Source: Hyalangium minutum (GTDB lineage: Bacteria > Myxococcota > Myxococcia > Myxococcales > Myxococcaceae). Taken from it: 64,000 nucleotides of DNA. Of the stretch, positions 1 to 64,000 are shown in pieces (positions within the stretch are counted from its first letter, which is position 1; each line of letters opens with the position of its first letter). The translations under genes were made by a program, and so were the position numbers. Under the pieces are notes generated by a model, which saw only the letters and a program-made list of their open reading frames with translations, had not been told where the DNA came from and searched no databases. The DNA lies in assembly GCF_000737315.1 (NCBI RefSeq), contig NZ_JMCB01000006.1:1-64000 (forward strand), written 5' to 3'.

Positions 1-873
1 GCACTCCCCGCTCCCCGCGTCCCACACCTTCACCGTGCTGTCATCCGCCCCGGACACCACTCGCTTCCCGTCCGGACTCCACCCGCACGCAATCACAGAG
101 CCCGCGTGCCCACTCAGCGTCAGCAGGCACTCCCCGCTCCCCGCGTCCCACACCTTCACCGTGCGGTCATACGCCCCGGACACCACTCGCTTCCCGTCCG
201 GACTCCACCCGCACGCATTCACAAAGCCCGCGTGCCCGCTCAGCGTCAGCAGGCACTCCCCGCTCCCTGCGTCCCACACCTTCACCGTGCTGTCATCCGC
301 CCCGGACACCACTCGCTTCCCGTCCGGACTCCACCCGCACGCAGTCACACCGCCCGCGTGCCCGCTCAGCGTCAGCAGGCACTGTCCGCTCCCCGCGTCC
401 CACACCTTCACCGTGCGGTCATACGCCCCGGACACCACTCGCTTCCCGTCCGGACTCCACCCGCACGCAGTCACAAAGCCCGCGTGCCCGCTCAGCGTCA
501 GCAGGCACTCCCCGCTCCCCGCGTCCCACACCTTCACCGTGCTGTCATCCGCCCCGGACACCACTCGCTTCCCGTCCGGACTCCACTCGCACGCATTCAC
601 AAAGCCCGCGTGCCCGCTCAGCGTCAGCAGGCACTGTCCGCTCCCCGCGTCCCACACCTTCACCGTGCGGTCAGACGCCCCGGACACCACTCGCTTCCCG
701 TCCGGACTCCACCCGCACGCAGTCACAAAGCCCGCGTGCCCGCTCAGCGTCAGCAGGCACTCCCCGCTCCCCGCGTCCCACACCTTCACCGTGCTGTCAT
801 CCGCCCCGGACACCACTCGCTTCCCGTCCGGACTCCACCCGCACGCAGCCACAAAGCCCGCGTGTCCCTGCAG
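1..873 (-). repeat. 126-bp (42-aa) near-identical tandem repeat encoding WD40 blades; 6 complete units plus 1 nearly complete unit visible
   Basis: Units start on the - strand at 873, 747, 621, 495, 369, 243 and 117. Consensus LSGHAG[F/G/S]V[T/N/I/A]AC[G/E]WSPDGKRVVSGA[D/Y/S]D[S/R]TVKVWDAGSG[E/Q]CLLT. Confidence 0.97.
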
Positions 874-3750
874 GACCATCAGCCGAGAGCCCTCTCGCCG
901 AGGATGACTCGGGCGCTCGTGGATCAGCGAAGCCTGGTGCTCCCAATTCTCCGGCAGAGTGGCCCCAGCAGCGCTCACTCCGATCCACTGGCAACCCTCG
1001 AGTTGAGCACCCTGGAGGTCCGCCTCCACCAGCGAGCCTCTTTTCCACCGGAGCCCGCGGAAGTCGCTCCCCTGGGCGCGGACACGCGGCGCGCTCACGC
1101 TCAAGAACACCGCTTGCCGGGCTTGCACGCCTGTGAGCTGAGCATTCCCAAGCTCCACGTACTCGAGCCGCGCACGGTTGAGCCGCGCGCTCGAGAGGTC
1201 GGCTCCACGAAGGTTGAGCGGCTGCGAGGCGCTACGGCCCTTGAGCCTCCAGCCCTCCAAGTTCGCTCCCGCCAGCTTCACCCGTGCAGGCGTGGGCGCC
1301 GGGTACCCCTGCTCGAGCGCGCGCATCCAGTACGCGAAGGCCAGCCCGGCGGCGCTCAGCGTGTCTCCCCCCAGAATGGACTCCATGGCGCTCAAGGCCT
1401 TCTTGGGGTCTCGCTCCCACTCCATGAGCTGCCCGAGGAAGTCCACCGTCTCCCAGGACACCTCCTCCAGCGCCCACCGCTCCAGCTTGCCTTCCTCCAA
1501 GGCGCGCTTGAGGTAGGTGGCCAGGAAGTACTCCTGCAAGGAGGTATGCGCGAAGCGGAAGTGCCGCTCCTCATCGGTAGGCCGCAGGACAAAGGTCGCC
1601 GTGCGCAAGTCCTCCTTCAGTACCGCACGCTCCTTGGTGGCATACGCTGCGGCAATCGCCGGGTTCGACAGCAGGTACTCGTCAAACCATGCCTCCAGCC
1701 GATCCACTGCCCATTGCTTGCTGCCCTCTCTCCAGAGCGCGGCGGCGAGCTCCTCCATCAGCTGGCGCTTATGGTCCTGTCCCAGTTGGTGCTTCCCGTT
1801 GTCCCGGTTGATCCATGACCGCACCACGAGTTCGTACAACCGCGCGGCGTTCACCTTCTCACGCCGGGCCTTGAGCGACTCCAGCTCACCCAGGTGCTCG
1901 CCGATGAGTGAGAGCAGGTAGGGCCGCTCCGCGAGATCCCGAAGGTTGTGGATGGACTGGATGATCTCGAAAGCCTCGCCCCCACGCGCTGGCGTGCCCA
2001 GGAAGTCCGCCAGATAGCTCTGGATCTGCGCCTCGGTGAAAGGCAGCAGGCAGAGGGCGGGGAAGTTCTTGCGCTCGATGCCTTCGCGGTGCTCGCCAAC
2101 AAGCATGGCATTCTGACTGGCCACGTCGCGGAAGTAATGAGAGCGGCAGGAGATGAGGAGCTTGCCCCGCCGCTTTCCCTCCGGAAGCGGATCCCGAGTC
2201 CGGGCGGCATCGGGCAACACAGCCCAGAGTGTCCGGATGAAGTCCTGGGCGCGAGTCGGCGAGAGGTGGACGATCTTCTCGTCCAAGCCATCGAACAGGA
2301 TGACGGCTCCCTCCTCCCGAACCAAGCGCAACACGTCCTGGGACATGATGCCCCGATGGCTCACCTTCCAGCTCCGCTCGATGACGCTGGTGAGAAGCTG
2401 ATCGATGGTCGGAACGGTGTCCTTGGACTCGCCCACGTAGGCCCGGAGATCCACGTAGATGGGGAGCGGCACGCTCGAATCCACGCGGCGTTTCTTCATC
2501 AACTCCCGGGTGAACTGCTTCAGGGTGGTGGTCTTGCCGATGCCGTACTCGCCGAGCAGCGCGAAGAACGGGGGTGCGCTGGGGTTGAGGGCCCATGTCT
2601 CCAGCTCTTCCAGGGCATCGCGCGCCTGCAGTTCATCCGCGCGGCGCTTGTCAGCCGGGGCGAGCTGTTCCATCTCGTGGAGAGCGAGCCGGTGGGCCCG
2701 GTTCCGCTGATAGTGCAGGGTCTCCTCGGGAACCGGGACATGGTCAGCGGCGGTGCTTGTGTCGCCCTCCTTGGACTCGCGAGGCGACGCCGATGGACCA
2801 GGCGCGGGGGGCGGAGCGAAGAAGGCGTTGAGTCTCTTCTCGATCGCCAGATAGAGCTTGAAGACGAAGTCCCGCTTCATCGCCCCCGTGTTCATCTGGT
2901 CGTAGTAGCGCCCCTCGATTCGCGGCGTTCGCATCAGGAAGATCTGGTGCTCGCCGAGCCCCTTGAGGTCATGGCTCCCGAACGACACCGGCACCACCCC
3001 CACGGGCAGGACGGGCTTGCGCTCCGAGTCATCCTCGGGACCTACGAAGTGAGGCAGTTCCTTCTCACGGATGAACTTGCTGGCAAAGAAAGAGGGGCTC
3101 ACCATCAGCAGCCCGAAGTCGCAGCTCTGGATGCCCTGCTCGATGCTCTGGCGCCACTTGTCGCCCAAGAGGATGTCCTGGTCGATCCAGTCGATGAGCT
3201 CGTAGCGAGCCGAGGCGGCAAAGTGGGTTTTCAGTTCCTTCACCAGGGCGTCGACGAGTGTTCGATTGTCGTGGGCGTAGGAGACGAAGAAGCGCACCTT
3301 GCGCTTGCCAGGCGTGTTGACCGCTCCGGTGGTCGTTGCGAGGCCTTTGGCCTTGATCAGCGGCTTGCCCTCGACGTCGGCCGTGGACTCGTCTGAGAAC
3401 TTCTCCGCCTGCTTGACGGCCGGATCAGGGCCGGTGAACCAGCAGAAGCGCTCCTCGGGCGGGTTCTTCTTCTTCGAATCCACCTCGAAGCGCAACCCAA
3501 GGCCGGAACCGTCCTCGCCCACGGAGACGTCGTTCACACGCTTCCGGAAGGAGGCCAGCGCCAGTTGCGCCTCGCGCCCCTTCTTGTCCGGGAAGAGCAC
3601 ATTGAGGCAGTCGGACATCCGGAAGCGACCCGCCGCCGCCAGGGTGACCGCTTTCTCCAAGCGCTCCCGATCCGACTTGCCGAGTTCTTCGAGCCAGGGC
3701 TCCACGGCCACGCGGAGGCCTTCACCAGAAAGAGGCTGAGACGATCCCAT
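1..3750 (-). CDS. NLR-like protein: N-terminal unknown domain + TIR + NACHT NTPase + pentapeptide repeats + WD40 repeats (3' end outside window)
   Basis: Not in the ORF track; translated by hand from ATG at 3750 (MGSSQPLSGEG...), staying in frame to position 1. TIR-like RFFVSYAHD...DWIDQDILLGDKW...DFGLLMVSPSFFASKFIREKEL (~3300-2830). Walker A GEYGIGKTT (2530-2553) and Walker B VILFDGLDE (~2280-2305). Pentapeptide-like LAGANLEG/LRGADLSSARLNRARL/ADLQGAQLEG (~1270-990). WD40 GH...WSPDGKRVVSG..D.TVKVWD from 873 down. Confidence 0.9.
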   Translation of the reverse strand, partial: MGSSQPLSGEGLRVAVEPWLEELGKSDRERLEKAVTLAAAGRFRMSDCLNVLFPDKKGREAQLALASFRKRVNDVSVGEDGSGLGLRFEVDSKKKNPPEERFCWFTGPDPAVKQAEKFSDESTADVEGKPLIKAKGLATTTGAVNTPGKRKVRFFVSYAHDNRTLVDALVKELKTHFAASARYELIDWIDQDILLGDKWRQSIEQGIQSCDFGLLMVSPSFFASKFIREKELPHFVGPEDDSERKPVLPVGVVPVSFGSHDLKGLGEHQIFLMRTPRIEGRYYDQMNTGAMKRDFVFKLYLAIEKRLNAFFAPPPAPGPSASPRESKEGDTSTAADHVPVPEETLHYQRNRAHRLALHEMEQLAPADKRRADELQARDALEELETWALNPSAPPFFALLGEYGIGKTTTLKQFTRELMKKRRVDSSVPLPIYVDLRAYVGESKDTVPTIDQLLTSVIERSWKVSHRGIMSQDVLRLVREEGAVILFDGLDEKIVHLSPTRAQDFIRTLWAVLPDAARTRDPLPEGKRRGKLLISCRSHYFRDVASQNAMLVGEHREGIERKNFPALCLLPFTEAQIQSYLADFLGTPARGGEAFEIIQSIHNLRDLAERPYLLSLIGEHLGELESLKARREKVNAARLYELVVRSWINRDNGKHQLGQDHKRQLMEELAAALWREGSKQWAVDRLEAWFDEYLLSNPAIAAAYATKERAVLKEDLRTATFVLRPTDEERHFRFAHTSLQEYFLATYLKRALEEGKLERWALEEVSWETVDFLGQLMEWERDPKKALSAMESILGGDTLSAAGLAFAYWMRALEQGYPAPTPARVKLAGANLEGWRLKGRSASQPLNLRGADLSSARLNRARLEYVELGNAQLTGVQARQAVFLSVSAPRVRAQGSDFRGLRWKRGSLVEADLQGAQLEGCQWIGVSAAGATLPENWEHQASLIHERPSHPRREGSRLMVLQGHAGFVAACGWSPDGKRVVSGADDSTVKVWDAGSGECLLTLSGHAGFVTACGWSPDGKRVVSGASDRTVKVWDAGSGQCLLTLSGHAGFVNACEWSPDGKRVVSGADDSTVKVWDAGSGECLLTLSGHAGFVTACGWSPDGKRVVSGAYDRTVKVWDAGSGQCLLTLSGHAGGVTACGWSPDGKRVVSGADDSTVKVWDAGSGECLLTLSGHAGFVNACGWSPDGKRVVSGAYDRTVKVWDAGSGECLLTLSGHAGSVIACGWSPDGKRVVSGADDSTVKVWDAGSGEC

Positions 3751-3794
3751 GCACCTCTAAATGCTCCGGTCCACGCGAAAGCACAAGACGCTTC

Positions 3795-3830
3795 TTGATG
3801 ATTTTGATGATTCCTTGATGTTTTTATCAT
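3795..3830. promoter_or_regulatory. AT-rich element with three TTGATG direct repeats upstream of the NLR-like gene
   Basis: TTGATG at 3795, 3804 and 3815, followed by TTTTTATCAT. It lies 45-80 bp upstream of the 3750 start and is strongly AT-rich for this window. Confidence 0.35.
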
Positions 3831-3884
3831 CGGGTGGGTCTTTGTAGGCATGCCGGACCCTCCTGATGTGCCTACGCTGAGGGC

Positions 3885-4010
3885 ATGCCGTTGTCTCCTG
3901 AGGAACTCGCGCAGCTGGAACGACTTGCCGCAGCCAGCCGAGCCTCCGCAGCCCTCCACAGGCTCCGTGCTGAGCAAGCACCCAAGACACGTTGCCCTCC
4001 CAAGCGCTGA
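3885..4010 (+). CDS. Possible 41-aa small protein (MPLSPEELAQLERLAAASRASAALHRLRAEQAPKTRCPPKR)
   Basis: ATG at 3885 preceded by GAGGGC, TGA at 4008-4010, helical-looking N-terminus. No family recognised. Confidence 0.2.
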   Translation: MPLSPEELAQLERLAAASRASAALHRLRAEQAPKTRCPPKR

Positions 4011-4180
4011 TCATCTGCAAAGAGAAGAAGCGCCGCGCGAGGTGTTTGGGTCCACAGGCGAACGGGAAAGTGCCAAAGGGACTTGCTGTCCGCCTGACTC
4101 GTTGGCTCAAGTAGCTGGCTCGGACGGGAAGATGCGGCGCCCCAAGGGGTTATAAGGGGCCGGTAACCAGGAGAGCAGGC

Positions 4181-5623
4181 ATGCGCCTCGTGAAAACGCA
4201 GGAAGTGTCGGAGCAGGAGCGCCCCCTCGAAGAGGCCTTCGAGCGGCTCCAGGCGCGCCGCTGGGAGATGGCTCAGACCACCGCCAAGGAGCGGCTCGCT
4301 CGCCTGGAGCGCCTCAAGGCCAACATCCTCAGCCGCCGCGAAGCCCTCGCCGAGGCTCTCTTCGCTGACTTCCGCAAGCCCCGCGCCGAGGCCGAAAGCA
4401 CCGAGATCCTCCCCGTCCTCATGGAGCTAGCCCACACCGCCAAGCACCTCAAGTCTTGGATGAAGCCTCGCAAGGTCGAGACGCCGCTCCTCCTCACCGG
4501 CACCCACAGCGAGGTCCGCTACGAGCCCAAGGGCGTCGTGCTCGTCATCGCCCCGTGGAACTACCCCTTCTGTCTGGCCATCGCCCCGCTGATTGCCGCC
4601 GTGTCCGCCGGCAACTGCGTCATGCTCAAGGCCAGCGAGAAGACGCCCCACGTCGCCGCCTTCCTCGAGTCCCTCATCAAGGACACCTTTGATTCCACCG
4701 AGGTCACCACCATTCAGGGCGGCCCGGAGATCGGCGAGGCCCTGCTGCGCCTCCCCTTCGATCACTTCTTCTTCACCGGTGGCCCGCGCGTGGGCCAGAA
4801 GGTCATGGCCGCCGCCGCGCGGCACCTCTCCGGCGTCACCTTGGAGCTGGGCGGCAAGTCCCCCGTCGTCGTGGACGCCTCCGCCGACGTGAAGGCTGCC
4901 GCCGAGCGCGTCGTCTGGGGCAAGTTCCTCAACGCCGGCCAGACGTGCATCGCCCCCGACTACGTCTTCGTCCATGCCTCCCAGGAGGAGGCGTTCCTCT
5001 CCGCCGCCAAGGACGCACTGGAGCGCTTCTACGGAAAGACCGAGGAGGCCCGCCGCGCCAGCCCCGACCTCTGCCGGCTCGTGGATGACGCCGCCTTCTC
5101 TCGCGTCTGCGGTCTGCTGGATCGCACCGTCAGCTCGGGCAGCCGCGTGGTGGCCGGTGGCGTGGTGGATGCGCCCAGCCGCTACATCGCTCCCACGCTG
5201 CTCGCGGACGTGACGGCCGAGTCCGCCGTCATGGAAGAGGAGATCTTCGGGCCGCTCCTGCCCGTGCTGCGCTTCGAGCAGCTCGACACGGTGGTGAGCT
5301 TCATCCGGAGCCAGGGCAAGCCGCTGGCCATGTACATCTTCAGCACGGACGACGATGCCGTAGAGCGGCTGCTGCGGCAGACCTCCGCCGGAGGCACCGT
5401 GGTGAACAACGTCATCCTCCACATCGTGAACCCCGGCCTGCCCTTCGGCGGCGTGGGGCAGAGCGGGCTCGGCGCGTACCACGGTGACACCGGCTTCCGG
5501 GAGCTGAGCCACGCGCGCGCCGTGATGAAGCAGGGGCGCGCCTCGCTGGCCCACTTCTTCTTCCCGCCGTACACCGGCAAGGCGCAGCAACTCGCCCGGC
5601 TCGCGAGCCGCTTGTTCGAGTAG
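4181..5623 (+). CDS. NAD(P)-dependent aldehyde dehydrogenase (ALDH3/coniferyl-aldehyde dehydrogenase-like)
   Basis: APWNYP, FTGG, ELGGKSP (catalytic Glu), GQTCIAPDY (catalytic Cys), EEIFGP, PFGGVGQSGLG. GGAG ribosome-binding site upstream. Confidence 0.93.
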   Translation: MRLVKTQEVSEQERPLEEAFERLQARRWEMAQTTAKERLARLERLKANILSRREALAEALFADFRKPRAEAESTEILPVLMELAHTAKHLKSWMKPRKVETPLLLTGTHSEVRYEPKGVVLVIAPWNYPFCLAIAPLIAAVSAGNCVMLKASEKTPHVAAFLESLIKDTFDSTEVTTIQGGPEIGEALLRLPFDHFFFTGGPRVGQKVMAAAARHLSGVTLELGGKSPVVVDASADVKAAAERVVWGKFLNAGQTCIAPDYVFVHASQEEAFLSAAKDALERFYGKTEEARRASPDLCRLVDDAAFSRVCGLLDRTVSSGSRVVAGGVVDAPSRYIAPTLLADVTAESAVMEEEIFGPLLPVLRFEQLDTVVSFIRSQGKPLAMYIFSTDDDAVERLLRQTSAGGTVVNNVILHIVNPGLPFGGVGQSGLGAYHGDTGFRELSHARAVMKQGRASLAHFFFPPYTGKAQQLARLASRLFE

Positions 5624-5632
5624 CCTGCGCTT

Positions 5633-6259
5633 GTGCTGACCGTCGACCCTCATCCCCTCCTGGATGCCCTGGCCTTCACCACCACCTTCCCAGGGCCTCT
5701 GTCCTCCCTGCCCTCCCCGGAGTGGCTCACCGCCCTCCTGAAGCAGGGCACCTCCGCGCCGCTCTCCAGCGATGACGCCGTGCGCGGCGTCGTCCGGGAC
5801 TTGCTGCGCCACGGCGGCTACAAGCCCACCGGCCGGGGCAAGCCCGCCTCCGAGTACCTCGTGCGCGCCTCGGGCGATGGCTCGCTGGGCTCCATCAACG
5901 CCGCCGTGGATGCGTGCAACGCCGTCTCCCTCCACAGCGGCCTCCCCATCAGCGTGGTGGACCTCGACCGCGCGAAGGCCCCCTTCCGCCTCGGCATCGC
6001 CCCCCAGGGCTCCGAGTACGTCTTCAACGCTTCCGGGCAGACCATCGACCTGTCCGGCCTGCTGTGCCTCTTCGACGCCGACGGCCCCTGCGCCAACGCC
6101 GTGAAGGACGCCCAGCGCACCAAGACGAACGCGGATACCCGCCGCACCCTCACTGTTCTCTGGGGCGCCAAGGCCCTGGGCGACCGCACCTCCCGCGCCT
6201 TCACCTGGTACCGCGAGCTGCTCGAGCGCCTCGGAGCCACCGTGGAGCGCGTTCCCTGA
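5633..6259 (+). CDS. Stand-alone B3/B4 domain protein (PheRS-beta editing-domain-like)
   Basis: GYKPTGRGKPASEYL, INAAVDACNAVSLHSGLPISVVDLD and DADGPCANAVKD are typical of stand-alone B3/4 proteins. Confidence 0.8.
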   Translation: MLTVDPHPLLDALAFTTTFPGPLSSLPSPEWLTALLKQGTSAPLSSDDAVRGVVRDLLRHGGYKPTGRGKPASEYLVRASGDGSLGSINAAVDACNAVSLHSGLPISVVDLDRAKAPFRLGIAPQGSEYVFNASGQTIDLSGLLCLFDADGPCANAVKDAQRTKTNADTRRTLTVLWGAKALGDRTSRAFTWYRELLERLGATVERVP

Positions 6260-7362
6260 GCACGCTGGACCTCGAGCTGCTGCTGGCCGACGGTGCCCGC
6301 ACGCTCTCCGCCACTTGGGGCCGCCCGGTGCTGCTCACGGCTCCCGAGGTCCTCCGCACCACGGAACGCAGCGACGTGGTCCGCGCCCGCGTGGTCGGCG
6401 GTGGCCAGGAGCCCAGCGTCGTCCTCAAGCACTTCCGGGATGACCCTGTCTGCGGACTGGATGACTGGGCCGCGCACGTGTTCCTCACCCAGCGAGGCCT
6501 GTACATCGGCCCCCGCTTCCTCGCGGGCAGCGAGGAGGCCCGCCTCTTCATCATGGAGGACCTCGGCCGGGGCCAAAGCCTGGAAACACTGCTCCAGGGC
6601 AACGAGGCGTACACCGCCAGCGGTGCGCTGATGTCCATCGTTCGGCTCACCTCCGTGCTGCACGTCCGCACCCTCGGCGCACAGTCGGACTACGACACCG
6701 TCCGCCAGTCGATCGAGCCTCGCCACGAGCGCGTCCGCATCGAGAACGCCCGCTACCTGCTGGACAACGCCGGGCGCCTGCGGCGGTGGCTCGCGGAGGT
6801 GGGCGCGAAAGAGGACCCGGGCCTCCAAGCGGATCTGGAGCAGGTGGCGCGAGGGCTCGCCGACCCCGGCCCGTTCCTCGTCTTCACCCACGGAGACATG
6901 GCGCCGAGCAACACGCTCTTCTCGCGGGACGGCCCGCGCCTCGTGGACTTCGAGTACGGCGGCATGCGCAGCGCCCTCTACGACGCGCTGATGTGGCTGC
7001 TCACCGTGCCGTTCCCCGACGAGCTCATCTCCCGCGCGGACCTCTACTACCGCGCCGGGCTGAGCCAGGGCTGCTACGCGGCACAGGTGGACTCGGACTA
7101 TCTGCGCGCCCGCGCCACCGTGGCCGCCGCGCGCACCGTGAACGTCTTCCAGTGGATCTCCCCCAAGGCCCTGGAGAGAGACAGGGACTGGGCCCCCGGC
7201 TTCACCGAGCGCACTGCGCTGCTGCGCCACCTCGAGCGGCTCCGGATCATCCTGCAGCCCTTCAACCCTGTCCCCGCGCTCTCGCGCACGCTCGAGTCCC
7301 TGGAAGTCCGCCTGCGCGAGCGCTGGACCGTGCAGCCCTTCGTCTGGCCCGCGTTCCGGTGA
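6256..7362 (+). CDS. Aminoglycoside-phosphotransferase/choline-kinase-like phosphotransferase
   Basis: Brenner-type motifs HGDMAPSN and LVDFEYG, plus VVLKHF. The start is uncertain: the in-frame codon overlapping the upstream TGA is CTG (6256). The upstream part of track ORF 5914-7362 overlaps the B3/4 gene and is likely spurious. Confidence 0.7.
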   Translation: MSTLDLELLLADGARTLSATWGRPVLLTAPEVLRTTERSDVVRARVVGGGQEPSVVLKHFRDDPVCGLDDWAAHVFLTQRGLYIGPRFLAGSEEARLFIMEDLGRGQSLETLLQGNEAYTASGALMSIVRLTSVLHVRTLGAQSDYDTVRQSIEPRHERVRIENARYLLDNAGRLRRWLAEVGAKEDPGLQADLEQVARGLADPGPFLVFTHGDMAPSNTLFSRDGPRLVDFEYGGMRSALYDALMWLLTVPFPDELISRADLYYRAGLSQGCYAAQVDSDYLRARATVAAARTVNVFQWISPKALERDRDWAPGFTERTALLRHLERLRIILQPFNPVPALSRTLESLEVRLRERWTVQPFVWPAFR

Positions 7363-7383
7363 GGCCCGGAGAGCGCCTCGCGG

Positions 7384-7890
7384 TCAGAGGCCGAGCTGCT
7401 CCCGAATCGCCGCGACCACCGCGTCCGGTCCCGGCGTCACGTCCACCGGCAGCGCATCCTTCGGCGCCTCCAGCGCCGCGAACTGGCTGTCGAGCAGGCT
7501 CGGCGGCATGAAGTGCCCCGTGCGCTGCGCCAGCCGGCTCGCGATTACCTCCCGGGGCGCCCACAGGTACACCCACTTCACCTGCGCCGGATCCACCGTG
7601 AGCAGCAGCCGGTAACGCTCCTTCAGCGCCGAGCACGCCATCACCACCGGCTCCCCGCGCTCCAGGGCCTCCTGGATGAGCCCGCGCAGCCGCTCCAGCC
7701 AGGGCGCACGGTCCTCGTCCGTCAGCGGGATGCCCGCGGCCATCTTCGCCACGTTCGCCGGAGGGTGGAAGTCATCCCCCTCCACGAAGCGCCAGCCCAG
7801 CAACTGAGCGAGCCGCTTCCCCACCGTCGTCTTCCCCGCTCCCGCCACTCCCATGAGGATGATCACCACTCGCCAGCTCCCCGGATTCAC
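7384..7890 (-). CDS. gntK: Gluconokinase (GntK/IdnK family)
   Basis: MGVAGAGKTTVG P-loop, EGDDFHPPANVAKMAAGIPLTDEDRAPWL, ACSALK, HFMPPSLLDSQFAALE. The true start may be a GTG near 7866-7869. Confidence 0.92.
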   Translation of the reverse strand: MNPGSWRVVIILMGVAGAGKTTVGKRLAQLLGWRFVEGDDFHPPANVAKMAAGIPLTDEDRAPWLERLRGLIQEALERGEPVVMACSALKERYRLLLTVDPAQVKWVYLWAPREVIASRLAQRTGHFMPPSLLDSQFAALEAPKDALPVDVTPGPDAVVAAIREQLGL

Positions 7891-8052
7891 AGATGCACTT
7901 CACCCATGGTGCGGCACTTCCCGCCCCGTTGCTACCCCCGAGGATAGGCACCGTTCACCCACCCTCCAGGGTCCTCTGTCCACGTCGGACCTGAGAGATA
8001 CGATTCCCTCTGTCGCCGCGAGGAATTCGCGGCGTTGTGAGGGTTCCATCGC

Positions 8053-9138
8053 GTGGCCGATATTCCGAATGGCGGGCAAGTCGAGGTCAAAGGCTCGGGT
8101 GCCAAGCCGTACATCTTGAAGAACACGGGCGGTGTCTACTCGTGCTCGTGCCCAGCGTGGCGCAACCAGTCCACCACCATCGAGCGCAGAACCTGCAAGC
8201 ACCTGCGCAAGATTCGCGGAGATGAGGCTGAGGACGCTCGCATCGGCGCCCCCGCTCCCGCCACCAATCGCACTGCCAACCGCGCCACCGCCTCCAAGCG
8301 CGCCGCTCCCGCCGCCACCGAGGGCAAGGCCCCGCCGGTGCTGCTGGCCCACTCGTGGCAGAACGACACGGACCTCACGGGCTGGTGGATGAGCGAGAAG
8401 CTCGACGGCGTGCGCGCCTACTGGGACGGCACGCGGTTCCTCTCGCGCCAGGGCAACCCCTTCTACGCTCCGGACTGGTTCACCGAAAAGCTGCCCGACT
8501 CCCCGCTCGATGGCGAGCTGTTCGGCGGCCGCAAGAAGTTCCAGCGCACCGTCAGCGTCGTCCGTCGCCAGGACATGAGCGATGACTGGAAGGAGCTGGC
8601 CTTCGTCATCTTCGACGCCCCCAGCATGGACGCGCCCTTCGAGGAGCGCATCGCCCACGTGGAGCAATACGTGGAGGACGTGGCGCCCCCGTATGCCGAG
8701 TGGCTCTCGCACCAGCCCTGCCAGGGCGTGAAGCACCTGCGCGAGGAGCTGGCGCGGGTGGAGGGGCTCGGCGGCGAGGGGCTCATGCTGCGCCAGCCCG
8801 GCTCGCGCTACGAGGTGGGCCGCTCCTACACCCTCCTCAAGGTGAAGAGCTTCCATGACGACGAGGCGCGCGTCATTGGCCACCAGGCCGGCGCGGGCCG
8901 CCACAAGGGCCGCCTCGGTGCGCTCGAGGTGGAGCTGCGCAACGGCACCCGCTTCTCCGTGGGCACCGGCCTGTCCGACGCGGAGCGCGGGAACCCGCCG
9001 CCCCTCGGCAGCATCATCACCTTCCGCTACCAGGAGCTCTCCAACGACGGAGTGCCGCGCTTCCCCTCCTATGTGGGGGTGCGCATCGACGCGGCGCCCT
9101 GGGAGCCCACCCCGGGCGGCAAGCGCAAGCGCGCGTGA
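8053..9138 (+). CDS. Minimal ATP-dependent DNA ligase with N-terminal SWIM-type zinc finger
   Basis: CSCPAW...CKHL (CxC...CxH). SEKLDGVRAYWDG (adenylated Lys), EGLMLR, LLKVK, and a C-terminal OB fold (FSVGTG...ITFRYQELSNDGVPRFP). Confidence 0.9.
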   Translation: MADIPNGGQVEVKGSGAKPYILKNTGGVYSCSCPAWRNQSTTIERRTCKHLRKIRGDEAEDARIGAPAPATNRTANRATASKRAAPAATEGKAPPVLLAHSWQNDTDLTGWWMSEKLDGVRAYWDGTRFLSRQGNPFYAPDWFTEKLPDSPLDGELFGGRKKFQRTVSVVRRQDMSDDWKELAFVIFDAPSMDAPFEERIAHVEQYVEDVAPPYAEWLSHQPCQGVKHLREELARVEGLGGEGLMLRQPGSRYEVGRSYTLLKVKSFHDDEARVIGHQAGAGRHKGRLGALEVELRNGTRFSVGTGLSDAERGNPPPLGSIITFRYQELSNDGVPRFPSYVGVRIDAAPWEPTPGGKRKRA

Positions 9139-9196
9139 GCTGACGCACCGCGCCTTGGCCGGGCCCCGCATTCCACCCGCGGGCCCGGTAGAGCGT

Positions 9197-9213
9197 CAGA
9201 TCGTAACGATCTG
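9197..9213. promoter_or_regulatory. Perfect inverted repeat CAGATCGT-A-ACGATCTG, candidate operator
   Basis: Exact 8-bp arms with a 1-nt spacer in the ligase/kinase intergenic region. Confidence 0.35.
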
Positions 9214-9421
9214 GAAAGAATGACAGACCCGGCATTGAACGATTTGACGTCGCACCTCGGGTGACGACGTACACCTGTTCGCTGGGTACCACTGCAACGC
9301 CGCGAACTCGCTCGCATGGACAGCGGCCGTCCTCCGGGATTCGACACATCGTCCAACCGGCGGAGAAGCACATGTCTTGCATTGGAACGGGGTTAACCCC
9401 CTTTCCAGTTCCTCAGGCCCC

Positions 9422-10876
9422 ATGCGCTGCGAGCTTTGCCTCTCCGAACACACTGACGACGTGCTGTGCGGAAACGTGTCCTGGACTCAGTCGGACGAGG
9501 TCACCGCCAAGGACGAGCCACCGCAACCGCCAGCGACGCAACCCCGCATGGCGGCGGCCGTGCCGGTGGATCTGGTGGGAAAGATGATCGGTCCCTACCG
9601 CGTGGTGCGGCGGCTGGGCTCGGGCGGCATGGGCACGGTGTACCAGGCGGAGCAGACGCGCATTGGCGCGCGGGTGGCGCTCAAGGTGCTGCACCCGCAC
9701 CTCAGCCAGGACGAGGGCCTGCGCGCCCGCTTCTACGCCGAGGCGAAGACGGTGAACGTGGTGGGGCACCCGAACATCGTCCGCATCTTCGACATCAACG
9801 AGGCCCCGGGCAGCCTGCACTACTTCGTCATGGAGTACCTGGAGGGCGAGCCGCTGTCGCAGCTGCCGCGCCCGCTGGAGCCGGGCCTGCTCACGCACCT
9901 GCTGGGCGAGGCCTGCGAGGCGCTCGAGGCCGCGCACAACGCGGGCGTGGTGCACCGCGACTTGAAGCCGGACAACCTCTTCGTGGTGCGGCGCGAGTCC
10001 TCGCAGCGTCCCTCGCTCAAGGTGCTGGACTTCGGCGTGGCCAAGGCGCGCGGCCCGCTCACGCACCCGCGGCTCACCGCCGTGGGCATGGTGCTGGGCA
10101 CGCCCGCGTACATGGCCCCCGAGCAGTGGACGGGGCAGCCGGTGGACGGGCGCGCGGACATCTATGCGCTCGGCGTGACGGCCTACCTCATGGCCACCGG
10201 GCGGCTGCCCTATCCTCGTGGCCAGGTGGCGGAGCTCGTCCTGTCGGCCACGGCGCCCATGCCCACCGCTCCGCACCTGCTCAACCCGCGCATCCCCCTG
10301 GGGCTCTCGGAGGCCATCCTGCGCGCGCTGGCGCGGCGGCCCGCGGAGCGCTTCGCCCAGGCGCTCCAATTCAAGCAGGCGCTCGAGGCCGCCATGCGCG
10401 ATCCCACCCGGAGCCGGCCCACTCCGGTGCCGGGAGGCCCGCTCGCCAGCACGCCCGTGCCCTCGCCCACCGTGTCCCTGCGCACGCCGCAGGCGCACCT
10501 GCCCCGCGAAGAGGCGCCCACGCCGCAGAGCTGGACGGCCGTCGTGCGCCGCCGCAGCGGCACGGGCGCGGTGGAGGTGCAGTGCACGGAGCTGAGCCGC
10601 GGTGGCCTCTTCATGTGCTGCTCGGAGCCCTTCCCGCAGCTGTTCGGCCGGCTCGCGTTCACGCTGAGGCTCGACGGCGTGCCCGTGGAGTGCGAGGCCG
10701 AGGTGGTGCGGCACGTGGACTCGGCGCAGGCGCGCACCTGGGGCATGTCCCCCGGCGTGGGGCTGCAGTTCATCAACCCCTCCGCCCAGCTTCGCGAGTA
10801 CCTGCGCCGGCTGTGCCCCTCGCGCGTCATGCCCGCCGCGCCCGTGGCCATGCCCCAGGACTGCTCTCTGCTTTGA
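9422..10876 (+). CDS. Hanks-type Ser/Thr protein kinase with C-terminal PilZ-like domain
   Basis: LGSGGMGTVY, VALK, HRDLKPDN, DFG, GTPAYMAPE. C-terminal TELSRGGLF...AEVVRHV...GVGLQF is PilZ-like. Start placed at ATG 9422 (MRCELC). Confidence 0.9.
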   Translation: MRCELCLSEHTDDVLCGNVSWTQSDEVTAKDEPPQPPATQPRMAAAVPVDLVGKMIGPYRVVRRLGSGGMGTVYQAEQTRIGARVALKVLHPHLSQDEGLRARFYAEAKTVNVVGHPNIVRIFDINEAPGSLHYFVMEYLEGEPLSQLPRPLEPGLLTHLLGEACEALEAAHNAGVVHRDLKPDNLFVVRRESSQRPSLKVLDFGVAKARGPLTHPRLTAVGMVLGTPAYMAPEQWTGQPVDGRADIYALGVTAYLMATGRLPYPRGQVAELVLSATAPMPTAPHLLNPRIPLGLSEAILRALARRPAERFAQALQFKQALEAAMRDPTRSRPTPVPGGPLASTPVPSPTVSLRTPQAHLPREEAPTPQSWTAVVRRRSGTGAVEVQCTELSRGGLFMCCSEPFPQLFGRLAFTLRLDGVPVECEAEVVRHVDSAQARTWGMSPGVGLQFINPSAQLREYLRRLCPSRVMPAAPVAMPQDCSLL

Positions 10877-11002
10877 GCCCCCGTCCTCTGTCGCCTGCCG
10901 CCCACGGCTCTGTGGCAGACCGTCGGATTGTCAACTGGGGAATTCCCTCGACTTTCCCTGCCACTCCATCGAATGGATGAGCACCGGTAGTCTCAAAATT
11001 CG

Positions 11003-11833
11003 ATGGAAGCCGAAAAACGCCATGCGAGCGCAGGGACGCGGTGGGCAGGGAGCCTCTGCGGGCTCGTGTTGCTGGGGTGGGCCGTGCTCGCCGGTGGGTG
11101 CCGGGAGTCTGTGGGCACAGCGCTGTATGTCACCATCGACTTCGACCCCTCGATGATGATGGATCAGCTGCGGGTGTCCGGCACGGTGGCGGGCAGTGGC
11201 GTGGGTCCGCAAGTCCTCCCCGCGCAGCCCGAGCGGCTGCTGGCCAACGGCGACACGTTCCGCGTGCTGCTGCCCTCCGCGCCCGACAAGGCCGAGGCGG
11301 AGCTGACCGTGGAGGGGCTGCGCGAGGGCACTCGGGTGTCGCAGGGTAAAGCCCAGGTGCAGGTGCTCGAGAACATGGAGGTGGACGTCACCGTGCGGCT
11401 GGAGCCCACTCCGCCGGATGACGGCGTGTTCTGCCCCAACTGCCCGGACGGCTGCTGCATGTCCGGCGTCTGCACCACGTCCACCTTCAACACCTGCGGC
11501 ACGGGCGGCATCGCCTGCACGACGTGCAACGCGAGGACGGCGGACTCGTGCTCGAATAAGGGCTTCTGCGCCTGCGGGCGGAGCGCCGCGTGTGATCCGC
11601 GCACCACGGACCGGTGCCTGTCCGGGCTGTGCCGCTGTGGCCTCAACGCGCCGTGCGGCTTCGGCCAGGAGTGCGTGTCCGGCCGGTGCGAGTGCACGCC
11701 GAACTCGTGCGCGGGGTGCTGCTCCGGTGGCGTCTGCAACCCGGGCAACACGAAGGACCGGTGCGGCAAGGGCGGAGGTGCGTGCGTGAAGTGCGCTGAC
11801 ACCTGCAACACCACCACCGGTACCTGCTCCTGA
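11003..11833 (+). CDS. Cys-rich putative lipoprotein
   Basis: Hydrophobic signal ending in LAGGC (lipobox-like), a beta-rich middle, and a C-terminal ~120 aa of repeated C-x2-C/CC/CxC units. Confidence 0.75.
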   Translation: MEAEKRHASAGTRWAGSLCGLVLLGWAVLAGGCRESVGTALYVTIDFDPSMMMDQLRVSGTVAGSGVGPQVLPAQPERLLANGDTFRVLLPSAPDKAEAELTVEGLREGTRVSQGKAQVQVLENMEVDVTVRLEPTPPDDGVFCPNCPDGCCMSGVCTTSTFNTCGTGGIACTTCNARTADSCSNKGFCACGRSAACDPRTTDRCLSGLCRCGLNAPCGFGQECVSGRCECTPNSCAGCCSGGVCNPGNTKDRCGKGGGACVKCADTCNTTTGTCS

Positions 11834-11846
11834 GAGGGAGGTGGCC

Positions 11847-12455
11847 ATGACCCAAGCGCTGCCGAAGCGCCGGGCCCGGGGCTGGGGCTCCGCGCGCATC
11901 TACGCGCTGGGCCACTCCACCCGGACGGCGGAGGAGCTGGTGGAGCTGCTGCAGGCCCACGGCGTGGGGATGCTGGCGGACATCCGCACGGTGCCGCGCT
12001 CGCGCACCAACCCGCAGTTCAACCGGGACACGCTGCCGAGGACGCTGGCGGCGGCGGACCTGCGCTATGCGCACCTGCCCAAGCTCGGAGGACTGCGGCG
12101 GCCCCGGCCGGACTCGCCCAACGGCGCCTGGCGCAACAAGAGCTTCCAGGGCTACGCGGACTACATGCAGACGGAGGACTTCGCGCAGGGGCTGGAGGAG
12201 CTGCGGGTCCTCGCCGAGGAGGCACCGGTGGCCCTCATGTGCGCGGAGGCCCTGCGCTGGCGCTGCCACCGCAGCCTCGTGGCGGATGCGCTGTTCGCGC
12301 GCGGAGTGCAGGTGCTCCACATCCTCAGCCGCACGCGCGTGGAGCCGCACCGGCTCACCTCTTTCGCAGAGCTCCACGGCCGGCAGGTGCTCTACCCGCC
12401 GCACGGCGAGGACACGGAGCCTACCGCCGCTCTGGAGCCCCGCGGCCGCACCTGA
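11847..12455 (+). CDS. DUF488 family protein
   Basis: IYALGHSTR, LADIRTVPRSRTNPQFN, LGGLR, WRNKSFQGYADYM, ALMCAEALRWRCHRSLVADAL. Confidence 0.88.
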   Translation: MTQALPKRRARGWGSARIYALGHSTRTAEELVELLQAHGVGMLADIRTVPRSRTNPQFNRDTLPRTLAAADLRYAHLPKLGGLRRPRPDSPNGAWRNKSFQGYADYMQTEDFAQGLEELRVLAEEAPVALMCAEALRWRCHRSLVADALFARGVQVLHILSRTRVEPHRLTSFAELHGRQVLYPPHGEDTEPTAALEPRGRT

Positions 12456-12464
12456 GCGCCGGGC

Positions 12465-14195
12465 TCACTCCACGCTGAAGCGGCAGCGCTCGCGCTCCTG
12501 GGCGATGGCCTCGTCGTCGCGCAGCGGGGCGTGGCGAGACACCATGTCCTGGGCTTCCCAGGCGTAGGGCTGGCCGTTGAGCCGCACGCGCCCCTCAGCC
12601 ACCAGCCGTGTCGCCACCAGCAGCGGCACGCGAGCCAGGTCCCTCATCAGCGCCTCGAAGCGCCCCTGCTGCGCCGGATCCACGAAGCGGAAGCGGGCGC
12701 GCGCCACCACCGCGAGGTGGAACCACATGGGACGGAACGCCACGCCATCGAGCTTCAGCCGATCCGCCATGAGCATGAGCATCTCCGCTGCTTCGCGCGA
12801 TAACCCCAATCCTGGCACCTCCTGGCCTGGGAGTTGGGGACGCAAGGCGCTGAAGTGCGCGAGCGGATGGCGCAGCGTGAGCCAGTTGACGAAGAGATAG
12901 GTGTCCTCGCCCAGCCGCCGACGCTCCAGGACACAGTCCACCAGCAGGTGTTCCTGCCCCCCGGCGCGACCGAGCAACTGGATGCGATCGCCCGCGCCCG
13001 TGGGGCCCACCTCCACGCGCAGCGGGCCGTAGCCCAGCCGCTCCAGGTGCGTCAGCACCCCGTAGCGGAACAGCGAGTACTCGAGCGACTGCGCGGTGTA
13101 GTAGCCCAGCACCCGCGACTCCGCCGAGAGCGTGAAGCCCCTGGAGCCCTCCAGGTCCTCCTGGGTGATGGGCTCCCAGTCCGTCAGCGGCTCCTTCGAC
13201 AGCATCCGGGAGATGCGCTGGAACCGGGCGCTGAGCGGATCGAACCGGGCCTGGATGGGCTGGTGCCCCCGTCCTCCCAGCACGAGGATGGAACCGGCGA
13301 ACACCTTCCAGGAATCTTCGTGGTACCCACCGCCGGGCACCCAGACCTGAGGCACGCCCCGGAGCGCCCGCGCCACGAGCCGATCCCTCCGCCGCGCGCC
13401 CTCCAGCGAGAGCCCCAGGCAGCCGAAGCGGTCGGCGTGCAGCACGTCCCCTCCGGCGATGACGAAGGCCAGGTCCGCCCGAGGCATGCGGGCCAGCAGC
13501 GCCTCCAGCGCGCCCAGGTACTCCGCATCACCGGCGTTCCGGGGCAGCAGCACCTCGTCCACACCCGCCACGGTTCCCCAGTCGCTCCCGGAGATGGAGC
13601 CGATCCACACCTTCGAGTCCTCGGCGAGGCACGCGGCGGTGCCATCCGGAGGGTGCGCGTCCAGGTCCAGCACCACCGTCCTGCCGGAGAAGCCCTCCTC
13701 GCGCACGGCCTTCAGCGCCACGGCGAGATCATTCAGCGCGCAGAAGCCCCCGCCCTGGCCGGGCGCGGCATGGTGGTAGCCTCCCGCGAGGTTCGCGACA
13801 GATCGGCGCCGGGCCAGCGCCATCCGAGTGGCCTCCAGCGTGCCTCCACAAGCGTGGCGCAGCGAGTCCAGCACCGCATCCACCGGCACATCCGAAGGGT
13901 CCACCGCGAAGATGCGCGCCAGCGTCTCCGGGCGTCCGAGGGACTCCAGGTAGACGGCGCTGTGCACCCGGGCCAGCTGGGCGTACGAGACGGGCCGCGG
14001 GCGGTGCACATCCTCGGCGCGCACCGCGCCCGTCTCCAGCAGGTACCAGGTGGTGAAGTCCACGCGGCGCGGCTCGACGCCGGTGGAGAGCTCGAGGCCC
14101 GCGAAGGGCAGCCGGTAGGAGGCATCGTAGAAGACGGGCACCCGCGCCCGCTCCGGGCACAGCCGCACGCTCCATGACTCCAGCCAGCCTCTCAT
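12465..14195 (-). CDS. Histone-deacetylase-superfamily amidohydrolase with ~240-aa C-terminal extension
   Basis: NLAGGYHHA, GGFCALNDLA, LDLDAHPPDGT, GGDVLHADRFG, GGGY. Confidence 0.88.
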   Translation of the reverse strand: MRGWLESWSVRLCPERARVPVFYDASYRLPFAGLELSTGVEPRRVDFTTWYLLETGAVRAEDVHRPRPVSYAQLARVHSAVYLESLGRPETLARIFAVDPSDVPVDAVLDSLRHACGGTLEATRMALARRRSVANLAGGYHHAAPGQGGGFCALNDLAVALKAVREEGFSGRTVVLDLDAHPPDGTAACLAEDSKVWIGSISGSDWGTVAGVDEVLLPRNAGDAEYLGALEALLARMPRADLAFVIAGGDVLHADRFGCLGLSLEGARRRDRLVARALRGVPQVWVPGGGYHEDSWKVFAGSILVLGGRGHQPIQARFDPLSARFQRISRMLSKEPLTDWEPITQEDLEGSRGFTLSAESRVLGYYTAQSLEYSLFRYGVLTHLERLGYGPLRVEVGPTGAGDRIQLLGRAGGQEHLLVDCVLERRRLGEDTYLFVNWLTLRHPLAHFSALRPQLPGQEVPGLGLSREAAEMLMLMADRLKLDGVAFRPMWFHLAVVARARFRFVDPAQQGRFEALMRDLARVPLLVATRLVAEGRVRLNGQPYAWEAQDMVSRHAPLRDDEAIAQERERCRFSVE

Positions 14196-14247
14196 CCGCG
14201 GGCGAACCTACGCCCACACCCGTCAGGGCGGGTGGACTTTCTCCGGA

Positions 14248-15186
14248 TCAGGGATTGCCGGAGGAGTCCTTGCCCCCGAAGATCTTCTTCAGGAGGGCGC
14301 CCAGACCCACCAAGGCGAGGACGATGAACTTCTTGCCCGCCAGCAGCAGGGCGATGATGAACTTGCTCGCCTTGGCGAGCAGGCCCACCTTCACGAGCTT
14401 GGCGGCGCCCAGGCCCGCACCACCGAGGACAATGCCGGCCAGGCCGTACTCGGCCACCTTGTCGGTGCCCTCCTGGAAGTCCGCGTAGCGCGCGCCCTGG
14501 TTGAACGAGGTGTTCTTGAGCAGCTTCACCACGTGGGGCTTGCTCAGCTCCAGGTTCTCGGGGTTCACCACGAGGTTCAGGGACACGAAGCCGCGGCGGC
14601 CGAGCACGCGGGTGTTGTAGTTCACCGAGGTGCCGTCCTCCGTCGAGGCGTTGAGCGCCCACACCAGGTGGTGCTGCGCCCGGTCGTAGTGCGGCGCCTC
14701 CGTCCAGTCGCCGATGCGCAGCGCCTTGAAGCCGCGCTGCACGCGCTCCTCGTTGGCCTCCTCCTGGCCCTCCTTGATGGCGTCGAGGATCTCCTTGGAG
14801 TCCAGCGCCTCGTCGTCCTTGATGTAGCCCTCATCCTCGTAGCGGATGACGACGAACCAGGGCGCCTGCTCGTCCTTGCTCACGACGATGCCCAGCAGGT
14901 TGTCGTGGTGGAAAGAACCGTTCTGCTCGAGCACCTTCGCGGCGACAGGCTTGTCCAGGAAGACATGGTCGTCGGGCACGTCGAGCGCCAGCTCATGGCC
15001 GAGGTCGACCTTCACGGGGCCCGGCTTCACGCCTGGAGGAATCTCCTCGGGCGCTTCGGCCTCCTGCATCTCGCCCTGCTCGAGCTCCTTGATCAGGTCG
15101 TCCGATTTGGGCGGCGGGAGATCCGCCAGGGCCAGGAGAGGCGTGAGCAGCAGTCCCGCGGCAATCCACTTCCAACCAGCGTGCAT
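14248..15186 (-). CDS. DUF2167 family membrane-anchored protein
   Basis: Signal peptide, YEDEGYIKDDE, WTEAPHYD, VNYNTRVLGRRG, FNQGARYADF...DKVAEYGLA, and a C-terminal TM segment. Confidence 0.85.
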   Translation of the reverse strand: MHAGWKWIAAGLLLTPLLALADLPPPKSDDLIKELEQGEMQEAEAPEEIPPGVKPGPVKVDLGHELALDVPDDHVFLDKPVAAKVLEQNGSFHHDNLLGIVVSKDEQAPWFVVIRYEDEGYIKDDEALDSKEILDAIKEGQEEANEERVQRGFKALRIGDWTEAPHYDRAQHHLVWALNASTEDGTSVNYNTRVLGRRGFVSLNLVVNPENLELSKPHVVKLLKNTSFNQGARYADFQEGTDKVAEYGLAGIVLGGAGLGAAKLVKVGLLAKASKFIIALLLAGKKFIVLALVGLGALLKKIFGGKDSSGNP

Positions 15187-15279
15187 CGAATCCCTTCCCG
15201 TTCTTCCCGCGAGGCGCTTGGAGCCCAGGGGGCGGCGAGCATGCCACTCAGCGCCTCGGGAGGTCCACCCACCCCAGGG

Positions 15280-16050
15280 TCAGCCGCGGCTGCCTCCTGC
15301 GGGGGCGCTGTCGTCGGGCACGTTGGCGCCCTGGTGGACCTCCTCTCGGAGCGCGGGGCTGCGGCGCTTGGCGGCGCGCGCCAGCAGCGCGGTGAAGACG
15401 GCCCAGGCCAGGCCCGCCATCCACCCGCCCAGCACGTCCGTGAGGTAGTGCACCCCCAGGAACACCCGCGTCAGTCCTACGAGGAACGTCAGCATCACCG
15501 CCACGCCCAGCACATAGGCTTTCAACCAGCGGCGCTCGGTGAGCTGCGCCAGCAACGCGCCCAGGGTGAGGTACACGATGGCCGAGAGCATCGCGTGGCC
15601 ACTGGGAAAGCTGGGCGCGCCCACCTCGGCCAAGTGGGGCACCACGGTGGGCCGGGGCCGGGCGAAGAAGTGCTTGAGAAAGGAGTTCAGCAGCGCGCCG
15701 CTCACCGTGGAGCCCAGCACCAGCAGCAGCGAGCGGAAGCGCCGCACCAGCACCAGGAACCCGCACACCGCCAGGGTGATGAGCGTGAGCACCGTCGCGC
15801 CTCCGAGCGCCGTCACATCCAGCGCCGACAGCCTCAGCCACGGCGGGCCAATAGGCACCGCAGGGTCATCCGTCCGGCGCAGCGCACGCACCACGGCCTC
15901 GTCGAAGTCCTGCGTCTCGCTCTCGCGGATCTCGTCGGCCAGGGCCACGAAGCCCAGGCCACAGCCCACGAGCAGCAGCAGCAGACCCAGCAGCCGGACT
16001 CCATCCCCGTCCATCAGGACGGACTTCCACTCGCGCAAACGGCGTCGCAT
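15280..16050 (-). CDS. PAP2-family membrane phosphatase
   Basis: K..F.R.RP, PSFPSGHA, TRVFLGVHYLTDV; multiple TM helices. Confidence 0.92.
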   Translation of the reverse strand: MRRRLREWKSVLMDGDGVRLLGLLLLLVGCGLGFVALADEIRESETQDFDEAVVRALRRTDDPAVPIGPPWLRLSALDVTALGGATVLTLITLAVCGFLVLVRRFRSLLLVLGSTVSGALLNSFLKHFFARPRPTVVPHLAEVGAPSFPSGHAMLSAIVYLTLGALLAQLTERRWLKAYVLGVAVMLTFLVGLTRVFLGVHYLTDVLGGWMAGLAWAVFTALLARAAKRRSPALREEVHQGANVPDDSAPAGGSRG

Positions 16051-16187
16051 CCCTGCACCCTATGCACTCCGGGGCGGATTGCGGTGTCCAGGCGCGTACG
16101 GCCGCCCGGAAGTGCACAGAGACAGGCTGTGTCTTCCATTGTCCCGGCCCGCCCACCTGCTATCACTGCGCCTGGGAGGGACTCCAC

Positions 16188-17594
16188 GTGGCCATTGCGA
16201 CCATTGATCCGACGACTGGCAAGACGCTCCGCACCTTCACCGCTCACACCGCCGAGGAAGTCGAAGCGAAGCTGAAGCTCGCCGACGAGACGTTCCGGAC
16301 GTACCGGCAGACGCCGCTGGCGGACCGCAAGCGCTGGCTGGCCCGCGCCGCCGAGTTGCTGGAGAAAGAAGCGGAGCAGTTCGGGCGCATCATGACGCAG
16401 GAGATGGGCAAGCCCTTCGAGGCCGCCAAGGCCGAGTCCCAGAAGTGCGCCACGGCCTGCCGCTACTACGTGGAGCACGGCGAGGCGTACCTGCGCGACG
16501 AGCCTATTAACGTAGGGGGCGATCAGGCCTACGTGCACTACCAGCCGCTGGGGCCGGTGCTGGCCATCATGCCGTGGAACTTCCCGTTCTGGCAGGTGGT
16601 GCGCTTCGCGGCGCCGGCGCTGATGGCGGGCAACGTGGGGTTGCTCAAGCACGCGCACAACGTGCCGCAGTGCGCGCTGGCGCTCGAGGAGCTGTTCCTG
16701 CGCGCGGGCTTCCCGAAGGGCGCCTTCCAGACGCTGCTCATCGAGACGGGAGACATCGCCCGCGTCATCGAGGACCCGCGCGTGAAGGCCGCCACCCTCA
16801 CGGGCAGCGAGGGCGCGGGGCGCGCGGTGGGCAGCCAGTCGGGCAAGGCTTTGAAGAAGGTGGTGCTGGAGCTGGGCGGCAGCGATCCGTTCGTCGTCAT
16901 GCCGAGCGCGAAGCTGGAGCTGGCGGTGGAGACGGCGGTCAAGGCGCGCCTCATCAATAACGGCCAGTCGTGCATCGCCGCCAAGCGGTTCATCGTCCAC
17001 GAGTCCGTCTACCCGGAGTTCGAGCGCCGCTTCGTGGAGCGGATGGGCCGGGCGGTGGTGGGCGACCCGATGGATGCGAAGACCGAGGTGGGCCCGCTGG
17101 CCACGGAGGGCATCCGCCAGGGTCTGCACGCGCAGGTGGAGAAGAGTGTGGCGGCGGGAACGAAGCTGCTGGTGGGCGGCAAGCTGCCCACGGGGCCGGG
17201 GACCTGGTACCCGCCCACGGTGCTCGCGGACGCGGCGCCGGGCTCGCCCGCGGCCACCGAGGAGCTGTTCGGCCCCGTAGCGGTGCTCTTCAAGGCGCGG
17301 GACGTGAAGCACGCCATCGAGCTCGCCAACGACTCGCCGTACGGCCTGGGCGCCAGCGTGTGGACGCACGACGACGCGGAGGCGCGCCAGTTCATCGACG
17401 GCATCGAGTCGGGCATGGTGTTCGTGAACCAGATGGTGGTCTCGGACGCGCGGCTGCCGTTCGGCGGAGTGAAGAACTCGGGGCACGGCCGCGAGCTGGC
17501 GCTGCACGGCATCCGCGAGTTCCTCAACGCGAAGACGGTGCGCATCTGCTCGGGCACCGTGGCGGCGCCCACGCAGGCCTCGGCTAACGAATAG
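16188..17594 (+). CDS. NAD(P)-dependent succinate-semialdehyde dehydrogenase-like ALDH
   Basis: IMPWNFPFWQVVRFAAPALMAGN, LTGSEGAG, LELGGSDPF, NNGQSCIAAKRF, EELFGP, PFGGVKNSGHGREL. GTG start at 16188 follows GGAGGG. Confidence 0.92.
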   Translation: MAIATIDPTTGKTLRTFTAHTAEEVEAKLKLADETFRTYRQTPLADRKRWLARAAELLEKEAEQFGRIMTQEMGKPFEAAKAESQKCATACRYYVEHGEAYLRDEPINVGGDQAYVHYQPLGPVLAIMPWNFPFWQVVRFAAPALMAGNVGLLKHAHNVPQCALALEELFLRAGFPKGAFQTLLIETGDIARVIEDPRVKAATLTGSEGAGRAVGSQSGKALKKVVLELGGSDPFVVMPSAKLELAVETAVKARLINNGQSCIAAKRFIVHESVYPEFERRFVERMGRAVVGDPMDAKTEVGPLATEGIRQGLHAQVEKSVAAGTKLLVGGKLPTGPGTWYPPTVLADAAPGSPAATEELFGPVAVLFKARDVKHAIELANDSPYGLGASVWTHDDAEARQFIDGIESGMVFVNQMVVSDARLPFGGVKNSGHGRELALHGIREFLNAKTVRICSGTVAAPTQASANE

Positions 17595-18609
17595 GCTCAC
17601 GCGTGCCGGGGGCGCGGTGGACTTCCTCCAGCGCCTCCGTCACCGCCTCCATCTCCGCGCCGATCTGCTCCACGCTCTGGCGCAGGCCGGCGCCCGCCAC
17701 GTCCTCGGAGGCGGCGTCCGCCGTGCGCACCCGGAGCACCTGCGTGTAGAGGTTCTCCAGCGTGTAGTAGAGCCGCGTGTGCTCCGCCTCCAGCCGTGAG
17801 GCCGCCGTGCCCAGCTCGGCCCGCTGCTGCCGCTGCTGCGCCAGCACCGACAGCGCCGCGGACAGCCGCTCCTTGGCCACCGCGTCCTTCTCCGCCTCTA
17901 CCCGCGCCGCCAGTGCCGCGTACTCGTCCGCCAGCCGGCGCTCGTCCTCCGGCGAGGACAGGGTGCGCAGCTCACGCTCGCGCCGGGCCAGCTCGTGACA
18001 GCTGCGCCGCAGCGCCTCCACCGTCTGCTCGGGTGCGTGGACCACCTCGCGCAGCACCGAGGGCCCGGAGCGGAACTCCGCCAGCAGCTTGTCGCAGAGC
18101 GCGTCCACCCGAGCCATGCGCGGGTCCGCCGCATCGAGCTCTCGCACGGAGCGGGGAAGTGGGGCGGCCTCGCGCTCGCCGGGCAGCGGCTGTGCCTGGG
18201 CCTTGCGCGACTTCAGGTGGTGGGCCGCCTGAGGGCCAAAGACGAACACGGCGATGAAGATGAGCCACCACATGTGAGGGAGGCGCAGGGCGATCAGCAG
18301 CGTCACCAGCGCGGCCCCCGCGAACATCACTCCCAGCGCTGGATTGCGCGAGGCATCCTGACGCGCGAGGTGCTCGGCACGGCGCGCCTCCCGCTCCGCG
18401 AGCTTCACCTGCCGCTTGGCCTGCTTGCGCCAGCGCTTCTCCAGCTCGCGGCGCTCGGACTGGGTGGGCAGACGGCCCATCTCCCGCACCCAAGCCTCCA
18501 TCTCCTGGGCCCGGCGCTCCTCGCCCTCGTCCAGCGCCTCCTGCAGACGGCGCAGCCGGTCCTCGCTCGAGGACAGAGGTGGGGGCGGCATGGGAGGGCG
18601 CGAGGGCAC
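17584..18609 (-). CDS. Hypothetical membrane protein with coiled-coil C-terminus
   Basis: Charged N-terminus, two hydrophobic segments (ALGVMFAGAALVTLLIAL; WWLIFIAVFVFG), long helical E/R/A-rich tail. Confidence 0.7.
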   Translation of the reverse strand: MPSRPPMPPPPLSSSEDRLRRLQEALDEGEERRAQEMEAWVREMGRLPTQSERRELEKRWRKQAKRQVKLAEREARRAEHLARQDASRNPALGVMFAGAALVTLLIALRLPHMWWLIFIAVFVFGPQAAHHLKSRKAQAQPLPGEREAAPLPRSVRELDAADPRMARVDALCDKLLAEFRSGPSVLREVVHAPEQTVEALRRSCHELARRERELRTLSSPEDERRLADEYAALAARVEAEKDAVAKERLSAALSVLAQQRQQRAELGTAASRLEAEHTRLYYTLENLYTQVLRVRTADAASEDVAGAGLRQSVEQIGAEMEAVTEALEEVHRAPGTREPIR

Positions 18610-18807
18610 GGGTTGAGGCTAACCACTTCTCCCGGCCCCTGGGGAAGAAGCTTCGCCGCCTACCCTCCAGGGAAGCCGCCAACCCGTCTCAACATCCCAG
18701 CTGATAGGAGGAGGTGGCAGGCGTGGAGGCTCCCAGCGTGGGGAGGAGGCGTCCTGGGCCAAAGTGCGCTAGGGAGGGTCCGTCCGCCCGCAGGGGTTGC
18801 CGCACCG

Positions 18808-19788
18808 ATGACGCCTTCCGCCTCCAGCCGCCGCTTCCAGCTCTTCAGCTACGCTGTGCTCGCCTACACGCTGGCCGTGGTGCTCTGGGGCGCCTTCGTG
18901 CGCGCCACAGGCTCGGGCGCTGGGTGCGGAGACCACTGGCCACAGTGCAACGGGCAGGTCATCCCACGCGCGCCCACCGTGGCGACAGTCATTGAATACA
19001 CGCACCGTGTGACGAGCGGCCTGGCCCTGGTGCTGGCAGTGGTCCTGTGCGTGTGGGGCCTGCGGGCGCACGCGAAGGGTCACCCGGTGCGGCGTGTGGC
19101 GGTCCTGCAGCTCGTCTTCATGCTGACGGAGGCGGCCGTCGGCGCGGGGCTGGTGCTCTTCCAGTACGTGGCGCACAACCAGTCCATCGGGCGGGCGTTC
19201 TGGATGGCGGCGCACCTGCTCAACACCTTTTTGCTCGTGGGCGCGCAGGCGCTGACCGCGTGGTACGCGGGCGGACGCGCGCGGATGGTGCTGCGCGGCC
19301 AGGGAACGACGGGAGCTCTGGTGATCTCCGGCGTGTCGGCCCTGACGCTGCTGGGCACCACCGGCGCCATCGCGGCGCTGGGCGACACGCTCTTCCCGGC
19401 CTCCAGCCTCGCGGAGGGCTTCCAACAGGACGTGTCCGAGACGGCGCACTTCCTGCTGCGGCTGCGCGGGCTGCACCCGCTGCTCGCCATTGGCGTGGGC
19501 GCACTGGTGGTGGCGGTGGCCTCGGCCGTGGCCCGGCTGCGGCCCTCGGCGGAGGCGAAGCGAGGGGCCGTGCTGCTGGGCATCCTCTATGCGCTCCAGC
19601 TCGCCGCCGGAGTCATCAACCTGGTGCTGCTGGCCCCGGTGTGGATGCAGCTCATCCACCTGCTGCTGGCGGATCTGGTGTGGATCTTCCTCGTGCGGCT
19701 GAGCGCGGCGGGGCTCGCGGAGGATGCACCTCGGGCGGAGCTGCGCGCCAGCGCGGCGGACACGGCTTCGGCCTCACGCGCCGGCTGA
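18808..19788 (+). CDS. ctaA: COX15/CtaA family heme A synthase
   Basis: WGAFVRATGSGAGCGDHWPQCNG, IEYTHRVTSG, EAAVGA, HLLN, HPLLA, HLLLAD. Start placed at ATG 18808. Confidence 0.85.
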   Translation: MTPSASSRRFQLFSYAVLAYTLAVVLWGAFVRATGSGAGCGDHWPQCNGQVIPRAPTVATVIEYTHRVTSGLALVLAVVLCVWGLRAHAKGHPVRRVAVLQLVFMLTEAAVGAGLVLFQYVAHNQSIGRAFWMAAHLLNTFLLVGAQALTAWYAGGRARMVLRGQGTTGALVISGVSALTLLGTTGAIAALGDTLFPASSLAEGFQQDVSETAHFLLRLRGLHPLLAIGVGALVVAVASAVARLRPSAEAKRGAVLLGILYALQLAAGVINLVLLAPVWMQLIHLLLADLVWIFLVRLSAAGLAEDAPRAELRASAADTASASRAG

Positions 19789-19796
19789 GCCCACCG

Positions 19797-21317
19797 TCAC
19801 GTCTGCTGTCCCTGTGACACCCGCAGCCCTCGAGGCACCACAAGCCGCTCCAGCAGCTCGAACAGCCCGCTCACGGCCAAGGCCAGCAGCGCCGCGGGGA
19901 CCGCGCCCTCCAAGATGAGGCCTGTGTTGTCCAAACGGATGCCCGTGAGGATGGGCTGCCCGTAGCCTCCAGCGCCAATGAGCGCGCCCAGCGTTGCTGT
20001 GCCCACGTTGATGACGGCGGCCGTCTGGATGCCCGCGAGGATGGAGGGCGCAGCCAGCGGCAGCTCGATGCGCCAGAGCCGTGCACGCGGGGACAGCCCC
20101 AGGGCCTGAGCGGACTCGCGAAGGTCGCCCGGGATGCCTCCGAGCCCCGCGGCCGTGTTCCGGACGATGGGCAGCAGGCCATACAGGAACAGCGCCACGA
20201 TGGCGGGCCGCGAGCCGATTCCCAACAGCGGGATCATCACCACCAGCAGCGCCAGCGAGGGCACCGTCTGGATGATGCCCGCGAGCCCCAGCACCACCTG
20301 CCCTACCCGTGCCCGCTTCGCCGAGAGCACCCCGAGCGGCACCGCCACCCCAATCGCCCCGAGCAGCGACACGAGCACGAGGAACAGGTGCTCGCGCGTC
20401 CGCAGCCACACCCGGGAAGCCAGGCTGTCCGACTGCGTCTCCGTCTCCAGGCCCAGCTTGCGCGCCAGGAACTCGGCGGCCACGGTGTCCTCGGGGACGC
20501 GCTCCAAGCGGGCGCGAGCGTTGAGTCGCACCATCTCCGGCTCGGAGATCAGCCCCTGCAGCTCCAGGATGGCCGCGAGCACCCGCGGGTTCTTCCGAGC
20601 CCAATCCTCCCGGTACAGCAGCACGGCGTCGTAGGCGGGAAAGTGCTTCAGGTCATCCTCGAGCACGCGCAGCCCGTAGGCCGAGATCTCCGCGTCGGTG
20701 GAGTACAGGTCCGTCACCTGGATGGCACCGCTCTCCAGCCCCCGGTAGGCCAGGTCATGGTCCAGCCCCCGCACCTGCCGCTGGGGCAGCTGGTAGCGCT
20801 CCCGGAGCGCGGGCCACCCATCGCCGCGATCCATGAACTCGTTGCTGAAGCCCAGCTTCAGCTCTGGGTGCGCGCGCAGGTCCGAGATGCGCCGGATGCC
20901 CAGGCGCTCGGCCTCCGCCTCCTTCATGCCCAGCGCATACGTGTCATTGAAGCCAAGCGAGGCGCTCATCCCCAGCCCCTCGGCGGCCAGGGCCTCTCGC
21001 AGCGCGGCGTCATCCTTCAGCCCCCGCGAGGCGAACAGCTCCTGGCGAAGCGTCCCGGTGTACTCGGGATAGACCTCCAGCTCGCCGCGCTTCAGGGCCT
21101 CCCAGAGCACGGTGGTGCCTCCGAGCTCGCGCCGGTGCACCGCATGCGCCCCGGAGAGCCGCGCCAGCCGCGCCACCAGCTCCCCGAGGATGACGGACTC
21201 GGTGAACTTCTTGGAGCCCACGCGCACCTCGGGACGAGTGTCCGCCGTGGGCTCGGGAGCACAGGCCACCAGCCACGCCAGCCCCAGCACCAGCACGCTC
21301 GCGCTCAGGCCCCTCAC
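19797..21317 (-). CDS. Glycine betaine/osmoprotectant ABC transporter, fused substrate-binding + permease
   Basis: VGSKKFTESVILGE, GELEVYPEYTGT, LGFNDTYAL, QTVPSLALL, ESAQALGLS, GAGGYG. The GTG start overlaps the upstream TGA (GTGA at 21314-21317). Confidence 0.9.
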   Translation of the reverse strand: MRGLSASVLVLGLAWLVACAPEPTADTRPEVRVGSKKFTESVILGELVARLARLSGAHAVHRRELGGTTVLWEALKRGELEVYPEYTGTLRQELFASRGLKDDAALREALAAEGLGMSASLGFNDTYALGMKEAEAERLGIRRISDLRAHPELKLGFSNEFMDRGDGWPALRERYQLPQRQVRGLDHDLAYRGLESGAIQVTDLYSTDAEISAYGLRVLEDDLKHFPAYDAVLLYREDWARKNPRVLAAILELQGLISEPEMVRLNARARLERVPEDTVAAEFLARKLGLETETQSDSLASRVWLRTREHLFLVLVSLLGAIGVAVPLGVLSAKRARVGQVVLGLAGIIQTVPSLALLVVMIPLLGIGSRPAIVALFLYGLLPIVRNTAAGLGGIPGDLRESAQALGLSPRARLWRIELPLAAPSILAGIQTAAVINVGTATLGALIGAGGYGQPILTGIRLDNTGLILEGAVPAALLALAVSGLFELLERLVVPRGLRVSQGQQT

Positions 21318-22111
21318 GCGCCGCGCTCCAGCACCCGCCGCTGCGCCTGGATGAAGCGGGTGACGAACGGATCCGCCGGAGACGCCTCCAGCTCGGCGAG
21401 TGTCCCCTGCTGCACCACGCGCCCCTCGCGCAGCAGGACGACGCAATGCCCGAGGAACGCCGCCTCGGAGAGATCATGGGTGACGAGCACCACCGTCATC
21501 CCGAGCCGCTCGAAGATGGCGCGCAGATCCACCTGCAGCTCGGAGCGGACCAGCGTGTCCAGCGCTCCCAGGGGCTCATCGAGCAGCAGCACCCGCGGCT
21601 CCAGCATCAGTGCGCGCATGAGCCCCACCCGCTGACGCTGGCCACCGGAGAGCTGCGCGGGAAAACGCCCGAGCGCCTCGCCCGGGAAGCGGGTCAGCTC
21701 CACGAGCGCCTCCAGCCGGGCACGGATGCGCTCCGAAGGCCACCGCAGATACCGGGCCATGAGCTCCACGTTCTGCCCGGCGGTGAGGTGAGGGAACAGG
21801 CCGCCGCCCTGGAGCGCGTAGCCCATGCGCTGGCGCACCGAGAGCATCGCCGCTTCCTCCGGCGGCAGCGGCTGGCCCTCGAAGAGGACACGGCCAGTGT
21901 CGGGCCGGATCAGCCCGTTCATCAGCCGCAGCAGCGTGGACTTCCCACAGCCGCTCGGCCCCAGCAGCACCGTGGTCCGCCCCGAGGGCAGCCGCAGCTC
22001 CAGGGGCTGCAGGGCCTGCGTGGTGCCGAAGCGCTTGGAGACCCCTTGAAGCTCGAACACAGGGGCCCGCGGCTCCGGACCCTCTGCGCGCGGCTCATCC
22101 CTTGACGACAT
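21314..22111 (-). CDS. Osmoprotectant ABC transporter ATP-binding subunit (OpuA/ProV-like)
   Basis: GPSGCGKST, LSGGQRQRV, LLLDEPLGALD, VTHD. Start at ATG 22111. Confidence 0.92.
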   Translation of the reverse strand: MSSRDEPRAEGPEPRAPVFELQGVSKRFGTTQALQPLELRLPSGRTTVLLGPSGCGKSTLLRLMNGLIRPDTGRVLFEGQPLPPEEAAMLSVRQRMGYALQGGGLFPHLTAGQNVELMARYLRWPSERIRARLEALVELTRFPGEALGRFPAQLSGGQRQRVGLMRALMLEPRVLLLDEPLGALDTLVRSELQVDLRAIFERLGMTVVLVTHDLSEAAFLGHCVVLLREGRVVQQGTLAELEASPADPFVTRFIQAQRRVLERGA

Positions 22112-22688
22112 AGACACAGGACGGATGCCCCCGCTTGCGGCATGGATGGGTCTCGTCATGCACGACGGAGCCCACCGCGTGGAGCCTCCGCAGCCCTCCG
22201 AACAGCATCCCTTTGTCGAAGGCGCACGGGTACGGGTTGTTGCTCTCCACCTCCATCGCCCCGTCCGGCCGCTGCTTCCACTTGTAGTGGCCAATGCCCT
22301 CCTGGAGGCGCCCCGTGGCCGAGTTCCACATGGGCCGCCCGTTCTTGCGGTGGTGCAGGTGGTAGCCCGCATCCATCGTCTCCATCATCGACTTCACGTC
22401 CTTGACGGAGGGCAGCCACTCCACGTTCTTCATCACCGACACGCCAATCTGGTGCAGCACCGAGTCCCCCATGTGCTGGCTGGCGCGCGCGAACGCTCGC
22501 AGGAACGCGTCGAACGGGTACCAGGCCTCCGGCTGCACCTCGACCATGCCGTCCGGGCCCTTCTGCCCAATCCCCTCCGCCAAGAGGATCTGACTGGCGA
22601 TCGACTTGAACTGGCCAAACGCATGCACCAGCCCCATCACGTTGCGTCCCGAGACTTCGATGCCCTTGAACTCGCTGAACGGAATCAT
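22095..22688 (-). CDS. Hypothetical protein, V4R/HNOB-like ligand-binding fold suspected
   Basis: WYPFDAFL, GYHLHHR, GIGHY, NNPYPCAFDKG and HDETHPCRKRGHPSCVY, a Cys/His pattern reminiscent of V4R-type domains. Start placed at ATG 22688. Confidence 0.6.
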   Translation of the reverse strand: MIPFSEFKGIEVSGRNVMGLVHAFGQFKSIASQILLAEGIGQKGPDGMVEVQPEAWYPFDAFLRAFARASQHMGDSVLHQIGVSVMKNVEWLPSVKDVKSMMETMDAGYHLHHRKNGRPMWNSATGRLQEGIGHYKWKQRPDGAMEVESNNPYPCAFDKGMLFGGLRRLHAVGSVVHDETHPCRKRGHPSCVYVVKG

Positions 22689-23263
22689 CGCGCGGAGGAT
22701 CCTCTCGAACCGGAGCAGGCGGCCTGATGATGGCACGCTTCCTCGGGCTCTCGACATCGCCCCTCGCAGCCGCCCTCCCCAGCAGGTAGGCAGTCCCTGG
22801 GGTGTCTCACCCGGAAGCACATCCACCACCTTTTCGTTCACGGACTGATCAGAAATCCGCGCAGGCCGGAAATTCGGCCCTGGAAGCGACGACAGAGCTG
22901 GAAACTTCCGCCCCTTCGGAATACCCACCCTCATAGGGTGTTTAAAGTTGCTGCATCCTTACGACGTACATTAGTATCCGAAATAGATGAGCCAATGCCA
23001 GACATGGTAGTGGCTCTGAAGCCACCCGCACGCGGACACCCGGGAGCAGGTGATGGGAAGCACTCCGTCACGGCCGTCCGCTCCCGAGTGGGGTGGGTAG
23101 TGCGCAGCGGGCTTGCCCTTCTGCATCCTCGGGGGATGGTGCAGAGGGGGCCCGCTGCGGTTTTTTCACCGCGGAGCCACCGTTCGCTCCTCGATGCAGC
23201 GGCTTGGACTGTCTGGCCGCCCTTGGGGGCCGGTGCTATCTGGGCGGGACGTCCTCTGCTCCT

Positions 23264-25849
23264 GTGAAAGCCGCCCTCCCCGCCACCACCCGACGCGCAT
23301 CCCTGGCACCGCAGGCCCTGCTCATCGGCTCGCTGGTGGTGGCATCCGCGAGCACGGCGCTCTTCCTGGCCACGGCGCAGAGCCGGGACACCTCCCGCTT
23401 CGAGAACCAGGTCCAGGCGACCCAGGACCGGATCTTCGCGCACCTGAGCTCGGACATCGCCTTGCTGCGCGGCGCCGCGGGCCTCTTCGCTGCCAGCACC
23501 TCCGTCACCCGCGAGGAGTTCCGCATCTACGTCGAGCGGCTCGACTTGCGGCGGTATGATCCGGGGCTCCAGGGGCTCGGCTTCGCCGCACGCATCCCCG
23601 CCAGCGAGCAGGAGCACTGGTTGGAGCAGGCACGCGCCGATGGCCTGCCCTCGTTCCACATCTGGCCCGCGGGCGCTCGCGACGAGTACTACGCCATCCT
23701 CTACCTGGAGCCCCAGGACGCCCGGAACGAGGCGGCGCTGGGCTTCGACATGTTCACGGAGCCCAAGCGCCGCGAGGCCATGGAGCGGGCCTGGATGACA
23801 GGGGAGCCTGCGCTGTCGGGCCGTGTCGTCCTCAAGCAGGAGATTGATAAGGACCAGCAGGCGGGGTTCCTGCTGTACGTGCCCGTGTACCGAGGCGGGA
23901 ACATTCCCCCCACCGAGGACCAGCGCCGGGAAGAGCTCGAAGGGTTCGTCTACAGCCCCTTCCGGGCGGAGGACCTGTTCACCGGCATCTTCCCGCCCAC
24001 GCATTCCCCGCGGATCCTCTTCCGCGTCTACGACGGGACGGAGGCGCAAGCCGGGCAGCTCCTCTATGACTCGGCCTCCGCCGAGGGGGAGCCTCCGCCG
24101 AGCACGCCCCGCTTCGTGCGGACCTCGCGCCTGGAGATAGCGGGGCAGCCCTGGACGCTCGTCTTCGCCTCCTCGCCCAGCTTCGAGCGCACGCTGCTGA
24201 GTCCCTGGGTGCCCACCGTGGGAGGCGCGGGCGTGCTGCTCAGTCTGATGGTGTACGCCGTGGCGCGGTCCCAGTTCATCGGCCGGCAGCGCGCCGAGGC
24301 CAGCGAGGCCGAGCGGGCCCAGCTCCTGACGCGCGAGAAGGCCGCCCACGCCGAGGCCGAGGCCCAGCGTACCTATCTCCATGAAGTCTTCATGACGGCC
24401 CCTGCCGTCATCGGCATCTTCCGGGGGCCCGAGCACGTCTTCGAGTTCGCCAACGCCGCCTACCAGAAGGTGCTGGGGAACCGGGAGCTGCTGGGCCGTC
24501 CTCTCTCCGAAGCCCTGCCGGACCTGGCGCCGGAGATCCTCGCCGTGGCGGACACCGTCTACCAGACCGGACAGCCCCACTCGGATCAAGAGGTGCGCAT
24601 TCCCCTGGCGTATAGCGCTGGCCAGCGCGAGGAGAAGTACTGGAACCTCATTTGGCAGCCGCGCCGGAACACCGCGGGCCAGGTGGACGGCGTGCTGCTG
24701 TACGCCTTCGAGGTCACCGAGCAGGTCCTGGCGCGCAAGCTGGTGGAGGCCAGCCGCGAGGAGGCACGGCGGAGCGCGGAGCAACTGCAGACCATCACCG
24801 ACACGCTGCCAGCGCTCGTCGCCTATGTGGATGCGCAGCAGTACTACCGGTTCGCGAACCGGGCGTATGAGACGTGGTTCGGCCGGAAGCCCCAGGAGGT
24901 GGTGGGCAAGACGATCCAAGAGTTCGTTGGAGAGAAGATCTACGCGCGCTTCCAGGAGCCCATCCTCCGGGCCCTGGCGGGCGAGACCGTGCGCTTCGAG
25001 GGCGAGCTGCCCCGGAAGGACGGGCAGAAGCTCTTCATCCAGTCCAGCTATATCCCGGAGCGGGATGAGCACGGGCAGGTGCGTGGCTTCGTGGTGTTGG
25101 CCTTCGACATCACCGAGCGCAAGCAGGCGGAGGAGGCCGTGCGCAACGCCGTGCGGCTGCGCGATGAGTTCCTCTCCGTGGCCAGCCACGAGCTGAAGAC
25201 GCCGCTGACGCCCCTGAGCCTGAAGCTGCAGACGCTGGCGCGTGATGCGGCAGCGCAGCCGGACTCGGCGTTCGTGCTGAAGGTCCGCACATCTGTGGAG
25301 GCGGGGCTCAAGCAGCTCAAGCGGCTGTCGGACCTGATTGGGGATCTGCTGGATGTGTCGCGGATCACCTCGGGGCAGATGAAGCTGTACTGGGAGCCGG
25401 TGGACTTCGCCGCCGTGGTCCGTGAGGTGGCCACGCGGCTGGAGCCCGAGGCGGCCCGGGCCGAGTCCCGCCTCATGCTGGAGCTGCCAGCGGAGGTGCC
25501 AGGCCGCTCGGACCGGATGCGGCTGGAGCAGGTGGCGGAGAACCTGCTGACGAACGCCATCAAGTACGGGGCGGGCAAGCCGATTCATGTCCGGCTGGAG
25601 GCGAGCCCCGAGCGCATCGCCTTCACCGTGAAGGACGAGGGAATTGGCATTGCCCCCGAGAACCAGGCGCGCATCTTCGAGCGGTTCGAGCGCGCCGTGT
25701 CCGAGCGGAACTACGGCGGCCTGGGGCTGGGGCTCTACATCACCCGCACCATCGTCGAGGCCCTGGGAGGCACCATCCGCGTGAAGAGCGAGCCCGGTCA
25801 GGGCGCCTGCTTCACCGTGGAGCTTCCCCGGGAGCCCGCGGTTTCTTAG
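23264..25849 (+). CDS. CHASE + PAS sensor histidine kinase
   Basis: TM, CHASE (YLEPQDARNEAALGFDM...RREAMERA), TM, two PAS domains, VASHELKTPL H-box, NLLTNAIKY, DEGIGI, GLGLGL. Start placed at GTG 23264. Confidence 0.92.
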   Translation: MKAALPATTRRASLAPQALLIGSLVVASASTALFLATAQSRDTSRFENQVQATQDRIFAHLSSDIALLRGAAGLFAASTSVTREEFRIYVERLDLRRYDPGLQGLGFAARIPASEQEHWLEQARADGLPSFHIWPAGARDEYYAILYLEPQDARNEAALGFDMFTEPKRREAMERAWMTGEPALSGRVVLKQEIDKDQQAGFLLYVPVYRGGNIPPTEDQRREELEGFVYSPFRAEDLFTGIFPPTHSPRILFRVYDGTEAQAGQLLYDSASAEGEPPPSTPRFVRTSRLEIAGQPWTLVFASSPSFERTLLSPWVPTVGGAGVLLSLMVYAVARSQFIGRQRAEASEAERAQLLTREKAAHAEAEAQRTYLHEVFMTAPAVIGIFRGPEHVFEFANAAYQKVLGNRELLGRPLSEALPDLAPEILAVADTVYQTGQPHSDQEVRIPLAYSAGQREEKYWNLIWQPRRNTAGQVDGVLLYAFEVTEQVLARKLVEASREEARRSAEQLQTITDTLPALVAYVDAQQYYRFANRAYETWFGRKPQEVVGKTIQEFVGEKIYARFQEPILRALAGETVRFEGELPRKDGQKLFIQSSYIPERDEHGQVRGFVVLAFDITERKQAEEAVRNAVRLRDEFLSVASHELKTPLTPLSLKLQTLARDAAAQPDSAFVLKVRTSVEAGLKQLKRLSDLIGDLLDVSRITSGQMKLYWEPVDFAAVVREVATRLEPEAARAESRLMLELPAEVPGRSDRMRLEQVAENLLTNAIKYGAGKPIHVRLEASPERIAFTVKDEGIGIAPENQARIFERFERAVSERNYGGLGLGLYITRTIVEALGGTIRVKSEPGQGACFTVELPREPAVS

Positions 25850-26144
25850 GCCAGTTCTTGAGCTTCATGAGCTGGAAGACGCCTGCGGCCACAAGCCCCC
25901 CTACAAAGAGGGAGACGAGCACCTGCAACCAGAAGAGATTCTTCTGGAGGACGTGGTCATCGAAGCACTTGGCCTCTCTGATGGCGATCTCGCGAGTGAG
26001 CGAGTCGAAACCGCGCACGTAGTCCCAGTCTTCGGCGATACGCCCGCACACCAGCTTCATTGAGGCCAGGAAGGTCGCAACAAAGACCACCTCGAACGTG
26101 GCTAAGGTCCAGAGCGGCCGCACCAGTCCATAGAGCCTGTGCAT
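25812..26144 (-). CDS. Small two-TM protein, candidate immunity protein for the upstream Rhs C-terminus
   Basis: ATG lies 3 nt after the Rhs stop. Two hydrophobic segments. Overlaps the convergent kinase 3' end by 38 bp. The function is inferred from position only. Confidence 0.55.
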   Translation of the reverse strand: MHRLYGLVRPLWTLATFEVVFVATFLASMKLVCGRIAEDWDYVRGFDSLTREIAIREAKCFDDHVLQKNLFWLQVLVSLFVGGLVAAGVFQLMKLKNWPKKPRAPGEAPR

Positions 26145-26147
26145 GTC

Positions 26148-29100
26148 TCAGCCTCCGGACAAATCGGAACCATGCCTCCATCCCTCTGGCAACTCGAGCT
26201 CCATGATGCTGAGCAACTGCTCCAGTTCTTCTTGCGCCGCCTCCTCATCATAGAGCCCGGCGACATGCTGAATCTCCGCGATGAAGGCAACCTTTCGATT
26301 ATTCGTGTTGGAGCCCCGGAAGAGATCTGCGCTCAGCAAGATCTCCCTACCTCGGGCCCGCCCGATGTAATGCTTGGCCGAAGACTCGCGGGACTGGCCG
26401 AAATCCACGACATAGATCTCCGCTCGCTCCGCTGCTGCTGTGAGAGCGGCGAGGCGGTCAGGATCGAGCATTCCGTTGGGATCGGAGCTAGGTATCTCGG
26501 TTCGACAGGTCTCCACGTCTATGTCAACGGCCCTCAACCGCTTGAGGTTATTGAAGTCTTCGTTCTCCCCCATGCGGCGCCCCACGGTCCCGGCGAAGAT
26601 GAAAGCAGCGACGATGATGATAATGACGATCGCCAAGCCCACCAGGAGACCGAACTTCCCGCTCGGGTCGACGTAAGCCGTGGGATTGCCACGGACGTAC
26701 TGATAGATGTTTGCTCCATCTACCATCCCAAGCCTGTCCGGCTGAATCCACCGCCCTAGCTTCGGATCCATGTAGCGGTCGCGGTGGTAGTTCAGCCCGG
26801 TCGAGTCGTGCTCGCGCCCTGTGTACCCGAACGCCAGCATCGGCCCGCTCCCACTCGTGGTCCTCGCCCCATAGGCATCGTAGGAGTTCGTCCTCACGAC
26901 GGCTCCCGTCTGATCCGCGATGGCCACAACGGAGCCGAGCGCGTCCGTGAGGGGGGAGTAGGTGCTGCCTGCCTGCTGGAAGCTGAGGATCTCGTCAGTG
27001 GTCTGTGGGTGGGTCAGGTAGCTCGTCGGGGTGGGGCTCGTGCTGGAGAACTCCTGGAGAACGGTCGCACCGTCGAGCAGGTACTGGGTCGAACCCGCTG
27101 GCGTCGTCTGCTTGGTACGAAGCCCCGTGGCGTCGTACTCGAAGGTATGCAGCTCTCCTGAAGCCAGGGTGACCTGCCGCAACCTGTTGTCGAGATCCCA
27201 GCCATACTGCTTCACCAGTTGGCCTGCCTTGGTCTCGCTCAGCAGGTTGCCATTGTTGTCGTAACCGTACTCAGTGGCCACGCCGCCCTCGAAGCTCCTC
27301 TCGAGCTGGTTGAAGGCGTTGAAGGCGCTGTTCACCTGCCGGTTCGTCCCGCCAGTCACCTCACGGAGCGCGGTTCGGTTTCCCAGCAGGTCCAGCGTGT
27401 ACCTCACGCTGCGCTGAGTCCCGTAGTCCACTCCCGTCAGCCGGTCGGATGCGTCATAGATGTAAGACTCTCGGGTCCCATCCGCGAGCGTCTTGGAGAG
27501 CCGGTTTCCTCCCGCATCGTACGTATAGGAGCTGCCAGCCACCACCGCGCCTTCCTTGGCATGGACGATGCCAAGCAGTTGGCTCGCGGCATCGTAGGAG
27601 TACGTCGTGGCGATGCCGTTGGAGCGTGTGATGCGCGTGCGGCGTCCCAGATCGTCGTAGCTGATCACCGTCCGCTGGCCGGCGCTGTCCACGGCCTGCC
27701 TCAGCAGATTGAGCGCGTCATAGGAATAGTGATGTTCCAAGCCCGCACTCGTGACGCTCGTGCGATTGCCGTTGGCGTCGTAGGTGTAGCGGAGCGTCCG
27801 TCCCAGGCTGGCGTCGATGACCTCCTTCACACGGCCCAGGGCGTCGTACTCGAGGGTTCGTGCATGGGTCCCATTCTTCTCGAGCGTCCGGCGCCCCGCC
27901 TCGTCGTAGTCGTACTGGTAGGTGCTCCCATCCTCGAAGGTCACGCTCTTCAGGCGCCGGTTGCCGTCGTAGGCATAGGTGGTCCGCCTGCTATTGCCAT
28001 CCACCTTCGCTGTGCGATTGCCTACGCCGTCATACTCGTAGCTCGTCACCACATTGAGGGGGTTCTTCTCCCACTGCAGCCTGTTGGCCAGGTCGTACTG
28101 GTACTGCGTCCGCTGGCTCCCTGCGGTCACGGACGTCCGGTTCCCTCGCCCGTCATATCCGTAGGTGATGGACTGATCGCCTTTGGTGACCCTCTCCAGC
28201 AATCCATGGGACCCGTAAGCGTACGTCGTAGGCGCCTGGCCAAGCTCGGAGCTGGCCTTGATTCTCCCTGCGGTGTCGTACTCGTACCGGCTCTCACGCT
28301 TCAGCGAGTCGACCTCGGACAGCACGCGGCCCATCCTGTCGAAGTCACGCCGGTACAAGCCTCCTGTGGCATCGACCTGAACGCAGGGCTGCGTCGTCAG
28401 CTCGGCACAGTAGCCCAGGACGGTACTGGCTCCGTTGGCCAGCACCGTCTCCACGTGCCTTCCGGCGGCGTCATAGCGCATCACCGTCCGCGCGTTCCGG
28501 GCATCCACCAGCGCCACCACCCGGCCATTGGCGTCGTACTCCGTCCGGCTCACCCCATTGAGCGCATCCTCGACGGACGTCACCCGCCCCACCGCGTCGT
28601 ACGTGTACGTCGTCACTGCCAACAAAGGGTTCTTCGTGGTGAGCCGGTGGCCTTCGGCATCGTAGGTGGACTCGAAGCGAGCATTCAGCGCGTCCACCAT
28701 CGCGGTGACCTGACCCGCGGCGTCTACCTCGAAGGTGTGCTTCTTGTTGTCGCTGTCCTTCGTTTCGGTGATGTATCCCGCTGAGTTGAAGGTCAGCGTC
28801 GTGGTCACCTGCTGGGGATCCGTCATCGTCAGGGGGAGGCCTTTGCTCCCATAGGTCATCCGGGTCACCGCAGGCCCCGGCTTCGTGAAGGTCTCCAGCC
28901 GTCCGCGCGCGTCGTAGCCGTAGCTCGCCACCCCGAGGCCATCCGTCCGGGTCTTCAACCGGCCTGCCGTGTCATAGGTGTTCGTCACCTTGGGCCGCCC
29001 CGTTGCCTCCACCGTGAGCACCTGGTTGAACGCCGTGTCATAGGTGTACTTCGTCACCCGACCATCGGGATCCCGCTGCTCGGTCATGTTGCCGCGCGTG

Positions 29101-32100
29101 TCATAGATGCGCTCGGTGACGAGGCTGCGCGCGTCCTTCTCCTGCGTGAGGTTGTGCGCCGTATCCCATTGGCGCTCGGTTCGATTGCCCAGCGGATCCA
29201 CGAGGACCACGGGATTCCCCGCCGCGTTGTGCTCGCGCTGCCACTCGTTCCCCAGCCGATCCACGTAGACGGCACGGCGGTTCACCGTGTCATAGAACGC
29301 AGAGGCCTTATGGCCGAGCGGGTTGATGCTTCCCACCCACCGATCCAGCGCGTCGTAGAGGGTGACCCAGACCTTGCCTCGCTTGTCGGTCCGCCGAACG
29401 AGGTTGTGCGCATCGTCGTAGGCGTACGTCTCCATGTTGTTGAGCACGTCCACGGCGCCGACGAGATCGTCACCCTCGTAGGCGTAACGCACCGTGCGGT
29501 TCGCGCGATCCGTCACCTTCGTGAGCTTCCCATCCGTGTACCCAAAGCTCAGCGCCACCTCATTGTCAGAGTCCCTCACTTCGGAGGGGAGCCCGTTCGC
29601 ATAGAGGATGTCGACACGGCTGCCACCCGGCTCCGAGATACTTCGCAGCCGCCTGGACGAATTGAACTCGTAAACCAGCCCCTCTTTCGTCCGCAGCCTG
29701 TACCCATCCGAGAGCACAGTCAGTGTCAGGTACCAGCCCGGCGGCGCGGTGAACGTCGAGCCCGATTTCTGGAAGCGCACCTCGCGCCAGTCCTCGGTGA
29801 TGTACGTCAGGCTCCCGTTCAGCTCGAGGCGAAGGTACATCCCGTAGCTGTGCATCCACCCGTACCCTAGCTCCGTCATCCCATTCCCTCGGGAGGCGTA
29901 CGTGCGGCGCCAGGTGATGGGCAGCCCCACCGCTGGGAGCGTCAGATCCGTCCACTGCTCCCGCAGGTTGCCAGTGGCCATGTTCACCGTGGAATTCACC
30001 ACGGCCTCGTCACAGCCACAGGCGGGTCCCTCGGAGGAGCCGCTGGAGCCCCCCGGTCCACTGTTGCTGCCGCCGTTGAGCAGCTCGCCGATCAGGTAGG
30101 CCCCCTCCCCCGTCACCGGGTTCTCCAGGATGTAGCCCTCCTGGTTGATGTACTGCTGGTAGTTGGTGGGGTGCTGGGGGATGGTGATCCGCCAACCTGC
30201 TGCCAGCGCCTGATCCACCCGGCTCATCGTCAGGTCCGAGAAGCCCTGAAGCAGGGCCCGGCCTGACGAGTCCTGCGGCGTGATCCGGAAGACGGGAACG
30301 CCCTGGCTCGCCGACGCCTGGATGATGCGCACCGCGGACACCGAGACGGTGGACATCACCTCTTCCCACACCTTGTGCTCGAGCGCGCTGCCATGGTGGC
30401 CCGCCAGCCGCATCAGCCCCGCCTGGTAGCGGAAGTCCGCATCCATCGGCATCGGCGTCACCGAGTCCCGCGCCACGTCCAGCACGTACTTGCCCGGCGC
30501 CAGCGAGAGCGGCGTGCCGTTCACCTGCTGCACCTTCAGCTCCTTGCCCGCCGTGCCCTCGATGACGTCCTGGAGCACGCGGTGGCGCTGAAGCCCGAAC
30601 AGCCGCGCCGCGTCCGCTCCCTTGTGGTGCGAGTACAGCGCCAGGGCCAGGTGGGCCTCGAACTCCGCGCGCTCGTCTCCCGTCAGCCCCTGCGCCTGCT
30701 GCCGCAGCGCCTGGATCTGGCTCACAGGCGTGGCGCCCGCACTCGCCATGAACGCGTACACACCTCCCGCGATCAGCGAGTGCTTCACCACCGCCGGAGC
30801 ATCTCCCGGAATGGTCACCTTCACGGTGAGCTCCTGCTCCACACCCGGCATCACCGCGCTGAAGCGCTTGGCCTCCTGGCCATTGACCCTCAGGGAGGGG
30901 GCCACGCGCACCGCGTACGGCCGGACTCCCGTGATGCCCCCCGCCGTCTGGATGGCGGCTTCATCCGTTGGGGTCGCTCCCGGATAGCGCAGCGCGACCC
31001 GCGGCCCCTGCAGCTCCGCCAGCTCGAACGTGGCCTTCTCGCCTCCGAGTGACAGCTCGACCGTGTGTCGGAAGCTCTGGGGCGGCCTGGCGAAGTGGAG
31101 GGGCTCCGACACCAGCTCCGCGGGGTGCTCGGCCGGCAACAGCCGGAAGAGGTCTTCTTGCACGGTGGCCTTGGCCAGCGCGTCATCCAGCGTGTTGCAC
31201 AGGTTGCGCAGCTTGGCTGCGTCCAGGAGCTGCCGCTCGAAGATCTCTCGCGGTGTGTCGGAGGTCAGCGCCCCCAGGTACGCATTGAAGTCGAAGGAGA
31301 CGAGCCCTCGCAGGTCCACGCCCTGGCTGTGCTGCACGCGCTTCAGGCCCGGATCGAGCCGGACCCACAGGTTCTCGCCTCCCCGGCCCGTGCCTCGGTA
31401 GTCCGAGTACGCCACGTACGCACGGACATAGGCGCGCTCGGTGAGGACACCCTTGCCGTCCTCCGTGAGGGCCGCCGGGATGCCCGAGGACGACAGCACG
31501 AAGGCGGCTGTCCTCGCATCCACCGCTCCTGTGAGCGCCTGGGCCTGCGCCGCAGAGAGCCGCACCGTCGTGTACTCGTAGCGTGCGGGAACGCCCGCCT
31601 CGCGCAGCAGGGCGATGAGCAGGGACGCCTGATCGAAGTCATTGCCGGCGCCCTCGGCGAGCGTCGCCGCCGCGCCCTTCTTGGAGCCGTAGTACAGCTC
31701 GGTCTTCACCTTCGTGTGCACGTGGTTGTAGAGCGCGAGCGGCTGGTTCCCCAGCGACTGGGCCAGCAGCTTCAGCTCCGGGCTGCGCAGCGTCTCGGGC
31801 GTCTCCGCGAGATCCTCGGGAGCCGGCTCCGGGAGCACGCCCAGCAACGGCATCAGCAGCCCCAGGTCCGTCATCACCGAGGCCAGCCGCACGGGGGCGC
31901 GCGGAACTCCCGCCAGCGCCGTCTCCAGCGCCACGGAGCTGCCATCCGCCAGCTCCACGGAGACGGACTCTCCCTCCAGTGACGCGTAGAAGGAGTCCAG
32001 CTCGGGCGTCCGCTGCCCCAGCGTTCCCTTGCGCCGGGGAGCGGGAGGGTTCGGCTTCAGAGGCTTGAGCCGTCCCAGGTCCAGCATGCTCCCCCGGCTG

Positions 32101-32570
32101 CCCGACTGCCGCTCCGTGGCGGCGCGCTGCCGCATCGCCTTGGCCAGCTCGGGCGTCCGCTTCGCCAGCCGCTCCTGCAAGGCCGCGGGCGAGAGCTTCA
32201 GGCTCCGCGCGCGCGCCACCTCCTCGCGAATCTCCGCATCCGGAGTGGCCTGCTTGATGCGCCGGGCCTGCTCCTGTGCCAGGAGCTTACTGGCCTTCTG
32301 CTCGTCCGCACGCGTGAGGCGCTCCAGCTCCGCCAGCGCCTCTTTCCGGCGTCGCGCGGTCTCCTCACCCCGCTTCGTGTCATATGCCGCTGGATCCGAG
32401 ACCTGGAGCGGATCGATGCCCAGGTTCTTCGCGGCCTGCGCGAGCCGCAGGCCGTAGGCGCGCTCGGCGGCCTGCGCACGCTGCAGCTCCCCCATGCAGA
32501 GGAACTGCAGCGTGACCAGGGTCAGCAGGGAGGACGTGGTCTGGAACCACACCTTCTTCGTCTGAAACAT
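26148..32570 (-). CDS. 2140-aa transglutaminase-like + DUF6531 + Rhs/YD-repeat protein with C-terminal toxin-like domain
   Basis: N-terminal hydrophobic signal. TG-fold YYGSKKGA...GNDFDQASLLIALLREAGVPARY...WVRLDP. DUF6531-like VNMATGNL...WRRTYASR...LGYGW. Many YxYDxxGR repeats. Rhs core GYTGREHD.TGL.Y...RYMDPKLGRW...NPTAYVDPSG, followed by a ~169-aa C-terminal domain. Confidence 0.92.
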   Translation of the reverse strand: MFQTKKVWFQTTSSLLTLVTLQFLCMGELQRAQAAERAYGLRLAQAAKNLGIDPLQVSDPAAYDTKRGEETARRRKEALAELERLTRADEQKASKLLAQEQARRIKQATPDAEIREEVARARSLKLSPAALQERLAKRTPELAKAMRQRAATERQSGSRGSMLDLGRLKPLKPNPPAPRRKGTLGQRTPELDSFYASLEGESVSVELADGSSVALETALAGVPRAPVRLASVMTDLGLLMPLLGVLPEPAPEDLAETPETLRSPELKLLAQSLGNQPLALYNHVHTKVKTELYYGSKKGAAATLAEGAGNDFDQASLLIALLREAGVPARYEYTTVRLSAAQAQALTGAVDARTAAFVLSSSGIPAALTEDGKGVLTERAYVRAYVAYSDYRGTGRGGENLWVRLDPGLKRVQHSQGVDLRGLVSFDFNAYLGALTSDTPREIFERQLLDAAKLRNLCNTLDDALAKATVQEDLFRLLPAEHPAELVSEPLHFARPPQSFRHTVELSLGGEKATFELAELQGPRVALRYPGATPTDEAAIQTAGGITGVRPYAVRVAPSLRVNGQEAKRFSAVMPGVEQELTVKVTIPGDAPAVVKHSLIAGGVYAFMASAGATPVSQIQALRQQAQGLTGDERAEFEAHLALALYSHHKGADAARLFGLQRHRVLQDVIEGTAGKELKVQQVNGTPLSLAPGKYVLDVARDSVTPMPMDADFRYQAGLMRLAGHHGSALEHKVWEEVMSTVSVSAVRIIQASASQGVPVFRITPQDSSGRALLQGFSDLTMSRVDQALAAGWRITIPQHPTNYQQYINQEGYILENPVTGEGAYLIGELLNGGSNSGPGGSSGSSEGPACGCDEAVVNSTVNMATGNLREQWTDLTLPAVGLPITWRRTYASRGNGMTELGYGWMHSYGMYLRLELNGSLTYITEDWREVRFQKSGSTFTAPPGWYLTLTVLSDGYRLRTKEGLVYEFNSSRRLRSISEPGGSRVDILYANGLPSEVRDSDNEVALSFGYTDGKLTKVTDRANRTVRYAYEGDDLVGAVDVLNNMETYAYDDAHNLVRRTDKRGKVWVTLYDALDRWVGSINPLGHKASAFYDTVNRRAVYVDRLGNEWQREHNAAGNPVVLVDPLGNRTERQWDTAHNLTQEKDARSLVTERIYDTRGNMTEQRDPDGRVTKYTYDTAFNQVLTVEATGRPKVTNTYDTAGRLKTRTDGLGVASYGYDARGRLETFTKPGPAVTRMTYGSKGLPLTMTDPQQVTTTLTFNSAGYITETKDSDNKKHTFEVDAAGQVTAMVDALNARFESTYDAEGHRLTTKNPLLAVTTYTYDAVGRVTSVEDALNGVSRTEYDANGRVVALVDARNARTVMRYDAAGRHVETVLANGASTVLGYCAELTTQPCVQVDATGGLYRRDFDRMGRVLSEVDSLKRESRYEYDTAGRIKASSELGQAPTTYAYGSHGLLERVTKGDQSITYGYDGRGNRTSVTAGSQRTQYQYDLANRLQWEKNPLNVVTSYEYDGVGNRTAKVDGNSRRTTYAYDGNRRLKSVTFEDGSTYQYDYDEAGRRTLEKNGTHARTLEYDALGRVKEVIDASLGRTLRYTYDANGNRTSVTSAGLEHHYSYDALNLLRQAVDSAGQRTVISYDDLGRRTRITRSNGIATTYSYDAASQLLGIVHAKEGAVVAGSSYTYDAGGNRLSKTLADGTRESYIYDASDRLTGVDYGTQRSVRYTLDLLGNRTALREVTGGTNRQVNSAFNAFNQLERSFEGGVATEYGYDNNGNLLSETKAGQLVKQYGWDLDNRLRQVTLASGELHTFEYDATGLRTKQTTPAGSTQYLLDGATVLQEFSSTSPTPTSYLTHPQTTDEILSFQQAGSTYSPLTDALGSVVAIADQTGAVVRTNSYDAYGARTTSGSGPMLAFGYTGREHDSTGLNYHRDRYMDPKLGRWIQPDRLGMVDGANIYQYVRGNPTAYVDPSGKFGLLVGLAIVIIIIVAAFIFAGTVGRRMGENEDFNNLKRLRAVDIDVETCRTEIPSSDPNGMLDPDRLAALTAAAERAEIYVVDFGQSRESSAKHYIGRARGREILLSADLFRGSNTNNRKVAFIAEIQHVAGLYDEEAAQEELEQLLSIMELELPEGWRHGSDLSGG

Positions 32571-32585
32571 GAGGGCTGTGTCTTT

Positions 32586-35500
32586 CTACGGGCAGGAGAG
32601 CGGAGCCGGGACCGTCTGCGGCCCCGGCGAGAGCACGAGGGTTTGCGAGTTCGTGAGCGTGACCTGGCGGCCCACCACGGCGCCTCGCAAGCTCGTGTTG
32701 TTGCCGAGGATCACGTGGGTCAGCGGCGCGTAGATCTGCATCGCCGCTGTCGACTGGTTGAGCACGGAGACCGCCTGCCCCGTCGAGGCACTGCTCACGA
32801 GGAGGAGCGAGGCCCCTGTACCGGGTGCCGCCCCCAGCGTGGACTGATTCGAGACCGACACGGAGCCGGAGACGAAGAGCTCGACGCTGCCTCCCGAGGC
32901 AACCTTTAGGGTGGCCCCCCCTGTCAGCACCAGGTGATCCAGCAGGAAGCGGCCCGACGGCAAGGTGAGGGTCTCCTGATCGATCTCGAGTCCTCCTCCC
33001 ACGAGGAAGGGCGAGATGTCCGGATCCGCCTGGAGCAGTGCGTTGTCGTTCTGCTGCCCCACCTTCTGGAACCAGCGCGTCAGATCGTAGCCGCAGCTGC
33101 ACGGGGTGGGCGGCGAGGACACCGTCTCATCCCCGCCAGTGGCCTGCGCACCCGTGCCAAGCACGAGCTGCCCGCCGTGGTAGATCCGCCCGCCCACGCT
33201 CGCCAGGCCCCCCAGCTGGGTGAGAGTGCCAGAGACAACGTCACCGCTGACGGAGCTGCTGTCGCCCATCAGCACGGATCCATGGCTCGCCACCGAGGCA
33301 GGACCGCTCAACCCCACCACCTGCGCGCTGTCCTGAATCGACAGGCTGTCGAGCGCGCAGGCCGCGAAGAGGAACCGCGGACGCGCCTGCAACACCGTGA
33401 AGTGCACCGTCACCGACGACAGGTTGCCGGCCATGTCCCAGGCCTTGACGCGCAGGGTGTGGGCACCGAGCGCGGTCACCGGGGTGCCGCTGTCGACGAG
33501 GACATTGTCCAGCACGCCCTCCAGCGGCTGGAGCGGCGAGGCATCGGTGGCCGTGAATACCGGAGTGAAGGAGGTCCCCAGCGCGCCCTCGGACACTCCC
33601 GTGACAGAGAGGACCGGCGGCGTGAAGTCCAAGGTGAACGAGACGGTGCGCACCGTCTGATTGCCCGCGAGGTCCACGGCTGTCACCACCAAGACATGCG
33701 TCCCCTCGGCCGTGACGAAGGTGCCAGACGTGAACGTCGCTCCATCCAGCGTTGCCGAGACCGAAGCGAGGTTCGTGTCGACGACGTCGAACGCGGGCGC
33801 GACCTCGTGGTTGATGTATTGGCCGTCCTTGACCCAGTAGACCCAGACTTCAGGCGGGGTGAAGTCCAGCGTGAACTCGATGACACGCTCGGCCACATTG
33901 CCGGCCCCATCCACCGCGCGGAGCGCCAGCAAGTGCGTCCCCTCCGTGCTCACCGCGGTCCCCAGCGTGAACGGCACCCCATCCAGGGTAGCGACCAGCG
34001 TTCCAGGGTGAAGCTCCTGCACCGTGACCCCCGGGGTGAGCGGAACGGAGCTGTACTGGCCATTCACGACTCCCGTCACCCCCAGCACGGGCGGTGTGAA
34101 GTCCAGGCTGAAGGACCGCGTCTCGCTGACAGCATTGCCCACCGCGTCGGACGCCTGGACTACCCACAGGTGATCGCCCTCCGCGTTGACCTCCGTCCCG
34201 GACGCGAGCGGCGAGCCGTCGAGCAGGGACGTCACCGTGCCCGGATGCGGCTCCGACACCGAGTAGGACAGGGTGACCGGCGTGTTGAGCAGCGCCCCAT
34301 GGCTGGGGCCATCCAGGCTCAACACCGGTGCCGTCTGGTCGATGCTGAAGTGGATGTCCACCGAATGGCTGTTCCCGGCACCGTCCACCGCCGTCACCGC
34401 CAGCAGGTGGGCGCCCTCCGCGGAGATGGCGGTTCCCAGGGAGAAGGGCACACCATCGAGCGTCGCCACGACGCTGCCCGGGTGCGCATCCTCCACCGTC
34501 ACACTCGGAGTGAGCGGCACCGCGCTGACCTGACCCTCGGCGACTCCGGTGATTTCCACCTGAGGAGCCGTGAAGTCCAGGCTGAAGGCGCGCGTCTCCG
34601 TGGTGCTGTTGCCCGCCAGATCTACCGCCGTCACCGTCCAGAGATGATCCCCCTCCCCATCCACGAACACTCCGCTTTCCACGGGCGCGCCGTCCACTGT
34701 GGCCACGAGCGTTCCCGGGTGCTGCTCCTGCGCCTGGAAGGACAAGGTCACGGGCGTGTTGAGCAGCGCCCCGTGAGCCACGCCCGCCAACTGCAGCACC
34801 GGCGGCGTCAGGTCGATGGTGAACGACACCGACCGCTGACGCTGGTTGCCAAAGGCGTCCGCCGCGCTCACCTCCAGCAGGTAGCTCCCCTCCGCCGTCA
34901 CGGCCGTGCCGCTGGTGAAGGCATTGCCATTGAGCGTGATGGTGGTACTCGACAGGTACGGATCCGTGACTGTGATTTCCGGAATGACCTGCGTGGGTGA
35001 GAACTGTCCGTCCGTCACTCCCGAGATGGTGATGACCGGCGGCTCCTGATCGGTGGGCATCTCCGCCGTCACGACGAGCCGATCCAACGTCTGGCCGTCG
35101 AGCTGGGCGACCAGCACCTTCTGCCGCGCGTCCAGCTGCGAGGTGGGCAGGGACAGCACGATGTCCTGCGAGCTGCCAGGCGCCAGGCTCACCTGGGTCG
35201 AGGCCGTGGCCTCCTGGCCCAGCAAGGGCGTGTCCAGCAGCAACACGCGCAGCAGCCCCTCCACCGTCTCTCCGCTCGTGTTCGTGAGGAGGACGTGGGT
35301 TTGCAGCGGCGGGCCGATGGGGAAGGGGCTCGCGGCGGAGAGCTGCGCGGTGACGACCCGCGCCGGAACAATGACGACCTTCCAGAGCACCTGGTTGCTC
35401 GCGATGACGGTCCCCTGCGCGTCCCGCAGTTCGGCCCGGACGCGGTAACTGCCCGCCTGCGCCGTGGGCGAGACGGAGAAGCGCTCGGCGATGTCATGGA

Positions 35501-38500
35501 AGGCTCCGGGCGCGAGCTCCGAGATGGCCCACTGCCCCGACGCGAGCAGGGTCCCCGTCACATCCTCGAACACCACCTGGAGCGTCCCTGCGGGCAGCAC
35601 GGCATTGCGCCCCGTGTTGCTCACGCGCATCTGCGCGAGGACCGTCTCCTCTGGGCCATAGCTCTCGCGATCGGTCACCAGCCCCAGGCTGGCCACGGCC
35701 TCCGCGGTGAGCGTGAACGGCACCGTGCCGACTGCCACCGGCCGCCCCCCCTCAGTCACCTGGATCCGCAGCGAGTACAGCCCAGGCCCGAAGGCCCCCG
35801 TGTTCCAGCTCAGGGAGGTCTGGTACTCGGCTCCTCCTCCCACCACCAGCCGGGGGCTCGTTGCCAGCGTCGCCACGAGCGCGCCGGCCGGACCCTGGAT
35901 GGCCGCATCCCATGCGAGCGTTCTCCCGCGCGGGCTCTGGTTGGCCAGAAGCACCGTGAACGAGACCGGCGCCGCAGGCCCCACCACGCCAGGGCTGGCC
36001 GTCCCCGACACCACGAGCAACGGATCCTCCACGGGGAGGTTCACCTCCCGCACGTTGTTCAGCTCGCTGAACTCCGTGACGATGCCCTGCGGATCCACCT
36101 CGGCATGGATGAGGGTGCTCGCCTGCGGAGCGGTGATGCGCGCGGTCAGGACCGTGCTCTCCGCCGTCAGCAGCGGCGGCACCTCTAGCAAGAGCTCCGG
36201 CTGCCCGGGGACCTCGATGCTCAACAGCGTCCCGGGAGAGGGACTGCCGCGGTTCAGAACCGTCACGCTCACGGTGACTGCTTCCCCCGCGTAGGCCGGC
36301 GAGGGTGAGGCGCTCACCGCCTGCACCGTGAAGTCCGGCATCGCCGCGGGCATCGACTCCACGGTGAACACCGCCTCGTTGTTGAGGCGCTCCTGGTCCA
36401 GCGTCACCACCTGAGGATCCGCGATGACCCGGTACCCATGGCTGCCTGTCAGCGCGATCCCCGTCACCAGCACATGCGCCTCGGCGCCCGGCTGCAGCGC
36501 GGGGAGCGCCGCCGCGCCAAAGAGGGGACTGTTGGCGCCTCGTGGCCCGTCCCAGGCCTCGACCGTGCTGGCTCCACAGGCCTGCGCACCCTGGTTCCGT
36601 ACTGTGACATCCAGCGTGAGCGCCTCTCCCGTCTGTGGCAAAGGAGGCTGGCTGGAGAACTGCGCTGTATCCACGGCCAGATCACACCCCTGCGTTCCTG
36701 GGAGGACGTAGACACGAGCCGAACCGATGTTGTTCTCCCGCCCAGACTCCTCGATGGCGCCATCCGCGTTGGCGACCACATAGAGGACGTGCTCCCCTTC
36801 CGGATACGCCACCCAAGGCAGGGAGAGGGTCGCCACGCCCGTACGTGGGGCCAGGGGCCCCGCCGCGACAACGTCCGCCAGGTGCCGCCCACCCGCCGTG
36901 GGGTCTCCATCGTAGAGGGCCACATGGACACCGCTCGCGGCCACACCTCCCACGTTGCGCAGAGTGACGGTGACCGTCTGGATCCCTCCCACCGTGGGCG
37001 ATTGCGGCGACACCGTGATGTCCGCGTTGCGGACGGAGAGATCCGCCATCAGCGTGGCCGGCTCCACGTCGAACTGCTGGTTCCATGTGTTGTGGGTCGT
37101 CCACCAGCGGTAGTCGCTCCCCAACCGGAGGTCCGCCCCAACCTGCCCCTTGCGAATGGAGCGCGTCGGCCACAGTGCCGGCTGCTTCTTCCAGTGCACG
37201 CTGGAGAAGATGAGCACCTCGCCTCGGCCATACTGCGGGTGGTCCCGAAGCTGGGTCGGTGGCGCGGTGCCCTCTATGAACGGCATCGCGATGTCCGCGT
37301 GGCCATCCGCGTCGATATCGACGACCACGGGCGTGTGCTCCGGGAAAGAGTAGTTGGCGCCGGTCTCGGGCTGCATCTGAGCCGGGAAGGTCTCCAGCAG
37401 CTCACCCGTACGGCCGTCCTGGATGACGGGGGGCGTCAGTAGCCCGGCGAAGATGGCCTGGGGCCGGCCCTGGCCCAGCACGTCCGCCAACACTCCGTTG
37501 AACGCATCCACACCGGACCTGCCTCCTCCCGTAGCGCACACCGTGCAGAACAGCTCCTGCGACCACAGGGGCAGCAGGTCGGGAGTGAACGCCCCCGTGA
37601 TGCTGGTGCCGCCATTGTTGGCCAGCGTCACATAGGCGAGACCATCCTGCCGCAGCGCTCCCGCGCTCAGGAAGTACTCCCGCGCCTCGAAGGGAGTTCC
37701 TGTCTGGACCTGCTGGCCGGTGATGAGATCTCTCGCCACGAGATTGTTGCGGAACCTCGGGATGATCACCTCCGCTTTTCCATCCAGGTTGAGGTCCACG
37801 ACCCCGGCCCCGATCGTCCCCGTCGGCTGCGACACCTGCCAGCGGACAGTCCCTTGCGCGCTCACGAGCGCATAGAGGCCGATCTTGGACGCCAGCACCT
37901 CGTTCTGGCCATCTCCGTCCGCATCCAGGACGGTGGCCGTGTACCCGAGCTGGCAGGTGGCCGAGCCGACAGTGGCCGTCCAGAGGTCCGTGCCATCCAC
38001 GCCCGAGAACGCTCGGAGATCCTGGGTCCAGGCCACGATGTCCCCCACCCCATCTCCATTCAGATCTCCCAGGCCCAGCGCGTAGCTGGACACGGTGGAG
38101 GCAGAGCAGCCGGAGGTACCCGCGAGGACTCGCTTCCACTTGAGCGTCCCATCGGGCCGCAGCGCGACGAGCTCATAGTTGTTCGAGGTATCCTTCGAGT
38201 AGGCCACGATCTCCCCCGTTCCATCGCCGTCGAGGTCGGCCGTGGCGACGTCGAGTGTCGTGGTCATGGGCGTATAGGACCAGAGCTTGCTCCAGGAGCC
38301 GTCCGTCCCCTGCTGGAGCAGCGAGACGAACTCCTTGGAGACCGTCCCCGTTACGGTCCTGTGGACGAGCACCATGTCGGGCTTCGTGCCGCCGAGGAGC
38401 GGGGCGATGCGGATCTCGCTCCCCTGCACGTAGGTGCCCGCGACGCCCGTGTCCACGATGGCCTTGAGGAACAGATGCCGCCCGGCCACGTTGTTCACGG

Positions 38501-40979
38501 GCGCGCTGTCGCGGGGATAGGTCCCCGCCACCCGCGCGTAGAGCTCCACGGGCCCCTCGGTTCGCACCCAGTCGAAGGCCGCCGTCACCTCTCCTTGCGC
38601 AGGCACCTGGATGGGGGCCTCGCCCAGGAGGCGGCCGAGATGGGAGAGCGGAGACCCCTGCCACCACTGCAAGACAGCCCGCCCCTCGGTGGTGGAGACA
38701 TTCCGCACACGCGCGGTGACCACCACCTTCTCTCCTATCTGGGCTCCCAGTGGGGTGAAGTGCATCTCCTTGGCGGCCACCACGAGGTCCGTCGTCGCGC
38801 TGCCCGGTGTGAGCTCCGCGCAGTTGTCGTTCTCGTTCACCTCGGGCACCTGGTTCTGCGGATCCACGCAGGCCCGCAGGGCCACGGGCGTTCCCGCGGG
38901 GGGAACCTGAAAGCTCCCCAGCAGGACGGCGGTGGCGCTGCCATGCCGGGCGACCGCATCCCTCTCGGCCCAGACCGTCCCGTCCGCGACGTTCATCAGC
39001 CGCACCGAGGTGGCCACATCCTGCGCTCCGTCGTTGATGACGGACAGCGAGTACTCCACATAGCGCCCGGGAAGCGCCGAGCTGTTGGAGCTGGAGAGGC
39101 TGCCCGCGACGAGCTCGCTGGCGGCGCTGTCCGACATGACGGTCATGGCCAGCGTCCGCTGGTTGTTCGTCCGATCCGGATCCGACAGCCTTCCATCCGG
39201 GTCCACCGCGAGCGTGTAGGAGGCCGGAACCAGGGAGGACAACGTGAACGACACCGGCACGGTGGTCTGGCCTGGAACGAGCGGGAGTAGCTGCTCGGCG
39301 ATCCGCTCGCCCGAGCGGAAGACCACGACCGGGACCTGGCTGGCCGCCGTGGTGTACGCATTGCGGATGTTCCCCTGGAGGACAAAAGGCTGGCCCGGGA
39401 CGATCTGCCCAGGCGAGGGCACGAAGGACATGGGGGTCGTCACCTGCAGATCCACCGCCGCGCCCGTGCCTCCGTAGTAGAAACGGAAGGCTTGGTTGTT
39501 CTGCTCGTCTGCCTCCGGCAGCGCGCCCGCCGGATCCACCCGTGCATAGAACGCCACGGGCCCCGTGGCCGTGGGCAGGGGTACATCGAAGGTCAACGAC
39601 CCGAGCGCATTGGGCTGGAGCCCCGCCGAGAGCACCTCGCTGCCCAGCAGGGTTCCACCGTTCCCTGGAGCGCCCCGGAAAAGTTCCACCGTTACCGCCT
39701 GGGGCAGCGGAGAGCCCAGGTTGAGCACCACCACCTTCACCAGGAGCCGGCCCGGCGCCCCCGGGTAGAACTGCAGACTTCCTCCCGAGATGGCCAGATC
39801 GTTCTCCACCCGGACCCGCAGCGGAGCCGAGGCCGTGTTGTTGCCCTCGTCGATCTCCAGCACCTGCCCCTCTGGATCCACCTGCGCGATGACCTCGTAG
39901 CTGCCCGCGAGCTGAAGCGTGGGCAGTGTGGCGACGATCGTCGCCTGCGCTCCCGGGGCCAGCGCTGACAACGACACCTGAGCCAAGGTGACCGCGGCAC
40001 CGCCCGCCAAGGGCCGGGCGACGAAGCGCACGGGGATGGCCAGGGCCGGGACACCCGACCGGTTGCGGATGCTCAGGGTTGCCTGGAGGCTCGCGCCCTG
40101 AAGCGGCGTGGGATCCGCCAGCACGAGCTGAGGCCGCCCGCGATCGTCCGTCATCACGTGCCAGTCCGGCGCCGCCTCGCGAAGAACCGACAGGGCACGG
40201 GCCGTGAGACGCGTGCTCCCCTCCCAGCTCCCATCCGCCTGCTGGGCGGCCAGGAGGTAGACCCGTCCCTCCTCCCGCGCCTGCGAGTGCTCGAAGGGAG
40301 CCCCCACCAATCCCTGGAGCGCGGCCACGGTGTCCTCGACTGTGCCGAAGGAGCCGTCAGGCCGCTGCATCGTCATGAGGCACGCGGTGGCCCGGCTCAG
40401 CGCGAGGTTCGCGTCTGGGATCCAGGGGTGGAGGCGCAGCGCGGAGATGGCAGAGGCCGTCAGCGCCGCGGACGCGGCGTTGTCGGCAAAGGCAAAGCAA
40501 CCATCGGGGCGGGCCTTTGCCAGCAATTGCGCCAGCGCGCCTTCAGGCCTCCCGAAGGGGTTGGTGCTCAACTGGGGCGAGAGGATGAGGCTCAGCGCCA
40601 GGTGGAGGGCATCCGGTGCCTCGAACCCCGGCCCCTGGGTCGTGAGCGTTTGTGTGCCCCGGAAGAATGGGGACTGCCGAAGCGCCAGCGCGGTGCGGAT
40701 TTCCAGCTCGGAGTCGAGCAGGAGCGGCTGGAAGGCCAGGTAAATCTCCGCACTCCGGGCTGCATCACTGGCCCCCAGGCCGTGCGCGCGAAGCGCCTCG
40801 AGCGCCTCCGCTGTCACGAGCGTGGGTTCTTCGCTCCTCAGCTCACCGAACGCCCCCGTCGGCCCCTGCATGCTCTGCAGGAACTGCAATCCCTGCGCGA
40901 CAGGTTCCGCGCTCGCAATCCCTGGCATCCACACCAGGGAAAGTCCACCCATCAGAGCCCACACCCATGACAGCCGCAC
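32586..40979 (-). CDS. 2797-aa secreted surface/adhesin-like protein (alpha/alpha-toroid repeats, ~8 CARDB, FG-GAP propeller, 7 Ig-like repeats, C-terminal beta-solenoid-like domain)
   Basis: Signal peptide ending GIASA. Prenyltransferase/QW-like repeats (QGPTGAF, ARPDGCF, QRPDGSF, QQADGSW). CARDB-type ends (EGNN, EQNN, RTNN, ENDN, PVNN, RENN, RLNN, ELNN). DLDGDG/DLNGDG/DADGDG/DIDADG Ca-binding motifs. Seven D.TPP...AVD.AGN repeats. Confidence 0.88.
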   Translation of the reverse strand: MRLSWVWALMGGLSLVWMPGIASAEPVAQGLQFLQSMQGPTGAFGELRSEEPTLVTAEALEALRAHGLGASDAARSAEIYLAFQPLLLDSELEIRTALALRQSPFFRGTQTLTTQGPGFEAPDALHLALSLILSPQLSTNPFGRPEGALAQLLAKARPDGCFAFADNAASAALTASAISALRLHPWIPDANLALSRATACLMTMQRPDGSFGTVEDTVAALQGLVGAPFEHSQAREEGRVYLLAAQQADGSWEGSTRLTARALSVLREAAPDWHVMTDDRGRPQLVLADPTPLQGASLQATLSIRNRSGVPALAIPVRFVARPLAGGAAVTLAQVSLSALAPGAQATIVATLPTLQLAGSYEVIAQVDPEGQVLEIDEGNNTASAPLRVRVENDLAISGGSLQFYPGAPGRLLVKVVVLNLGSPLPQAVTVELFRGAPGNGGTLLGSEVLSAGLQPNALGSLTFDVPLPTATGPVAFYARVDPAGALPEADEQNNQAFRFYYGGTGAAVDLQVTTPMSFVPSPGQIVPGQPFVLQGNIRNAYTTAASQVPVVVFRSGERIAEQLLPLVPGQTTVPVSFTLSSLVPASYTLAVDPDGRLSDPDRTNNQRTLAMTVMSDSAASELVAGSLSSSNSSALPGRYVEYSLSVINDGAQDVATSVRLMNVADGTVWAERDAVARHGSATAVLLGSFQVPPAGTPVALRACVDPQNQVPEVNENDNCAELTPGSATTDLVVAAKEMHFTPLGAQIGEKVVVTARVRNVSTTEGRAVLQWWQGSPLSHLGRLLGEAPIQVPAQGEVTAAFDWVRTEGPVELYARVAGTYPRDSAPVNNVAGRHLFLKAIVDTGVAGTYVQGSEIRIAPLLGGTKPDMVLVHRTVTGTVSKEFVSLLQQGTDGSWSKLWSYTPMTTTLDVATADLDGDGTGEIVAYSKDTSNNYELVALRPDGTLKWKRVLAGTSGCSASTVSSYALGLGDLNGDGVGDIVAWTQDLRAFSGVDGTDLWTATVGSATCQLGYTATVLDADGDGQNEVLASKIGLYALVSAQGTVRWQVSQPTGTIGAGVVDLNLDGKAEVIIPRFRNNLVARDLITGQQVQTGTPFEAREYFLSAGALRQDGLAYVTLANNGGTSITGAFTPDLLPLWSQELFCTVCATGGGRSGVDAFNGVLADVLGQGRPQAIFAGLLTPPVIQDGRTGELLETFPAQMQPETGANYSFPEHTPVVVDIDADGHADIAMPFIEGTAPPTQLRDHPQYGRGEVLIFSSVHWKKQPALWPTRSIRKGQVGADLRLGSDYRWWTTHNTWNQQFDVEPATLMADLSVRNADITVSPQSPTVGGIQTVTVTLRNVGGVAASGVHVALYDGDPTAGGRHLADVVAAGPLAPRTGVATLSLPWVAYPEGEHVLYVVANADGAIEESGRENNIGSARVYVLPGTQGCDLAVDTAQFSSQPPLPQTGEALTLDVTVRNQGAQACGASTVEAWDGPRGANSPLFGAAALPALQPGAEAHVLVTGIALTGSHGYRVIADPQVVTLDQERLNNEAVFTVESMPAAMPDFTVQAVSASPSPAYAGEAVTVSVTVLNRGSPSPGTLLSIEVPGQPELLLEVPPLLTAESTVLTARITAPQASTLIHAEVDPQGIVTEFSELNNVREVNLPVEDPLLVVSGTASPGVVGPAAPVSFTVLLANQSPRGRTLAWDAAIQGPAGALVATLATSPRLVVGGGAEYQTSLSWNTGAFGPGLYSLRIQVTEGGRPVAVGTVPFTLTAEAVASLGLVTDRESYGPEETVLAQMRVSNTGRNAVLPAGTLQVVFEDVTGTLLASGQWAISELAPGAFHDIAERFSVSPTAQAGSYRVRAELRDAQGTVIASNQVLWKVVIVPARVVTAQLSAASPFPIGPPLQTHVLLTNTSGETVEGLLRVLLLDTPLLGQEATASTQVSLAPGSSQDIVLSLPTSQLDARQKVLVAQLDGQTLDRLVVTAEMPTDQEPPVITISGVTDGQFSPTQVIPEITVTDPYLSSTTITLNGNAFTSGTAVTAEGSYLLEVSAADAFGNQRQRSVSFTIDLTPPVLQLAGVAHGALLNTPVTLSFQAQEQHPGTLVATVDGAPVESGVFVDGEGDHLWTVTAVDLAGNSTTETRAFSLDFTAPQVEITGVAEGQVSAVPLTPSVTVEDAHPGSVVATLDGVPFSLGTAISAEGAHLLAVTAVDGAGNSHSVDIHFSIDQTAPVLSLDGPSHGALLNTPVTLSYSVSEPHPGTVTSLLDGSPLASGTEVNAEGDHLWVVQASDAVGNAVSETRSFSLDFTPPVLGVTGVVNGQYSSVPLTPGVTVQELHPGTLVATLDGVPFTLGTAVSTEGTHLLALRAVDGAGNVAERVIEFTLDFTPPEVWVYWVKDGQYINHEVAPAFDVVDTNLASVSATLDGATFTSGTFVTAEGTHVLVVTAVDLAGNQTVRTVSFTLDFTPPVLSVTGVSEGALGTSFTPVFTATDASPLQPLEGVLDNVLVDSGTPVTALGAHTLRVKAWDMAGNLSSVTVHFTVLQARPRFLFAACALDSLSIQDSAQVVGLSGPASVASHGSVLMGDSSSVSGDVVSGTLTQLGGLASVGGRIYHGGQLVLGTGAQATGGDETVSSPPTPCSCGYDLTRWFQKVGQQNDNALLQADPDISPFLVGGGLEIDQETLTLPSGRFLLDHLVLTGGATLKVASGGSVELFVSGSVSVSNQSTLGAAPGTGASLLLVSSASTGQAVSVLNQSTAAMQIYAPLTHVILGNNTSLRGAVVGRQVTLTNSQTLVLSPGPQTVPAPLSCP
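33400..35055 (-). repeat. Seven ~79-aa Ig-like repeats within the giant protein
   Basis: Repeated (D)xTPPV...G...G...V.A.D.AGN...F.(L/I)D. Units 2 and 4 share HGALLNTPVTLS and EGDHLW; units 3 and 5 share VPLTP.VTV...HPG..VATLDGVPF.LGTA. Confidence 0.85.
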
Positions 40980-41138
40980 AGAGATCCCTCGGCATTCCTT
41001 GCCACCCCCCGCGGGAATCCGCGCGGCAGCGCCGACTGTGCAATGTCATACATTTCCTTCTATGAACATGACCTGCCACATCCCGTTTACCGGACTCACA
41101 CTCGCAGCAAGGAACGATTGTCCCTCTGGGCGACCCGC

Positions 41139-43370
41139 CTACTTCGACGACCTGGCAGGTTGCCCATAGGCCTTCTTGAGGATGTCGTCGCTGCTCAAAC
41201 CACTGGCCTTGGCGGCTTCCACATCCAATCCCTCGCCATGGCCCCGGCCCCGGCCCTCGAAGATGAGGTTTGAGCCATCGAAGGAAGCCGTGCGCGGACA
41301 GGCGGGAAGCTTCAGCGCGGAGCGAAGCACCTCACAAGGAAGGGATTCGGTGGTGTCGAAGGTCGCCCCGCTCTCCTGCTGTGCACGGATATAGGAGACG
41401 CGCCCGGCATCGAAGCGCAACGAGGCCACCCCCTGGCCGAGCAGTGACTCCACCTGACTGCGTGGACGCACCTCGCGCCAGGGCTCCTGGCCACCTTGTG
41501 AGAAGAGGAGCCACTGGTTCCACTTCAGCGGCGGCAGGGCCAGCGCCTTCTCCTCTTCCGGCCGCACACGCACCGTGCCGAGGAAGGCCTGGCAATGGGT
41601 GGTGTCGCAGATGGGTCGGCCGCCGTGACGGGTCTCGGCGTGCTGCTCGTTGTGTGCCACGACTCGCGCCAGGGCGATCCGTGGCTCCCCCTTCGAGGCT
41701 GCGTCCTCCGCGGCTACTACGCCCGCTGTGTATTGAAGGCGCGTGGTCCGGAAGATGAAGTCCGAGCCTCGCCTCGCGCTGCGCTCCCGCTCCGTCGTGG
41801 GCACTCCCGGCGGTGGCCGGTATGGCGGAGGAGTGGACCCTGTGAAGCTGCCTGCGTAGTCCCTGCCCTCGGAGGGTAGACCTGGGACGCGAACCCGCCA
41901 CGGGCTGCCCAGACAGACCGCAGGCCCCTTCGCCACGAGCTGCTTCAATTGAGAGAAGCCCTGCGGCGCCGGGCGCGGTGTGCCCTGGTCCACCGCGAAG
42001 CCCACTCCTCTACAGCCCGCCTCCACCTCCGAGGTCGAGGCCAGCCCCAGCACTTGCACCTTCGCTGCGTCCAGGCCTGGACGCTGGCGCACCCGGGCCA
42101 GCACTTTGGGCACCTCGGCCGCGAAGCTGCGGGGCATCTTCCCGGGCCGCATCACCACCGCCACCACGTCCGCATCCACCGCGACGATCCACCCGTACTG
42201 CGGACGGCTCGCCGCGTCCCGCACCGTGCCTGTCTTGGTAGCCACTCCCACGTACGCCGCCGACGCCGGGAGCTCCGACAGCGTCCCACGAGCGGCGTTG
42301 TCCTTCATCCACTCGATCAGATCCGGCCGGGCTTCGGCCAGCAGACGGTACGCCTGCGCCATACCCCACGGAGAGAGCGCCAGCGTGGAACGCAGGCCGA
42401 TGGCGTCTGCCATGTCCGCGGGCTTCCCAGTCAGTCCCACCGCCGTCAGCACCGCGCCCCAGGGTCCAAAGTCTGCCGCAGCGCCGCCTCTCGCTCCCCA
42501 ATCGAGGAAGTAGCCGTTGCACGAGCGCAGCAGCGCCGTGCGCCCGTCCACCTGCTTCGGCAATCCCTGGCCACACGCCCACTCCTGCACGCCCGAGCGG
42601 GGCGTCAGCAGCGGCGGTGGCTCGGAGCTGCCTGCCATCACGAAGGGCTTCAGCGTGGAGCCATAGGGCAACGCGCGCTGCACCTCCCCTTCCGAGAGCA
42701 GCACCTCTCCCGAGTGGCGGCTCAGCACCACGGTGGCCTCGGCCGCCGCCTTCACCGTCACGTCCGCCAGCTCATCAATGGAGACCGGCACCACCCATCG
42801 CGCGCCGTCCTGGCACTGGCGCAGCCGCCGCGAGAGCGCCTGAGGAAAGCCCCGGTCCTCTCCGAGAATCCGCGCCAGCGCCCGTCGGGCCCGCGACGTG
42901 TCCACTGCTGGTGAGCGCGCCAGCTCCGAGGCCGCCACACTCAGCGACTGGTAGGGCCCCTCCCTCCAGATGGGCAGCTCGCCGCTCACCACCAGCGCGA
43001 AGGCCTCGTGGAAGAGCCGATCCTCCGAGGCCGCGGGACAGACCCACCACAGCAGCTGGTGCGCCAGCTCGTGCCGCAGTGCCAAGCGCAGGCGCTCATC
43101 CAGCACGCCCGGCGTGTTCTGCCGCAGCTCCACCAAGCCGGGCTTGCTCTGGGCGTTGCGATCCGCCGCCAGCCCCACGCCGCGCTGGAGGCGGATGGGG
43201 GCCGGGGCCTGCGTGAGAAATCCACCGGCCTCGGCCACGTAGCGCGCCTCCAGCGCCACCCAGGACGCCTCTGCCTCGGCGACCAGGGCGTCCTCGGGCG
43301 TCACGTCTCCCTGTGTGAGGAAGGCCGGGGTGGCCGCCAGCACCGCAGCCGTGATGACAGCCCACCCCAT
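41139..43370 (-). CDS. YfaQ/MagE-like protein: N-terminal HExxH zincin-like domain + PBP-like domain + SpoIID/LytB-like C-terminus
   Basis: HELAH (43059-43073)...HEAFA; YGSTLKPF (42648-42659), RSCNG (42516-42524), TKTGT (42228-42236); ICDTTHCQAF and GRGRGHGEGL. Located directly downstream of the macroglobulin gene. Confidence 0.75.
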   Translation of the reverse strand: MGWAVITAAVLAATPAFLTQGDVTPEDALVAEAEASWVALEARYVAEAGGFLTQAPAPIRLQRGVGLAADRNAQSKPGLVELRQNTPGVLDERLRLALRHELAHQLLWWVCPAASEDRLFHEAFALVVSGELPIWREGPYQSLSVAASELARSPAVDTSRARRALARILGEDRGFPQALSRRLRQCQDGARWVVPVSIDELADVTVKAAAEATVVLSRHSGEVLLSEGEVQRALPYGSTLKPFVMAGSSEPPPLLTPRSGVQEWACGQGLPKQVDGRTALLRSCNGYFLDWGARGGAAADFGPWGAVLTAVGLTGKPADMADAIGLRSTLALSPWGMAQAYRLLAEARPDLIEWMKDNAARGTLSELPASAAYVGVATKTGTVRDAASRPQYGWIVAVDADVVAVVMRPGKMPRSFAAEVPKVLARVRQRPGLDAAKVQVLGLASTSEVEAGCRGVGFAVDQGTPRPAPQGFSQLKQLVAKGPAVCLGSPWRVRVPGLPSEGRDYAGSFTGSTPPPYRPPPGVPTTERERSARRGSDFIFRTTRLQYTAGVVAAEDAASKGEPRIALARVVAHNEQHAETRHGGRPICDTTHCQAFLGTVRVRPEEEKALALPPLKWNQWLLFSQGGQEPWREVRPRSQVESLLGQGVASLRFDAGRVSYIRAQQESGATFDTTESLPCEVLRSALKLPACPRTASFDGSNLIFEGRGRGHGEGLDVEAAKASGLSSDDILKKAYGQPARSSK

Positions 43371-43373
43371 CGG

Positions 43374-46300
43374 CTACCAGTCGCCCCGAGGCTTCTGGGA
43401 CGCCTTCACCGCCAGCACGTCCGACTTCGTCCGGGCGCGCAAGCTGGCCACGTACATGTCCTCGATGGAGGCCGGCGGCGCGGTGAACTTGCCCGCGAAC
43501 TGCGCCCTCATCACGTAGCCCACCGAGCGCGGGCTGTCGCTCCACCGCGCGGGCTCCTCGAAGAAGAACGTGGCTCGCTCCGGCGTCAGCACGCGCCGCT
43601 TGAGCGCCTCGGGCGCCAGGTTCAGCGAGTGCGGTGCCCCGCGGAACTCCTTGTCCTCGATGAGCGGCACGAAGCCTGCCGGCACCGCGTCCTCCACCAC
43701 GTAGTACGCCGAGCGCGCCTTGTTGTCCCCGCGCGCGTCGATGGTCAGCTCGACGAAGACCTCCTCGCCCTGGGCCACCTCCTCGCCCGAGGCCAGCGGC
43801 TGCCTGCCGCTCTCGCGCAGCACCCAGTAGCGGCGCTCGATGCTCATGCCCTGGGAGAGCGGCTGCACGTCCGGCAGCGGCGTTAGCGTCGTGGCGCGCA
43901 GCGTGGCCACGCCCTCGAACGAGGCCACGTTCACCGAGCGCGTGCCCGGCTCCAGTGTGGCCACCAGGCCCATGCCCCGAGGCGAGAACTTCACTGGCCC
44001 CTTGGCTCCCTTCACCTCCGGCGGCGGCAGCTTCTTGAAGGCCTTGGCATCGCGCTCGACGAGCCACAGCGAGTGCAGCAGCGCCGTGCTGCGGTCGAAG
44101 GTGGACAGGTCCGGCTGGCTGAGCAGCTCGAGAAGCCGCCGGCGCGCCTTGTCCACGTCCAGCTTGCCGAACGAGGCCGCGTGCGCCAGCAGCGCCGTGA
44201 GGCCCACGCGCCGCAGCGGGTAGTGGAAGAAGGCCTCGGCGTCGGTCGCGGTGTTCAGGCTCGCCAGCTGGACGAAGCCCTCGTTGCTGGCCTGCACCAG
44301 CGAGTCGATGCGCGCCTGCAGCGCGGGCTCCTTCATCACCCCCGCCTTCTCCGCCGCCAGCACCGAGAGCGCCAGCGGGTACAGGTCGCCCGGCGTCGCC
44401 CGGTCGATGAGGGCGCGCACGCGGTCCGCCTTGCGATCGCCGTACATGCGTGCGAGCACGTAGGCGCGCGTGGCGTCGTACTCGAAGGGCAGGTTCTCCT
44501 GGGCCTCCAGCCAGCGCGCGGCCTCGGTCAGCCGCGTGTCGTTGGCATCCACCAGCCCCGCCTCCGTCGCGTAGGCCAGCCCATCCAGAGCGATGAGCGT
44601 CATCGCCACATCCGGCGTGCTGTACCCGCCGAACCAGGTGAAGCCGCCGCCCTTCACCGCCAGGGCGAGGATGCGCGAGGTGCCCTGCACGGAGCGGCTG
44701 CGCGCCTCGGCCAGCAGGCCCTGGCTCTCGGGGTCCAGCCGGCCCAGCATGTCCACCTTCTTGAGCGTCTGGTACAGCGCCACGTTGGGCACCGTGGTGG
44801 ACACGAGCTGCTCCAGGCAGCCGTACGGGTAGGTGAGCAGCTCGCGCACGTTGGTGAGCGCCGCGTCCACCACCGAGGGCTGGAGCACCAACTGCACGTC
44901 CGTGAGCGTGGCCGAGCTCGCCGCTTGCAGCGACAGCTCGCCGCCGCCCCAGGCGGACACCTTCACCGGCTCCTCCAGGGCCGCGGGCCGCACCGGCACT
45001 GCGCGGCGATCCTTCAGCGGATCCTTGCCGCCCGTTACGTCCACCGACAGCTCGGCCGAGCCCGGACCCGTGGCCTTGATCTGCAGGGGGAGGACCTTCT
45101 CGCCGCCCTGGCCCAGCTCGATCTTCTCCTGCGTCTGGTTGGCTTGGAGCGCGCCCGCGGAGGCCAGCTTCACCTCCAGCACCTGACTGCCCTTGGAGGC
45201 CGCACCCGCGGACAGACGTACCGAGGCGAGCGCCTCGTCCCCCTCGCGGAGGAACTGCGGCAGCGCCGCGTACAGGTTGAGGCCGCCACGGGTGGCGAAC
45301 TCCCCGGTGCCCTCGCCGAAGCGGCCCGAGGTGTCCGCCGCCACCGCCGTCACCACCCAGAGCGTCTGGTTGGAGGGCAGCTTGAAGCGCACCGTGGCGC
45401 GGCCATCGCGGTCCGTGACGACGTTCGGCTGCCAGAAGGCCGTGTCGCGCTCCTCGTCCTTCGCCTTGCGCGTGGGCGGCTTGATGGAGGCGAACGCGTG
45501 GTCCGGCAGCCCGGCCATCTTCCGCGCCAGCGCCTCGCCGTAGCCGTAGCCCTGGAACTCAGCGGAGTAGAAGTTGGACACGTTGTTGCGCGCGGGCGGA
45601 TAGAAGAAGTCCAGCACCTTCGGGCGGAACTCCGTCTGGATGGCGTACACGGCCTTGTCCACCACGCCCACGGACACCTGGGCCACGATGCCGTTGCCCT
45701 CGTGGTCCGTGACGCGCAAGTCCATCACCTGCTCGGTGAGCGGGGCGGCCTCCACGCGGCGAGGCTCCAGCTTCACCGTCAGGGTGCGCTCGGCGGGGAT
45801 GATGCGGAAGGACACCGTGCGCTCCTCCCAGCGGCCCGAGCTCGTCGGGTACGCCACGGACGCGTACACCGCGCTGCCGTAGCGCTTCTCCACCGGGAAG
45901 CTGTGCACCAGCGTGCGGCCCTCGAGCTCCAGCAACTCCGTGCCGTAGAGGCCCGCGCCCGTGAAGGTGATCCACACCGGGCCGCGATCCTTGCCCCCGG
46001 GGCCCCAGCCATCCGGGAACAGGCCCACCAGCTGCCCCGAGTCGCCCGGAGACAGCGTGCCAGAGAGCGAGGCTAGCGTGAGGTTCGCCACGCGCGCCAC
46101 CGGCTCGTCATTGCCGCCGATGACGAGCATGGACTGCTCGCCCGTCCACGCCTTGCCGTTCTTGTCCTTCACCGTCATCCGCGCCAGCACCGTGCCCACC
46201 TCCGAGGTGGGGACCTTCTGGCGGGCGATGCCGTTGGCCTCGGTGGTGAGCGAGTGCTTGCTCAGGCTCTTCTCGCTGCCGTCCGCCTTGCGCAGCACGA

Positions 46301-48080
46301 ACTCGACCTCGGCCTGGGTGACGCCGTAGGGCTTGCCGGACAGCGTGGTGGCGCGCACCGCCAGCGTCGCCTCGGCGCCCTTCTTCACCACCGCCTCCGA
46401 GAAGCTCCCCGCGCCGAACACCTCCACCTCCGACAGGAAGAAGGAGGCAGCCGCGTTGGCGAAAGTCCCCTGGTCATCCCGCGCACGCACGCTGAGCGAG
46501 TAGCGGTACGGCAGCCGCTCCTCTCCCGCGGCCAGCGCTGGCACGCTGATCTCGATGACGGCCTCGCCGTTCTCATCGAACTTGGTGGCGCTCTCCCACG
46601 GGTCTCCCTCCGCGCCGCGCTCGGCCACGGAGGAGTAGAGGCGCTCGGGCACGCTGAGCTTGCCCTCGGAGCTGGAGGCCGTGCCGTACGTCACCGCGCT
46701 GCCCTGGCCACCCTTGCCCGCGTCATCCACCCAGGCGGGCGCGTCCAGCAGCGAGCGGTACAGGAACACGTCGTACTTGGCGCCCTCGGGCACGCCGCCC
46801 GCGTAGCGCCGCGCCTTCACCGTGGCCTTCAGCGTCTGGCCCGGGACGATGTTCTCCTTCTCCGGCGTCAGCTCCAGATAGAAGGTGGGCTTCACGTAGT
46901 CCTGCACGCGCGCTTCGCCCTGGTGCGCCTGGTCATCCACCGAGGCGTTCACCCGCAGCACGCCCGTGCCCAGGTCCGCCGGCACGTCCAGGGTGCCCGA
47001 GAAGCTGCCGAACTCATCCACCGACACCTGCGTCTTGATGTCGCGGCCCTCGGCGGACTCGAGCTTCACCGTCACCAGCTTCTTGCGCGGGGTGAACAGG
47101 CGCGCGAGGTACGTGTCCGGCTGGCGCAGCAGGCCGCGGAACTTCACCTGGTCTCCCGGCTTGTAGATGGGCCGGTCGCTGTAGATGAAGACGTCCGGCG
47201 CCACCGCCAGCGAGGAGTAGAAGTCCGTGTCCACCAGGCCCGTGTCCTTGCCCACGGTGGCCGTGGCGAGGATGCGCGGCTCGCTCACCTCCAGCGTCAC
47301 CTCACCCTTCTCGTCCGTCTTGCCCTCGGGGCCCTTGCCGGTGGGCAGGAACACGCGCACCTGGGCGCCCGCCTTGGGCTTCTGGTCCCGGCCCGCCACG
47401 CGCACCAGCACCTGGCCATCCGTCTGCTTCAGCTGAACCGTGAGGTCCGTCACGACGAGCACCACCTGGCCCTCCACCTTGCCCTGCACGAGCTGCAGCA
47501 CGTAGGTGCCCGCGGGCAGCGGCGCCAGCATCACCCGGCGCTCCTGGAAGCCGTGGCCGCCCCACGAGGAGAAGCCCGGCACGCTGAAGTCCACGCCGCC
47601 GCCCCCCAGGTCCAGGTTCAGCCACTGGCTGCGCGCGACGGTGAAGCCGGGCGGCACGCCGACGAGCTTGTCCGGGCCCTCGGCCATCTGGTTCAGCGTG
47701 GGCGCTACGTCCTCGGGGCCGCGCGCCGGCAGCGCCGGAGAGACGGCGTCACGGAACTCCGTGCTGAACGCGTAGAGCAGATAGGTGGAGGGCACCTTCA
47801 CCGAGTTCAGGCCGCGGCTGAGCGCGCGTCCCGGGTTCTTCAGCACGGGCGGCTGCTCGTACGCCCGGCGGATGTCGCTCTGGGCCTCGATGAAGGAGTC
47901 CAGGCTGTCCGGCTTGAGCACCCGCAGCTCCACGGGGCCCTTGCTGTTGAACGCCACGTCCACCGCCACCGGCTCCTGGGTGCCGTAGGCGCGAGGCACG
48001 GTGATGTAGAGCGGCTTGGCCGCCGCCACGCTGGCCAGCGTCACCGCGGCCAGCAGCGAAATGCGCGTGGAGTACCTCAT
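43374..48080 (-). CDS. Bacterial alpha-2-macroglobulin (YfaS/MagD-type operon context)
   Basis: FIYSDRPIYKPGDQV (MG2), DTAFWQPNVVTD.DG.A, YPYGCLEQ thioester motif (44808-44819), GGGFTWF, YVMRAQFAGKFTAPPA..EDMY. Signal peptide present. Confidence 0.93.
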   Translation of the reverse strand: MRYSTRISLLAAVTLASVAAAKPLYITVPRAYGTQEPVAVDVAFNSKGPVELRVLKPDSLDSFIEAQSDIRRAYEQPPVLKNPGRALSRGLNSVKVPSTYLLYAFSTEFRDAVSPALPARGPEDVAPTLNQMAEGPDKLVGVPPGFTVARSQWLNLDLGGGGVDFSVPGFSSWGGHGFQERRVMLAPLPAGTYVLQLVQGKVEGQVVLVVTDLTVQLKQTDGQVLVRVAGRDQKPKAGAQVRVFLPTGKGPEGKTDEKGEVTLEVSEPRILATATVGKDTGLVDTDFYSSLAVAPDVFIYSDRPIYKPGDQVKFRGLLRQPDTYLARLFTPRKKLVTVKLESAEGRDIKTQVSVDEFGSFSGTLDVPADLGTGVLRVNASVDDQAHQGEARVQDYVKPTFYLELTPEKENIVPGQTLKATVKARRYAGGVPEGAKYDVFLYRSLLDAPAWVDDAGKGGQGSAVTYGTASSSEGKLSVPERLYSSVAERGAEGDPWESATKFDENGEAVIEISVPALAAGEERLPYRYSLSVRARDDQGTFANAAASFFLSEVEVFGAGSFSEAVVKKGAEATLAVRATTLSGKPYGVTQAEVEFVLRKADGSEKSLSKHSLTTEANGIARQKVPTSEVGTVLARMTVKDKNGKAWTGEQSMLVIGGNDEPVARVANLTLASLSGTLSPGDSGQLVGLFPDGWGPGGKDRGPVWITFTGAGLYGTELLELEGRTLVHSFPVEKRYGSAVYASVAYPTSSGRWEERTVSFRIIPAERTLTVKLEPRRVEAAPLTEQVMDLRVTDHEGNGIVAQVSVGVVDKAVYAIQTEFRPKVLDFFYPPARNNVSNFYSAEFQGYGYGEALARKMAGLPDHAFASIKPPTRKAKDEERDTAFWQPNVVTDRDGRATVRFKLPSNQTLWVVTAVAADTSGRFGEGTGEFATRGGLNLYAALPQFLREGDEALASVRLSAGAASKGSQVLEVKLASAGALQANQTQEKIELGQGGEKVLPLQIKATGPGSAELSVDVTGGKDPLKDRRAVPVRPAALEEPVKVSAWGGGELSLQAASSATLTDVQLVLQPSVVDAALTNVRELLTYPYGCLEQLVSTTVPNVALYQTLKKVDMLGRLDPESQGLLAEARSRSVQGTSRILALAVKGGGFTWFGGYSTPDVAMTLIALDGLAYATEAGLVDANDTRLTEAARWLEAQENLPFEYDATRAYVLARMYGDRKADRVRALIDRATPGDLYPLALSVLAAEKAGVMKEPALQARIDSLVQASNEGFVQLASLNTATDAEAFFHYPLRRVGLTALLAHAASFGKLDVDKARRRLLELLSQPDLSTFDRSTALLHSLWLVERDAKAFKKLPPPEVKGAKGPVKFSPRGMGLVATLEPGTRSVNVASFEGVATLRATTLTPLPDVQPLSQGMSIERRYWVLRESGRQPLASGEEVAQGEEVFVELTIDARGDNKARSAYYVVEDAVPAGFVPLIEDKEFRGAPHSLNLAPEALKRRVLTPERATFFFEEPARWSDSPRSVGYVMRAQFAGKFTAPPASIEDMYVASLRARTKSDVLAVKASQKPRGDW

Positions 48081-49690
48081 GAACCAAACCCTCCCGGAAC
48101 CAGCGAATTGCCCTCTACCGTGCCGCGCAGCCCCACATACGGCAGCGTCTCGAGATCCTTGCGCGCCTCTTCAATCTCCGCGGGCGCCGAGCCCGGCACC
48201 GGCGCGTTCTTCCCGAGCTGCTGCTCGGACCAGTACCCGTCCGCCAGCAGCTGGCTGAGCAGGTGGCCCGTGTTCAAGCCAATCGTCACCGAGCCCGGCG
48301 CGCGCAGTCCCTCGACCACCGGGCCCGCCGCGTTGAGCAGGTTGGGGCTCTTGCCCTCGCACGCGCTCTGCAGGCGCTGGAGCACCTGCGGCTCGGAGGC
48401 CAGCACCTGGTGCTTGCACAGCGTGGCCTGCTCCAGCGTGTTGCCACCCGCGAACATCGTCTTCAGCGCGGGCGCGTCCTCCACCCGGCCCCAGAGGATG
48501 GCAAACTCGTGGCCCAGGTCCGCGTCGCCGCGCGGCGTCCACACCAGCGCAATCTGCCGCGTGCGCACCTGCCCGGGGTCCTGGCCCTCCCAGTACTGCT
48601 TGATCTTCGCGCCCTCCAGGGACTCGGGCAGCTTGAGCTGCAGCGCCAGCAGCACCGGCGTGTCCGAGGGCACCAGCTTCAGCAAGTCATCCGAGAGCGG
48701 CGCCGCATCCAGCCGCACCTTGTCCAACAGCGGCCCCGTAATGCCGCGAGGCACCAGCCGCTTGCCCTCGGCGCCGAACTGCAGCCGGGTACCGTTGGCG
48801 AGCCCCAGCGCGTGCGTGAGGAACACCGTCTCGCGCCCGAGCACCTCGCTGTTGAAGCCCAGCTCCAGGTCCACGTTGGCGGGGGCCTCCAGCTTCGTCA
48901 GCTCGGCGCACAGGCCGCGCAGCACCATGTTGGGCTGCCGCGCCACCACGATGCGATCCGCCGTACGCGCGGCGTACAGCGACTGCTCGGCCACCAGCCA
49001 GCGGGCGATCTTGAAGCCACCCTCGGGAACCGTGGCGGACGCGGGCGCGCCGTAGGGGCACTTGTCGGAGGTATAGCCGCCGCGGCTGGCCACCTTCTCC
49101 ATGGCCTCGTAGGCCGTGGCGGCGGTGGCATTCGGCGCGGGGACAATGAAGGCGGGGGCGTTCGAGTCACTGCCGCCCACGAACCACAGCGCGCGGAACG
49201 GCGAGTCCAGCAGCTGCCCGGCCACCACGTCGAACACGGCGCCCTTGAAGGAGGCCTTCAGGTCCTCGCCGGTGGAGCCGAAGAAGGCAGCCCAGGAGCT
49301 GGCGAAGCCCTGGCCGAGCGGCTTCTTCATCTGCTGCTGGAGCCACGCGTTCCCCACGAGCGCACTGCGCACCTTGGCGGGCTGGTACACGTCCACCCAG
49401 ACCGCGGGAGAGCCCTGCGTGGGCGGAGACAGGCGCTGGGTCGGCGGAGGCGGCGGCATGCCCTCCACGGTGGCTCCAGCGCTCTGCACGCCCGAGGTGC
49501 CCTGCTCCGTCGTATCGGAGCTGTCACTGCCCGCGCCCGAGTTCGCGCTGCGGCGTCCGAGCACGTAGGCGCCCACGCCCACGCCGCTCACCACCACGGT
49601 GACGATGGCGACGAGGATCGCCTTGGAGGCGCCACCTCCCGAGCGGGGTGGCTCGGGGGACGGGCCCGAAGGGGTTTCGGATGAGCTCAT
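48077..49690 (-). CDS. Membrane-anchored protein, probable YfaA/MagB (DUF2138)-like
   Basis: Single N-terminal TM, ATGA overlaps with both neighbours, position in the macroglobulin operon. The family assignment is mainly by context. Confidence 0.55.
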   Translation of the reverse strand: MSSSETPSGPSPEPPRSGGGASKAILVAIVTVVVSGVGVGAYVLGRRSANSGAGSDSSDTTEQGTSGVQSAGATVEGMPPPPPTQRLSPPTQGSPAVWVDVYQPAKVRSALVGNAWLQQQMKKPLGQGFASSWAAFFGSTGEDLKASFKGAVFDVVAGQLLDSPFRALWFVGGSDSNAPAFIVPAPNATAATAYEAMEKVASRGGYTSDKCPYGAPASATVPEGGFKIARWLVAEQSLYAARTADRIVVARQPNMVLRGLCAELTKLEAPANVDLELGFNSEVLGRETVFLTHALGLANGTRLQFGAEGKRLVPRGITGPLLDKVRLDAAPLSDDLLKLVPSDTPVLLALQLKLPESLEGAKIKQYWEGQDPGQVRTRQIALVWTPRGDADLGHEFAILWGRVEDAPALKTMFAGGNTLEQATLCKHQVLASEPQVLQRLQSACEGKSPNLLNAAGPVVEGLRAPGSVTIGLNTGHLLSQLLADGYWSEQQLGKNAPVPGSAPAEIEEARKDLETLPYVGLRGTVEGNSLVPGGFGS

Positions 49691-50283
49691 TGCATCCACT
49701 CCTTGAAGCGGAAGAAGCCGAGGAAGGCGGTGTTCTGGGGAATGGGGCGCCACTCGAGCGGCGCCTCGGTGGCGAGCCGGTGCAGCACGCCGGTCCTCAC
49801 GGCGGCGCCCTTCTCGCCCGGGTGGTAGACGACACGGGCCGGCGCGTGCGCCTTGTCCTCCGGGCGCACCACCAGCATGAGGTGGAACACGGGGCCGGAG
49901 TCATGCTCCTGGCGGAACGCCACCAGGTCCCCGGTGCGCAGCGACTCGAGCGCGGCCTCGTCCCGGCCCAGCGGCGCGAAGCTGCGCGTGAGCAGCGTCT
50001 CCGCGTCCGCGAACTCGGCGGGCCGCCCCTGTACGTCCAGCCACAGGGGACGCTCGACGCGCTCGGCGTAGAAGCGCTTGTAGGCGCTGCGGTAGGCGAA
50101 GCGCACCAGCCCGGCGCAGTCGCGCTGGTCCGGGTGCCACAGCGGATCAAACTTCTGGAACTGGGCCAGCGCCACCTGCCCCACCTCGCGGCGCAGCAGC
50201 ACGTCGCGGGCCTCGCGCGAGTCGGACGCAGGAGGCGGAGGCGTGGAGGCGGCAAGCGCCAGCGTGAGGGACAGGAAGAGCAT
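49687..50283 (-). CDS. YfaT/MagC (DUF1175)-like protein
   Basis: QRDCAGLVRFAYR, GDLVAF.Q, FHLMLVV, VYHPG, W.P...N..FLGFFRF; NlpC/P60-like Cys/His. Confidence 0.82.
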   Translation of the reverse strand: MLFLSLTLALAASTPPPPASDSREARDVLLRREVGQVALAQFQKFDPLWHPDQRDCAGLVRFAYRSAYKRFYAERVERPLWLDVQGRPAEFADAETLLTRSFAPLGRDEAALESLRTGDLVAFRQEHDSGPVFHLMLVVRPEDKAHAPARVVYHPGEKGAAVRTGVLHRLATEAPLEWRPIPQNTAFLGFFRFKEWMQ

Positions 50284-50300
50284 GGTCCAGGCTGGGAGCG

Positions 50301-51281
50301 TCAGTCCCCGCCCTCGGAGCTGCCCTCGCCCTCGCCCTCGGAGCCCTCGTAGCCCTCGCCCTCGCCTTCGTAGCCGCCCTCGTCGCCGTAGTCCCCGGAG
50401 TTGCCGGAGGACACGTTCTTGGCCACCTCATCGAGGTTCTTGGGCCACGAGGCCCCCGTGGGCTTCGGATCCTGAGAGGGCACATACACCTCCGCCTGGT
50501 TCTCGCCGGTGATGTTGATCCACGCGAGCACGCGCGTGGTGCCCGGGGTGGCCAGGGGAATGCGCACCATGCGGCGCACCTCGCCCGGGGTGCCCTCGAA
50601 GAGCGCCACGTTGAGGGTGGCCAGCGTGTGGGCCTTGTCACCGCTGGGCCAGTAGTTGGTGGCGATCAGGTAGATGCCCTGGGGCGGCGCCCGGTGGATA
50701 TAAAGGTAGGGGCCGTAGGCAGGCTGATCGAAGTCGCCGCCCTGCTCGTTGAGGAAGAAGGTGCCGCCGGTGGGGCTGGAGGTGTCCGCCCAGTAGACGT
50801 GCGCCATCTTCTTGCCGTCCATCGTCAGGCCCTCGGCCGTCTTGGTGACGCTGTCGTTGGTGGGCTCGTAGACGTGGAGGTCCGTGTAGACGCCCTCGGT
50901 GTCGCTGGTGAGGATGGTCTTGAGCGGCACGGGCGGAATCTGCGCGTACGCCGTCACCTGCGAGCGCGCCGTGCCCGCCTGGTTGGTGGCCATCACCGTG
51001 ACGATGTTCTTGCCGCTGGCGGCGGGGAACTTCCGGCTGAAGCGCCCGTTGAAGGTGCGCATCAGGTACCGGTCTCCGTTGATGGAGACGACCACCGGAT
51101 CAATGGTGGTGTCGCTGATCGTCCCCTCCACCAGCATCATCCGGTCCACCGTCCAGCCGCCGGTGGGGGCAGTGAGCGTGACCTTGGCCAGCTTGGTGCC
51201 CGTGCCAATGGGCACGCCCTGCTGGCGAGGGTTCTCGTGCGGCGTCTGGGTGAGGAGCAGTGCCAGGAAGACAGGCAGCAT
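50301..51281 (-). CDS. YfaP (DUF2135)-like secreted protein with acidic Gly/Glu/Tyr tail
   Basis: Signal peptide, VVSINGDRY, N+VTV.ATN, ILTSDTEGVYTDLHVYEP, YGPYLY...PPQG.Y...NYW, IPLATPG. Confidence 0.78.
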   Translation of the reverse strand: MLPVFLALLLTQTPHENPRQQGVPIGTGTKLAKVTLTAPTGGWTVDRMMLVEGTISDTTIDPVVVSINGDRYLMRTFNGRFSRKFPAASGKNIVTVMATNQAGTARSQVTAYAQIPPVPLKTILTSDTEGVYTDLHVYEPTNDSVTKTAEGLTMDGKKMAHVYWADTSSPTGGTFFLNEQGGDFDQPAYGPYLYIHRAPPQGIYLIATNYWPSGDKAHTLATLNVALFEGTPGEVRRMVRIPLATPGTTRVLAWINITGENQAEVYVPSQDPKPTGASWPKNLDEVAKNVSSGNSGDYGDEGGYEGEGEGYEGSEGEGEGSSEGGD

Positions 51282-51493
51282 CGGGAGCTCGTCGGGGTGG
51301 AGTGGGAGACGGCGGAGGCGTTGACGGGCGACAGCCTGCGGCAGCAGCGCGCCTCATTTCAAGCCGCCTGCCTGCCCTGACCCGGGGTGCAAAAGAGGAA
51401 GACTTGTGGCATGGGCCCCATGCGTGTGGGGGCTTCGCTTCCAGGGCCCGGCTCGTTCATGATGGGTGGGCTTTGGACGCTGCTGCTGAAATC

Positions 51494-52489
51494 GTGACCG
51501 TGGGCCCTCCAACAACTTCCGATCGCCTCAGCCTGGCGCGGAAAGTCTTCCTGTTTTTCATGGTCGAGGGCCTGCCACTGCTGGGGCTGCTCTACGGGGT
51601 GTGGCTCTTCCTCCACGAAGGCATCCGCTGGCTGGACGTGGGGCTGTTCGTGGGGATGTACGTGGCCACGATGACGGGCATCGAGCTGGGCTTCCACCGC
51701 TACTTCGCCCACCGCACCTTCGAGACGACGCGGCCCATTCGTGCGCTGCTCCTCATCCTCGGCTCGATGGCGGGCCAGGGCTCCACGCTGCTGTGGAGCG
51801 GCCTCCACCGCTGGCACCACGCGCACACGGACATTCCCGGGGACATCCACTCACCGACGCTCGGGCGGCAGGGGTGGTGGCAGCGGGTGCGCGGGTTCTT
51901 CTGGTCGCAGTTCCTCTGGTACCTGGACTCGCCCGCCGTGGTCCTCTTCGCGCGCTTCATGAACCGCCACCGCGCGGATCCGGAGATCGCCCTGTCCTCC
52001 CCGGAGGATACCCAGGAGTTCCGCATCGTCCGCACGATGCCGGACCTTGTGCGCGATGCGTGGCTCGTGCGGCTCAACCAGCGGTATGGGCTCTGGGTGC
52101 TGCTCGGGCTGGCGCTGCCCGCAGTGCTGGGCGGGCTGCTCACAGGCTCGTGGGAGGGTGCGTGGCGAGGGCTCGTGTGGGGCGGCTTTGTCCGCTTCGC
52201 GCTGGTGCAGCAGGCCTCGTTCGCCGTCAACTCGGTGACGCACACCTTGGGCACGCAGCCGCTGGCGTGCCGGGACGACAGCCGTAACAACGGGGTGATG
52301 GCGGTGCTGACGCTCGGGGCCGGGTGGCACAACAACCACCACACCTTCCCTGGCTCGGCCTTCACGGACTTCCGCTGGTATCAGGTGGACATCTCCGGCC
52401 TGATGCTCCGCGCCCTGGAGAAGCTCGGGCTGGCGTGGGATGTCCGCCGGCCCTCGCCCGAGTCCATCGCCGCGCGCAAGCGTCCCTGA
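51494..52489 (+). CDS. Membrane acyl-CoA/acyl-lipid (delta-9-type) fatty acid desaturase
   Basis: His boxes GFHRYFAH, HRWHHAHTD...HSP and GWHNNHH, plus VNSVTH. Start placed at GTG 51494. Confidence 0.9.
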   Translation: MTVGPPTTSDRLSLARKVFLFFMVEGLPLLGLLYGVWLFLHEGIRWLDVGLFVGMYVATMTGIELGFHRYFAHRTFETTRPIRALLLILGSMAGQGSTLLWSGLHRWHHAHTDIPGDIHSPTLGRQGWWQRVRGFFWSQFLWYLDSPAVVLFARFMNRHRADPEIALSSPEDTQEFRIVRTMPDLVRDAWLVRLNQRYGLWVLLGLALPAVLGGLLTGSWEGAWRGLVWGGFVRFALVQQASFAVNSVTHTLGTQPLACRDDSRNNGVMAVLTLGAGWHNNHHTFPGSAFTDFRWYQVDISGLMLRALEKLGLAWDVRRPSPESIAARKRP

Positions 52490-52516
52490 GACGCTGAGCA
52501 GCGGGTGGGCCCGGGC

Positions 52517-55246
52517 TCACGCGCTCGCGTACTGGAGGCCCTCTTCCTCGCTCAGCGGGAGACTGAAGCAGAAGGTGTTCCCGTCATCCGAGGTGTTCAG
52601 CCAGATACGGCCGCCGTGCGCCTCGACGATCTGCCAGCTCAAGTGCAGCCCCAGGCCCACCACGCCCGTGTAGCCCGTGGCGCCTGGGGGCAGCGGCTCG
52701 TAGAGGGGTTCGAAGACGTGGGGCTGGCGCTCGGGAGGGATGCCAGGCCCGTGGTCGCTCACGGAGACCATCGCCTGGTGCTCCGCGCACCGCAGCCGGA
52801 CCTCGATGGCCGCACCGGGAGGCGAGTACCGGATGGCGTTCTCCAGCAGGTGCGCCACCACGTCCCCCATGCGCTGGCGGTCTCCATCGACGAGGAGTGA
52901 CTCGGAGACCTCGACACGGATGGGACTCTCCGTGGTGCGGGACAGGCTCTTCACCTTCTCCTCCACCACCTCGCTCAAGTCGAACCGGTCGCGCTCCATC
53001 TTCGGCAGGCCCGGCGCCATCCACACCGCGGCGAAGAGGTGCTCCACCAGCTGCGCCAGCCGCCGCGTGTTCCGGGCAATGGCCGTGAGCCCCTTCTGCT
53101 GGCGCACGGAGTTCACCTCCATGCGGCTGAGGATGTCCGCCCATGTCTGGATGGTGGTGACGGGCGTGCGCAGCTCGTGGGCGGCCGCGGACATGAACTC
53201 CTCGCGCAGCCGCAGGGCCTCGCGGACCTCCAGGAAGAGGCGCGCCTTCTCGATGGCCATGGCGAAGAGCTGGCCCACCGTGGTGTGGAACTCCAGCTCG
53301 CGCGGGGCGAACTGGCGCGGCTCGTGGGTGAAGCACGTCAGCACGCCCACGAGGTGCCCCCGCGAGTGCAGAGGAATGGAGACGAGGCTCCGGAAGCCCT
53401 CCTCGAGCGCGAACTTCTTCGTGAGCGCTGGGGCCTCCTGGGACAGCATGTCGCCGATCACCTGGAGGGTCTCCTGCCGGGCCGCCTGGGCCGTGAGCAG
53501 CGGGGACTCCAGGGAGATCTGCTGCAGGTCCTCGCGGATCTTCTGGGCCAGCCCGTAGGAGCCAATCAAGGAGAGCTGCTGGTGATCCGGCTTGGCCAGC
53601 CACAGCCCCGCGGCATCGGCGCCCAGGGCCTGGAGGCTCTGCTCGATGGCCACGTGGGCCACGCGCTCCAGCTCCACCTCCATGACCAGGGCCTGGCTGA
53701 CGCGGGACAGCGCCAGCTCGCGCTCGAGCAGCCGCGTCCGCTCCTCCTCCACCTGCATGCGCTCGGTGATGTCGTGGACGACGATCTCCCCCAGGATGAT
53801 CTGCCCCGCGGAGTTGCGCACCGGAGCGCCGTTGATGCTGACCAGGCGCTCCTCTCCCTTCGCGGTGCGCAGACGCAGCTCCACGTCGGTGAAGGTCTCC
53901 CCCGCCAGGGCGCGCTGGAGCGGCATCTCCGCCAGCTCCACGGGGCGCCCATCGAGGTGCCGGAAGCAGTGGCGCTCGAGATACTCCTCCAGCGGCCGGC
54001 CCAGGGAAGAGCAATCCTTGAACCCCAGCAAGCGGCACCCGGCCGGGTTGGCGTCACACAGCCGGCCGTCCGGGCTGATGAGGAAGATGGCATCCGGCAC
54101 ACTGGCGATGATGGCGTCACGCTGGCTGGCGTGCCGCTCGGCCTCCTCGCGCAGGGCATCCACCTCGGCCTGGCGCCGCGCAACGCGGGAGGACATCTCA
54201 TTGAAGGCCTCGGCCAGTTCCTGGAGCTCATCGCCCGTCTGGATGGAGACCCGCTGCCCCAGCTCGCCACGGCCCACGTTGCGTGCCACCGCCCGCAGGC
54301 TCCGGACCGGGTAGGCGTAGCGGCGGGCGAGCACGGCCGAGAGCAGCGCGCTCAGGAGCAGGATGCCCAGGAAGGCGCCCAGCTTCGCACGGAGCCACCC
54401 GTAGAGCGGCGCCAGCGCCACGTCGCGAGGCGCCATCACACCCACGGCCCACCCATGGCGAGGCGTCGGAACGAAGGTGCCCAGCGAGAGGACCGTGCTC
54501 AGTGGGTTGGTGAAGCGCTCGAGCTGCACGGGCGTCCCAGCCAGCGCGCGCCGCAGGGGCTCCAGGGCGAGAAATGCACCGCTCTGCGCGTACGTCAAAT
54601 CCGGGTAGCCGGTGTGAAAGGCCAACCGGCCCGTCGCATCGACCAGGAAGATCTCCTGGCCGGACTGGAGGCGAGCGTCCAGGTAGCGGCGCGCGAGCAG
54701 GCGGGTCTGCATGATGACGTTCACGACGCCCGTCGGCCGGCCCTCGGGTCCGGGAATGGGCACGGAGATCAGGATCGCCGTGCCCTGGGGACGGCGCAGC
54801 TCGATGACTTCGGAGATGACCGGGGCCCCGGTCGCCATCACCTTCTGGAAGTAGGGGCGATCCCCAATGCGGAGCCGGGGCTCGGCAGGTGCGTCCGGTT
54901 CACCCCAGCCGCGGTTCAAGCCCGTGGCGTCGTAGACGCCGATGGCGTCATAGAGAGAGCTGCGCAGGACCAGCTGCTGCATGTGGCCGTCCAGCTGACG
55001 GGGATCCATGCCCTGCACCAGCGGATCATTGGCCACCGCCTGGGCGAACTCGATGGCGGCCTCGAAGGACTCGGTGAGCTGCACCGCGACGGCCTGCGCG
55101 GTGATGCGCTGGGTGGCCAGCAGGGTCTCCTGGGTCCGCTGCTTCCCCAGGAAGAAGTCCGCGCTCAGGAGCACCAGGACGGGCAGCAGCACAGCGCCGA
55201 AGGCGAGCAGCAGCTTGGCGTGAAAATGCAGTCGAGGCATGGCCAT
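52517..55246 (-). CDS. Cache/HAMP/PAS/GAF sensor histidine kinase
   Basis: TM, periplasmic Cache-like region (RPYFQKV), TM, HAMP (GDELQELAEAFNEM), PAS, GAF, AAHELRTPVT H-box, HLLENAIRY, DHGPGI, GLGL. Confidence 0.9.
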   Translation of the reverse strand: MAMPRLHFHAKLLLAFGAVLLPVLVLLSADFFLGKQRTQETLLATQRITAQAVAVQLTESFEAAIEFAQAVANDPLVQGMDPRQLDGHMQQLVLRSSLYDAIGVYDATGLNRGWGEPDAPAEPRLRIGDRPYFQKVMATGAPVISEVIELRRPQGTAILISVPIPGPEGRPTGVVNVIMQTRLLARRYLDARLQSGQEIFLVDATGRLAFHTGYPDLTYAQSGAFLALEPLRRALAGTPVQLERFTNPLSTVLSLGTFVPTPRHGWAVGVMAPRDVALAPLYGWLRAKLGAFLGILLLSALLSAVLARRYAYPVRSLRAVARNVGRGELGQRVSIQTGDELQELAEAFNEMSSRVARRQAEVDALREEAERHASQRDAIIASVPDAIFLISPDGRLCDANPAGCRLLGFKDCSSLGRPLEEYLERHCFRHLDGRPVELAEMPLQRALAGETFTDVELRLRTAKGEERLVSINGAPVRNSAGQIILGEIVVHDITERMQVEEERTRLLERELALSRVSQALVMEVELERVAHVAIEQSLQALGADAAGLWLAKPDHQQLSLIGSYGLAQKIREDLQQISLESPLLTAQAARQETLQVIGDMLSQEAPALTKKFALEEGFRSLVSIPLHSRGHLVGVLTCFTHEPRQFAPRELEFHTTVGQLFAMAIEKARLFLEVREALRLREEFMSAAAHELRTPVTTIQTWADILSRMEVNSVRQQKGLTAIARNTRRLAQLVEHLFAAVWMAPGLPKMERDRFDLSEVVEEKVKSLSRTTESPIRVEVSESLLVDGDRQRMGDVVAHLLENAIRYSPPGAAIEVRLRCAEHQAMVSVSDHGPGIPPERQPHVFEPLYEPLPPGATGYTGVVGLGLHLSWQIVEAHGGRIWLNTSDDGNTFCFSLPLSEEEGLQYASA

Positions 55247-55453
55247 CCGAGAGACGCGTTTCCCGTCTCAACAGTCATGACGCCTCCTTGCCTTCACCCC
55301 CCTCACTGTTACCGGCAGGGAACCCTGGCGAGTGAGCGTGCCCCTGCCCGGTTTGCTCCGAGGGACAGAAGCCCCCCGGAGCTCAGAGAGCGGCCAGGAC
55401 AGCGCCTGGGAGCTGCCCCGCTCTGGGCCGGTGTCGGGGCTCGCCCAAGCCGC

Positions 55454-56281
55454 TCAGGGAGAGGGAATGAGCCCCTCGCCGTGCCTCACCAGGACCGCCC
55501 GCGAGTAGGCCATCTGGAACCCAAGCCGCGCGGCGTTGCGCTCGGTGGGGATTCCGGGTCCGGAGTGGATCACGGCCCAGCGGCTCCCGTGCTCGCGCCC
55601 TTGCTCGAGGCGCCGGATGATCAGCGCCTGCTGGATGCCCCTCCCACGGTATGCGGGCCTCACGGAGGTCCCGAACAACTGGGTGACGCCCTCGCTCGAC
55701 TCGCAGCCACCCGCGCCCACGGTCTCGCGGCCGATACGGGCCATGAACAGGTCGTACCCAGGCGCTGTCGAGGCCCTCATCCCGAACTCCAGGATGGGCT
55801 CCGGCACCGCCACGCCCTCGGGGAAGAAGCCGCTGAAGGCCACCTCCACGTGCTCGCGGACCGCGGCGGTGTTCTTCGGATCCACCCGGTCGATCGTCAC
55901 GCCCTGGGGCCAGCCTCCCTTCAGGAGCACGCGGAGGTCCTCGCCTCCCGACAAGTCCCTCACGAGGGTGTTCTCGAACTCGTGGAGCACGAACCCTCTC
56001 CGAGCGAGCCCCGCGAGCAGCTCGGGCGGCGCAAACGGGCTCAGCTCGACCTTGGGCTCCGCGCCGCGCTCCGTGAAGAACGCGACGATCCGGTCCAGCT
56101 CCGCGTCCGTGAGGGCCCGATCGAAGCCGAGCCCGCAGGCCTTGTTGATCGGCGAGCCGGGCGAGTCGAAGAGGAGCCAGCCATCGGCCAGGCGCTCGGC
56201 CTCCTTGACGAACCGTGACAGCGGAACACCGTGCTTGTGTTCGACGAGGCGGGCGATCCCAGCGAAGTCCAGGTCTTTCAT
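55454..56281 (-). CDS. GNAT-family N-acetyltransferase
   Basis: LFGTSVRPAYRGRGIQQALI (acetyl-CoA motif A), TERNAARLGF. Start placed at ATG 56281. Confidence 0.85.
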   Translation of the reverse strand: MKDLDFAGIARLVEHKHGVPLSRFVKEAERLADGWLLFDSPGSPINKACGLGFDRALTDAELDRIVAFFTERGAEPKVELSPFAPPELLAGLARRGFVLHEFENTLVRDLSGGEDLRVLLKGGWPQGVTIDRVDPKNTAAVREHVEVAFSGFFPEGVAVPEPILEFGMRASTAPGYDLFMARIGRETVGAGGCESSEGVTQLFGTSVRPAYRGRGIQQALIIRRLEQGREHGSRWAVIHSGPGIPTERNAARLGFQMAYSRAVLVRHGEGLIPSP

Positions 56282-56315
56282 TGCGCGCGAGTCTTTGAGG
56301 GGTGGAACTCCGAGT

Positions 56316-56939
56316 CTACTTCGTGGGCGCCGGTGCCCGCATTTTGGCACCCGTGGGGGCCTTCTCCTGCGGCTTTCCCCCTCCACCGGGCGTGACCGCA
56401 GCCGCCGCGGCATCCGGCTCGAACAGCCGCAGCGTCCACAGCGAGCCGGTGTTGTACCCAGGCAGGTTCATCGGGTTGAAGATGCTGGAGCTCGTCGCGA
56501 AGCCTCCCGCGTACGCAGGGGGGAACTCCGTCAGCTTCAGCGCGCAGCCCACCAGCACCACGCCTGGGCGCGGTACGGCGTTGCTCACCGCCGTGCACTT
56601 GCCCACTGCGGCGAAGTGCCCCTCAGGCAAGTCGAAGCTCGCGTACATGTCCGCCTGGGAGCCCTCGGCGAAGGTGCGATCGGTGACGAGCGCGCACGCC
56701 CTCGCCTTGCCTACTGCCTTCTGCTCACCGGCCTTCAGCTTGCCGTTCGCATCCCGCTCCGGCACGGAGACAATGCCTGGCAGCTTCACGTTCGCCTGAA
56801 AGGGCGCACCCTGGCAGAGGTTCGGATCCGCCGCCTTGGGGTCTTCCAAGGTCCGGAACTGGTACGACACCTCACCCGCCCGCGCCGACAGCGGCAGGAC
56901 GAGTGCGAGCGAGACCACAGCGACAGAGAGGCGCGGCAT
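56316..56939 (-). CDS. Secreted hypothetical protein (beta-rich, 4 Cys)
   Basis: Signal peptide MPRLSVAVVSLALVLPLSARA, alternating beta-strand pattern, Pro/Ala/Lys tail. Confidence 0.7.
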   Translation of the reverse strand: MPRLSVAVVSLALVLPLSARAGEVSYQFRTLEDPKAADPNLCQGAPFQANVKLPGIVSVPERDANGKLKAGEQKAVGKARACALVTDRTFAEGSQADMYASFDLPEGHFAAVGKCTAVSNAVPRPGVVLVGCALKLTEFPPAYAGGFATSSSIFNPMNLPGYNTGSLWTLRLFEPDAAAAAVTPGGGGKPQEKAPTGAKMRAPAPTK

Positions 56940-57023
56940 GGGACGACTCCTCGGGATGGTGGGCTCCGGATCTAACGTGATCCGGGAGCACCACGACCAT
57001 CAGGGTCATCCGCACCCCAGCGG

Positions 57024-58121
57024 TTACAGCCGCACCAGCTGGGCGCCGTAGTGGACACTGGCGCCCACAGCGGCCACCATCACCACGTCCCCACTGCCCA
57101 GGCGCACCCGGCCGGACTCCAGGTCCTCGGCCAGCAGGATGAGCATGCCGGCCGCCGAGGTGTTGCCGTAGCGGTGCACATTCATCGCCACGCGCTCCGG
57201 GTCCAGCCCCGCGTGATGAACGAAGAACTCCATCAGCCGCCGGTTGGGCTGGTGGAAGTAGTAGCGCTTCACCTCGGAGGCCAGCTCCGGGTGGTTCTCC
57301 AGCACCGCGCTGATGCAGTGTCCCATGACGAGCGGGTAGCTCTCCGCCACCTTCTGCCCGTTCACCACGAAGGCCATGTCGCCCGGACGCGCGCGGCCCT
57401 GGAAGGGCAGCTTCATGTTCCCGCCGCCGCGGCGGAAGACCAGCTCCCCATGGGTGTTTCCGGACATCGTCGCCAGGATGCCCGTGCCCTCCTCGCCATC
57501 CGCGCGGAGGATGACCGCGCCCGCCCCGTCTCCGAACACATACCCAGACAGGTACGCATTGAGCGGCTTGGCGCCGGGCGAGGGGATGATCTCGTCCGTA
57601 TAAACCTGGCGGTTCACGTGCGGCGAGCACAGCGACGAGGCCACCACCGCCACCGTCTTGAAGCGGCCGCCCTCCATCATCTTGGCCGCCATGTCGATGA
57701 TGTACGGGGTGCCGCCGCACCCATCGTCAATCACGAGCGCGAAGGTGTCCGTGCGGCACTCCAGGCGCCGGTGCAGCTCCATGGCGTCGTGGTTGAAGTT
57801 CAGCTCGTCCGGCGTGCAGGTGACGAGCAGGATGGCGTCCAGCTCCTTCGCCTCCACGCCGGACTGCACGAGCGCCTTGCGCAGGGCAATCTCACACATG
57901 TCCGTGTTCGACGCCGGATAGACGGGCAGATCATTCTCGGGTGGAGCAATGGCCACACCCTCCTTGTCATCGATCTCCCACAGATAGCGGCGCTCCTCGA
58001 TGCCCGTCTTCTCGAGAATGCGCTCAGGGGTCCAACCCGGGAAGGCGCGTGCAATGCGCTCGTTGTTGATGACTCGGGAAGGAACGAAGGCGCCGGCTCC
58101 AGCAAAACGCACAGTGGGCAT
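57024..58121 (-). CDS. 3-oxoacyl-ACP synthase III (FabH)-like ketosynthase
   Basis: TGIEERR, TCTPD, catalytic Cys in DDGCGG, FGDGAGA, FHQPN (His), YGNTSAA (Asn), AVGA. Confidence 0.9.
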   Translation of the reverse strand: MPTVRFAGAGAFVPSRVINNERIARAFPGWTPERILEKTGIEERRYLWEIDDKEGVAIAPPENDLPVYPASNTDMCEIALRKALVQSGVEAKELDAILLVTCTPDELNFNHDAMELHRRLECRTDTFALVIDDGCGGTPYIIDMAAKMMEGGRFKTVAVVASSLCSPHVNRQVYTDEIIPSPGAKPLNAYLSGYVFGDGAGAVILRADGEEGTGILATMSGNTHGELVFRRGGGNMKLPFQGRARPGDMAFVVNGQKVAESYPLVMGHCISAVLENHPELASEVKRYYFHQPNRRLMEFFVHHAGLDPERVAMNVHRYGNTSAAGMLILLAEDLESGRVRLGSGDVVMVAAVGASVHYGAQLVRL

Positions 58122-58171
58122 GGTCGTTTCTCGCGGTGATGTGAGGTGCTCGCCTGCTGATGGAGGTCATC

Positions 58172-58187
58172 AGCAGGTGGCATGCCA
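58172..58187 (-). promoter_or_regulatory. Sigma54-type -24/-12 promoter for the KS-III gene
   Basis: The minus strand reads TGGCATGCCACCTGCT, i.e. GG-N10-GC, close to the TGGCACG-N4-TTGCW consensus. Predicted +1 is near 58161, 40 nt upstream of the ATG. Confidence 0.65.
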
Positions 58188-58566
58188 CTCGCCGCAGGTG
58201 GGTGAAGGCGCGTCCCAGGCCTTCTCCCGCCCTCATGGGCGCCCCGCCCCTCTTCCCCCGTTTTCCAAATAATTCGTTTCTTTCCTGACAAATGGGACCC
58301 CGGTCAGATCCTCGAAGTGCTCGAATTCACGACTGAAATCGAGTCCGAGGAGACCTCTTGGGTTGAGTGCCACCGAGCAGGCGTGCTCGACGTGTAGGCA
58401 GAGCTGGGCCGAGCGGGTGGGTCTCTCAAGACACCGGGGGGTCATGCCTGCCTTCAGAGCGGCAGCCACAGGGGTTCGGGTGACCCACCCCCCTGGGTGA
58501 GTCTGAGTGCGCTCACGCTCGCACCACCCTATCAGGTCGTCCTCCGGAGGAGCCTTCCGGGGCACT

Positions 58567-60171
58567 TCAATGGTGGGGAGGCGGGGCCGCCGGAGGCGTC
58601 CGCTGGGCGGCGGGTGTCGAGCGCCGGGCAGCCGGGAGCGGGTGCCGGGGCAGAGACACGGTGAAGGTGGTCCCGCTCTCCCGCGTGGAGTCCACGGAGA
58701 TGCTGCCGCCATGGGCCTCCACGATGTGCTTCACGATGAAGAGCCCCAGGCCGAGGGAGTGCTTGCCGTGGCACCCCGGGCCATCGCCTCGCTTGAGCGG
58801 TTGGAAGAGCTGGTCCATCAGCTCTGGGGGGATGGGCTCCCCCTCGTTGTGCACGGAGAGGCGCACCTCGTCGGGCAGGCCGAACGTGCGCACCTGCACC
58901 GCGCAGTGCTCGGAGCCGTAAGCCAGGGCGTTGCGCACCAGGTTGGTGATGAGCTGCGACAGCCGGTCTCCGTCCCACTCGCCGCGCCCCTCGCCTCGCT
59001 GTTCCAGGAGGAGCTGCCGGTGCGGGTGGGCGAGCTGGACTTCCTCCACCGCCTGCCGCGTGAGCTCGTGCAAGTCCAACGGCCGGAGCTTCACCGGGAG
59101 GGAGCCCTGGAACCGGACCTGGGTGAAGTCCAGCAGGTCCTCCAGCATCCGGGCGGCGCGATCGGCGCTGCAGAGGATGCGCTCGAGGGTGCGGCGGCCT
59201 CGCTCGTCCTGCCCGCCCTGCTTCAACAGCAGCATGGCGGCCATGGAGATGGCGTTGATGGGGTTGCGCAGATCATGGCTGACGATGCCGATGAGGTGCT
59301 GCTCGATGTCGGCCCGCCGCCGCTCCTCCTGCTCGGTCCGCTTGAGCTCGGTGATGTCCTGGAGGGCGCCCACCATGCGCAGGGCCCGGCCTTCCGCGTC
59401 GCGCGCCACGTAGGCCCGGTCGCGCACGAGCATGTACGCGCCGTCCCCGCGCAGGAAGCGGTACTCGTCCATCCAGTGGGCGTCGCCTCCTTCGAGTGCC
59501 GCTTGGAGGCCGCTCACCACGCGCTGGCGGTCCTCGGGGTGGATGTGCTCTTCCCACCAGCCGATGGAGGTATCCACCCCGGAGGCGGGGTGGCCGGTGA
59601 GCCGGGAGAGGCTGTCGCTCCAGTCCACCTGTCCCGTCATGATGTTCCAGTCCCAGACGAGATCCTGGGTGGCCATGGTGGCCAGGCGGTAGCGCGTCTC
59701 GGATTGGCGCAGCTTCTCCTCGGCTCGCTTGCGCTCGGAGAGGTGCTCCTGTGTGTAGCGCCGCAGGGAGCTCTCGATGGCGGTGGCCAGCGCATCCAGC
59801 AGGCGGTTCAGCGCCTGAGGCTCCAGAGGCCAATGATCTTCATCGAGGACATTGAAGATGATGAAGCGCAGCAGGGCGTACTCCCGCACCACTTCGGAGG
59901 GATCGAACCCCAGGCGGAAGCGCTGGGCGCCATGGGTCTCGGCGAGCGCCTCCAAGGAAGCGCCCCGAGGGCGGTCCGGGGCAGGCGAGCCTCGCAGGGC
60001 CGCAATCACCGCGACGAGGAACTCGGGCAGGGAGTCGAGCAGCTCGGCTCGGGGCAGGCGGGCCGCAGAGGGCCTCTTTCGCGCCTGCTCCTCCCAGCGG
60101 CGGGCAATGTCCTCGCTGCGAGCCTCCAGCAGCTGGGCGAGGCCCCCGCTCGTTGGGTCGCACGGCGTCAT
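58567..60171 (-). CDS. PAS sensor histidine kinase with RsbRD_N-like N-terminal domain
   Basis: HGAQRFRLGFDPSEVVREY, PAS (QDLVWDWNI...IHPEDR), VSHDLRNPI H-box, NLVRNA, HNEGEPIP, GLGLFIV. Confidence 0.9.
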   Translation of the reverse strand: MTPCDPTSGGLAQLLEARSEDIARRWEEQARKRPSAARLPRAELLDSLPEFLVAVIAALRGSPAPDRPRGASLEALAETHGAQRFRLGFDPSEVVREYALLRFIIFNVLDEDHWPLEPQALNRLLDALATAIESSLRRYTQEHLSERKRAEEKLRQSETRYRLATMATQDLVWDWNIMTGQVDWSDSLSRLTGHPASGVDTSIGWWEEHIHPEDRQRVVSGLQAALEGGDAHWMDEYRFLRGDGAYMLVRDRAYVARDAEGRALRMVGALQDITELKRTEQEERRRADIEQHLIGIVSHDLRNPINAISMAAMLLLKQGGQDERGRRTLERILCSADRAARMLEDLLDFTQVRFQGSLPVKLRPLDLHELTRQAVEEVQLAHPHRQLLLEQRGEGRGEWDGDRLSQLITNLVRNALAYGSEHCAVQVRTFGLPDEVRLSVHNEGEPIPPELMDQLFQPLKRGDGPGCHGKHSLGLGLFIVKHIVEAHGGSISVDSTRESGTTFTVSLPRHPLPAARRSTPAAQRTPPAAPPPHH

Positions 60172-60413
60172 GGAACCGCTCCTCCCATGGGCACGTCAGC
60201 CAATGTGGGCACGCCCGGGAGCGATGAGGAGGGGCACGTCCGTCCGAGGCTGAGGCGTCCCTGCCTGCCTGGACTCGGACGAGCGGGGCGCTCCGGAAGC
60301 TGTACTACCTGACAGATGGGGGCACTTCTGAGGTTGCAACGGGAGCCGGGCCATCTAAGGTGGGGACACCACCGCGAGCTCGGGAGCAAACCGGGAGCGC
60401 TGGTGCCTGTGTC

Positions 60414-61187
60414 ATGGGCCACGTCCACATCATCCGAGACTTCGAATCCCCCCAGGAAGGCTTCACGCGGACCCTCCGCATCTACACGCCGGACGGGTAC
60501 GACGAGCACGGTGAGCACCGCTACCCCGTCCTTTATATGCATGACGGGCAGAACGTGTTCGCGCACCCGGAGTCGTCGGTCTTCGACACGTGGTGTGCCA
60601 ACCACGCGCTGGAGGCGCTGGTGGCCGAGGGCCGGCTGGAGCCGTGGATCATCGTCGCGGTGGACTCGGGGCCGGGACGGTTCCAGGAGTACTCGCCGTG
60701 GGACGAGCCGCGCAACCAGGTGAAGGCGCGGGGCCCGCAGTACGCGCGCTTCCTGGTGGAGCAGGTGAAGCCGTACGTGGACCGCGTCTACCGCACGCGT
60801 CCGGGTCCGGAGTGGACAGGGGCGATGGGCTCGTCCCTGGGCGGGCTCATCTCGCTGTACCTCGGGTGGCAGTACCCAGAGGTGTTCGGTCGGATTGGGG
60901 CGCTGTCGCCCACGGTGATGTGGAGCGAGCGGCAGCTCTTCACGAAGTGGACTGCCCACAGCCAGAAGTGGTCGCGCATCTATTTGGATGCGGGCTCCAC
61001 GGAGCACATCGCCACGGACAACGTGCCGCTGAATTACGGGGTGGCCACGCGCGAGTTCTACAGCCACCTGAAGCAGGTGGGGTACCACGACCACGAGGTG
61101 ATTCTGGTGCTGGAGCCGGGTGGGCAGCACCACGAGAAGGACTGGCAGCGGCGGCTGCCGTTCGCGTTCCGGTGGCTGCTGAGCTGA
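60414..61187 (+). CDS. Alpha/beta-hydrolase, putative esterase
   Basis: YPVLYMHDGQNVF, nucleophile elbow GSSLGG, IYLDAG, GQHHEKDW. Start placed at ATG 60414. Confidence 0.9.
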   Translation: MGHVHIIRDFESPQEGFTRTLRIYTPDGYDEHGEHRYPVLYMHDGQNVFAHPESSVFDTWCANHALEALVAEGRLEPWIIVAVDSGPGRFQEYSPWDEPRNQVKARGPQYARFLVEQVKPYVDRVYRTRPGPEWTGAMGSSLGGLISLYLGWQYPEVFGRIGALSPTVMWSERQLFTKWTAHSQKWSRIYLDAGSTEHIATDNVPLNYGVATREFYSHLKQVGYHDHEVILVLEPGGQHHEKDWQRRLPFAFRWLLS

Positions 61188-61206
61188 GCCGGAGCGTAGG
61201 CCTGGG

Positions 61207-62373
61207 CTAGCGGAGGGCCTGGACGAAGCGCACGTCCTCGCGCAGGCGCTCCAGGTCCGCGTGGCGGGTGAGGTACATCTCGCTGCCCATGGCGGCCTGG
61301 TAGACGCTGGGCATGCTGGTGGTGTGCATCATCAGCGCGTGGCCGAGCCGGCGCAGCACCTCCTCGTGGCTGTGGAGGTAGGGGCGGCCGGCGCGCCGGG
61401 CGATGTGGCACACGTGGTACTTGGGGGCGAAGCGGATGTCAGTGACGGGATCGCCGGTGACGAGGCGGGCCCAGAGCCGGTACACGTCGACGTCGCAGGC
61501 GTAGTTGATCATGTCCGTCATGAAGCCGCCGGGGGGGCGGAGGTTCGCCTCGAGCGCGACGAAGCGGTCACCGGGGAGACGGAAGAACTCCAGGTGGAAC
61601 CAGCGCTCACGCAAGCCGAGTGCGTCCACGGCCTTGCGGCCGAGCTCATCGAGCGAGTCGGGGATGGACTTGAGGCTCCAGAAGGAGATGTCGCGCTTCT
61701 CGGTGACGACCTCCATGACGCCGTCGCTGTACTCGTGGCTGAGGGTGAAGAGAATCTTCCCCTCGCGGTCCACGACGCCGTCATAGGTGACGATGGTGCC
61801 CTGGACGAAGGCCTGGGCGACGTAGGAGGTGGGCAGGGGCTGGGCGAGCGCCTGATCGACTTCGGCGTCGCTGCTGACCTTGAAGGTGTGCGCGGCGCCC
61901 ACGCCGACGTCGGGCTTGAGGACGAGCGGGTAGCCCACGCGCTGGGCGAAGGCCTTCACTTGAGCGGCACTCTGGACAAGCTCGAGCTCGGGGTGGGGCA
62001 CGCTGGCGTCACGGAAGACGGTGGCCATGCCGGACTTGGAGCGGAGGCGCTGGATGTCCGAGGGCTTGAGGCCGAAGACGTTGAAGTCCTCGCGCAGGCG
62101 GGCCTCCTGGCCGAGCCAGGACTCGTTGAGCGACTCGATGCGGTGGATGCGGCCGTGGCGCCAGGTGAGGTAGCCGGTGGCGCGCAGGAGGGCGTCGTAG
62201 TCGTGGAGGCTGGGGGTGAAGAAGTACTCGCGGAGGTTCTCCCGCAGCTCGTGGCGCAGGGTGTCGTAGGGGGTGTCACCGATGGCCAGCACGTTGACGC
62301 CCCGCTCCCGCAGAGCGGTGATGAAGTGGAAGAACTGAGGCGGAAAGTGGGGAGAGATGAAGACGAAGTTCAT
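61207..62373 (-). CDS. ATP-grasp (carboxylate-amine ligase) family protein
   Basis: MNFVFISPHFP, KSGMA.VF, YPLVLKPDVGVGA, FHLEFF, ALEANLRPPGG. Confidence 0.85.
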   Translation of the reverse strand: MNFVFISPHFPPQFFHFITALRERGVNVLAIGDTPYDTLRHELRENLREYFFTPSLHDYDALLRATGYLTWRHGRIHRIESLNESWLGQEARLREDFNVFGLKPSDIQRLRSKSGMATVFRDASVPHPELELVQSAAQVKAFAQRVGYPLVLKPDVGVGAAHTFKVSSDAEVDQALAQPLPTSYVAQAFVQGTIVTYDGVVDREGKILFTLSHEYSDGVMEVVTEKRDISFWSLKSIPDSLDELGRKAVDALGLRERWFHLEFFRLPGDRFVALEANLRPPGGFMTDMINYACDVDVYRLWARLVTGDPVTDIRFAPKYHVCHIARRAGRPYLHSHEEVLRRLGHALMMHTTSMPSVYQAAMGSEMYLTRHADLERLREDVRFVQALR

Positions 62374-62551
62374 GGCTCGCCGGAGTGGGGGCTCCCGTGG
62401 GCCCGACCATAGCGCGGCCAGGGGCGATGCCTACTTCCTGACGAGCGGGAGCCACGGGTAGGCCCCCTTGCCCGGTAGGTATCCACTGTGGGCCCTCAGG
62501 TTCGGGCACGGGGACACGGTCCTGGGGGCACAGGTCGCGGGTCCCTCGGCT

Positions 62552-62593
62552 CGGTGCGGGGCCCCCCGTCAGCGGACGGGTCCTCCCGCACCG
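62552..62593. terminator. GC-rich two-segment stem-loop downstream of ettA (terminator or REP-like)
   Basis: CGGTGCGGG...CCCGCACCG outer stem enclosing a CCCGTC-AGCG-GACGGG inner stem; no clear U-tract. Confidence 0.35.
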
Positions 62594-62621
62594 GCCGTCC
62601 CGCTCTCCCTCGGCTCACGGC

Positions 62622-64000
62622 TCAGTTCTTCGTCAGCGGCCGGTACCGGATGCGGTGCGGCTGCAGCGCCTCGGGCCCCAAGCGCTTCTTCTTGTCCGCC
62701 TCGTAGTCCTGGAAGTTGCCCTCGAAGAAGAACACCTTGCTGTCCCCCTCGAACGCCAGGATGTGCGTCGCGATGCGGTCCAGGAACCACCGGTCGTGGC
62801 TGATCACCACCGCGCACCCCGCGAAGTTCAGCAGCGCCTCCTCCAGGCTCCGCAGCGTCTCCACGTCCAGGTCGTTCGTCGGCTCGTCCAGCAGCAGCAG
62901 GTTGCCACCGCTCTTCAGCATCTTCGCCAGGTGCACCCGGTTGCGCTCGCCGCCCGACAGGTCCTTCACCCGCTTCTGCTGATCCTGACCCTTGAACGCG
63001 AACCCCGCCAGGTACGCACGGCTCGGCATCTGCCCCGCCCGTCCCAGGTCGATGTGGTCCAGCCCGCCGCTGACCTCCTCGAACACCGACTTGTCCCCAT
63101 TCAGCGCGTCACGGCTCTGGTCCACGTAGGCCAGCTTCACCGTCTCGCCCACCTTCAGCTCGCCCGCGTCCGGCTTCTCCACGCCCGTGATCATCCGGAA
63201 CAGCGTCGTCTTGCCCGCACCGTTCGGCCCAATCACGCCCACGATACCACCCGGCGGCAACTTGAAGTTCAGGTCCTCAACCAGCAGCCGGTCTCCGAAC
63301 GACTTGCGCAGCCCCTTCGCCTCCACCACCAGCCCGCCCAGCTTCGGCCCCGGCGGAATCGTCACCTCGCCGGTCGCATCGCGCTTCTCCTGCGTCTGGT
63401 TGACCAGATCCTCGTACGCCTGGATGCGCGCCTTGCTCTTGGCCTGACGCGCCTTCGGGCTCGCCCGCACCCACTCCAGCTCGCGCTTGAGCGTCTTCTG
63501 CCGGTGGCTCTCCGCCTTCTCCTCCAGCTCCAGCCGCTTCTGCTTCTGGTCCAGCCACGAGGAGTAGTTCCCCTTCCAGGGCACGCCCTCGCCCCGGTCC
63601 AGCTCCAGGATCCACTCCGCCACGTTGTCCAGGAAGTACCGGTCGTGAGTAATACTGACGATCGTCCCCTTGTAGTCCTTCAGCGCCTTCTCCAGCCACG
63701 CCACGCTCTCGGCATCCAGGTGGTTGGTGGGCTCGTCCAGCAACAGCAGGTCCGGCTTCTCCAGCAGGATGCGGCACAGCGCCACACGGCGCTTCTCACC
63801 GCCCGACAGCTTCGTCACGTCCGCATCGCCCGGCGGCAGCCGCAGCGAGTCCATCGCCATCTCGATGGTCCGGTCCAGCTCCCAGCCGTTCGCCGCATCA
63901 ATCGCGTCCTGCAGCTTGCCCTGCTCGGCCAGCAGCTTCTCCATCTCCGTGTCGCTCAAGGGCTCGCCGAACTTGGCGGACACCTCGTTGAAGCGATCCA
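62622..64000 (-). CDS. ettA: Energy-dependent translational throttle protein EttA (ABC-F), 5' part outside window
   Basis: [21 protein letters not shown], linker [40 protein letters not shown]. Confidence 0.93.

Follow-up and report, generated by a model that had tools for sequence, protein, structure and literature searches.

We analysed a 64,000-nucleotide window of the Hyalangium minutum draft genome, of which base 1 is also base 1 of the 1.04-Mb contig JMCB01000006.1. The repeat array at its start belongs to a gene on the minus strand that runs from about 3711/3750 to 1 (Table 1). Judged by its predicted domain order, NNH6-TIR-NACHT-pentapeptide-WD40, the gene product is an NLR-like STAND protein, and the reading of the locus as a bacterial NLR in the first-pass annotation was borne out by Pfam matches to NNH6, TIR_2, NACHT, Pentapeptide and WD40, the last in seven copies. 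The translated NACHT domain contains GEYGIGKTT as Walker A and ILFDGLDE as Walker B, and GIGKTT and DGLDE are nearly invariant among 44 relatives. Of the two candidate starts, the GTG fits the N-termini of the closest relatives ('MEPWLEELGK') better than the ATG.

A search with the defence-system profiles of PADLOC-DB 2.0 returned only TIR-level matches (PDC-S66, SAVED_TIR, and ThsB; 8e-11 or weaker) and no Avs/AVAST match. The Pfam score of the NACHT core barely exceeds its cutoff. Neighboring genes are annotated as aldehyde dehydrogenase, B3_4, APH, kinase, DNA ligase, DUF488, and deacetylase, and the 64-kb window contains no other WD40 gene.

Table 1. Features of the NLR-like gene and its WD40 array (positions within the window; hot codons are the four most variable codons of a unit).
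Feature	Position	Strand	Evidence or remark
Start region	3709-3750	minus	First in-frame ATG 3750-3748; database protein P0001 starts at GTG 3711-3709
NNH6, NACHT N-terminal helical domain 6	3388-3693 (aa 20-121)	minus	Pfam PF22737, 7.4e-17, 62 bits vs cutoff 27
TIR domain, putative effector	2995-3291 (aa 154-252)	minus	Pfam TIR_2 2.4e-13; PADLOC ThsB/TIR-like models; PDB 7uxr, 4lzp, 3h16 (bacterial TIR)
NACHT NTPase core	2215-2562 (aa 397-512)	minus	Pfam NACHT PF05729, 30.0 bits vs cutoff 26.7
Pentapeptide-repeat segment, between NACHT module and WD40 array	922-1284 (aa ~823-943)	minus	Pfam Pentapeptide 1.2e-09; NCBIfam pentapeptide models; PDB 4yfo, 3du1
Linker ahead of array, including strand RLMVL preceding the first GH	874-939	minus	Translation
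WD40 array	1-873	minus	TRF; Pfam WD40, 7 stretches, 1.4e-86; AlphaFold; Foldseek and phmmer to 5yzv, 2ymu
Unit 1	873-748	minus	
Unit 2	747-622	minus	
Unit 3	621-496	minus	
Unit 4	495-370	minus	
Unit 5	369-244	minus	
Unit 6	243-118	minus	
Unit 7	117-1	minus	Cut after codon 39 by contig end
Hot codons 7, 9, 25, 27 in unit 1	855-853, 849-847, 801-799, 795-793	minus	

Tandem Repeats Finder reported one array (1-864, period 126, 6.9 copies, 94% matches, no indels, score 1581). Since the window and the contig share their first base, the assembly broke inside the array, which is therefore incomplete. Codons are numbered in the register L-S-G-H-A-G-F..., and in a unit whose first base is S, codon c covers S-3(c-1) to S-3(c-1)-2. 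The six full units and the truncated seventh have a mean identity of 94.8% at the nucleotide and 90.7% at the amino acid level (minimum pairwise amino acid identity 0.872), and the DHSW tetrad, H4, S22, D26, and W32, is intact.

A codon table placed the variation mainly at codons 7 (F/G/S), 9 (A/T/N/I), 25 (D/S/Y), and 27 (S/R), exactly as the first-pass annotation had claimed. Smaller details in that annotation needed adjustment. Of the two switches it described as single, G/E indeed occurs once, at codon 12, and E/Q is found in two units, at codon 38; its "about 2-3 synonymous differences" became four codons with synonymous variants, namely codon 2 (AGT, unit 7), codon 3 (GGA, unit 1), codon 34 (GCA, unit 5), and codon 37 (GGA, units 2 and 4). 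Unit 1, an edge unit, has Q at codon 2, where the others have S. The strict alternation of DDS and xDR is present in the array as assembled (DDS, SDR, DDS, YDR, DDS, YDR, DDS), and units two apart differ by a mean of 4.2 nucleotides against 6.8 for neighbors; a lag-2 mean this low occurs in only 1.3% of all unit orders. The proposed origin of this pattern, duplication of a 252-bp two-blade unit, fared less well: the case is a weak one, drawn from seven units beside a contig end, and the orthologous arrays carry lag-5 or lag-6 blocks or none.

AlphaFold2 folded the array into a closed seven-bladed propeller (pLDDT 93.9, pTM 0.88), with disorder confined to residues 1-21 of the 313-residue query. 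WD40 topology suggests that the linker strand RLMVL is likely the 'velcro' d-strand closing the first propeller. Numbered by unit position, the model strands are a at 8-13, b at 19-24, c at 28-33, and d from 39-42 into 1-2 of the unit that follows. This puts position 7 at the end of the d-a loop and position 9 second in strand a, and makes positions 25-27 the b-c turn. Codons 7, 9, and 25 correspond to R1-2, R1, and D-1, the top-face hotspots defined by Wu et al. 2012 (PMC3419727). When mapped onto the predicted propeller, as had been proposed with the first reading of the sequence, the variable codons fall at the top-face hotspots, in the d-a loop and the b-c turn, 'top face' here being assigned from the DSSP string, standard WD40 topology, and the Wu 2012 rule. 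The hot codons thus appear to lie on the predicted ligand-binding face. Foldseek aligned the model with PkwA (5yzv) at TM 0.96 and with the 14-repeat Nostoc protein 2ymu at 0.89 (query-normalised). The 2ymu match has E = 7.6e-212, and position 9 is the only variable residue in 2ymu.

Replacement changes are concentrated at these codons. Among the seven units of the window, the four hot codons account for 9/14 minimal non-synonymous nucleotide changes. They carry 9 non-synonymous changes on 10.0 sites, compared with 4 synonymous changes on 31.3 sites (binomial P = 7.6e-4), and the same counting test with the set fixed in advance (R1-2, R1, D-1) gave P = 4e-4. By the Nei-Gojobori method, pN was 0.33 at the hot codons, where pS itself rests on 2 synonymous sites; for the other 38 codons, pN was 0.018 and pS 0.049. 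In three orthologous 14-unit arrays, pN/pS reached 1.4-1.7 at codons 5-9, 25, and 27, as against 0.16-0.45 at the other 35 codons. Across 73 independent family members, within-protein diversity was highest at positions 25, 7, 9, 6, 27, and 5, and the overlap of these six positions with the variable codons of the window has P = 0.0018. The per-codon excess of replacements anticipated in the first-pass annotation is thus seen: hot codons change faster than synonymous sites and cluster beyond chance, in counting tests that are not recombination-aware and that draw on small counts (13 changes in the key test, from 7 units). As gene conversion erases synonymous differences and so violates the assumptions of such tests, homogenisation combined with a high pN in loops may inflate pN/pS.

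In intact relatives the array numbers 14 WD40 units, which would suffice for two propellers of seven blades each, and a conserved tail of some 55 residues comes after it. This 14-unit and tail architecture is common to Myxococcota, Verrucomicrobiota, and Planctomycetota. A database search with the WD40 array alone returned generic WD40 proteins, the best at 55% identity, and did not return the protein itself. At the DNA level the repeats are homogenised, in agreement with the initial claim: the units of the window array have a framework nucleotide identity of 0.972 with one another, whereas comparison with the arrays of H. versicolor, MFD-MAG, and C. fuscus, which all have a fixed framework of their own, never gives more than 0.80 for any unit.

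Alleles of close relatives, a comparison suggested from the outset, differ almost completely at the hot sites. Three Cystobacter fuscus-type alleles, two of them shown to be syntenic, contain 14 units each. Identity ahead of the WD40 region is 88-96%, whereas at the hot sites it drops to 33-46% when units are compared index by index, and zero units have an identical combination of hot residues at equal index. Framework substitutions, such as SGS versus SAS and RIL versus RLL, are fixed in nearly all units of an allele. Repeat gain or loss, as expected from the HET-E model, was not seen in reliable assemblies: the count is 14 in each of the three Cystobacter alleles, and it is 14 again in H. 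versicolor and in the long-read MAG. Exchange of repeats between paralogs was not apparent in the one pair compared, H. versicolor P0002 and P0043, whose frameworks differ.

Exact repeats within the arrays are indirect signs of recombination between units. The window has one of 164 nt (lag 252, or 2 units), the completely sequenced C. fuscus Cbf 10 one of 368 nt at lag 5, and the long-read MAG one of 182 nt at lag 6. All four T9/N9 x S27/R27 combinations are present among units 2, 3, 5, and 6, a case that uses two alleles of the tri-allelic codon 9 and is weak alone; a strict four-gamete test on the biallelic sites of the window array found no incompatible pair. From these sequence patterns, we infer that intragenic recombination may generate the variants in H. 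minutum.

Positions 1-873 are the truncated sensor of an NLR-like STAND gene in which concerted evolution is probably combined with diversifying selection on the sensor surface. Recombination or gene conversion between units would keep the 126-bp units nearly identical, and selection would favor amino acid change at codons 7, 9, 25, and 27 of each blade. Exchange and duplication of units or blocks would then reassort blades that differ in their top-face residues, so that the ring of contact residues, roughly 4 x 14 in all, could change fast with the fold and the blade number fixed. By analogy to characterised NLRs and bacterial NACHT proteins, a ligand bound to the top face of the propellers would allow the NACHT module to oligomerise and would activate the TIR effector, with a putative immune or cell-death output.

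The same evolutionary pattern might instead serve a role other than anti-phage defence, as a kin/non-self (allorecognition) sensor or a scaffold of the social life cycle, which we regard as unlikely, though not negligible. Allorecognition is the function of HET-E/D/R, the most thoroughly studied proteins to show exactly this pattern (PMC4986451), and kin discrimination is practised by myxobacteria, according to work cited in PMC13449251. The H. minutum gene also lies outside any defence island, and none of its neighbors supports a defence role. Against this alternative, family members are also found in Verrucomicrobiota and Planctomycetota that are non-social, and bacterial TIR effectors are typically NAD-consuming defence modules. 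In addition, the bacterial NACHT proteins described by Kibby et al. as assayed so far defend against phage.

Another explanation is that the repeats are simply young and under relaxed constraint, the product of recent tandem duplication with neutral changes in loops and neither diversifying selection nor ongoing homogenisation. The low dS between units agrees with this, Hu et al. 2017 took low dS in highly repetitive WD40s of prokaryotes as a sign of young duplication (PMC5587647), and no part of a WD40 is under less constraint than its loops. However, replacements at the hot codons run at ~7 times the synonymous rate per site, and neutrality cannot raise pN above pS. The 14 units and tail are shared across phyla, yet each myxobacterial species has its own uniform framework; young repeats would have to be re-amplified to exactly 14 in each lineage, which is itself concerted evolution. 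Framework substitutions that extend through nearly all 14 units between alleles otherwise 88-96% identical also argue against it, and we consider neutral, recent duplication rather improbable.

A short-read assembler working on a repeat graph could have produced the order and number of units, some of the variants, and the DDS/xDR alternation. The assembler could not pass the array in which contig JMCB01000006.1 begins, and the unit number, order, and alternation at such a broken end are therefore not to be trusted; the 164-nt exact repeat must be bridged to establish unit order, so neither order nor number can be verified from this assembly. Only metagenome assemblies (MEGAHIT-type contigs) have arrays as short as 1-4 units, which are probably collapsed, isolates and long-read assemblies having 14, and Illumina assemblies of the Podospora HIC WD40 repeats have omitted, created, or chimerised units (PMC12222747). 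Conversely, the complete C. fuscus Cbf 10 genome, the long-read MAG (4.8-Mb contig), and the 73 relatives show this pattern too, at identical positions. Hot codons also lie 6 nt apart within a cluster and the clusters 54 nt apart, so the variants and their local combinations are covered by single reads. Misassembly is quite improbable as an account of the whole phenomenon. It is a serious reservation about details, however: there is a considerable chance, somewhat short of even, that at least one of order, number, and alternation is wrong in the window array.

It is quite improbable, in our view, that the array is a contingency locus, in which RecA-type exchange among the 14 near-identical blades would be frequent enough to give a clonal swarm subpopulations with differing top-face combinations. 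The idea is compatible with the data because alleles 96% identical in the rest of their sequence share no hot-residue combination and exact multi-unit duplications exist. If true, a population would be equipped in advance to recognise phage or non-kin cells, and bacteria would have their own counterpart to het-type allorecognition in fungi or to somatic receptor diversification.

Writing of the variable codons by a diversity-generating retroelement (DGR) or a similar mutagenic system is highly improbable: DGRs in multicellular bacteria do act on NLR-like proteins and diversify their putative sensors, but the DGR targets described in PMC10907252 and in the supplementary discussion of Kibby et al. 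have C-type-lectin or FGS folds rather than WD40, blastn found no second copy of the unit in the 64-kb window that could be a template repeat, no reverse transcriptase was present among genes within 10 kb or the large ORFs scanned (the far side of the gene lies past the contig end), and the nucleotides that vary (T/G, T/G/C, G/A, C/A/T, G/T, and A/C) are not adenine-specific.

Concerted evolution with a diversified sensor surface has a close parallel in the fungal HNWD/nwd genes of Podospora anserina (HET-E, HET-D, HET-R). They likewise encode a NACHT domain followed by 42-aa (126-bp) WD40 units of high internal conservation, undergo concerted evolution, and focus replacements on a few top-face positions per blade, and their sensor has been modelled as two seven-bladed propellers (PMC4986451; PMC12222747). 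The fungal N-terminal effector is HET, whereas NNH6 and TIR occupy this place here and the Pfam search gave no HET match; the pentapeptide spacer and the conserved C-terminal tail are features of the H. minutum-type family. Fungal repeat number varies (about 10-11 in functional alleles), in contrast to the 14 kept in reliable assemblies of this family, and fungal repeats are exchanged between paralogs, while the inspected paralog P0043 has a different framework.

Among prokaryotes, the HR/HIC WD40 proteins (2ymu, PkwA 5yzv) are comparable in that the window array exceeds the HR threshold of 0.7 internal identity (Hu 2017; Dyrka 2014), keeps the tetrad, and has its residual diversity at R1-2, R1, and D-1. 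Hu et al. saw young duplications in such proteins without testing concerted evolution or site-specific selection, and 2ymu and 5yzv were crystallised as propellers only. The tripartite plan of effector, NACHT, and repeat sensor is shared with bNACHT proteins (Kibby et al. 2023) and NLR-like STAND proteins (Dyrka et al. 2020). TIR, NNH, beta-propeller, and pentapeptide modules all appear among the bNACHT architectures that Kibby et al. 2023 describe, but no tested protein named there shares the NNH6-TIR-NACHT-pentapeptide-WD40 architecture. For bacterial NLRs, WD and TPR repeats with 80-90% internal identity have been reported and rapid diversification proposed (Dyrka et al. 2020). In Apaf-1, too, a STAND NTPase is followed by a pair of WD40 propellers to which the activating ligand binds, and Apaf-1 chains match the array; the protein differs in its AP-ATPase (not NACHT), 7+8 divergent blades without internal homogenisation, and CARD effector.

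Earlier work has described near-identical blades with variable top-face residues (HNWD genes; Hu 2017; Dyrka 2020). Repeat conservation in NLRs has been worked out in fungi; in bacteria it was noted in surveys, and a like mechanism has only been proposed. Short-read assemblies break or collapse such arrays, and entries with 1-4 blades or fragments at contig ends are not reliable at face value. The NNH6-TIR-NACHT-pentapeptide-14xWD40 family offers a concrete system in culturable organisms, one that displays together a fixed blade number, species-specific homogenised frameworks, four top-face codons per blade, and near-complete turnover of the residues at these codons between syntenic alleles. 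With these features side by side, the question of sensor diversification by repeat shuffling, and that of the identity of the ligand, becomes testable.

Pfam identified the array as seven WD40 repeats (1.4e-86) at the end of a multidomain product (Table), encoded by the sole long open frame across the array, which runs on the minus strand from a stop at ~3756 to window position 1, stop-free over 1252 codons. In agreement with the first-pass annotation, which had called the gene a bacterial NLR, the domain order indicates an NLR-like STAND protein with a TIR effector. Its Walker A (GIGKTT) and Walker B (DGLDE) motifs are nearly invariant among 44 relatives, and PADLOC matches were confined to the TIR part. 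A PDB sequence search with the N-terminal 959 residues returned bacterial TIR proteins and pentapeptide-repeat proteins and no NACHT relative. Bacterial NACHT architectures described by Kibby et al. include TIR, NNH, beta-propeller and pentapeptide modules, and phage defence is demonstrated there for other NACHT members. A non-immune role, in allorecognition or signalling, is a less likely possibility; the neighbouring genes inspected do not form a defence island. Opposite the NLR gene lies a 570-aa ORF (106-1818, +) that is called in the public record (locus L046, 11894-13606) and has no Pfam match. Spurious antisense ORFs are common in high-GC genomes, and this one is almost certainly of that kind, as is the similar ORF 35-907 (+) spanning the array.

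Tandem Repeats Finder reported one strong array, which spans 1-864 and comprises 6.9 copies of a 126-bp period with 94% matches and no indels. Mean pairwise identity among the units is 94.8% for nucleotides and 90.7% for amino acids, and the DHSW tetrad (H4, S22, D26, W32) is invariant; unit 1 is the most divergent (7-10 differences), as expected for a repeat at the array edge. The observation of near-identical repeats varying at a few codons is real and needs minor corrections: every amino-acid variant listed earlier was found in the codon table, but the E/Q switch, described as single like G/E, occurs twice, and the synonymous differences, put at about 2-3, are few but fall at four codons (2, 3, 34 and 37). 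DDS and xDR alternate strictly along the units as assembled.

Table. Features of the NLR gene and its repeat array (codon and strand positions count within a unit)
Feature	Position or content	Strand	Basis
NNH6 (NACHT N-terminal helical domain 6)	aa 20-121		Pfam, 62 bits
TIR_2	aa 154-252		Pfam
NACHT	aa 397-512		Pfam, 30 bits vs cutoff 26.7
Pentapeptide repeats	aa ~824-885		Pfam
WD40 unit 1	873-748	-	first-pass codon register
WD40 unit 2	747-622	-	first-pass codon register
WD40 unit 3	621-496	-	first-pass codon register
WD40 unit 4	495-370	-	first-pass codon register
WD40 unit 5	369-244	-	first-pass codon register
WD40 unit 6	243-118	-	first-pass codon register
WD40 unit 7	117-1	-	cut after codon 39
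Variable codon 7	F/G/S		window WD40 units
Variable codon 9	A/T/N/I		window WD40 units
Variable codon 25	D/S/Y		window WD40 units
Variable codon 27	S/R		window WD40 units
Variable codon 12	G/E, one occurrence		window WD40 units
Variable codon 38	E/Q, two occurrences		window WD40 units
Strand a	8-13		model strand pattern
Strand b	19-24		model strand pattern
Strand c	28-33		model strand pattern
Strand d	39-42, into 1-2 of next unit		model strand pattern
Framework, window	ACGWSPDGKRVVSGA.D.TVKVWDAGSGECLLT		
Framework, H. versicolor	...GQRLLSGS.D.SLRVWDASSGQCLLT		
Framework, MFD MAG	...GQRVLSGS.D.SLKVWDAASGECLRT		
Framework, C. fuscus	...GQRILSGS.D.SLKVWDAASGSCLLT		

An AlphaFold2 model of the residues encoded by 939-1, based on an alignment of 44 relatives, is a closed seven-bladed propeller (pLDDT 93.9, pTM 0.88). 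When the variable residues were mapped onto it, position 7 was predicted to end the d-a loop, position 9 to be the second residue in strand a and positions 25-27 to form the b-c turn; codons 12 and 38 lie towards the opposite face. The d-a loop and b-c turn make up the top face of WD40 propellers. Foldseek matched the model to the bacterial PkwA propeller 5yzv (TM 0.96) and to 2ymu (TM 0.89, query-normalised), a 14-repeat Nostoc WD40 protein whose repeats are nearly identical and whose sole variable residue in a residue-level alignment is likewise position 9 (R/W/N). Wu et al. 2012 (PMC3419727) place R1 after the first V/L/I in strand a, R1-2 two residues upstream of R1 and D-1 immediately before the Asp of the tetrad. 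Codons 9, 7 and 25 coincide exactly with R1, R1-2 and D-1, the three positions that dominate contacts in 29 WD40 complexes (PMC3419727).

Nei-Gojobori comparison of all window unit pairs gave pN = 0.33 at codons 7, 9, 25 and 27, and pN = 0.018 and pS = 0.049 (ratio 0.37) at the other 38 codons. A minimal-change count put 9 replacements on the 10.0 non-synonymous sites of the four hot codons; in comparison, 31.3 synonymous sites took 4 changes, making replacements approximately sevenfold commoner per site (binomial P = 7.6e-4); for the R1-2/R1/D-1 triple, set beforehand, P = 4e-4. Within-protein diversity in 73 other family members is highest at positions 25, 7, 9, 6, 27 and 5, overlapping the window's variable codons (P = 0.0018), so the hot set can be defined without the window. 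The three orthologous 14-unit arrays examined come from H. versicolor, a long-read MAG and the complete C. fuscus Cbf 10 genome; their seven variable codons (5-9, 25 and 27) gave pN/pS of 1.4-1.7, versus 0.16-0.45 at the other 35. Positive selection at the hot codons is thus well supported, though short of proven, since these counting tests treat the units without a recombination model.

With hot codons left out, framework identity among the units of the window array is 97.2%, and no unit from the three orthologous arrays exceeds 80% identity to them; those arrays too are homogeneous internally (91-97%), and each species repeats its own framework in all its units. Hu et al. 2017 took low dS between repeats as a sign of recent amplification (PMC5587647). 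Independent recent amplifications explain these frameworks less well than homogenisation following divergence would, because the architecture of 14 units plus tail is common to several phyla.

Three Cystobacter fuscus-type alleles (Cbf 10, NCWS and database protein P0009 from a 12.2-Mb contig) carry 14 units each. Their proteins are 88-96% identical outside the array, and synteny between the Cbf 10 and NCWS loci extends over the full 22 kb (88-97% nucleotide identity). The comparison of alleles between close relatives that had been proposed was run unit by unit: at the six hot positions identity is only 33-46%, units of equal index always differ in their combination of hot residues, and in two of the three allele pairs not one combination is shared. 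Almost every one of the 14 units carries framework substitutions that tell the alleles apart (SGS vs SAS; RIL vs RLL), which we read as a direct sign of recent sweeps across the array. A frameshift near 10393-10689 interrupts the NCWS ortholog (locus L017, 9728-14786), in which WD40 unit 4 is also short by 4 residues; the ortholog is either a pseudogene or affected by long-read homopolymer errors.

The nearest protein-database relatives of the H. minutum gene (P0015 and P0019) are only 78-80% identical. Its upstream side (~3750-13700) shows synteny to locus L003 of the long-read MAG, where the flanking genes are 77-87% identical in nucleotides versus 73% for the NLR gene, indicating that the NLR gene evolves faster than its neighbours. 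L003 has ~3 kb of additional sequence between flank and NLR gene.

Exact within-array repeats reach 164 nt (lag 2 units) in the window, 368 nt (lag 5) in the complete C. fuscus genome and 182 nt (lag 6) in the long-read MAG, and codon 9 T/N and codon 27 S/R occur in all four combinations in window units 2, 3, 5 and 6. Both features fit block exchange or duplication but do not prove it. The proposed duplication of a 252-bp two-blade unit is visible as lag-2 similarity: such pairs differ by 4.2 nt versus 6.8 nt for neighbours, a mean this low or lower in only 1.3% of unit orders. The pattern is absent from the orthologous arrays, however, and the duplication is unverified, being specific to one assembly and resting on a contig end. 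A diversity-generating retroelement writing the variable codons is unlikely, as no further copy of the WD40 unit occurs anywhere in the 64 kb, no reverse transcriptase was found among neighbouring genes or large ORFs, and the substitution spectrum of the variable codons is not adenine-specific.

The window product has an identical database protein, P0001, encoded at positions 1-3711 of the 1,037,819-bp contig JMCB01000006.1; this contig belongs to GCA_000737315.1, a draft assembly of Hyalangium minutum DSM 14724 (PMC5441343). Window base 1 is therefore contig base 1, and the assembler halted inside the repeat. Ordering the units requires bridging the 164-nt exact repeat at lag 252, so that unit number and order, and with them the strict alternation, are not reliable unless confirmed by long reads. 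Hot codons lie 6 nt apart within a cluster and clusters 54 nt apart, placing variants and local combinations within single-read range. In fungal counterparts, Illumina assemblies omit, create or chimerise repeats, and long reads are required (PMC12222747). A pure assembly artefact cannot explain the whole pattern, which recurs in complete and long-read genomes.

Complete relatives are typically ~1590-1640 aa, with 14 WD40 units (31 of the 69 having both ends) and then a conserved tail. Counts of 1-4 units before the tail (loci L004, L015, L016, L019, L022 and L029; proteins P0019, P0040, P0045-47, P0050, P0054 and P0114) were seen only in metagenome assemblies, MEGAHIT 'k141' contigs among them; too few for a closed propeller, they are probably arrays collapsed in short-read assembly rather than true short alleles. 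The tail, ~55 residues after the 14th unit (CLWSG..LPE.Q.A.ID...ILHAS.EAWRWLGWRW.DP..G.LR.LPAE.FGPL), falls outside the window; it is present at the C-terminus in L001, L003, L018 and most full-length relatives, and its conservation extends across Myxococcota, Verrucomicrobiota and Planctomycetota. The tail may serve to cap or close the second propeller, or be a separate module.

Elsewhere in the window, 26148-32570 (-) encodes a 2140-aa Rhs-repeat protein of polymorphic-toxin type (Transglut_core, DUF6531) in the lowest-GC stretch (0.62-0.64 vs ~0.69), which suggests horizontal acquisition. A giant surface-type protein (32586-40979, -; 2797 aa, CARDB/FG-GAP/Big_13) adjoins a 743-aa ORF with no Pfam match and a bacterial alpha-2-macroglobulin (43374-48080, -; 1568 aa, MG2, A2M, TED, bMG10). 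Short tandem repeats of in-frame size (period 18-24 bp, TRF scores 54-77) lie inside coding regions at 43759-43795, 50309-50387 and 63516-63556.

The Podospora HNWD genes are built of 126-bp units that evolve in concert, with positive selection at top-face positions (PMC4986451). The window locus resembles them in unit length, concerted evolution and an excess of top-face replacements, but it has no HET domain and reliable assemblies of its family show no repeat-number polymorphism; it is therefore not a member of HNWD, although HNWD-like in testable respects. In prokaryotes the pattern was already covered by Hu et al. 2017, who catalogued 'Highly-Repetitive' WD40 proteins with diversity at predicted hotspot sites (PMC5587647), by Dyrka et al. 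2020, who describe WD and TPR repeats of 80-90% internal identity in bacterial NLRs and propose that they diversify rapidly, and by a 2026 survey that associates HIC repeats with NLR architecture in all domains of life (PMC13449251). The phenomenon itself is thus known, the window locus adds one further example, and a specialist is unlikely to find the result surprising. The first-pass interpretation, a receptor diversified by intragenic recombination, is largely right in kind, but its mechanism is unproven, and its details (alternation, two-blade duplication and unit number) depend on an unreliable contig end. The 2026 survey does not settle how the process works outside fungi (PMC13449251); the family is a tractable bacterial system for that question.

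Follow-up and report, generated by a model that had tools for sequence, protein, structure and literature searches.

Polymorphic toxins are usually explained through a firing machine, whether T6SS, CdiB, T7SS or Tc. A class that carries an inactive transglutaminase (TG) domain and has Sec as its only export route was listed in 2012, and how its members reach their targets is a standing question. The same question is raised by a locus of Hyalangium minutum DSM 14724, which lies within a 64-kb window (the whole stretch of DNA analysed here) and consists of three minus-strand genes in one orientation: a giant gene encoding a predicted exported, multi-domain protein of 2797 aa (32586–40979), a TG-Rhs polymorphic toxin gene of 2140 aa (26148–32570) and a candidate immunity gene of 110 aa (25812–26144). 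We propose the giant, a near-constant companion of such toxins, as a specific candidate, open to experiment, for the delivery part that this class has lacked.

The ORF calls place 15 bp between the giant and Rhs genes and 3 bp between the Rhs stop codon and the 110-aa ORF, recovering the co-oriented genes and gaps reported in a preliminary description of this DNA. The giant gene starts with GTG and the other two with ATG; NCBI calls an Rhs gene of identical length on JMCB01000006.1 and also calls the 110-aa gene. GC3 is 0.86 in the giant gene, 0.82–0.94 over most of the Rhs gene, falling to 0.70 across its last ~140 codons, and 0.78 in the 110-aa ORF. The actual downstream neighbour of the cassette is a convergent CHASE/PAS histidine kinase gene on the plus strand (23093–25849), the 3′ end of which shares 38 bp with the 110-aa ORF. 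The preliminary description had further noted signal sequences on both large proteins, an Rhs protein devoid of PAAR or VgrG-type regions, and a neighbourhood free of T6SS, Tc-toxin and CDI transporter genes, all of which we also find. By direct reading, both proteins begin with short hydrophobic segments, scoring under the threshold for a TM anchor, that are followed by AxA-type sites (MRLSWVWALMGGLSLVWMPGIASA/EP and MFQTKKVWFQTTSSLLTLVTLQFLCMGELQRAQA/AE); the predicted signal peptides span aa 1–24 of the giant (40908–40979, ...GIASA/EP) and aa 1–34 of the Rhs protein (32469–32570, ...RAQA/AE). The hydrophobic N-terminal segment is kept across 23 aligned giants and is present in 13 of 13 aligned TG-module family members. 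Pfam and NCBIfam gave no PAAR, VgrG, TcdB/SpvB or TPS domain in either protein, and the other ORFs scanned within the 64-kb window included no T6SS, Tc or CdiB/TpsB component and no vgrG, hcp, tss or chaperone (EagR/DUF1795) gene.

Behind its signal peptide, the Rhs protein has an Ala/Leu/Arg/Glu-rich region (aa 35–242, 31845–32468; A 16%, L 14%, R 12%, E 9%), a putative helical stalk by its composition; a matching region of variable sequence was found in all aligned homologues. The constant TG module follows (aa 243–829, 30084–31844), delimited by two family alignments and an AF2 model (pLDDT 92, pTM 0.91) and ending in the motif GYILENPVTGEGAYLIGE. Pfam places Transglut_core at aa 276–347, and PDB structure matches within the module are limited to this TG core (3isr, animal TGases). 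At the triad positions, G309 and R379 stand in place of Cys and His, with the Asp kept as D406; from these residues, the domain is predicted to be catalytically dead, which is compatible with a binding role without proving one. A Gly/Ser linker, read in the translation, and DUF6531 (together aa 830–933, 29772–30083; PF20148 at aa 861–933, E=4e-20) lead into the RHS/YD repeat shell (aa 934–1896, 26883–29771), which matches RHS_repeat, YD_repeat_2x and RHS_core (PF05593, E=1e-95 over 14 stretches; TIGR01643, E=2e-72). The Rhs-associated core (26655–26882; TIGR03696 at aa 1897–1971) closes with PTAYVDPSG (aa 1963–1971), the PxxxxDPxG release motif that the preliminary description had attributed to such shells; by analogy with Rhs/TcC proteins, autoproteolytic cleavage would occur there.

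The variable C-terminal domain (CT; aa 1973–2140, 168 aa, 26151–26654) opens with a strongly hydrophobic helix read as TM (~1973–2001), followed by a predicted globular domain of ~140 aa. It has no Pfam family, and matches none of 83 related loci; a search of 1.84 billion representatives gave only two real relatives, of which one forms the tip of a different Rhs fragment (P0018, 53% identity). Its AF2 model (pLDDT 82) gave weak, non-significant matches to zincin-like folds (E about 0.3), and the sequence reads AEIQH where a zincin has HExxH. The 110-aa protein, with two TM helices predicted from hydropathy (~11–37 and 69–95), was assigned to no family by Pfam, NCBIfam or PADLOC and has one relative besides itself in the collection searched (81% identity); its position and TM content make it the candidate immunity protein. 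GC and GC3 are lower across the CT and the 110-aa gene, and both are nearly unique in databases, so that the toxin tip is, judged by composition and rarity, a recent acquisition. An invariant and non-toxic C-terminus had been named in the preliminary description as an outcome that would speak against its reading; among relatives that have the core in common, the C-terminus varies.

The architecture of the toxin has a precedent. A computational listing of toxins with an N-terminal inactive TGase (Zhang, de Souza, Anantharaman, Iyer & Aravind 2012, Biol Direct 7:18; PMC3482391) gives the order signal peptide, TGase lacking catalytic residues, RHS and variable toxin, puts the class on the Sec/T2SS route and proposes a surface-anchoring role for the TG domain. 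The window Rhs protein has every feature of that list, namely a hydrophobic N-terminus, a TG domain, triad loss, RHS repeats and a variable toxin, with a predicted helical region of ~200 aa separating signal peptide and TG module. Beyond the text of that paper, we find that the TG ‘domain’ belongs to a larger constant module, multi-domain and ~590 aa long, that most family members are Rhs-free and that about one-third have an intact triad; a term search of the paper gave no mention of a CARDB, FG-GAP or macroglobulin-like partner gene. The preliminary description had called the system a candidate undescribed one: for the TG-Rhs toxin architecture, published in 2012, this does not stand, whereas the partnership of giant and TG toxin does appear to be new.

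The giant, recognized by its ORF, GC3 and domain matches, is built from a series of modules with approximate boundaries. Its N-terminal alpha/alpha-toroid domain (40155–40907) consists of prenyltransferase/squalene-cyclase/TED-like repeats: QxxDGxWG-type repeats align over 23 giants, homologous giants match SQHop_cyclase_C, Prenyltrans and TED_complement in this domain, and it has weak PDB matches to transcobalamin and squalene cyclases. A first CARDB array (aa ~290–900, 38280–40112) is supported by the alignment of giants and by Pfam CARDB, which matches the giant with E=1e-60 in 5 stretches. It is followed by an FG-GAP beta-propeller region (aa ~900–1300, 37080–38279; FG-GAP and FG-GAP_3 at aa 915–983), also kept in non-myxobacterial giants, and by a second beta-sandwich array of CARDB/DUF11/MG2-like type (aa ~1300–1950, 35130–37079; CARDB best stretch 1548–1645, DUF11 1321–1353, MG2 1767–1854). 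Big_13/OmpL47-type Ig-like repeats, visible in the translation as units of ~80 aa, occupy aa ~1950–2520 (33420–35129) and match Big_13, Big_3_3, GspA_SrpA_N and barrel_OmpL47. The C-terminal DUF7305 region (aa ~2520–2797, 32589–33419; PF23981 at aa 2685–2779) gave no PDB sequence match; among related loci PF23981 is matched by the L001 and L002 giants only and is not in the Archangium giants (L007, L009), L014 or non-myxobacterial giants. Collinear orthologues adjoin TG-toxin genes in all five of these loci, and those in Archangiaceae and Myxococcaceae MAGs are collinear at 36–41% identity. No recognizable anchor (TM helix, lipobox, sortase signal or beta-barrel) was found in the giant's sequence.

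Two lines of evidence tie this giant to the TG toxin. First, in genomes drawn from many phyla, Firmicutes among them, 57 of 61 assessable loci have a related giant next to the TG-toxin gene; a giant-like ORF had to lie no more than 5 kb away on the same strand, and absence was scored only where each side had 6 kb of flank or more (18 loci were too short and were left out). The four loci in which the giant is missing despite good flanks are L006, where a 1078-aa protein without known identity takes its place, L032, L042 and L072. The jackhmmer profile of the giant includes promiscuous CARDB and Ig domains, and 53 of the 57 matches begin within the giant's N-terminal domain. Second, the reverse test, on metagenome loci seeded by the giant N-terminus, recovered an upstream TG-module gene in all 32 loci that had 4 kb or more of upstream DNA and in 19 of 21 with 2–4 kb. 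A lack of co-conservation of the two large proteins had been put forward in the preliminary description as counting against the pairing; they are co-conserved in both directions. Going by gene neighbourhoods, the giant and the TG module are conserved partners rather than chance neighbours, and we read the synteny as showing functional coupling of giant and TG toxin, short of docking.

The family as a whole bears the marks of a toxin–immunity system, in which module and giant stay constant and toxin and immunity gene vary. We found 525 loci, in monoderms and diderms, among about 186,000 genomes that each represent a species; the cassette is known from Nitrospirota, Desulfobacterota, Chloroflexota, Firmicutes, Verrucomicrobiota, Myxococcota and further phyla, and hosts include Pelotomaculum, Thermincola, Syntrophomonas, Bacillaceae, Chloroflexota, Acidimicrobiia, Nitrospirota and Geobacteraceae, as well as Actinobacteriota MAGs. 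Two alignments of the TG module both stop at GYIxxDPxTGxGxYxIsG, beyond which the sequences are wholly divergent: the 80 C-termini that follow the module sort into 40 BLAST clusters, with Pfam matches to NlpC/P60 (11), CHAP (6), CDI_toxin_EC869_like (2) and, once each, CdiA_C, phospholipase A2, Peptidase_C92 and SLT. Rhs cages are also among the parts found behind the module, and are absent from 66 of the 76 genome-scan loci (L008–L083). L006, L046, L053 and L076 have orphan CT cassettes in which the final 50–110 aa of the TG module are kept. The ORFs between toxin and giant are as diverse as the CTs (54 ORFs in 40 clusters), and where two loci resemble each other in these ORFs (14 pairs), their CTs are alike in 13 (Fisher p=6e-20, with no correction for shared ancestry). 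Whether C-termini and immunity genes swap between strains had been suggested as a check; this clustering and co-variation across related loci indicate that they are swappable. Over 87 TG modules, the triad reads G-H-D in 39, C-H-D in 27 and G-R-D in 14, with Gly at the Cys position in every Rhs fusion; since about a third keep Cys-His-Asp, an enzymatic role is possible for the family as a whole.

We consider it very probable that the locus is a polymorphic toxin–immunity cassette with a functionally linked giant, and fairly likely that this cassette is Sec-exported and T6SS-independent, with the giant as its conserved partner. In the mechanism that we propose, Sec would carry both large proteins over the inner membrane, and the TG module would link the toxin to the giant by binding and not by enzymatic action. 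The giant would be an extracellular scaffold or adhesin that binds the target; the narrower assignment, in which it is the scaffold or adhesin on which the TG module docks, is plausible and falls a little short of probable. Contact with the target would free the cargo from the RHS cage, the freed cargo would act probably at the target membrane, and the membrane-embedded 110-aa protein would shield sibling cells. Gene structure, domains, loss of the catalytic residues, the contrast between a constant TG module and variable CTs and adjacent ORFs, and the two-way synteny are observed; that TG module and giant bind each other, that the complex sits at the surface, how it crosses the outer membrane, that contact is needed, and what the CT and the immunity protein do are inferred. 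A bolder reading, which we regard as possible and rather doubtful, is that TG toxin, TED-like/CARDB giant and variable immunity gene make up an unrecognized Sec-dependent delivery system in which the giant is an obligatory partner and the TG fold, dead or live, is the coupler: a new class beside CDI, T6SS-Rhs, Esx/LXG and WapA.

The giant resembles the alpha-2-macroglobulins (A2Ms; YfhM/ECAM, YfaS) in being a large exported protein with beta-sandwich arrays and a TED-like alpha/alpha-toroid, and homologous giants match TED_complement and MG2 weakly. Unlike A2Ms, it has its toroid at the N-terminus and lacks a bait region, and its sequence contains no CxEQ thioester motif and no match to A2M, A2M_BRD, MG10 or bMG10; we therefore rejected membership in the A2M family, the MG2 and TED-like similarity being weak. 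An A2M- or TED-like activity could still make the giant a general self-protection or holding factor that sequesters or shields the toxin in the producer's envelope until release, with the small variable ORF giving toxin-specific immunity and the giant perhaps also guarding the envelope. We consider this unlikely. The TED/prenyltransferase-like N-terminal domain and the arrays recalling MG domains suit it, yet the thioester and bait region of such factors are missing, the domain order differs from that of A2M, and repeats of the CARDB, FG-GAP and Ig kinds are typically found in adhesins. Many CTs degrade the envelope (NlpC/P60, CHAP, SLT, phospholipase) and would be a hazard to the producer's own periplasm or wall, and a constant giant among varying toxins would meet that hazard in general fashion; against this, a chaperone of 2,000–3,000 aa is expensive and the Rhs cage already shields the cargo. 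That neither an anchor nor an outer-membrane component was found also agrees with a holding factor.

Another of the known systems close to the family is CdiB/CdiA/CdiI. In both, a sharp junction motif lies between a constant delivery region and hypervariable CTs, there are orphan CT cassettes and cognate immunity genes (here candidates by position), and they have CdiA_C and the EC869-like nuclease in common. The TG cassette differs in having no TPS domain, FHA repeats or CdiB/TpsB transporter in the proteins and window scanned, and receptor binding, which in CDI lies within the toxin filament, would here sit on the separate giant. These shared features bear on another alternative, that the cassette supplies a lytic weapon, secreted or carried on vesicles, for predation or against distantly related prey, and is no contact-dependent means of kin discrimination; the giant would bind prey wall or matrix and gather the enzyme or toxin at that site. 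H. minutum is indeed a predatory myxobacterium, but most hosts of the family are non-predators (Nitrospirota, Geobacteraceae, Chloroflexota, Firmicutes). The recognizable C-termini are mostly cell-wall hydrolases, whose Sec export and release would require no special injector and which toroid, CARDB and FG-GAP domains could bring to glycans; the CDI-type nucleases, however, must reach the target cytoplasm, and CT/ORF co-variation and orphan cassettes are hallmarks of toxin–immunity systems directed against relatives. We judge the lytic weapon improbable.

WapA of Bacillus subtilis and Streptococcus suis is a Sec-exported, T6SS-independent Rhs/YD polymorphic toxin with its immunity encoded downstream. 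The window locus is like it in its signal peptide, Rhs-caged variable toxin and downstream candidate immunity gene; WapA is retained by wall-binding repeats and has neither a TG module nor a giant partner gene. Because the window host is a diderm, unlike the Gram-positive hosts of WapA, the outer-membrane step needs a separate explanation, and we identified no outer-membrane translocation component in the window.

With T6SS Rhs effectors and the TcB/TcC cocoons, the Rhs protein shares the RHS/YD shell, the DUF6531-type plug, the Rhs core with PxxxxDPxG and a predicted encapsulated CT. It differs from Tc toxins in lacking SpvB and TcdB_toxin_midN, and no TcA partner is among the neighbours scanned; with diagnostic domains and partner genes absent, we rejected assignment of the Rhs protein to either Tc toxins or CDI. 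Many Gram-negative Rhs toxins are T6SS effectors, and the absence of a T6SS here is judged from a 64-kb window, yet it is highly improbable that the protein is ordinary cargo on a VgrG/PAAR encoded elsewhere and the giant an unrelated upstream adhesin, because a signal peptide replaces PAAR/prePAAR, VgrG and T6SS genes are absent in 64 kb, phyla without T6SS carry the same N-terminal module, and the adjacency of giant and TG gene is kept in both directions across phyla. Firmicutes, Chloroflexota and Actinobacteriota are not known to have a T6SS, and the occurrence of the cassette in these phyla, together with the missing PAAR/VgrG and the T6SS-free window, makes T6SS dependence unlikely, in line with the delivery without T6SS first proposed for this locus.

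Cultured carriers, among them the type strain H. minutum DSM 14724, Geotalea and Pelotomaculum, make deletion, competition and localization experiments feasible. The family is also an untapped source of toxin and immunity domains, including the rare CT of the window with its predicted TM helix.

The same-strand genes immediately upstream of the cassette (41139–51281) form a separate alpha-2-macroglobulin cluster. The true A2M gene at 43374–48080 has the A2M hallmarks that are absent from the giant, and it is not co-conserved with the TG-Rhs/giant cassette. Elsewhere in the family, the whole cassette occurs in tandem, with three copies in L058 and two each in L053 and L022.

By exact protein match, the window (~69% G+C) belongs to contig JMCB01000006.1 of assembly GCA_000737315.1, which derives from the myxobacterium Hyalangium minutum DSM 14724T (PMC5441343). 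In the window, three co-oriented genes occupy the minus strand in the order giant, toxin and immunity candidate: a 2797-aa giant (32586-40979), a 2140-aa transglutaminase-fold (TG)-Rhs toxin (26148-32570) and a 110-aa candidate immunity ORF (25812-26144), with gaps of 15 bp and 3 bp between successive genes. These ORF calls reproduce the positions and spacing of the preliminary description, and codon-position GC backs the coding status of all three genes. Domain searches likewise recovered the CARDB, FG-GAP and Ig-like repeats that it had attributed to the giant, and found Transglut_core, DUF6531, RHS repeats and an Rhs-associated core in the second protein. The searches gave no PAAR, VgrG, TPS or Tc domain, and no T6SS, Tc or two-partner secretion genes occur among the other window ORFs scanned. 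The true 3′ neighbour of this set is a convergent CHASE/PAS histidine kinase gene (23093-25849, plus strand), which codon-position GC favours over an 885-aa minus-strand ORF (22931-25588), a candidate for a further gene of the operon that we rejected on these grounds. At their 3′ ends, the kinase gene and the 110-aa ORF overlap by 38 bp (25812-25849), as they do in the NCBI annotation. A scan of 25.5-41.4 kb for promoters and terminators gave nothing above shuffled expectation, and an anti-phage defence reading was discarded, as PADLOC gave no match.

The TG-Rhs protein opens with a signal-peptide-like N-terminus (residues 1-34) and a presumably helical region rich in Ala, Leu, Arg and Glu (35-242). 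The family-conserved TG module that follows (243-829, delimited by alignment) closes with the motif GYIxxDPxTGxGxYxI-GG; C-terminal to it are a Gly/Ser linker, DUF6531 and the RHS shell, then the predicted release motif PTAYVDPSG (1963-1971) and a 168-aa variable C-terminal domain (CT; 1973-2140). Nowhere is the protein more hydrophobic than in the first ~30 residues of the CT. The AlphaFold model of the TG module is confident (pLDDT 92, pTM 0.91). Only the TG core resembles solved structures, namely 3isr and animal transglutaminases (Foldseek against the PDB), and the remainder of the module had no PDB match by Foldseek or by profile-versus-PDB sequence search. At the catalytic triad, Gly309 stands in place of Cys and Arg379 in place of His, with Asp406 retained; judged by these replacements, the TG fold of this protein is catalytically dead and not an enzyme. 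The protein classes as an Rhs polymorphic toxin and as one of the inactive-transglutaminase toxins described by Zhang et al. (PMC3482391), and not as a T6SS Rhs effector, Tc toxin or CDI protein.

When the first 860 residues of the TG-Rhs protein were used as query in a word-indexed protein search, few relatives came back; in these, the shared N-terminus is joined to RHS repeats, NlpC/P60, a CdiA C-terminal toxin or nothing recognisable. Scanning a single genome of each species for the pattern gave 525 loci in many phyla, among them Nitrospirota, Geobacteraceae and other Desulfobacterota, Chloroflexota, Firmicutes (Pelotomaculum, Thermincola, Syntrophomonas and a Bacillaceae MAG), Verrucomicrobiota, Acidimicrobiia, Gammaproteobacteria and Myxococcota. 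For the family survey we sampled 79 non-redundant loci, in which the 80 regions that follow the module fell into 40 BLAST clusters. Pfam families in these regions include NlpC/P60 (11), CHAP (6) and EC869-like CDI nuclease (2), with CdiA_C, phospholipase A2, C92 amidase and SLT occurring once each. Members fused to Rhs turn up repeatedly in Chloroflexota, Gammaproteobacteria, Omnitrophota, Acidimicrobiia and Myxococcota; most members, at 66 of the 76 genome-scan loci, lack Rhs. Downstream in several loci, orphan ORFs consist of the last 50-110 residues of the TG module followed by a different CT (L006, 14786-16603; L046, 13287-14435; L053, 13527-14594; L076, 269-1354), reminiscent of orphan CT cassettes at CDI and Rhs loci. 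With its constant N-terminus, sharp junction, hypervariable tips and orphan cassettes, the TG family is, by signature, a polymorphic toxin family. In one related locus, from an Archangiaceae MAG (L001, 10001-16294), the TG-Rhs gene is split into two ORFs (1050 and 1012 aa) with about 100 bp between them, reflecting either a disrupted gene or an assembly error.

Among the 87 modules of the related loci (L001-L083), the triad reads Cys-His-Asp in 27, G-H-D in 39 and G-R-D in 14. Every Rhs fusion has Gly at the Cys position, and the intact modules come mostly from Nitrospirota-type loci. Judged by these residues, inactivity does not extend to the whole family, and one third of its members may act as enzymes, for example in processing or cross-linking.

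The tips do not vary alone. Outside myxobacteria, 54 ORFs lie between toxin and giant and form 40 clusters, as diverse as the toxin tips themselves. Across 696 locus pairs, similarity between these ORFs is nearly confined to pairs with similar CTs, which account for 13 of the 14 similar-ORF pairs (Fisher p=6e-20, with shared descent ignored). Because the intervening ORFs are diverse and co-vary with the CTs, the general layout of the cassette is, as read from these comparisons, a constant module, a variable CT, a variable candidate immunity gene and a constant giant.

Several lines of evidence support the giant as a component of this cassette. First, in MAGs of Archangiaceae, Archangium and Myxococcaceae, the gene immediately upstream of the TG gene encodes a giant of 2618-2718 aa that is collinear with the window giant over most or all of its length, at 36-41% identity; the genes further upstream, beyond the giant, differ among these loci.

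Second, the co-conservation of the two large genes, the testable part of the preliminary description, was borne out by counts in both directions. In the forward count, which used an iterated profile of the window giant and accepted same-strand matches within 5 kb or less of the TG gene, 57 of 79 loci carry a giant-related ORF; 4 loci lack one although each of their flanks is 6 kb or longer, and 18 loci were too short to judge. All but 4 of the 57 matches (53) begin in the N-terminal domain, a more specific marker than CARDB. An alignment of 23 giants offered no stretch conserved enough for seeding, and the reverse count was made by a metagenome scan that took as seed the first 600 residues of eight more closely related giants from outside the myxobacteria; its scope is that clade, to the exclusion of the myxobacterial giants. 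Where 4 kb or more of upstream sequence was available, 32/32 loci had a same-strand TG-module gene upstream, as did 19/21 loci with 2-4 kb.

Third, the linkage crosses phyla, and whole cassettes are also duplicated in tandem. In Pelotomaculum, a giant precedes a TG-toxin tipped with an EC869-like nuclease, and a JGI (Joint Genome Institute) metagenome contig carries, in order, a TG-NlpC/P60 gene, a 356-aa ORF and a 2680-aa giant with a squalene-cyclase-like/prenyltransferase-like N-terminus, CARDB arrays and FG-GAP. Tandem arrays hold three TG-toxin/partner pairs in L058, a Nitrospiria contig (array at 1814-21887), and two each in L053 and L022; the partners there are short giant-like proteins of 500-935 aa, and identity between tandem copies is 47-59% for the TG modules and 69-76% for the partner N-termini. 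From these comparisons, the reading of the giant as the partner of the TG-toxin, and not a chance neighbour, holds. At one giant-less locus (L006, 6787-10023), a 1078-aa protein without a Pfam family overlaps the start of a TG-CdiA_C toxin gene and could serve as partner in place of a giant.

The partner core comprises a signal peptide and an alpha/alpha toroid, ~250-300 aa long and carrying QxxDGxWG repeats, together with CARDB arrays and an FG-GAP propeller. The N-terminal toroid of the window giant (about residues 25-275) has no CxEQ thioester; likeness to alpha-2-macroglobulin is loose, and the defining features of that family are missing. Among related loci, the C-terminal DUF7305 region is matched only by the giants of L001 and of another close relative, L002; we found no PDB sequence match and no paper for this region, and no recognisable anchor in the giant sequence.

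The toxin tip itself is rare. The CT belongs to no Pfam family and has two real relatives among 1.84 billion representatives, one of them the tip of another Rhs protein. Its model (pLDDT 82, built from three sequences) has weak, non-significant fold similarity to minimal zincins, with the motif AEIQH and not HExxH; given the non-significant matches and incomplete motif, we kept a zincin-like identity as a lead only. The 110-aa ORF, which has a single relative in 5.8 billion clusters, encodes two predicted TM helices. The leading TM helix of the CT and the membrane location of the candidate immunity protein suggest that the CT may act at the membrane. GC and GC3 dip across the CT and the 110-aa ORF: G+C is 0.62-0.64 at 26000-30000 versus ~0.69 elsewhere, and GC3 within the Rhs gene goes from ~0.9 in the N-terminal module through ~0.82 in the repeats to 0.70 in the CT. 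The dip fits recent acquisition of the toxin tip, and composition suggests that the repeats, tip and immunity gene differ in history from the TG module.

The toxin architecture is not new: Zhang et al. described the inactive TG toxin, assigned it to a Sec/T2SS class and proposed that the TG domain serves as a surface anchor through peptide binding (PMC3482391). The original label 'undescribed' therefore fails for the toxin and stands for its pairing with a giant, on which we found no paper in the literature searched, itself not proof of absence. We regard the locus as a member of a known toxin class with a novel tip, and the cassette as new in being a presumably Sec-dependent polymorphic toxin with a dedicated giant partner. 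Its logic is CDI-like (constant delivery region, junction motif, variable CT with immunity, orphans), and as a putatively Sec-exported Rhs protein the toxin recalls WapA; unlike in CDI and WapA, the presumed binding function resides on a separate giant polypeptide.

We tentatively propose that the TG-toxin/giant cassette may be a new delivery system that spans phyla and in which the giant is an obligatory partner. Both large proteins would be exported by Sec and the TG module would bind the giant. The giant, whose toroid, CARDB, integrin-like propeller and Ig repeats are all of kinds suited to binding ligands, would serve as an extracellular scaffold or target-binding component. The Rhs cage would free its cargo at PTAYVDPSG, and the 110-aa protein would shield siblings. 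Two other readings are each unlikely: the giant could be a general holster or shield for the exported toxin, or the cassette could be a released predatory or lytic complex that is not contact-dependent. T6SS delivery of the Rhs toxin, with the giant a coincidental neighbour, is essentially excluded: the cassette is present in lineages without a T6SS, and neither the protein nor the window has a T6SS hallmark.

Elsewhere in the window, a WD40-repeat protein of >1252 aa (1-3756, minus strand) runs off the window start, and a 341-aa ORF (17584-18609, minus strand) has a weak Flagellin_C match (E=3e-5, just above the Pfam cut-off); myxobacteria are not known to be flagellated, and the match may be spurious. 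Directly upstream of the giant, five tightly packed minus-strand genes (41139-51281) form a separate alpha-2-macroglobulin (A2M) cluster, which resembles the E. coli yfaP/T/A/S/Q type. They encode a DUF2135 and Glucodextran_B protein (50301-51281), a DUF1175 protein (49687-50352), a 558-aa protein without assigned identity (48077-49753), a 1568-aa alpha-2-macroglobulin with MG2, BRD, A2M, TED and bMG10 domains and CxEQ at residue 1088 (43374-48080), and a 743-aa protein without assigned identity that contains GSTLKPF (41139-43370). We rejected this cluster as part of the system and consider it an independent neighbour, because none of its five proteins (0/5) has a homologue in the 83 related loci; the close relatives L001, L002 and L007 also have differing upstream neighbours. 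It is nevertheless curious that an A2M cluster adjoins a TED-like giant and a TG-fold protein.
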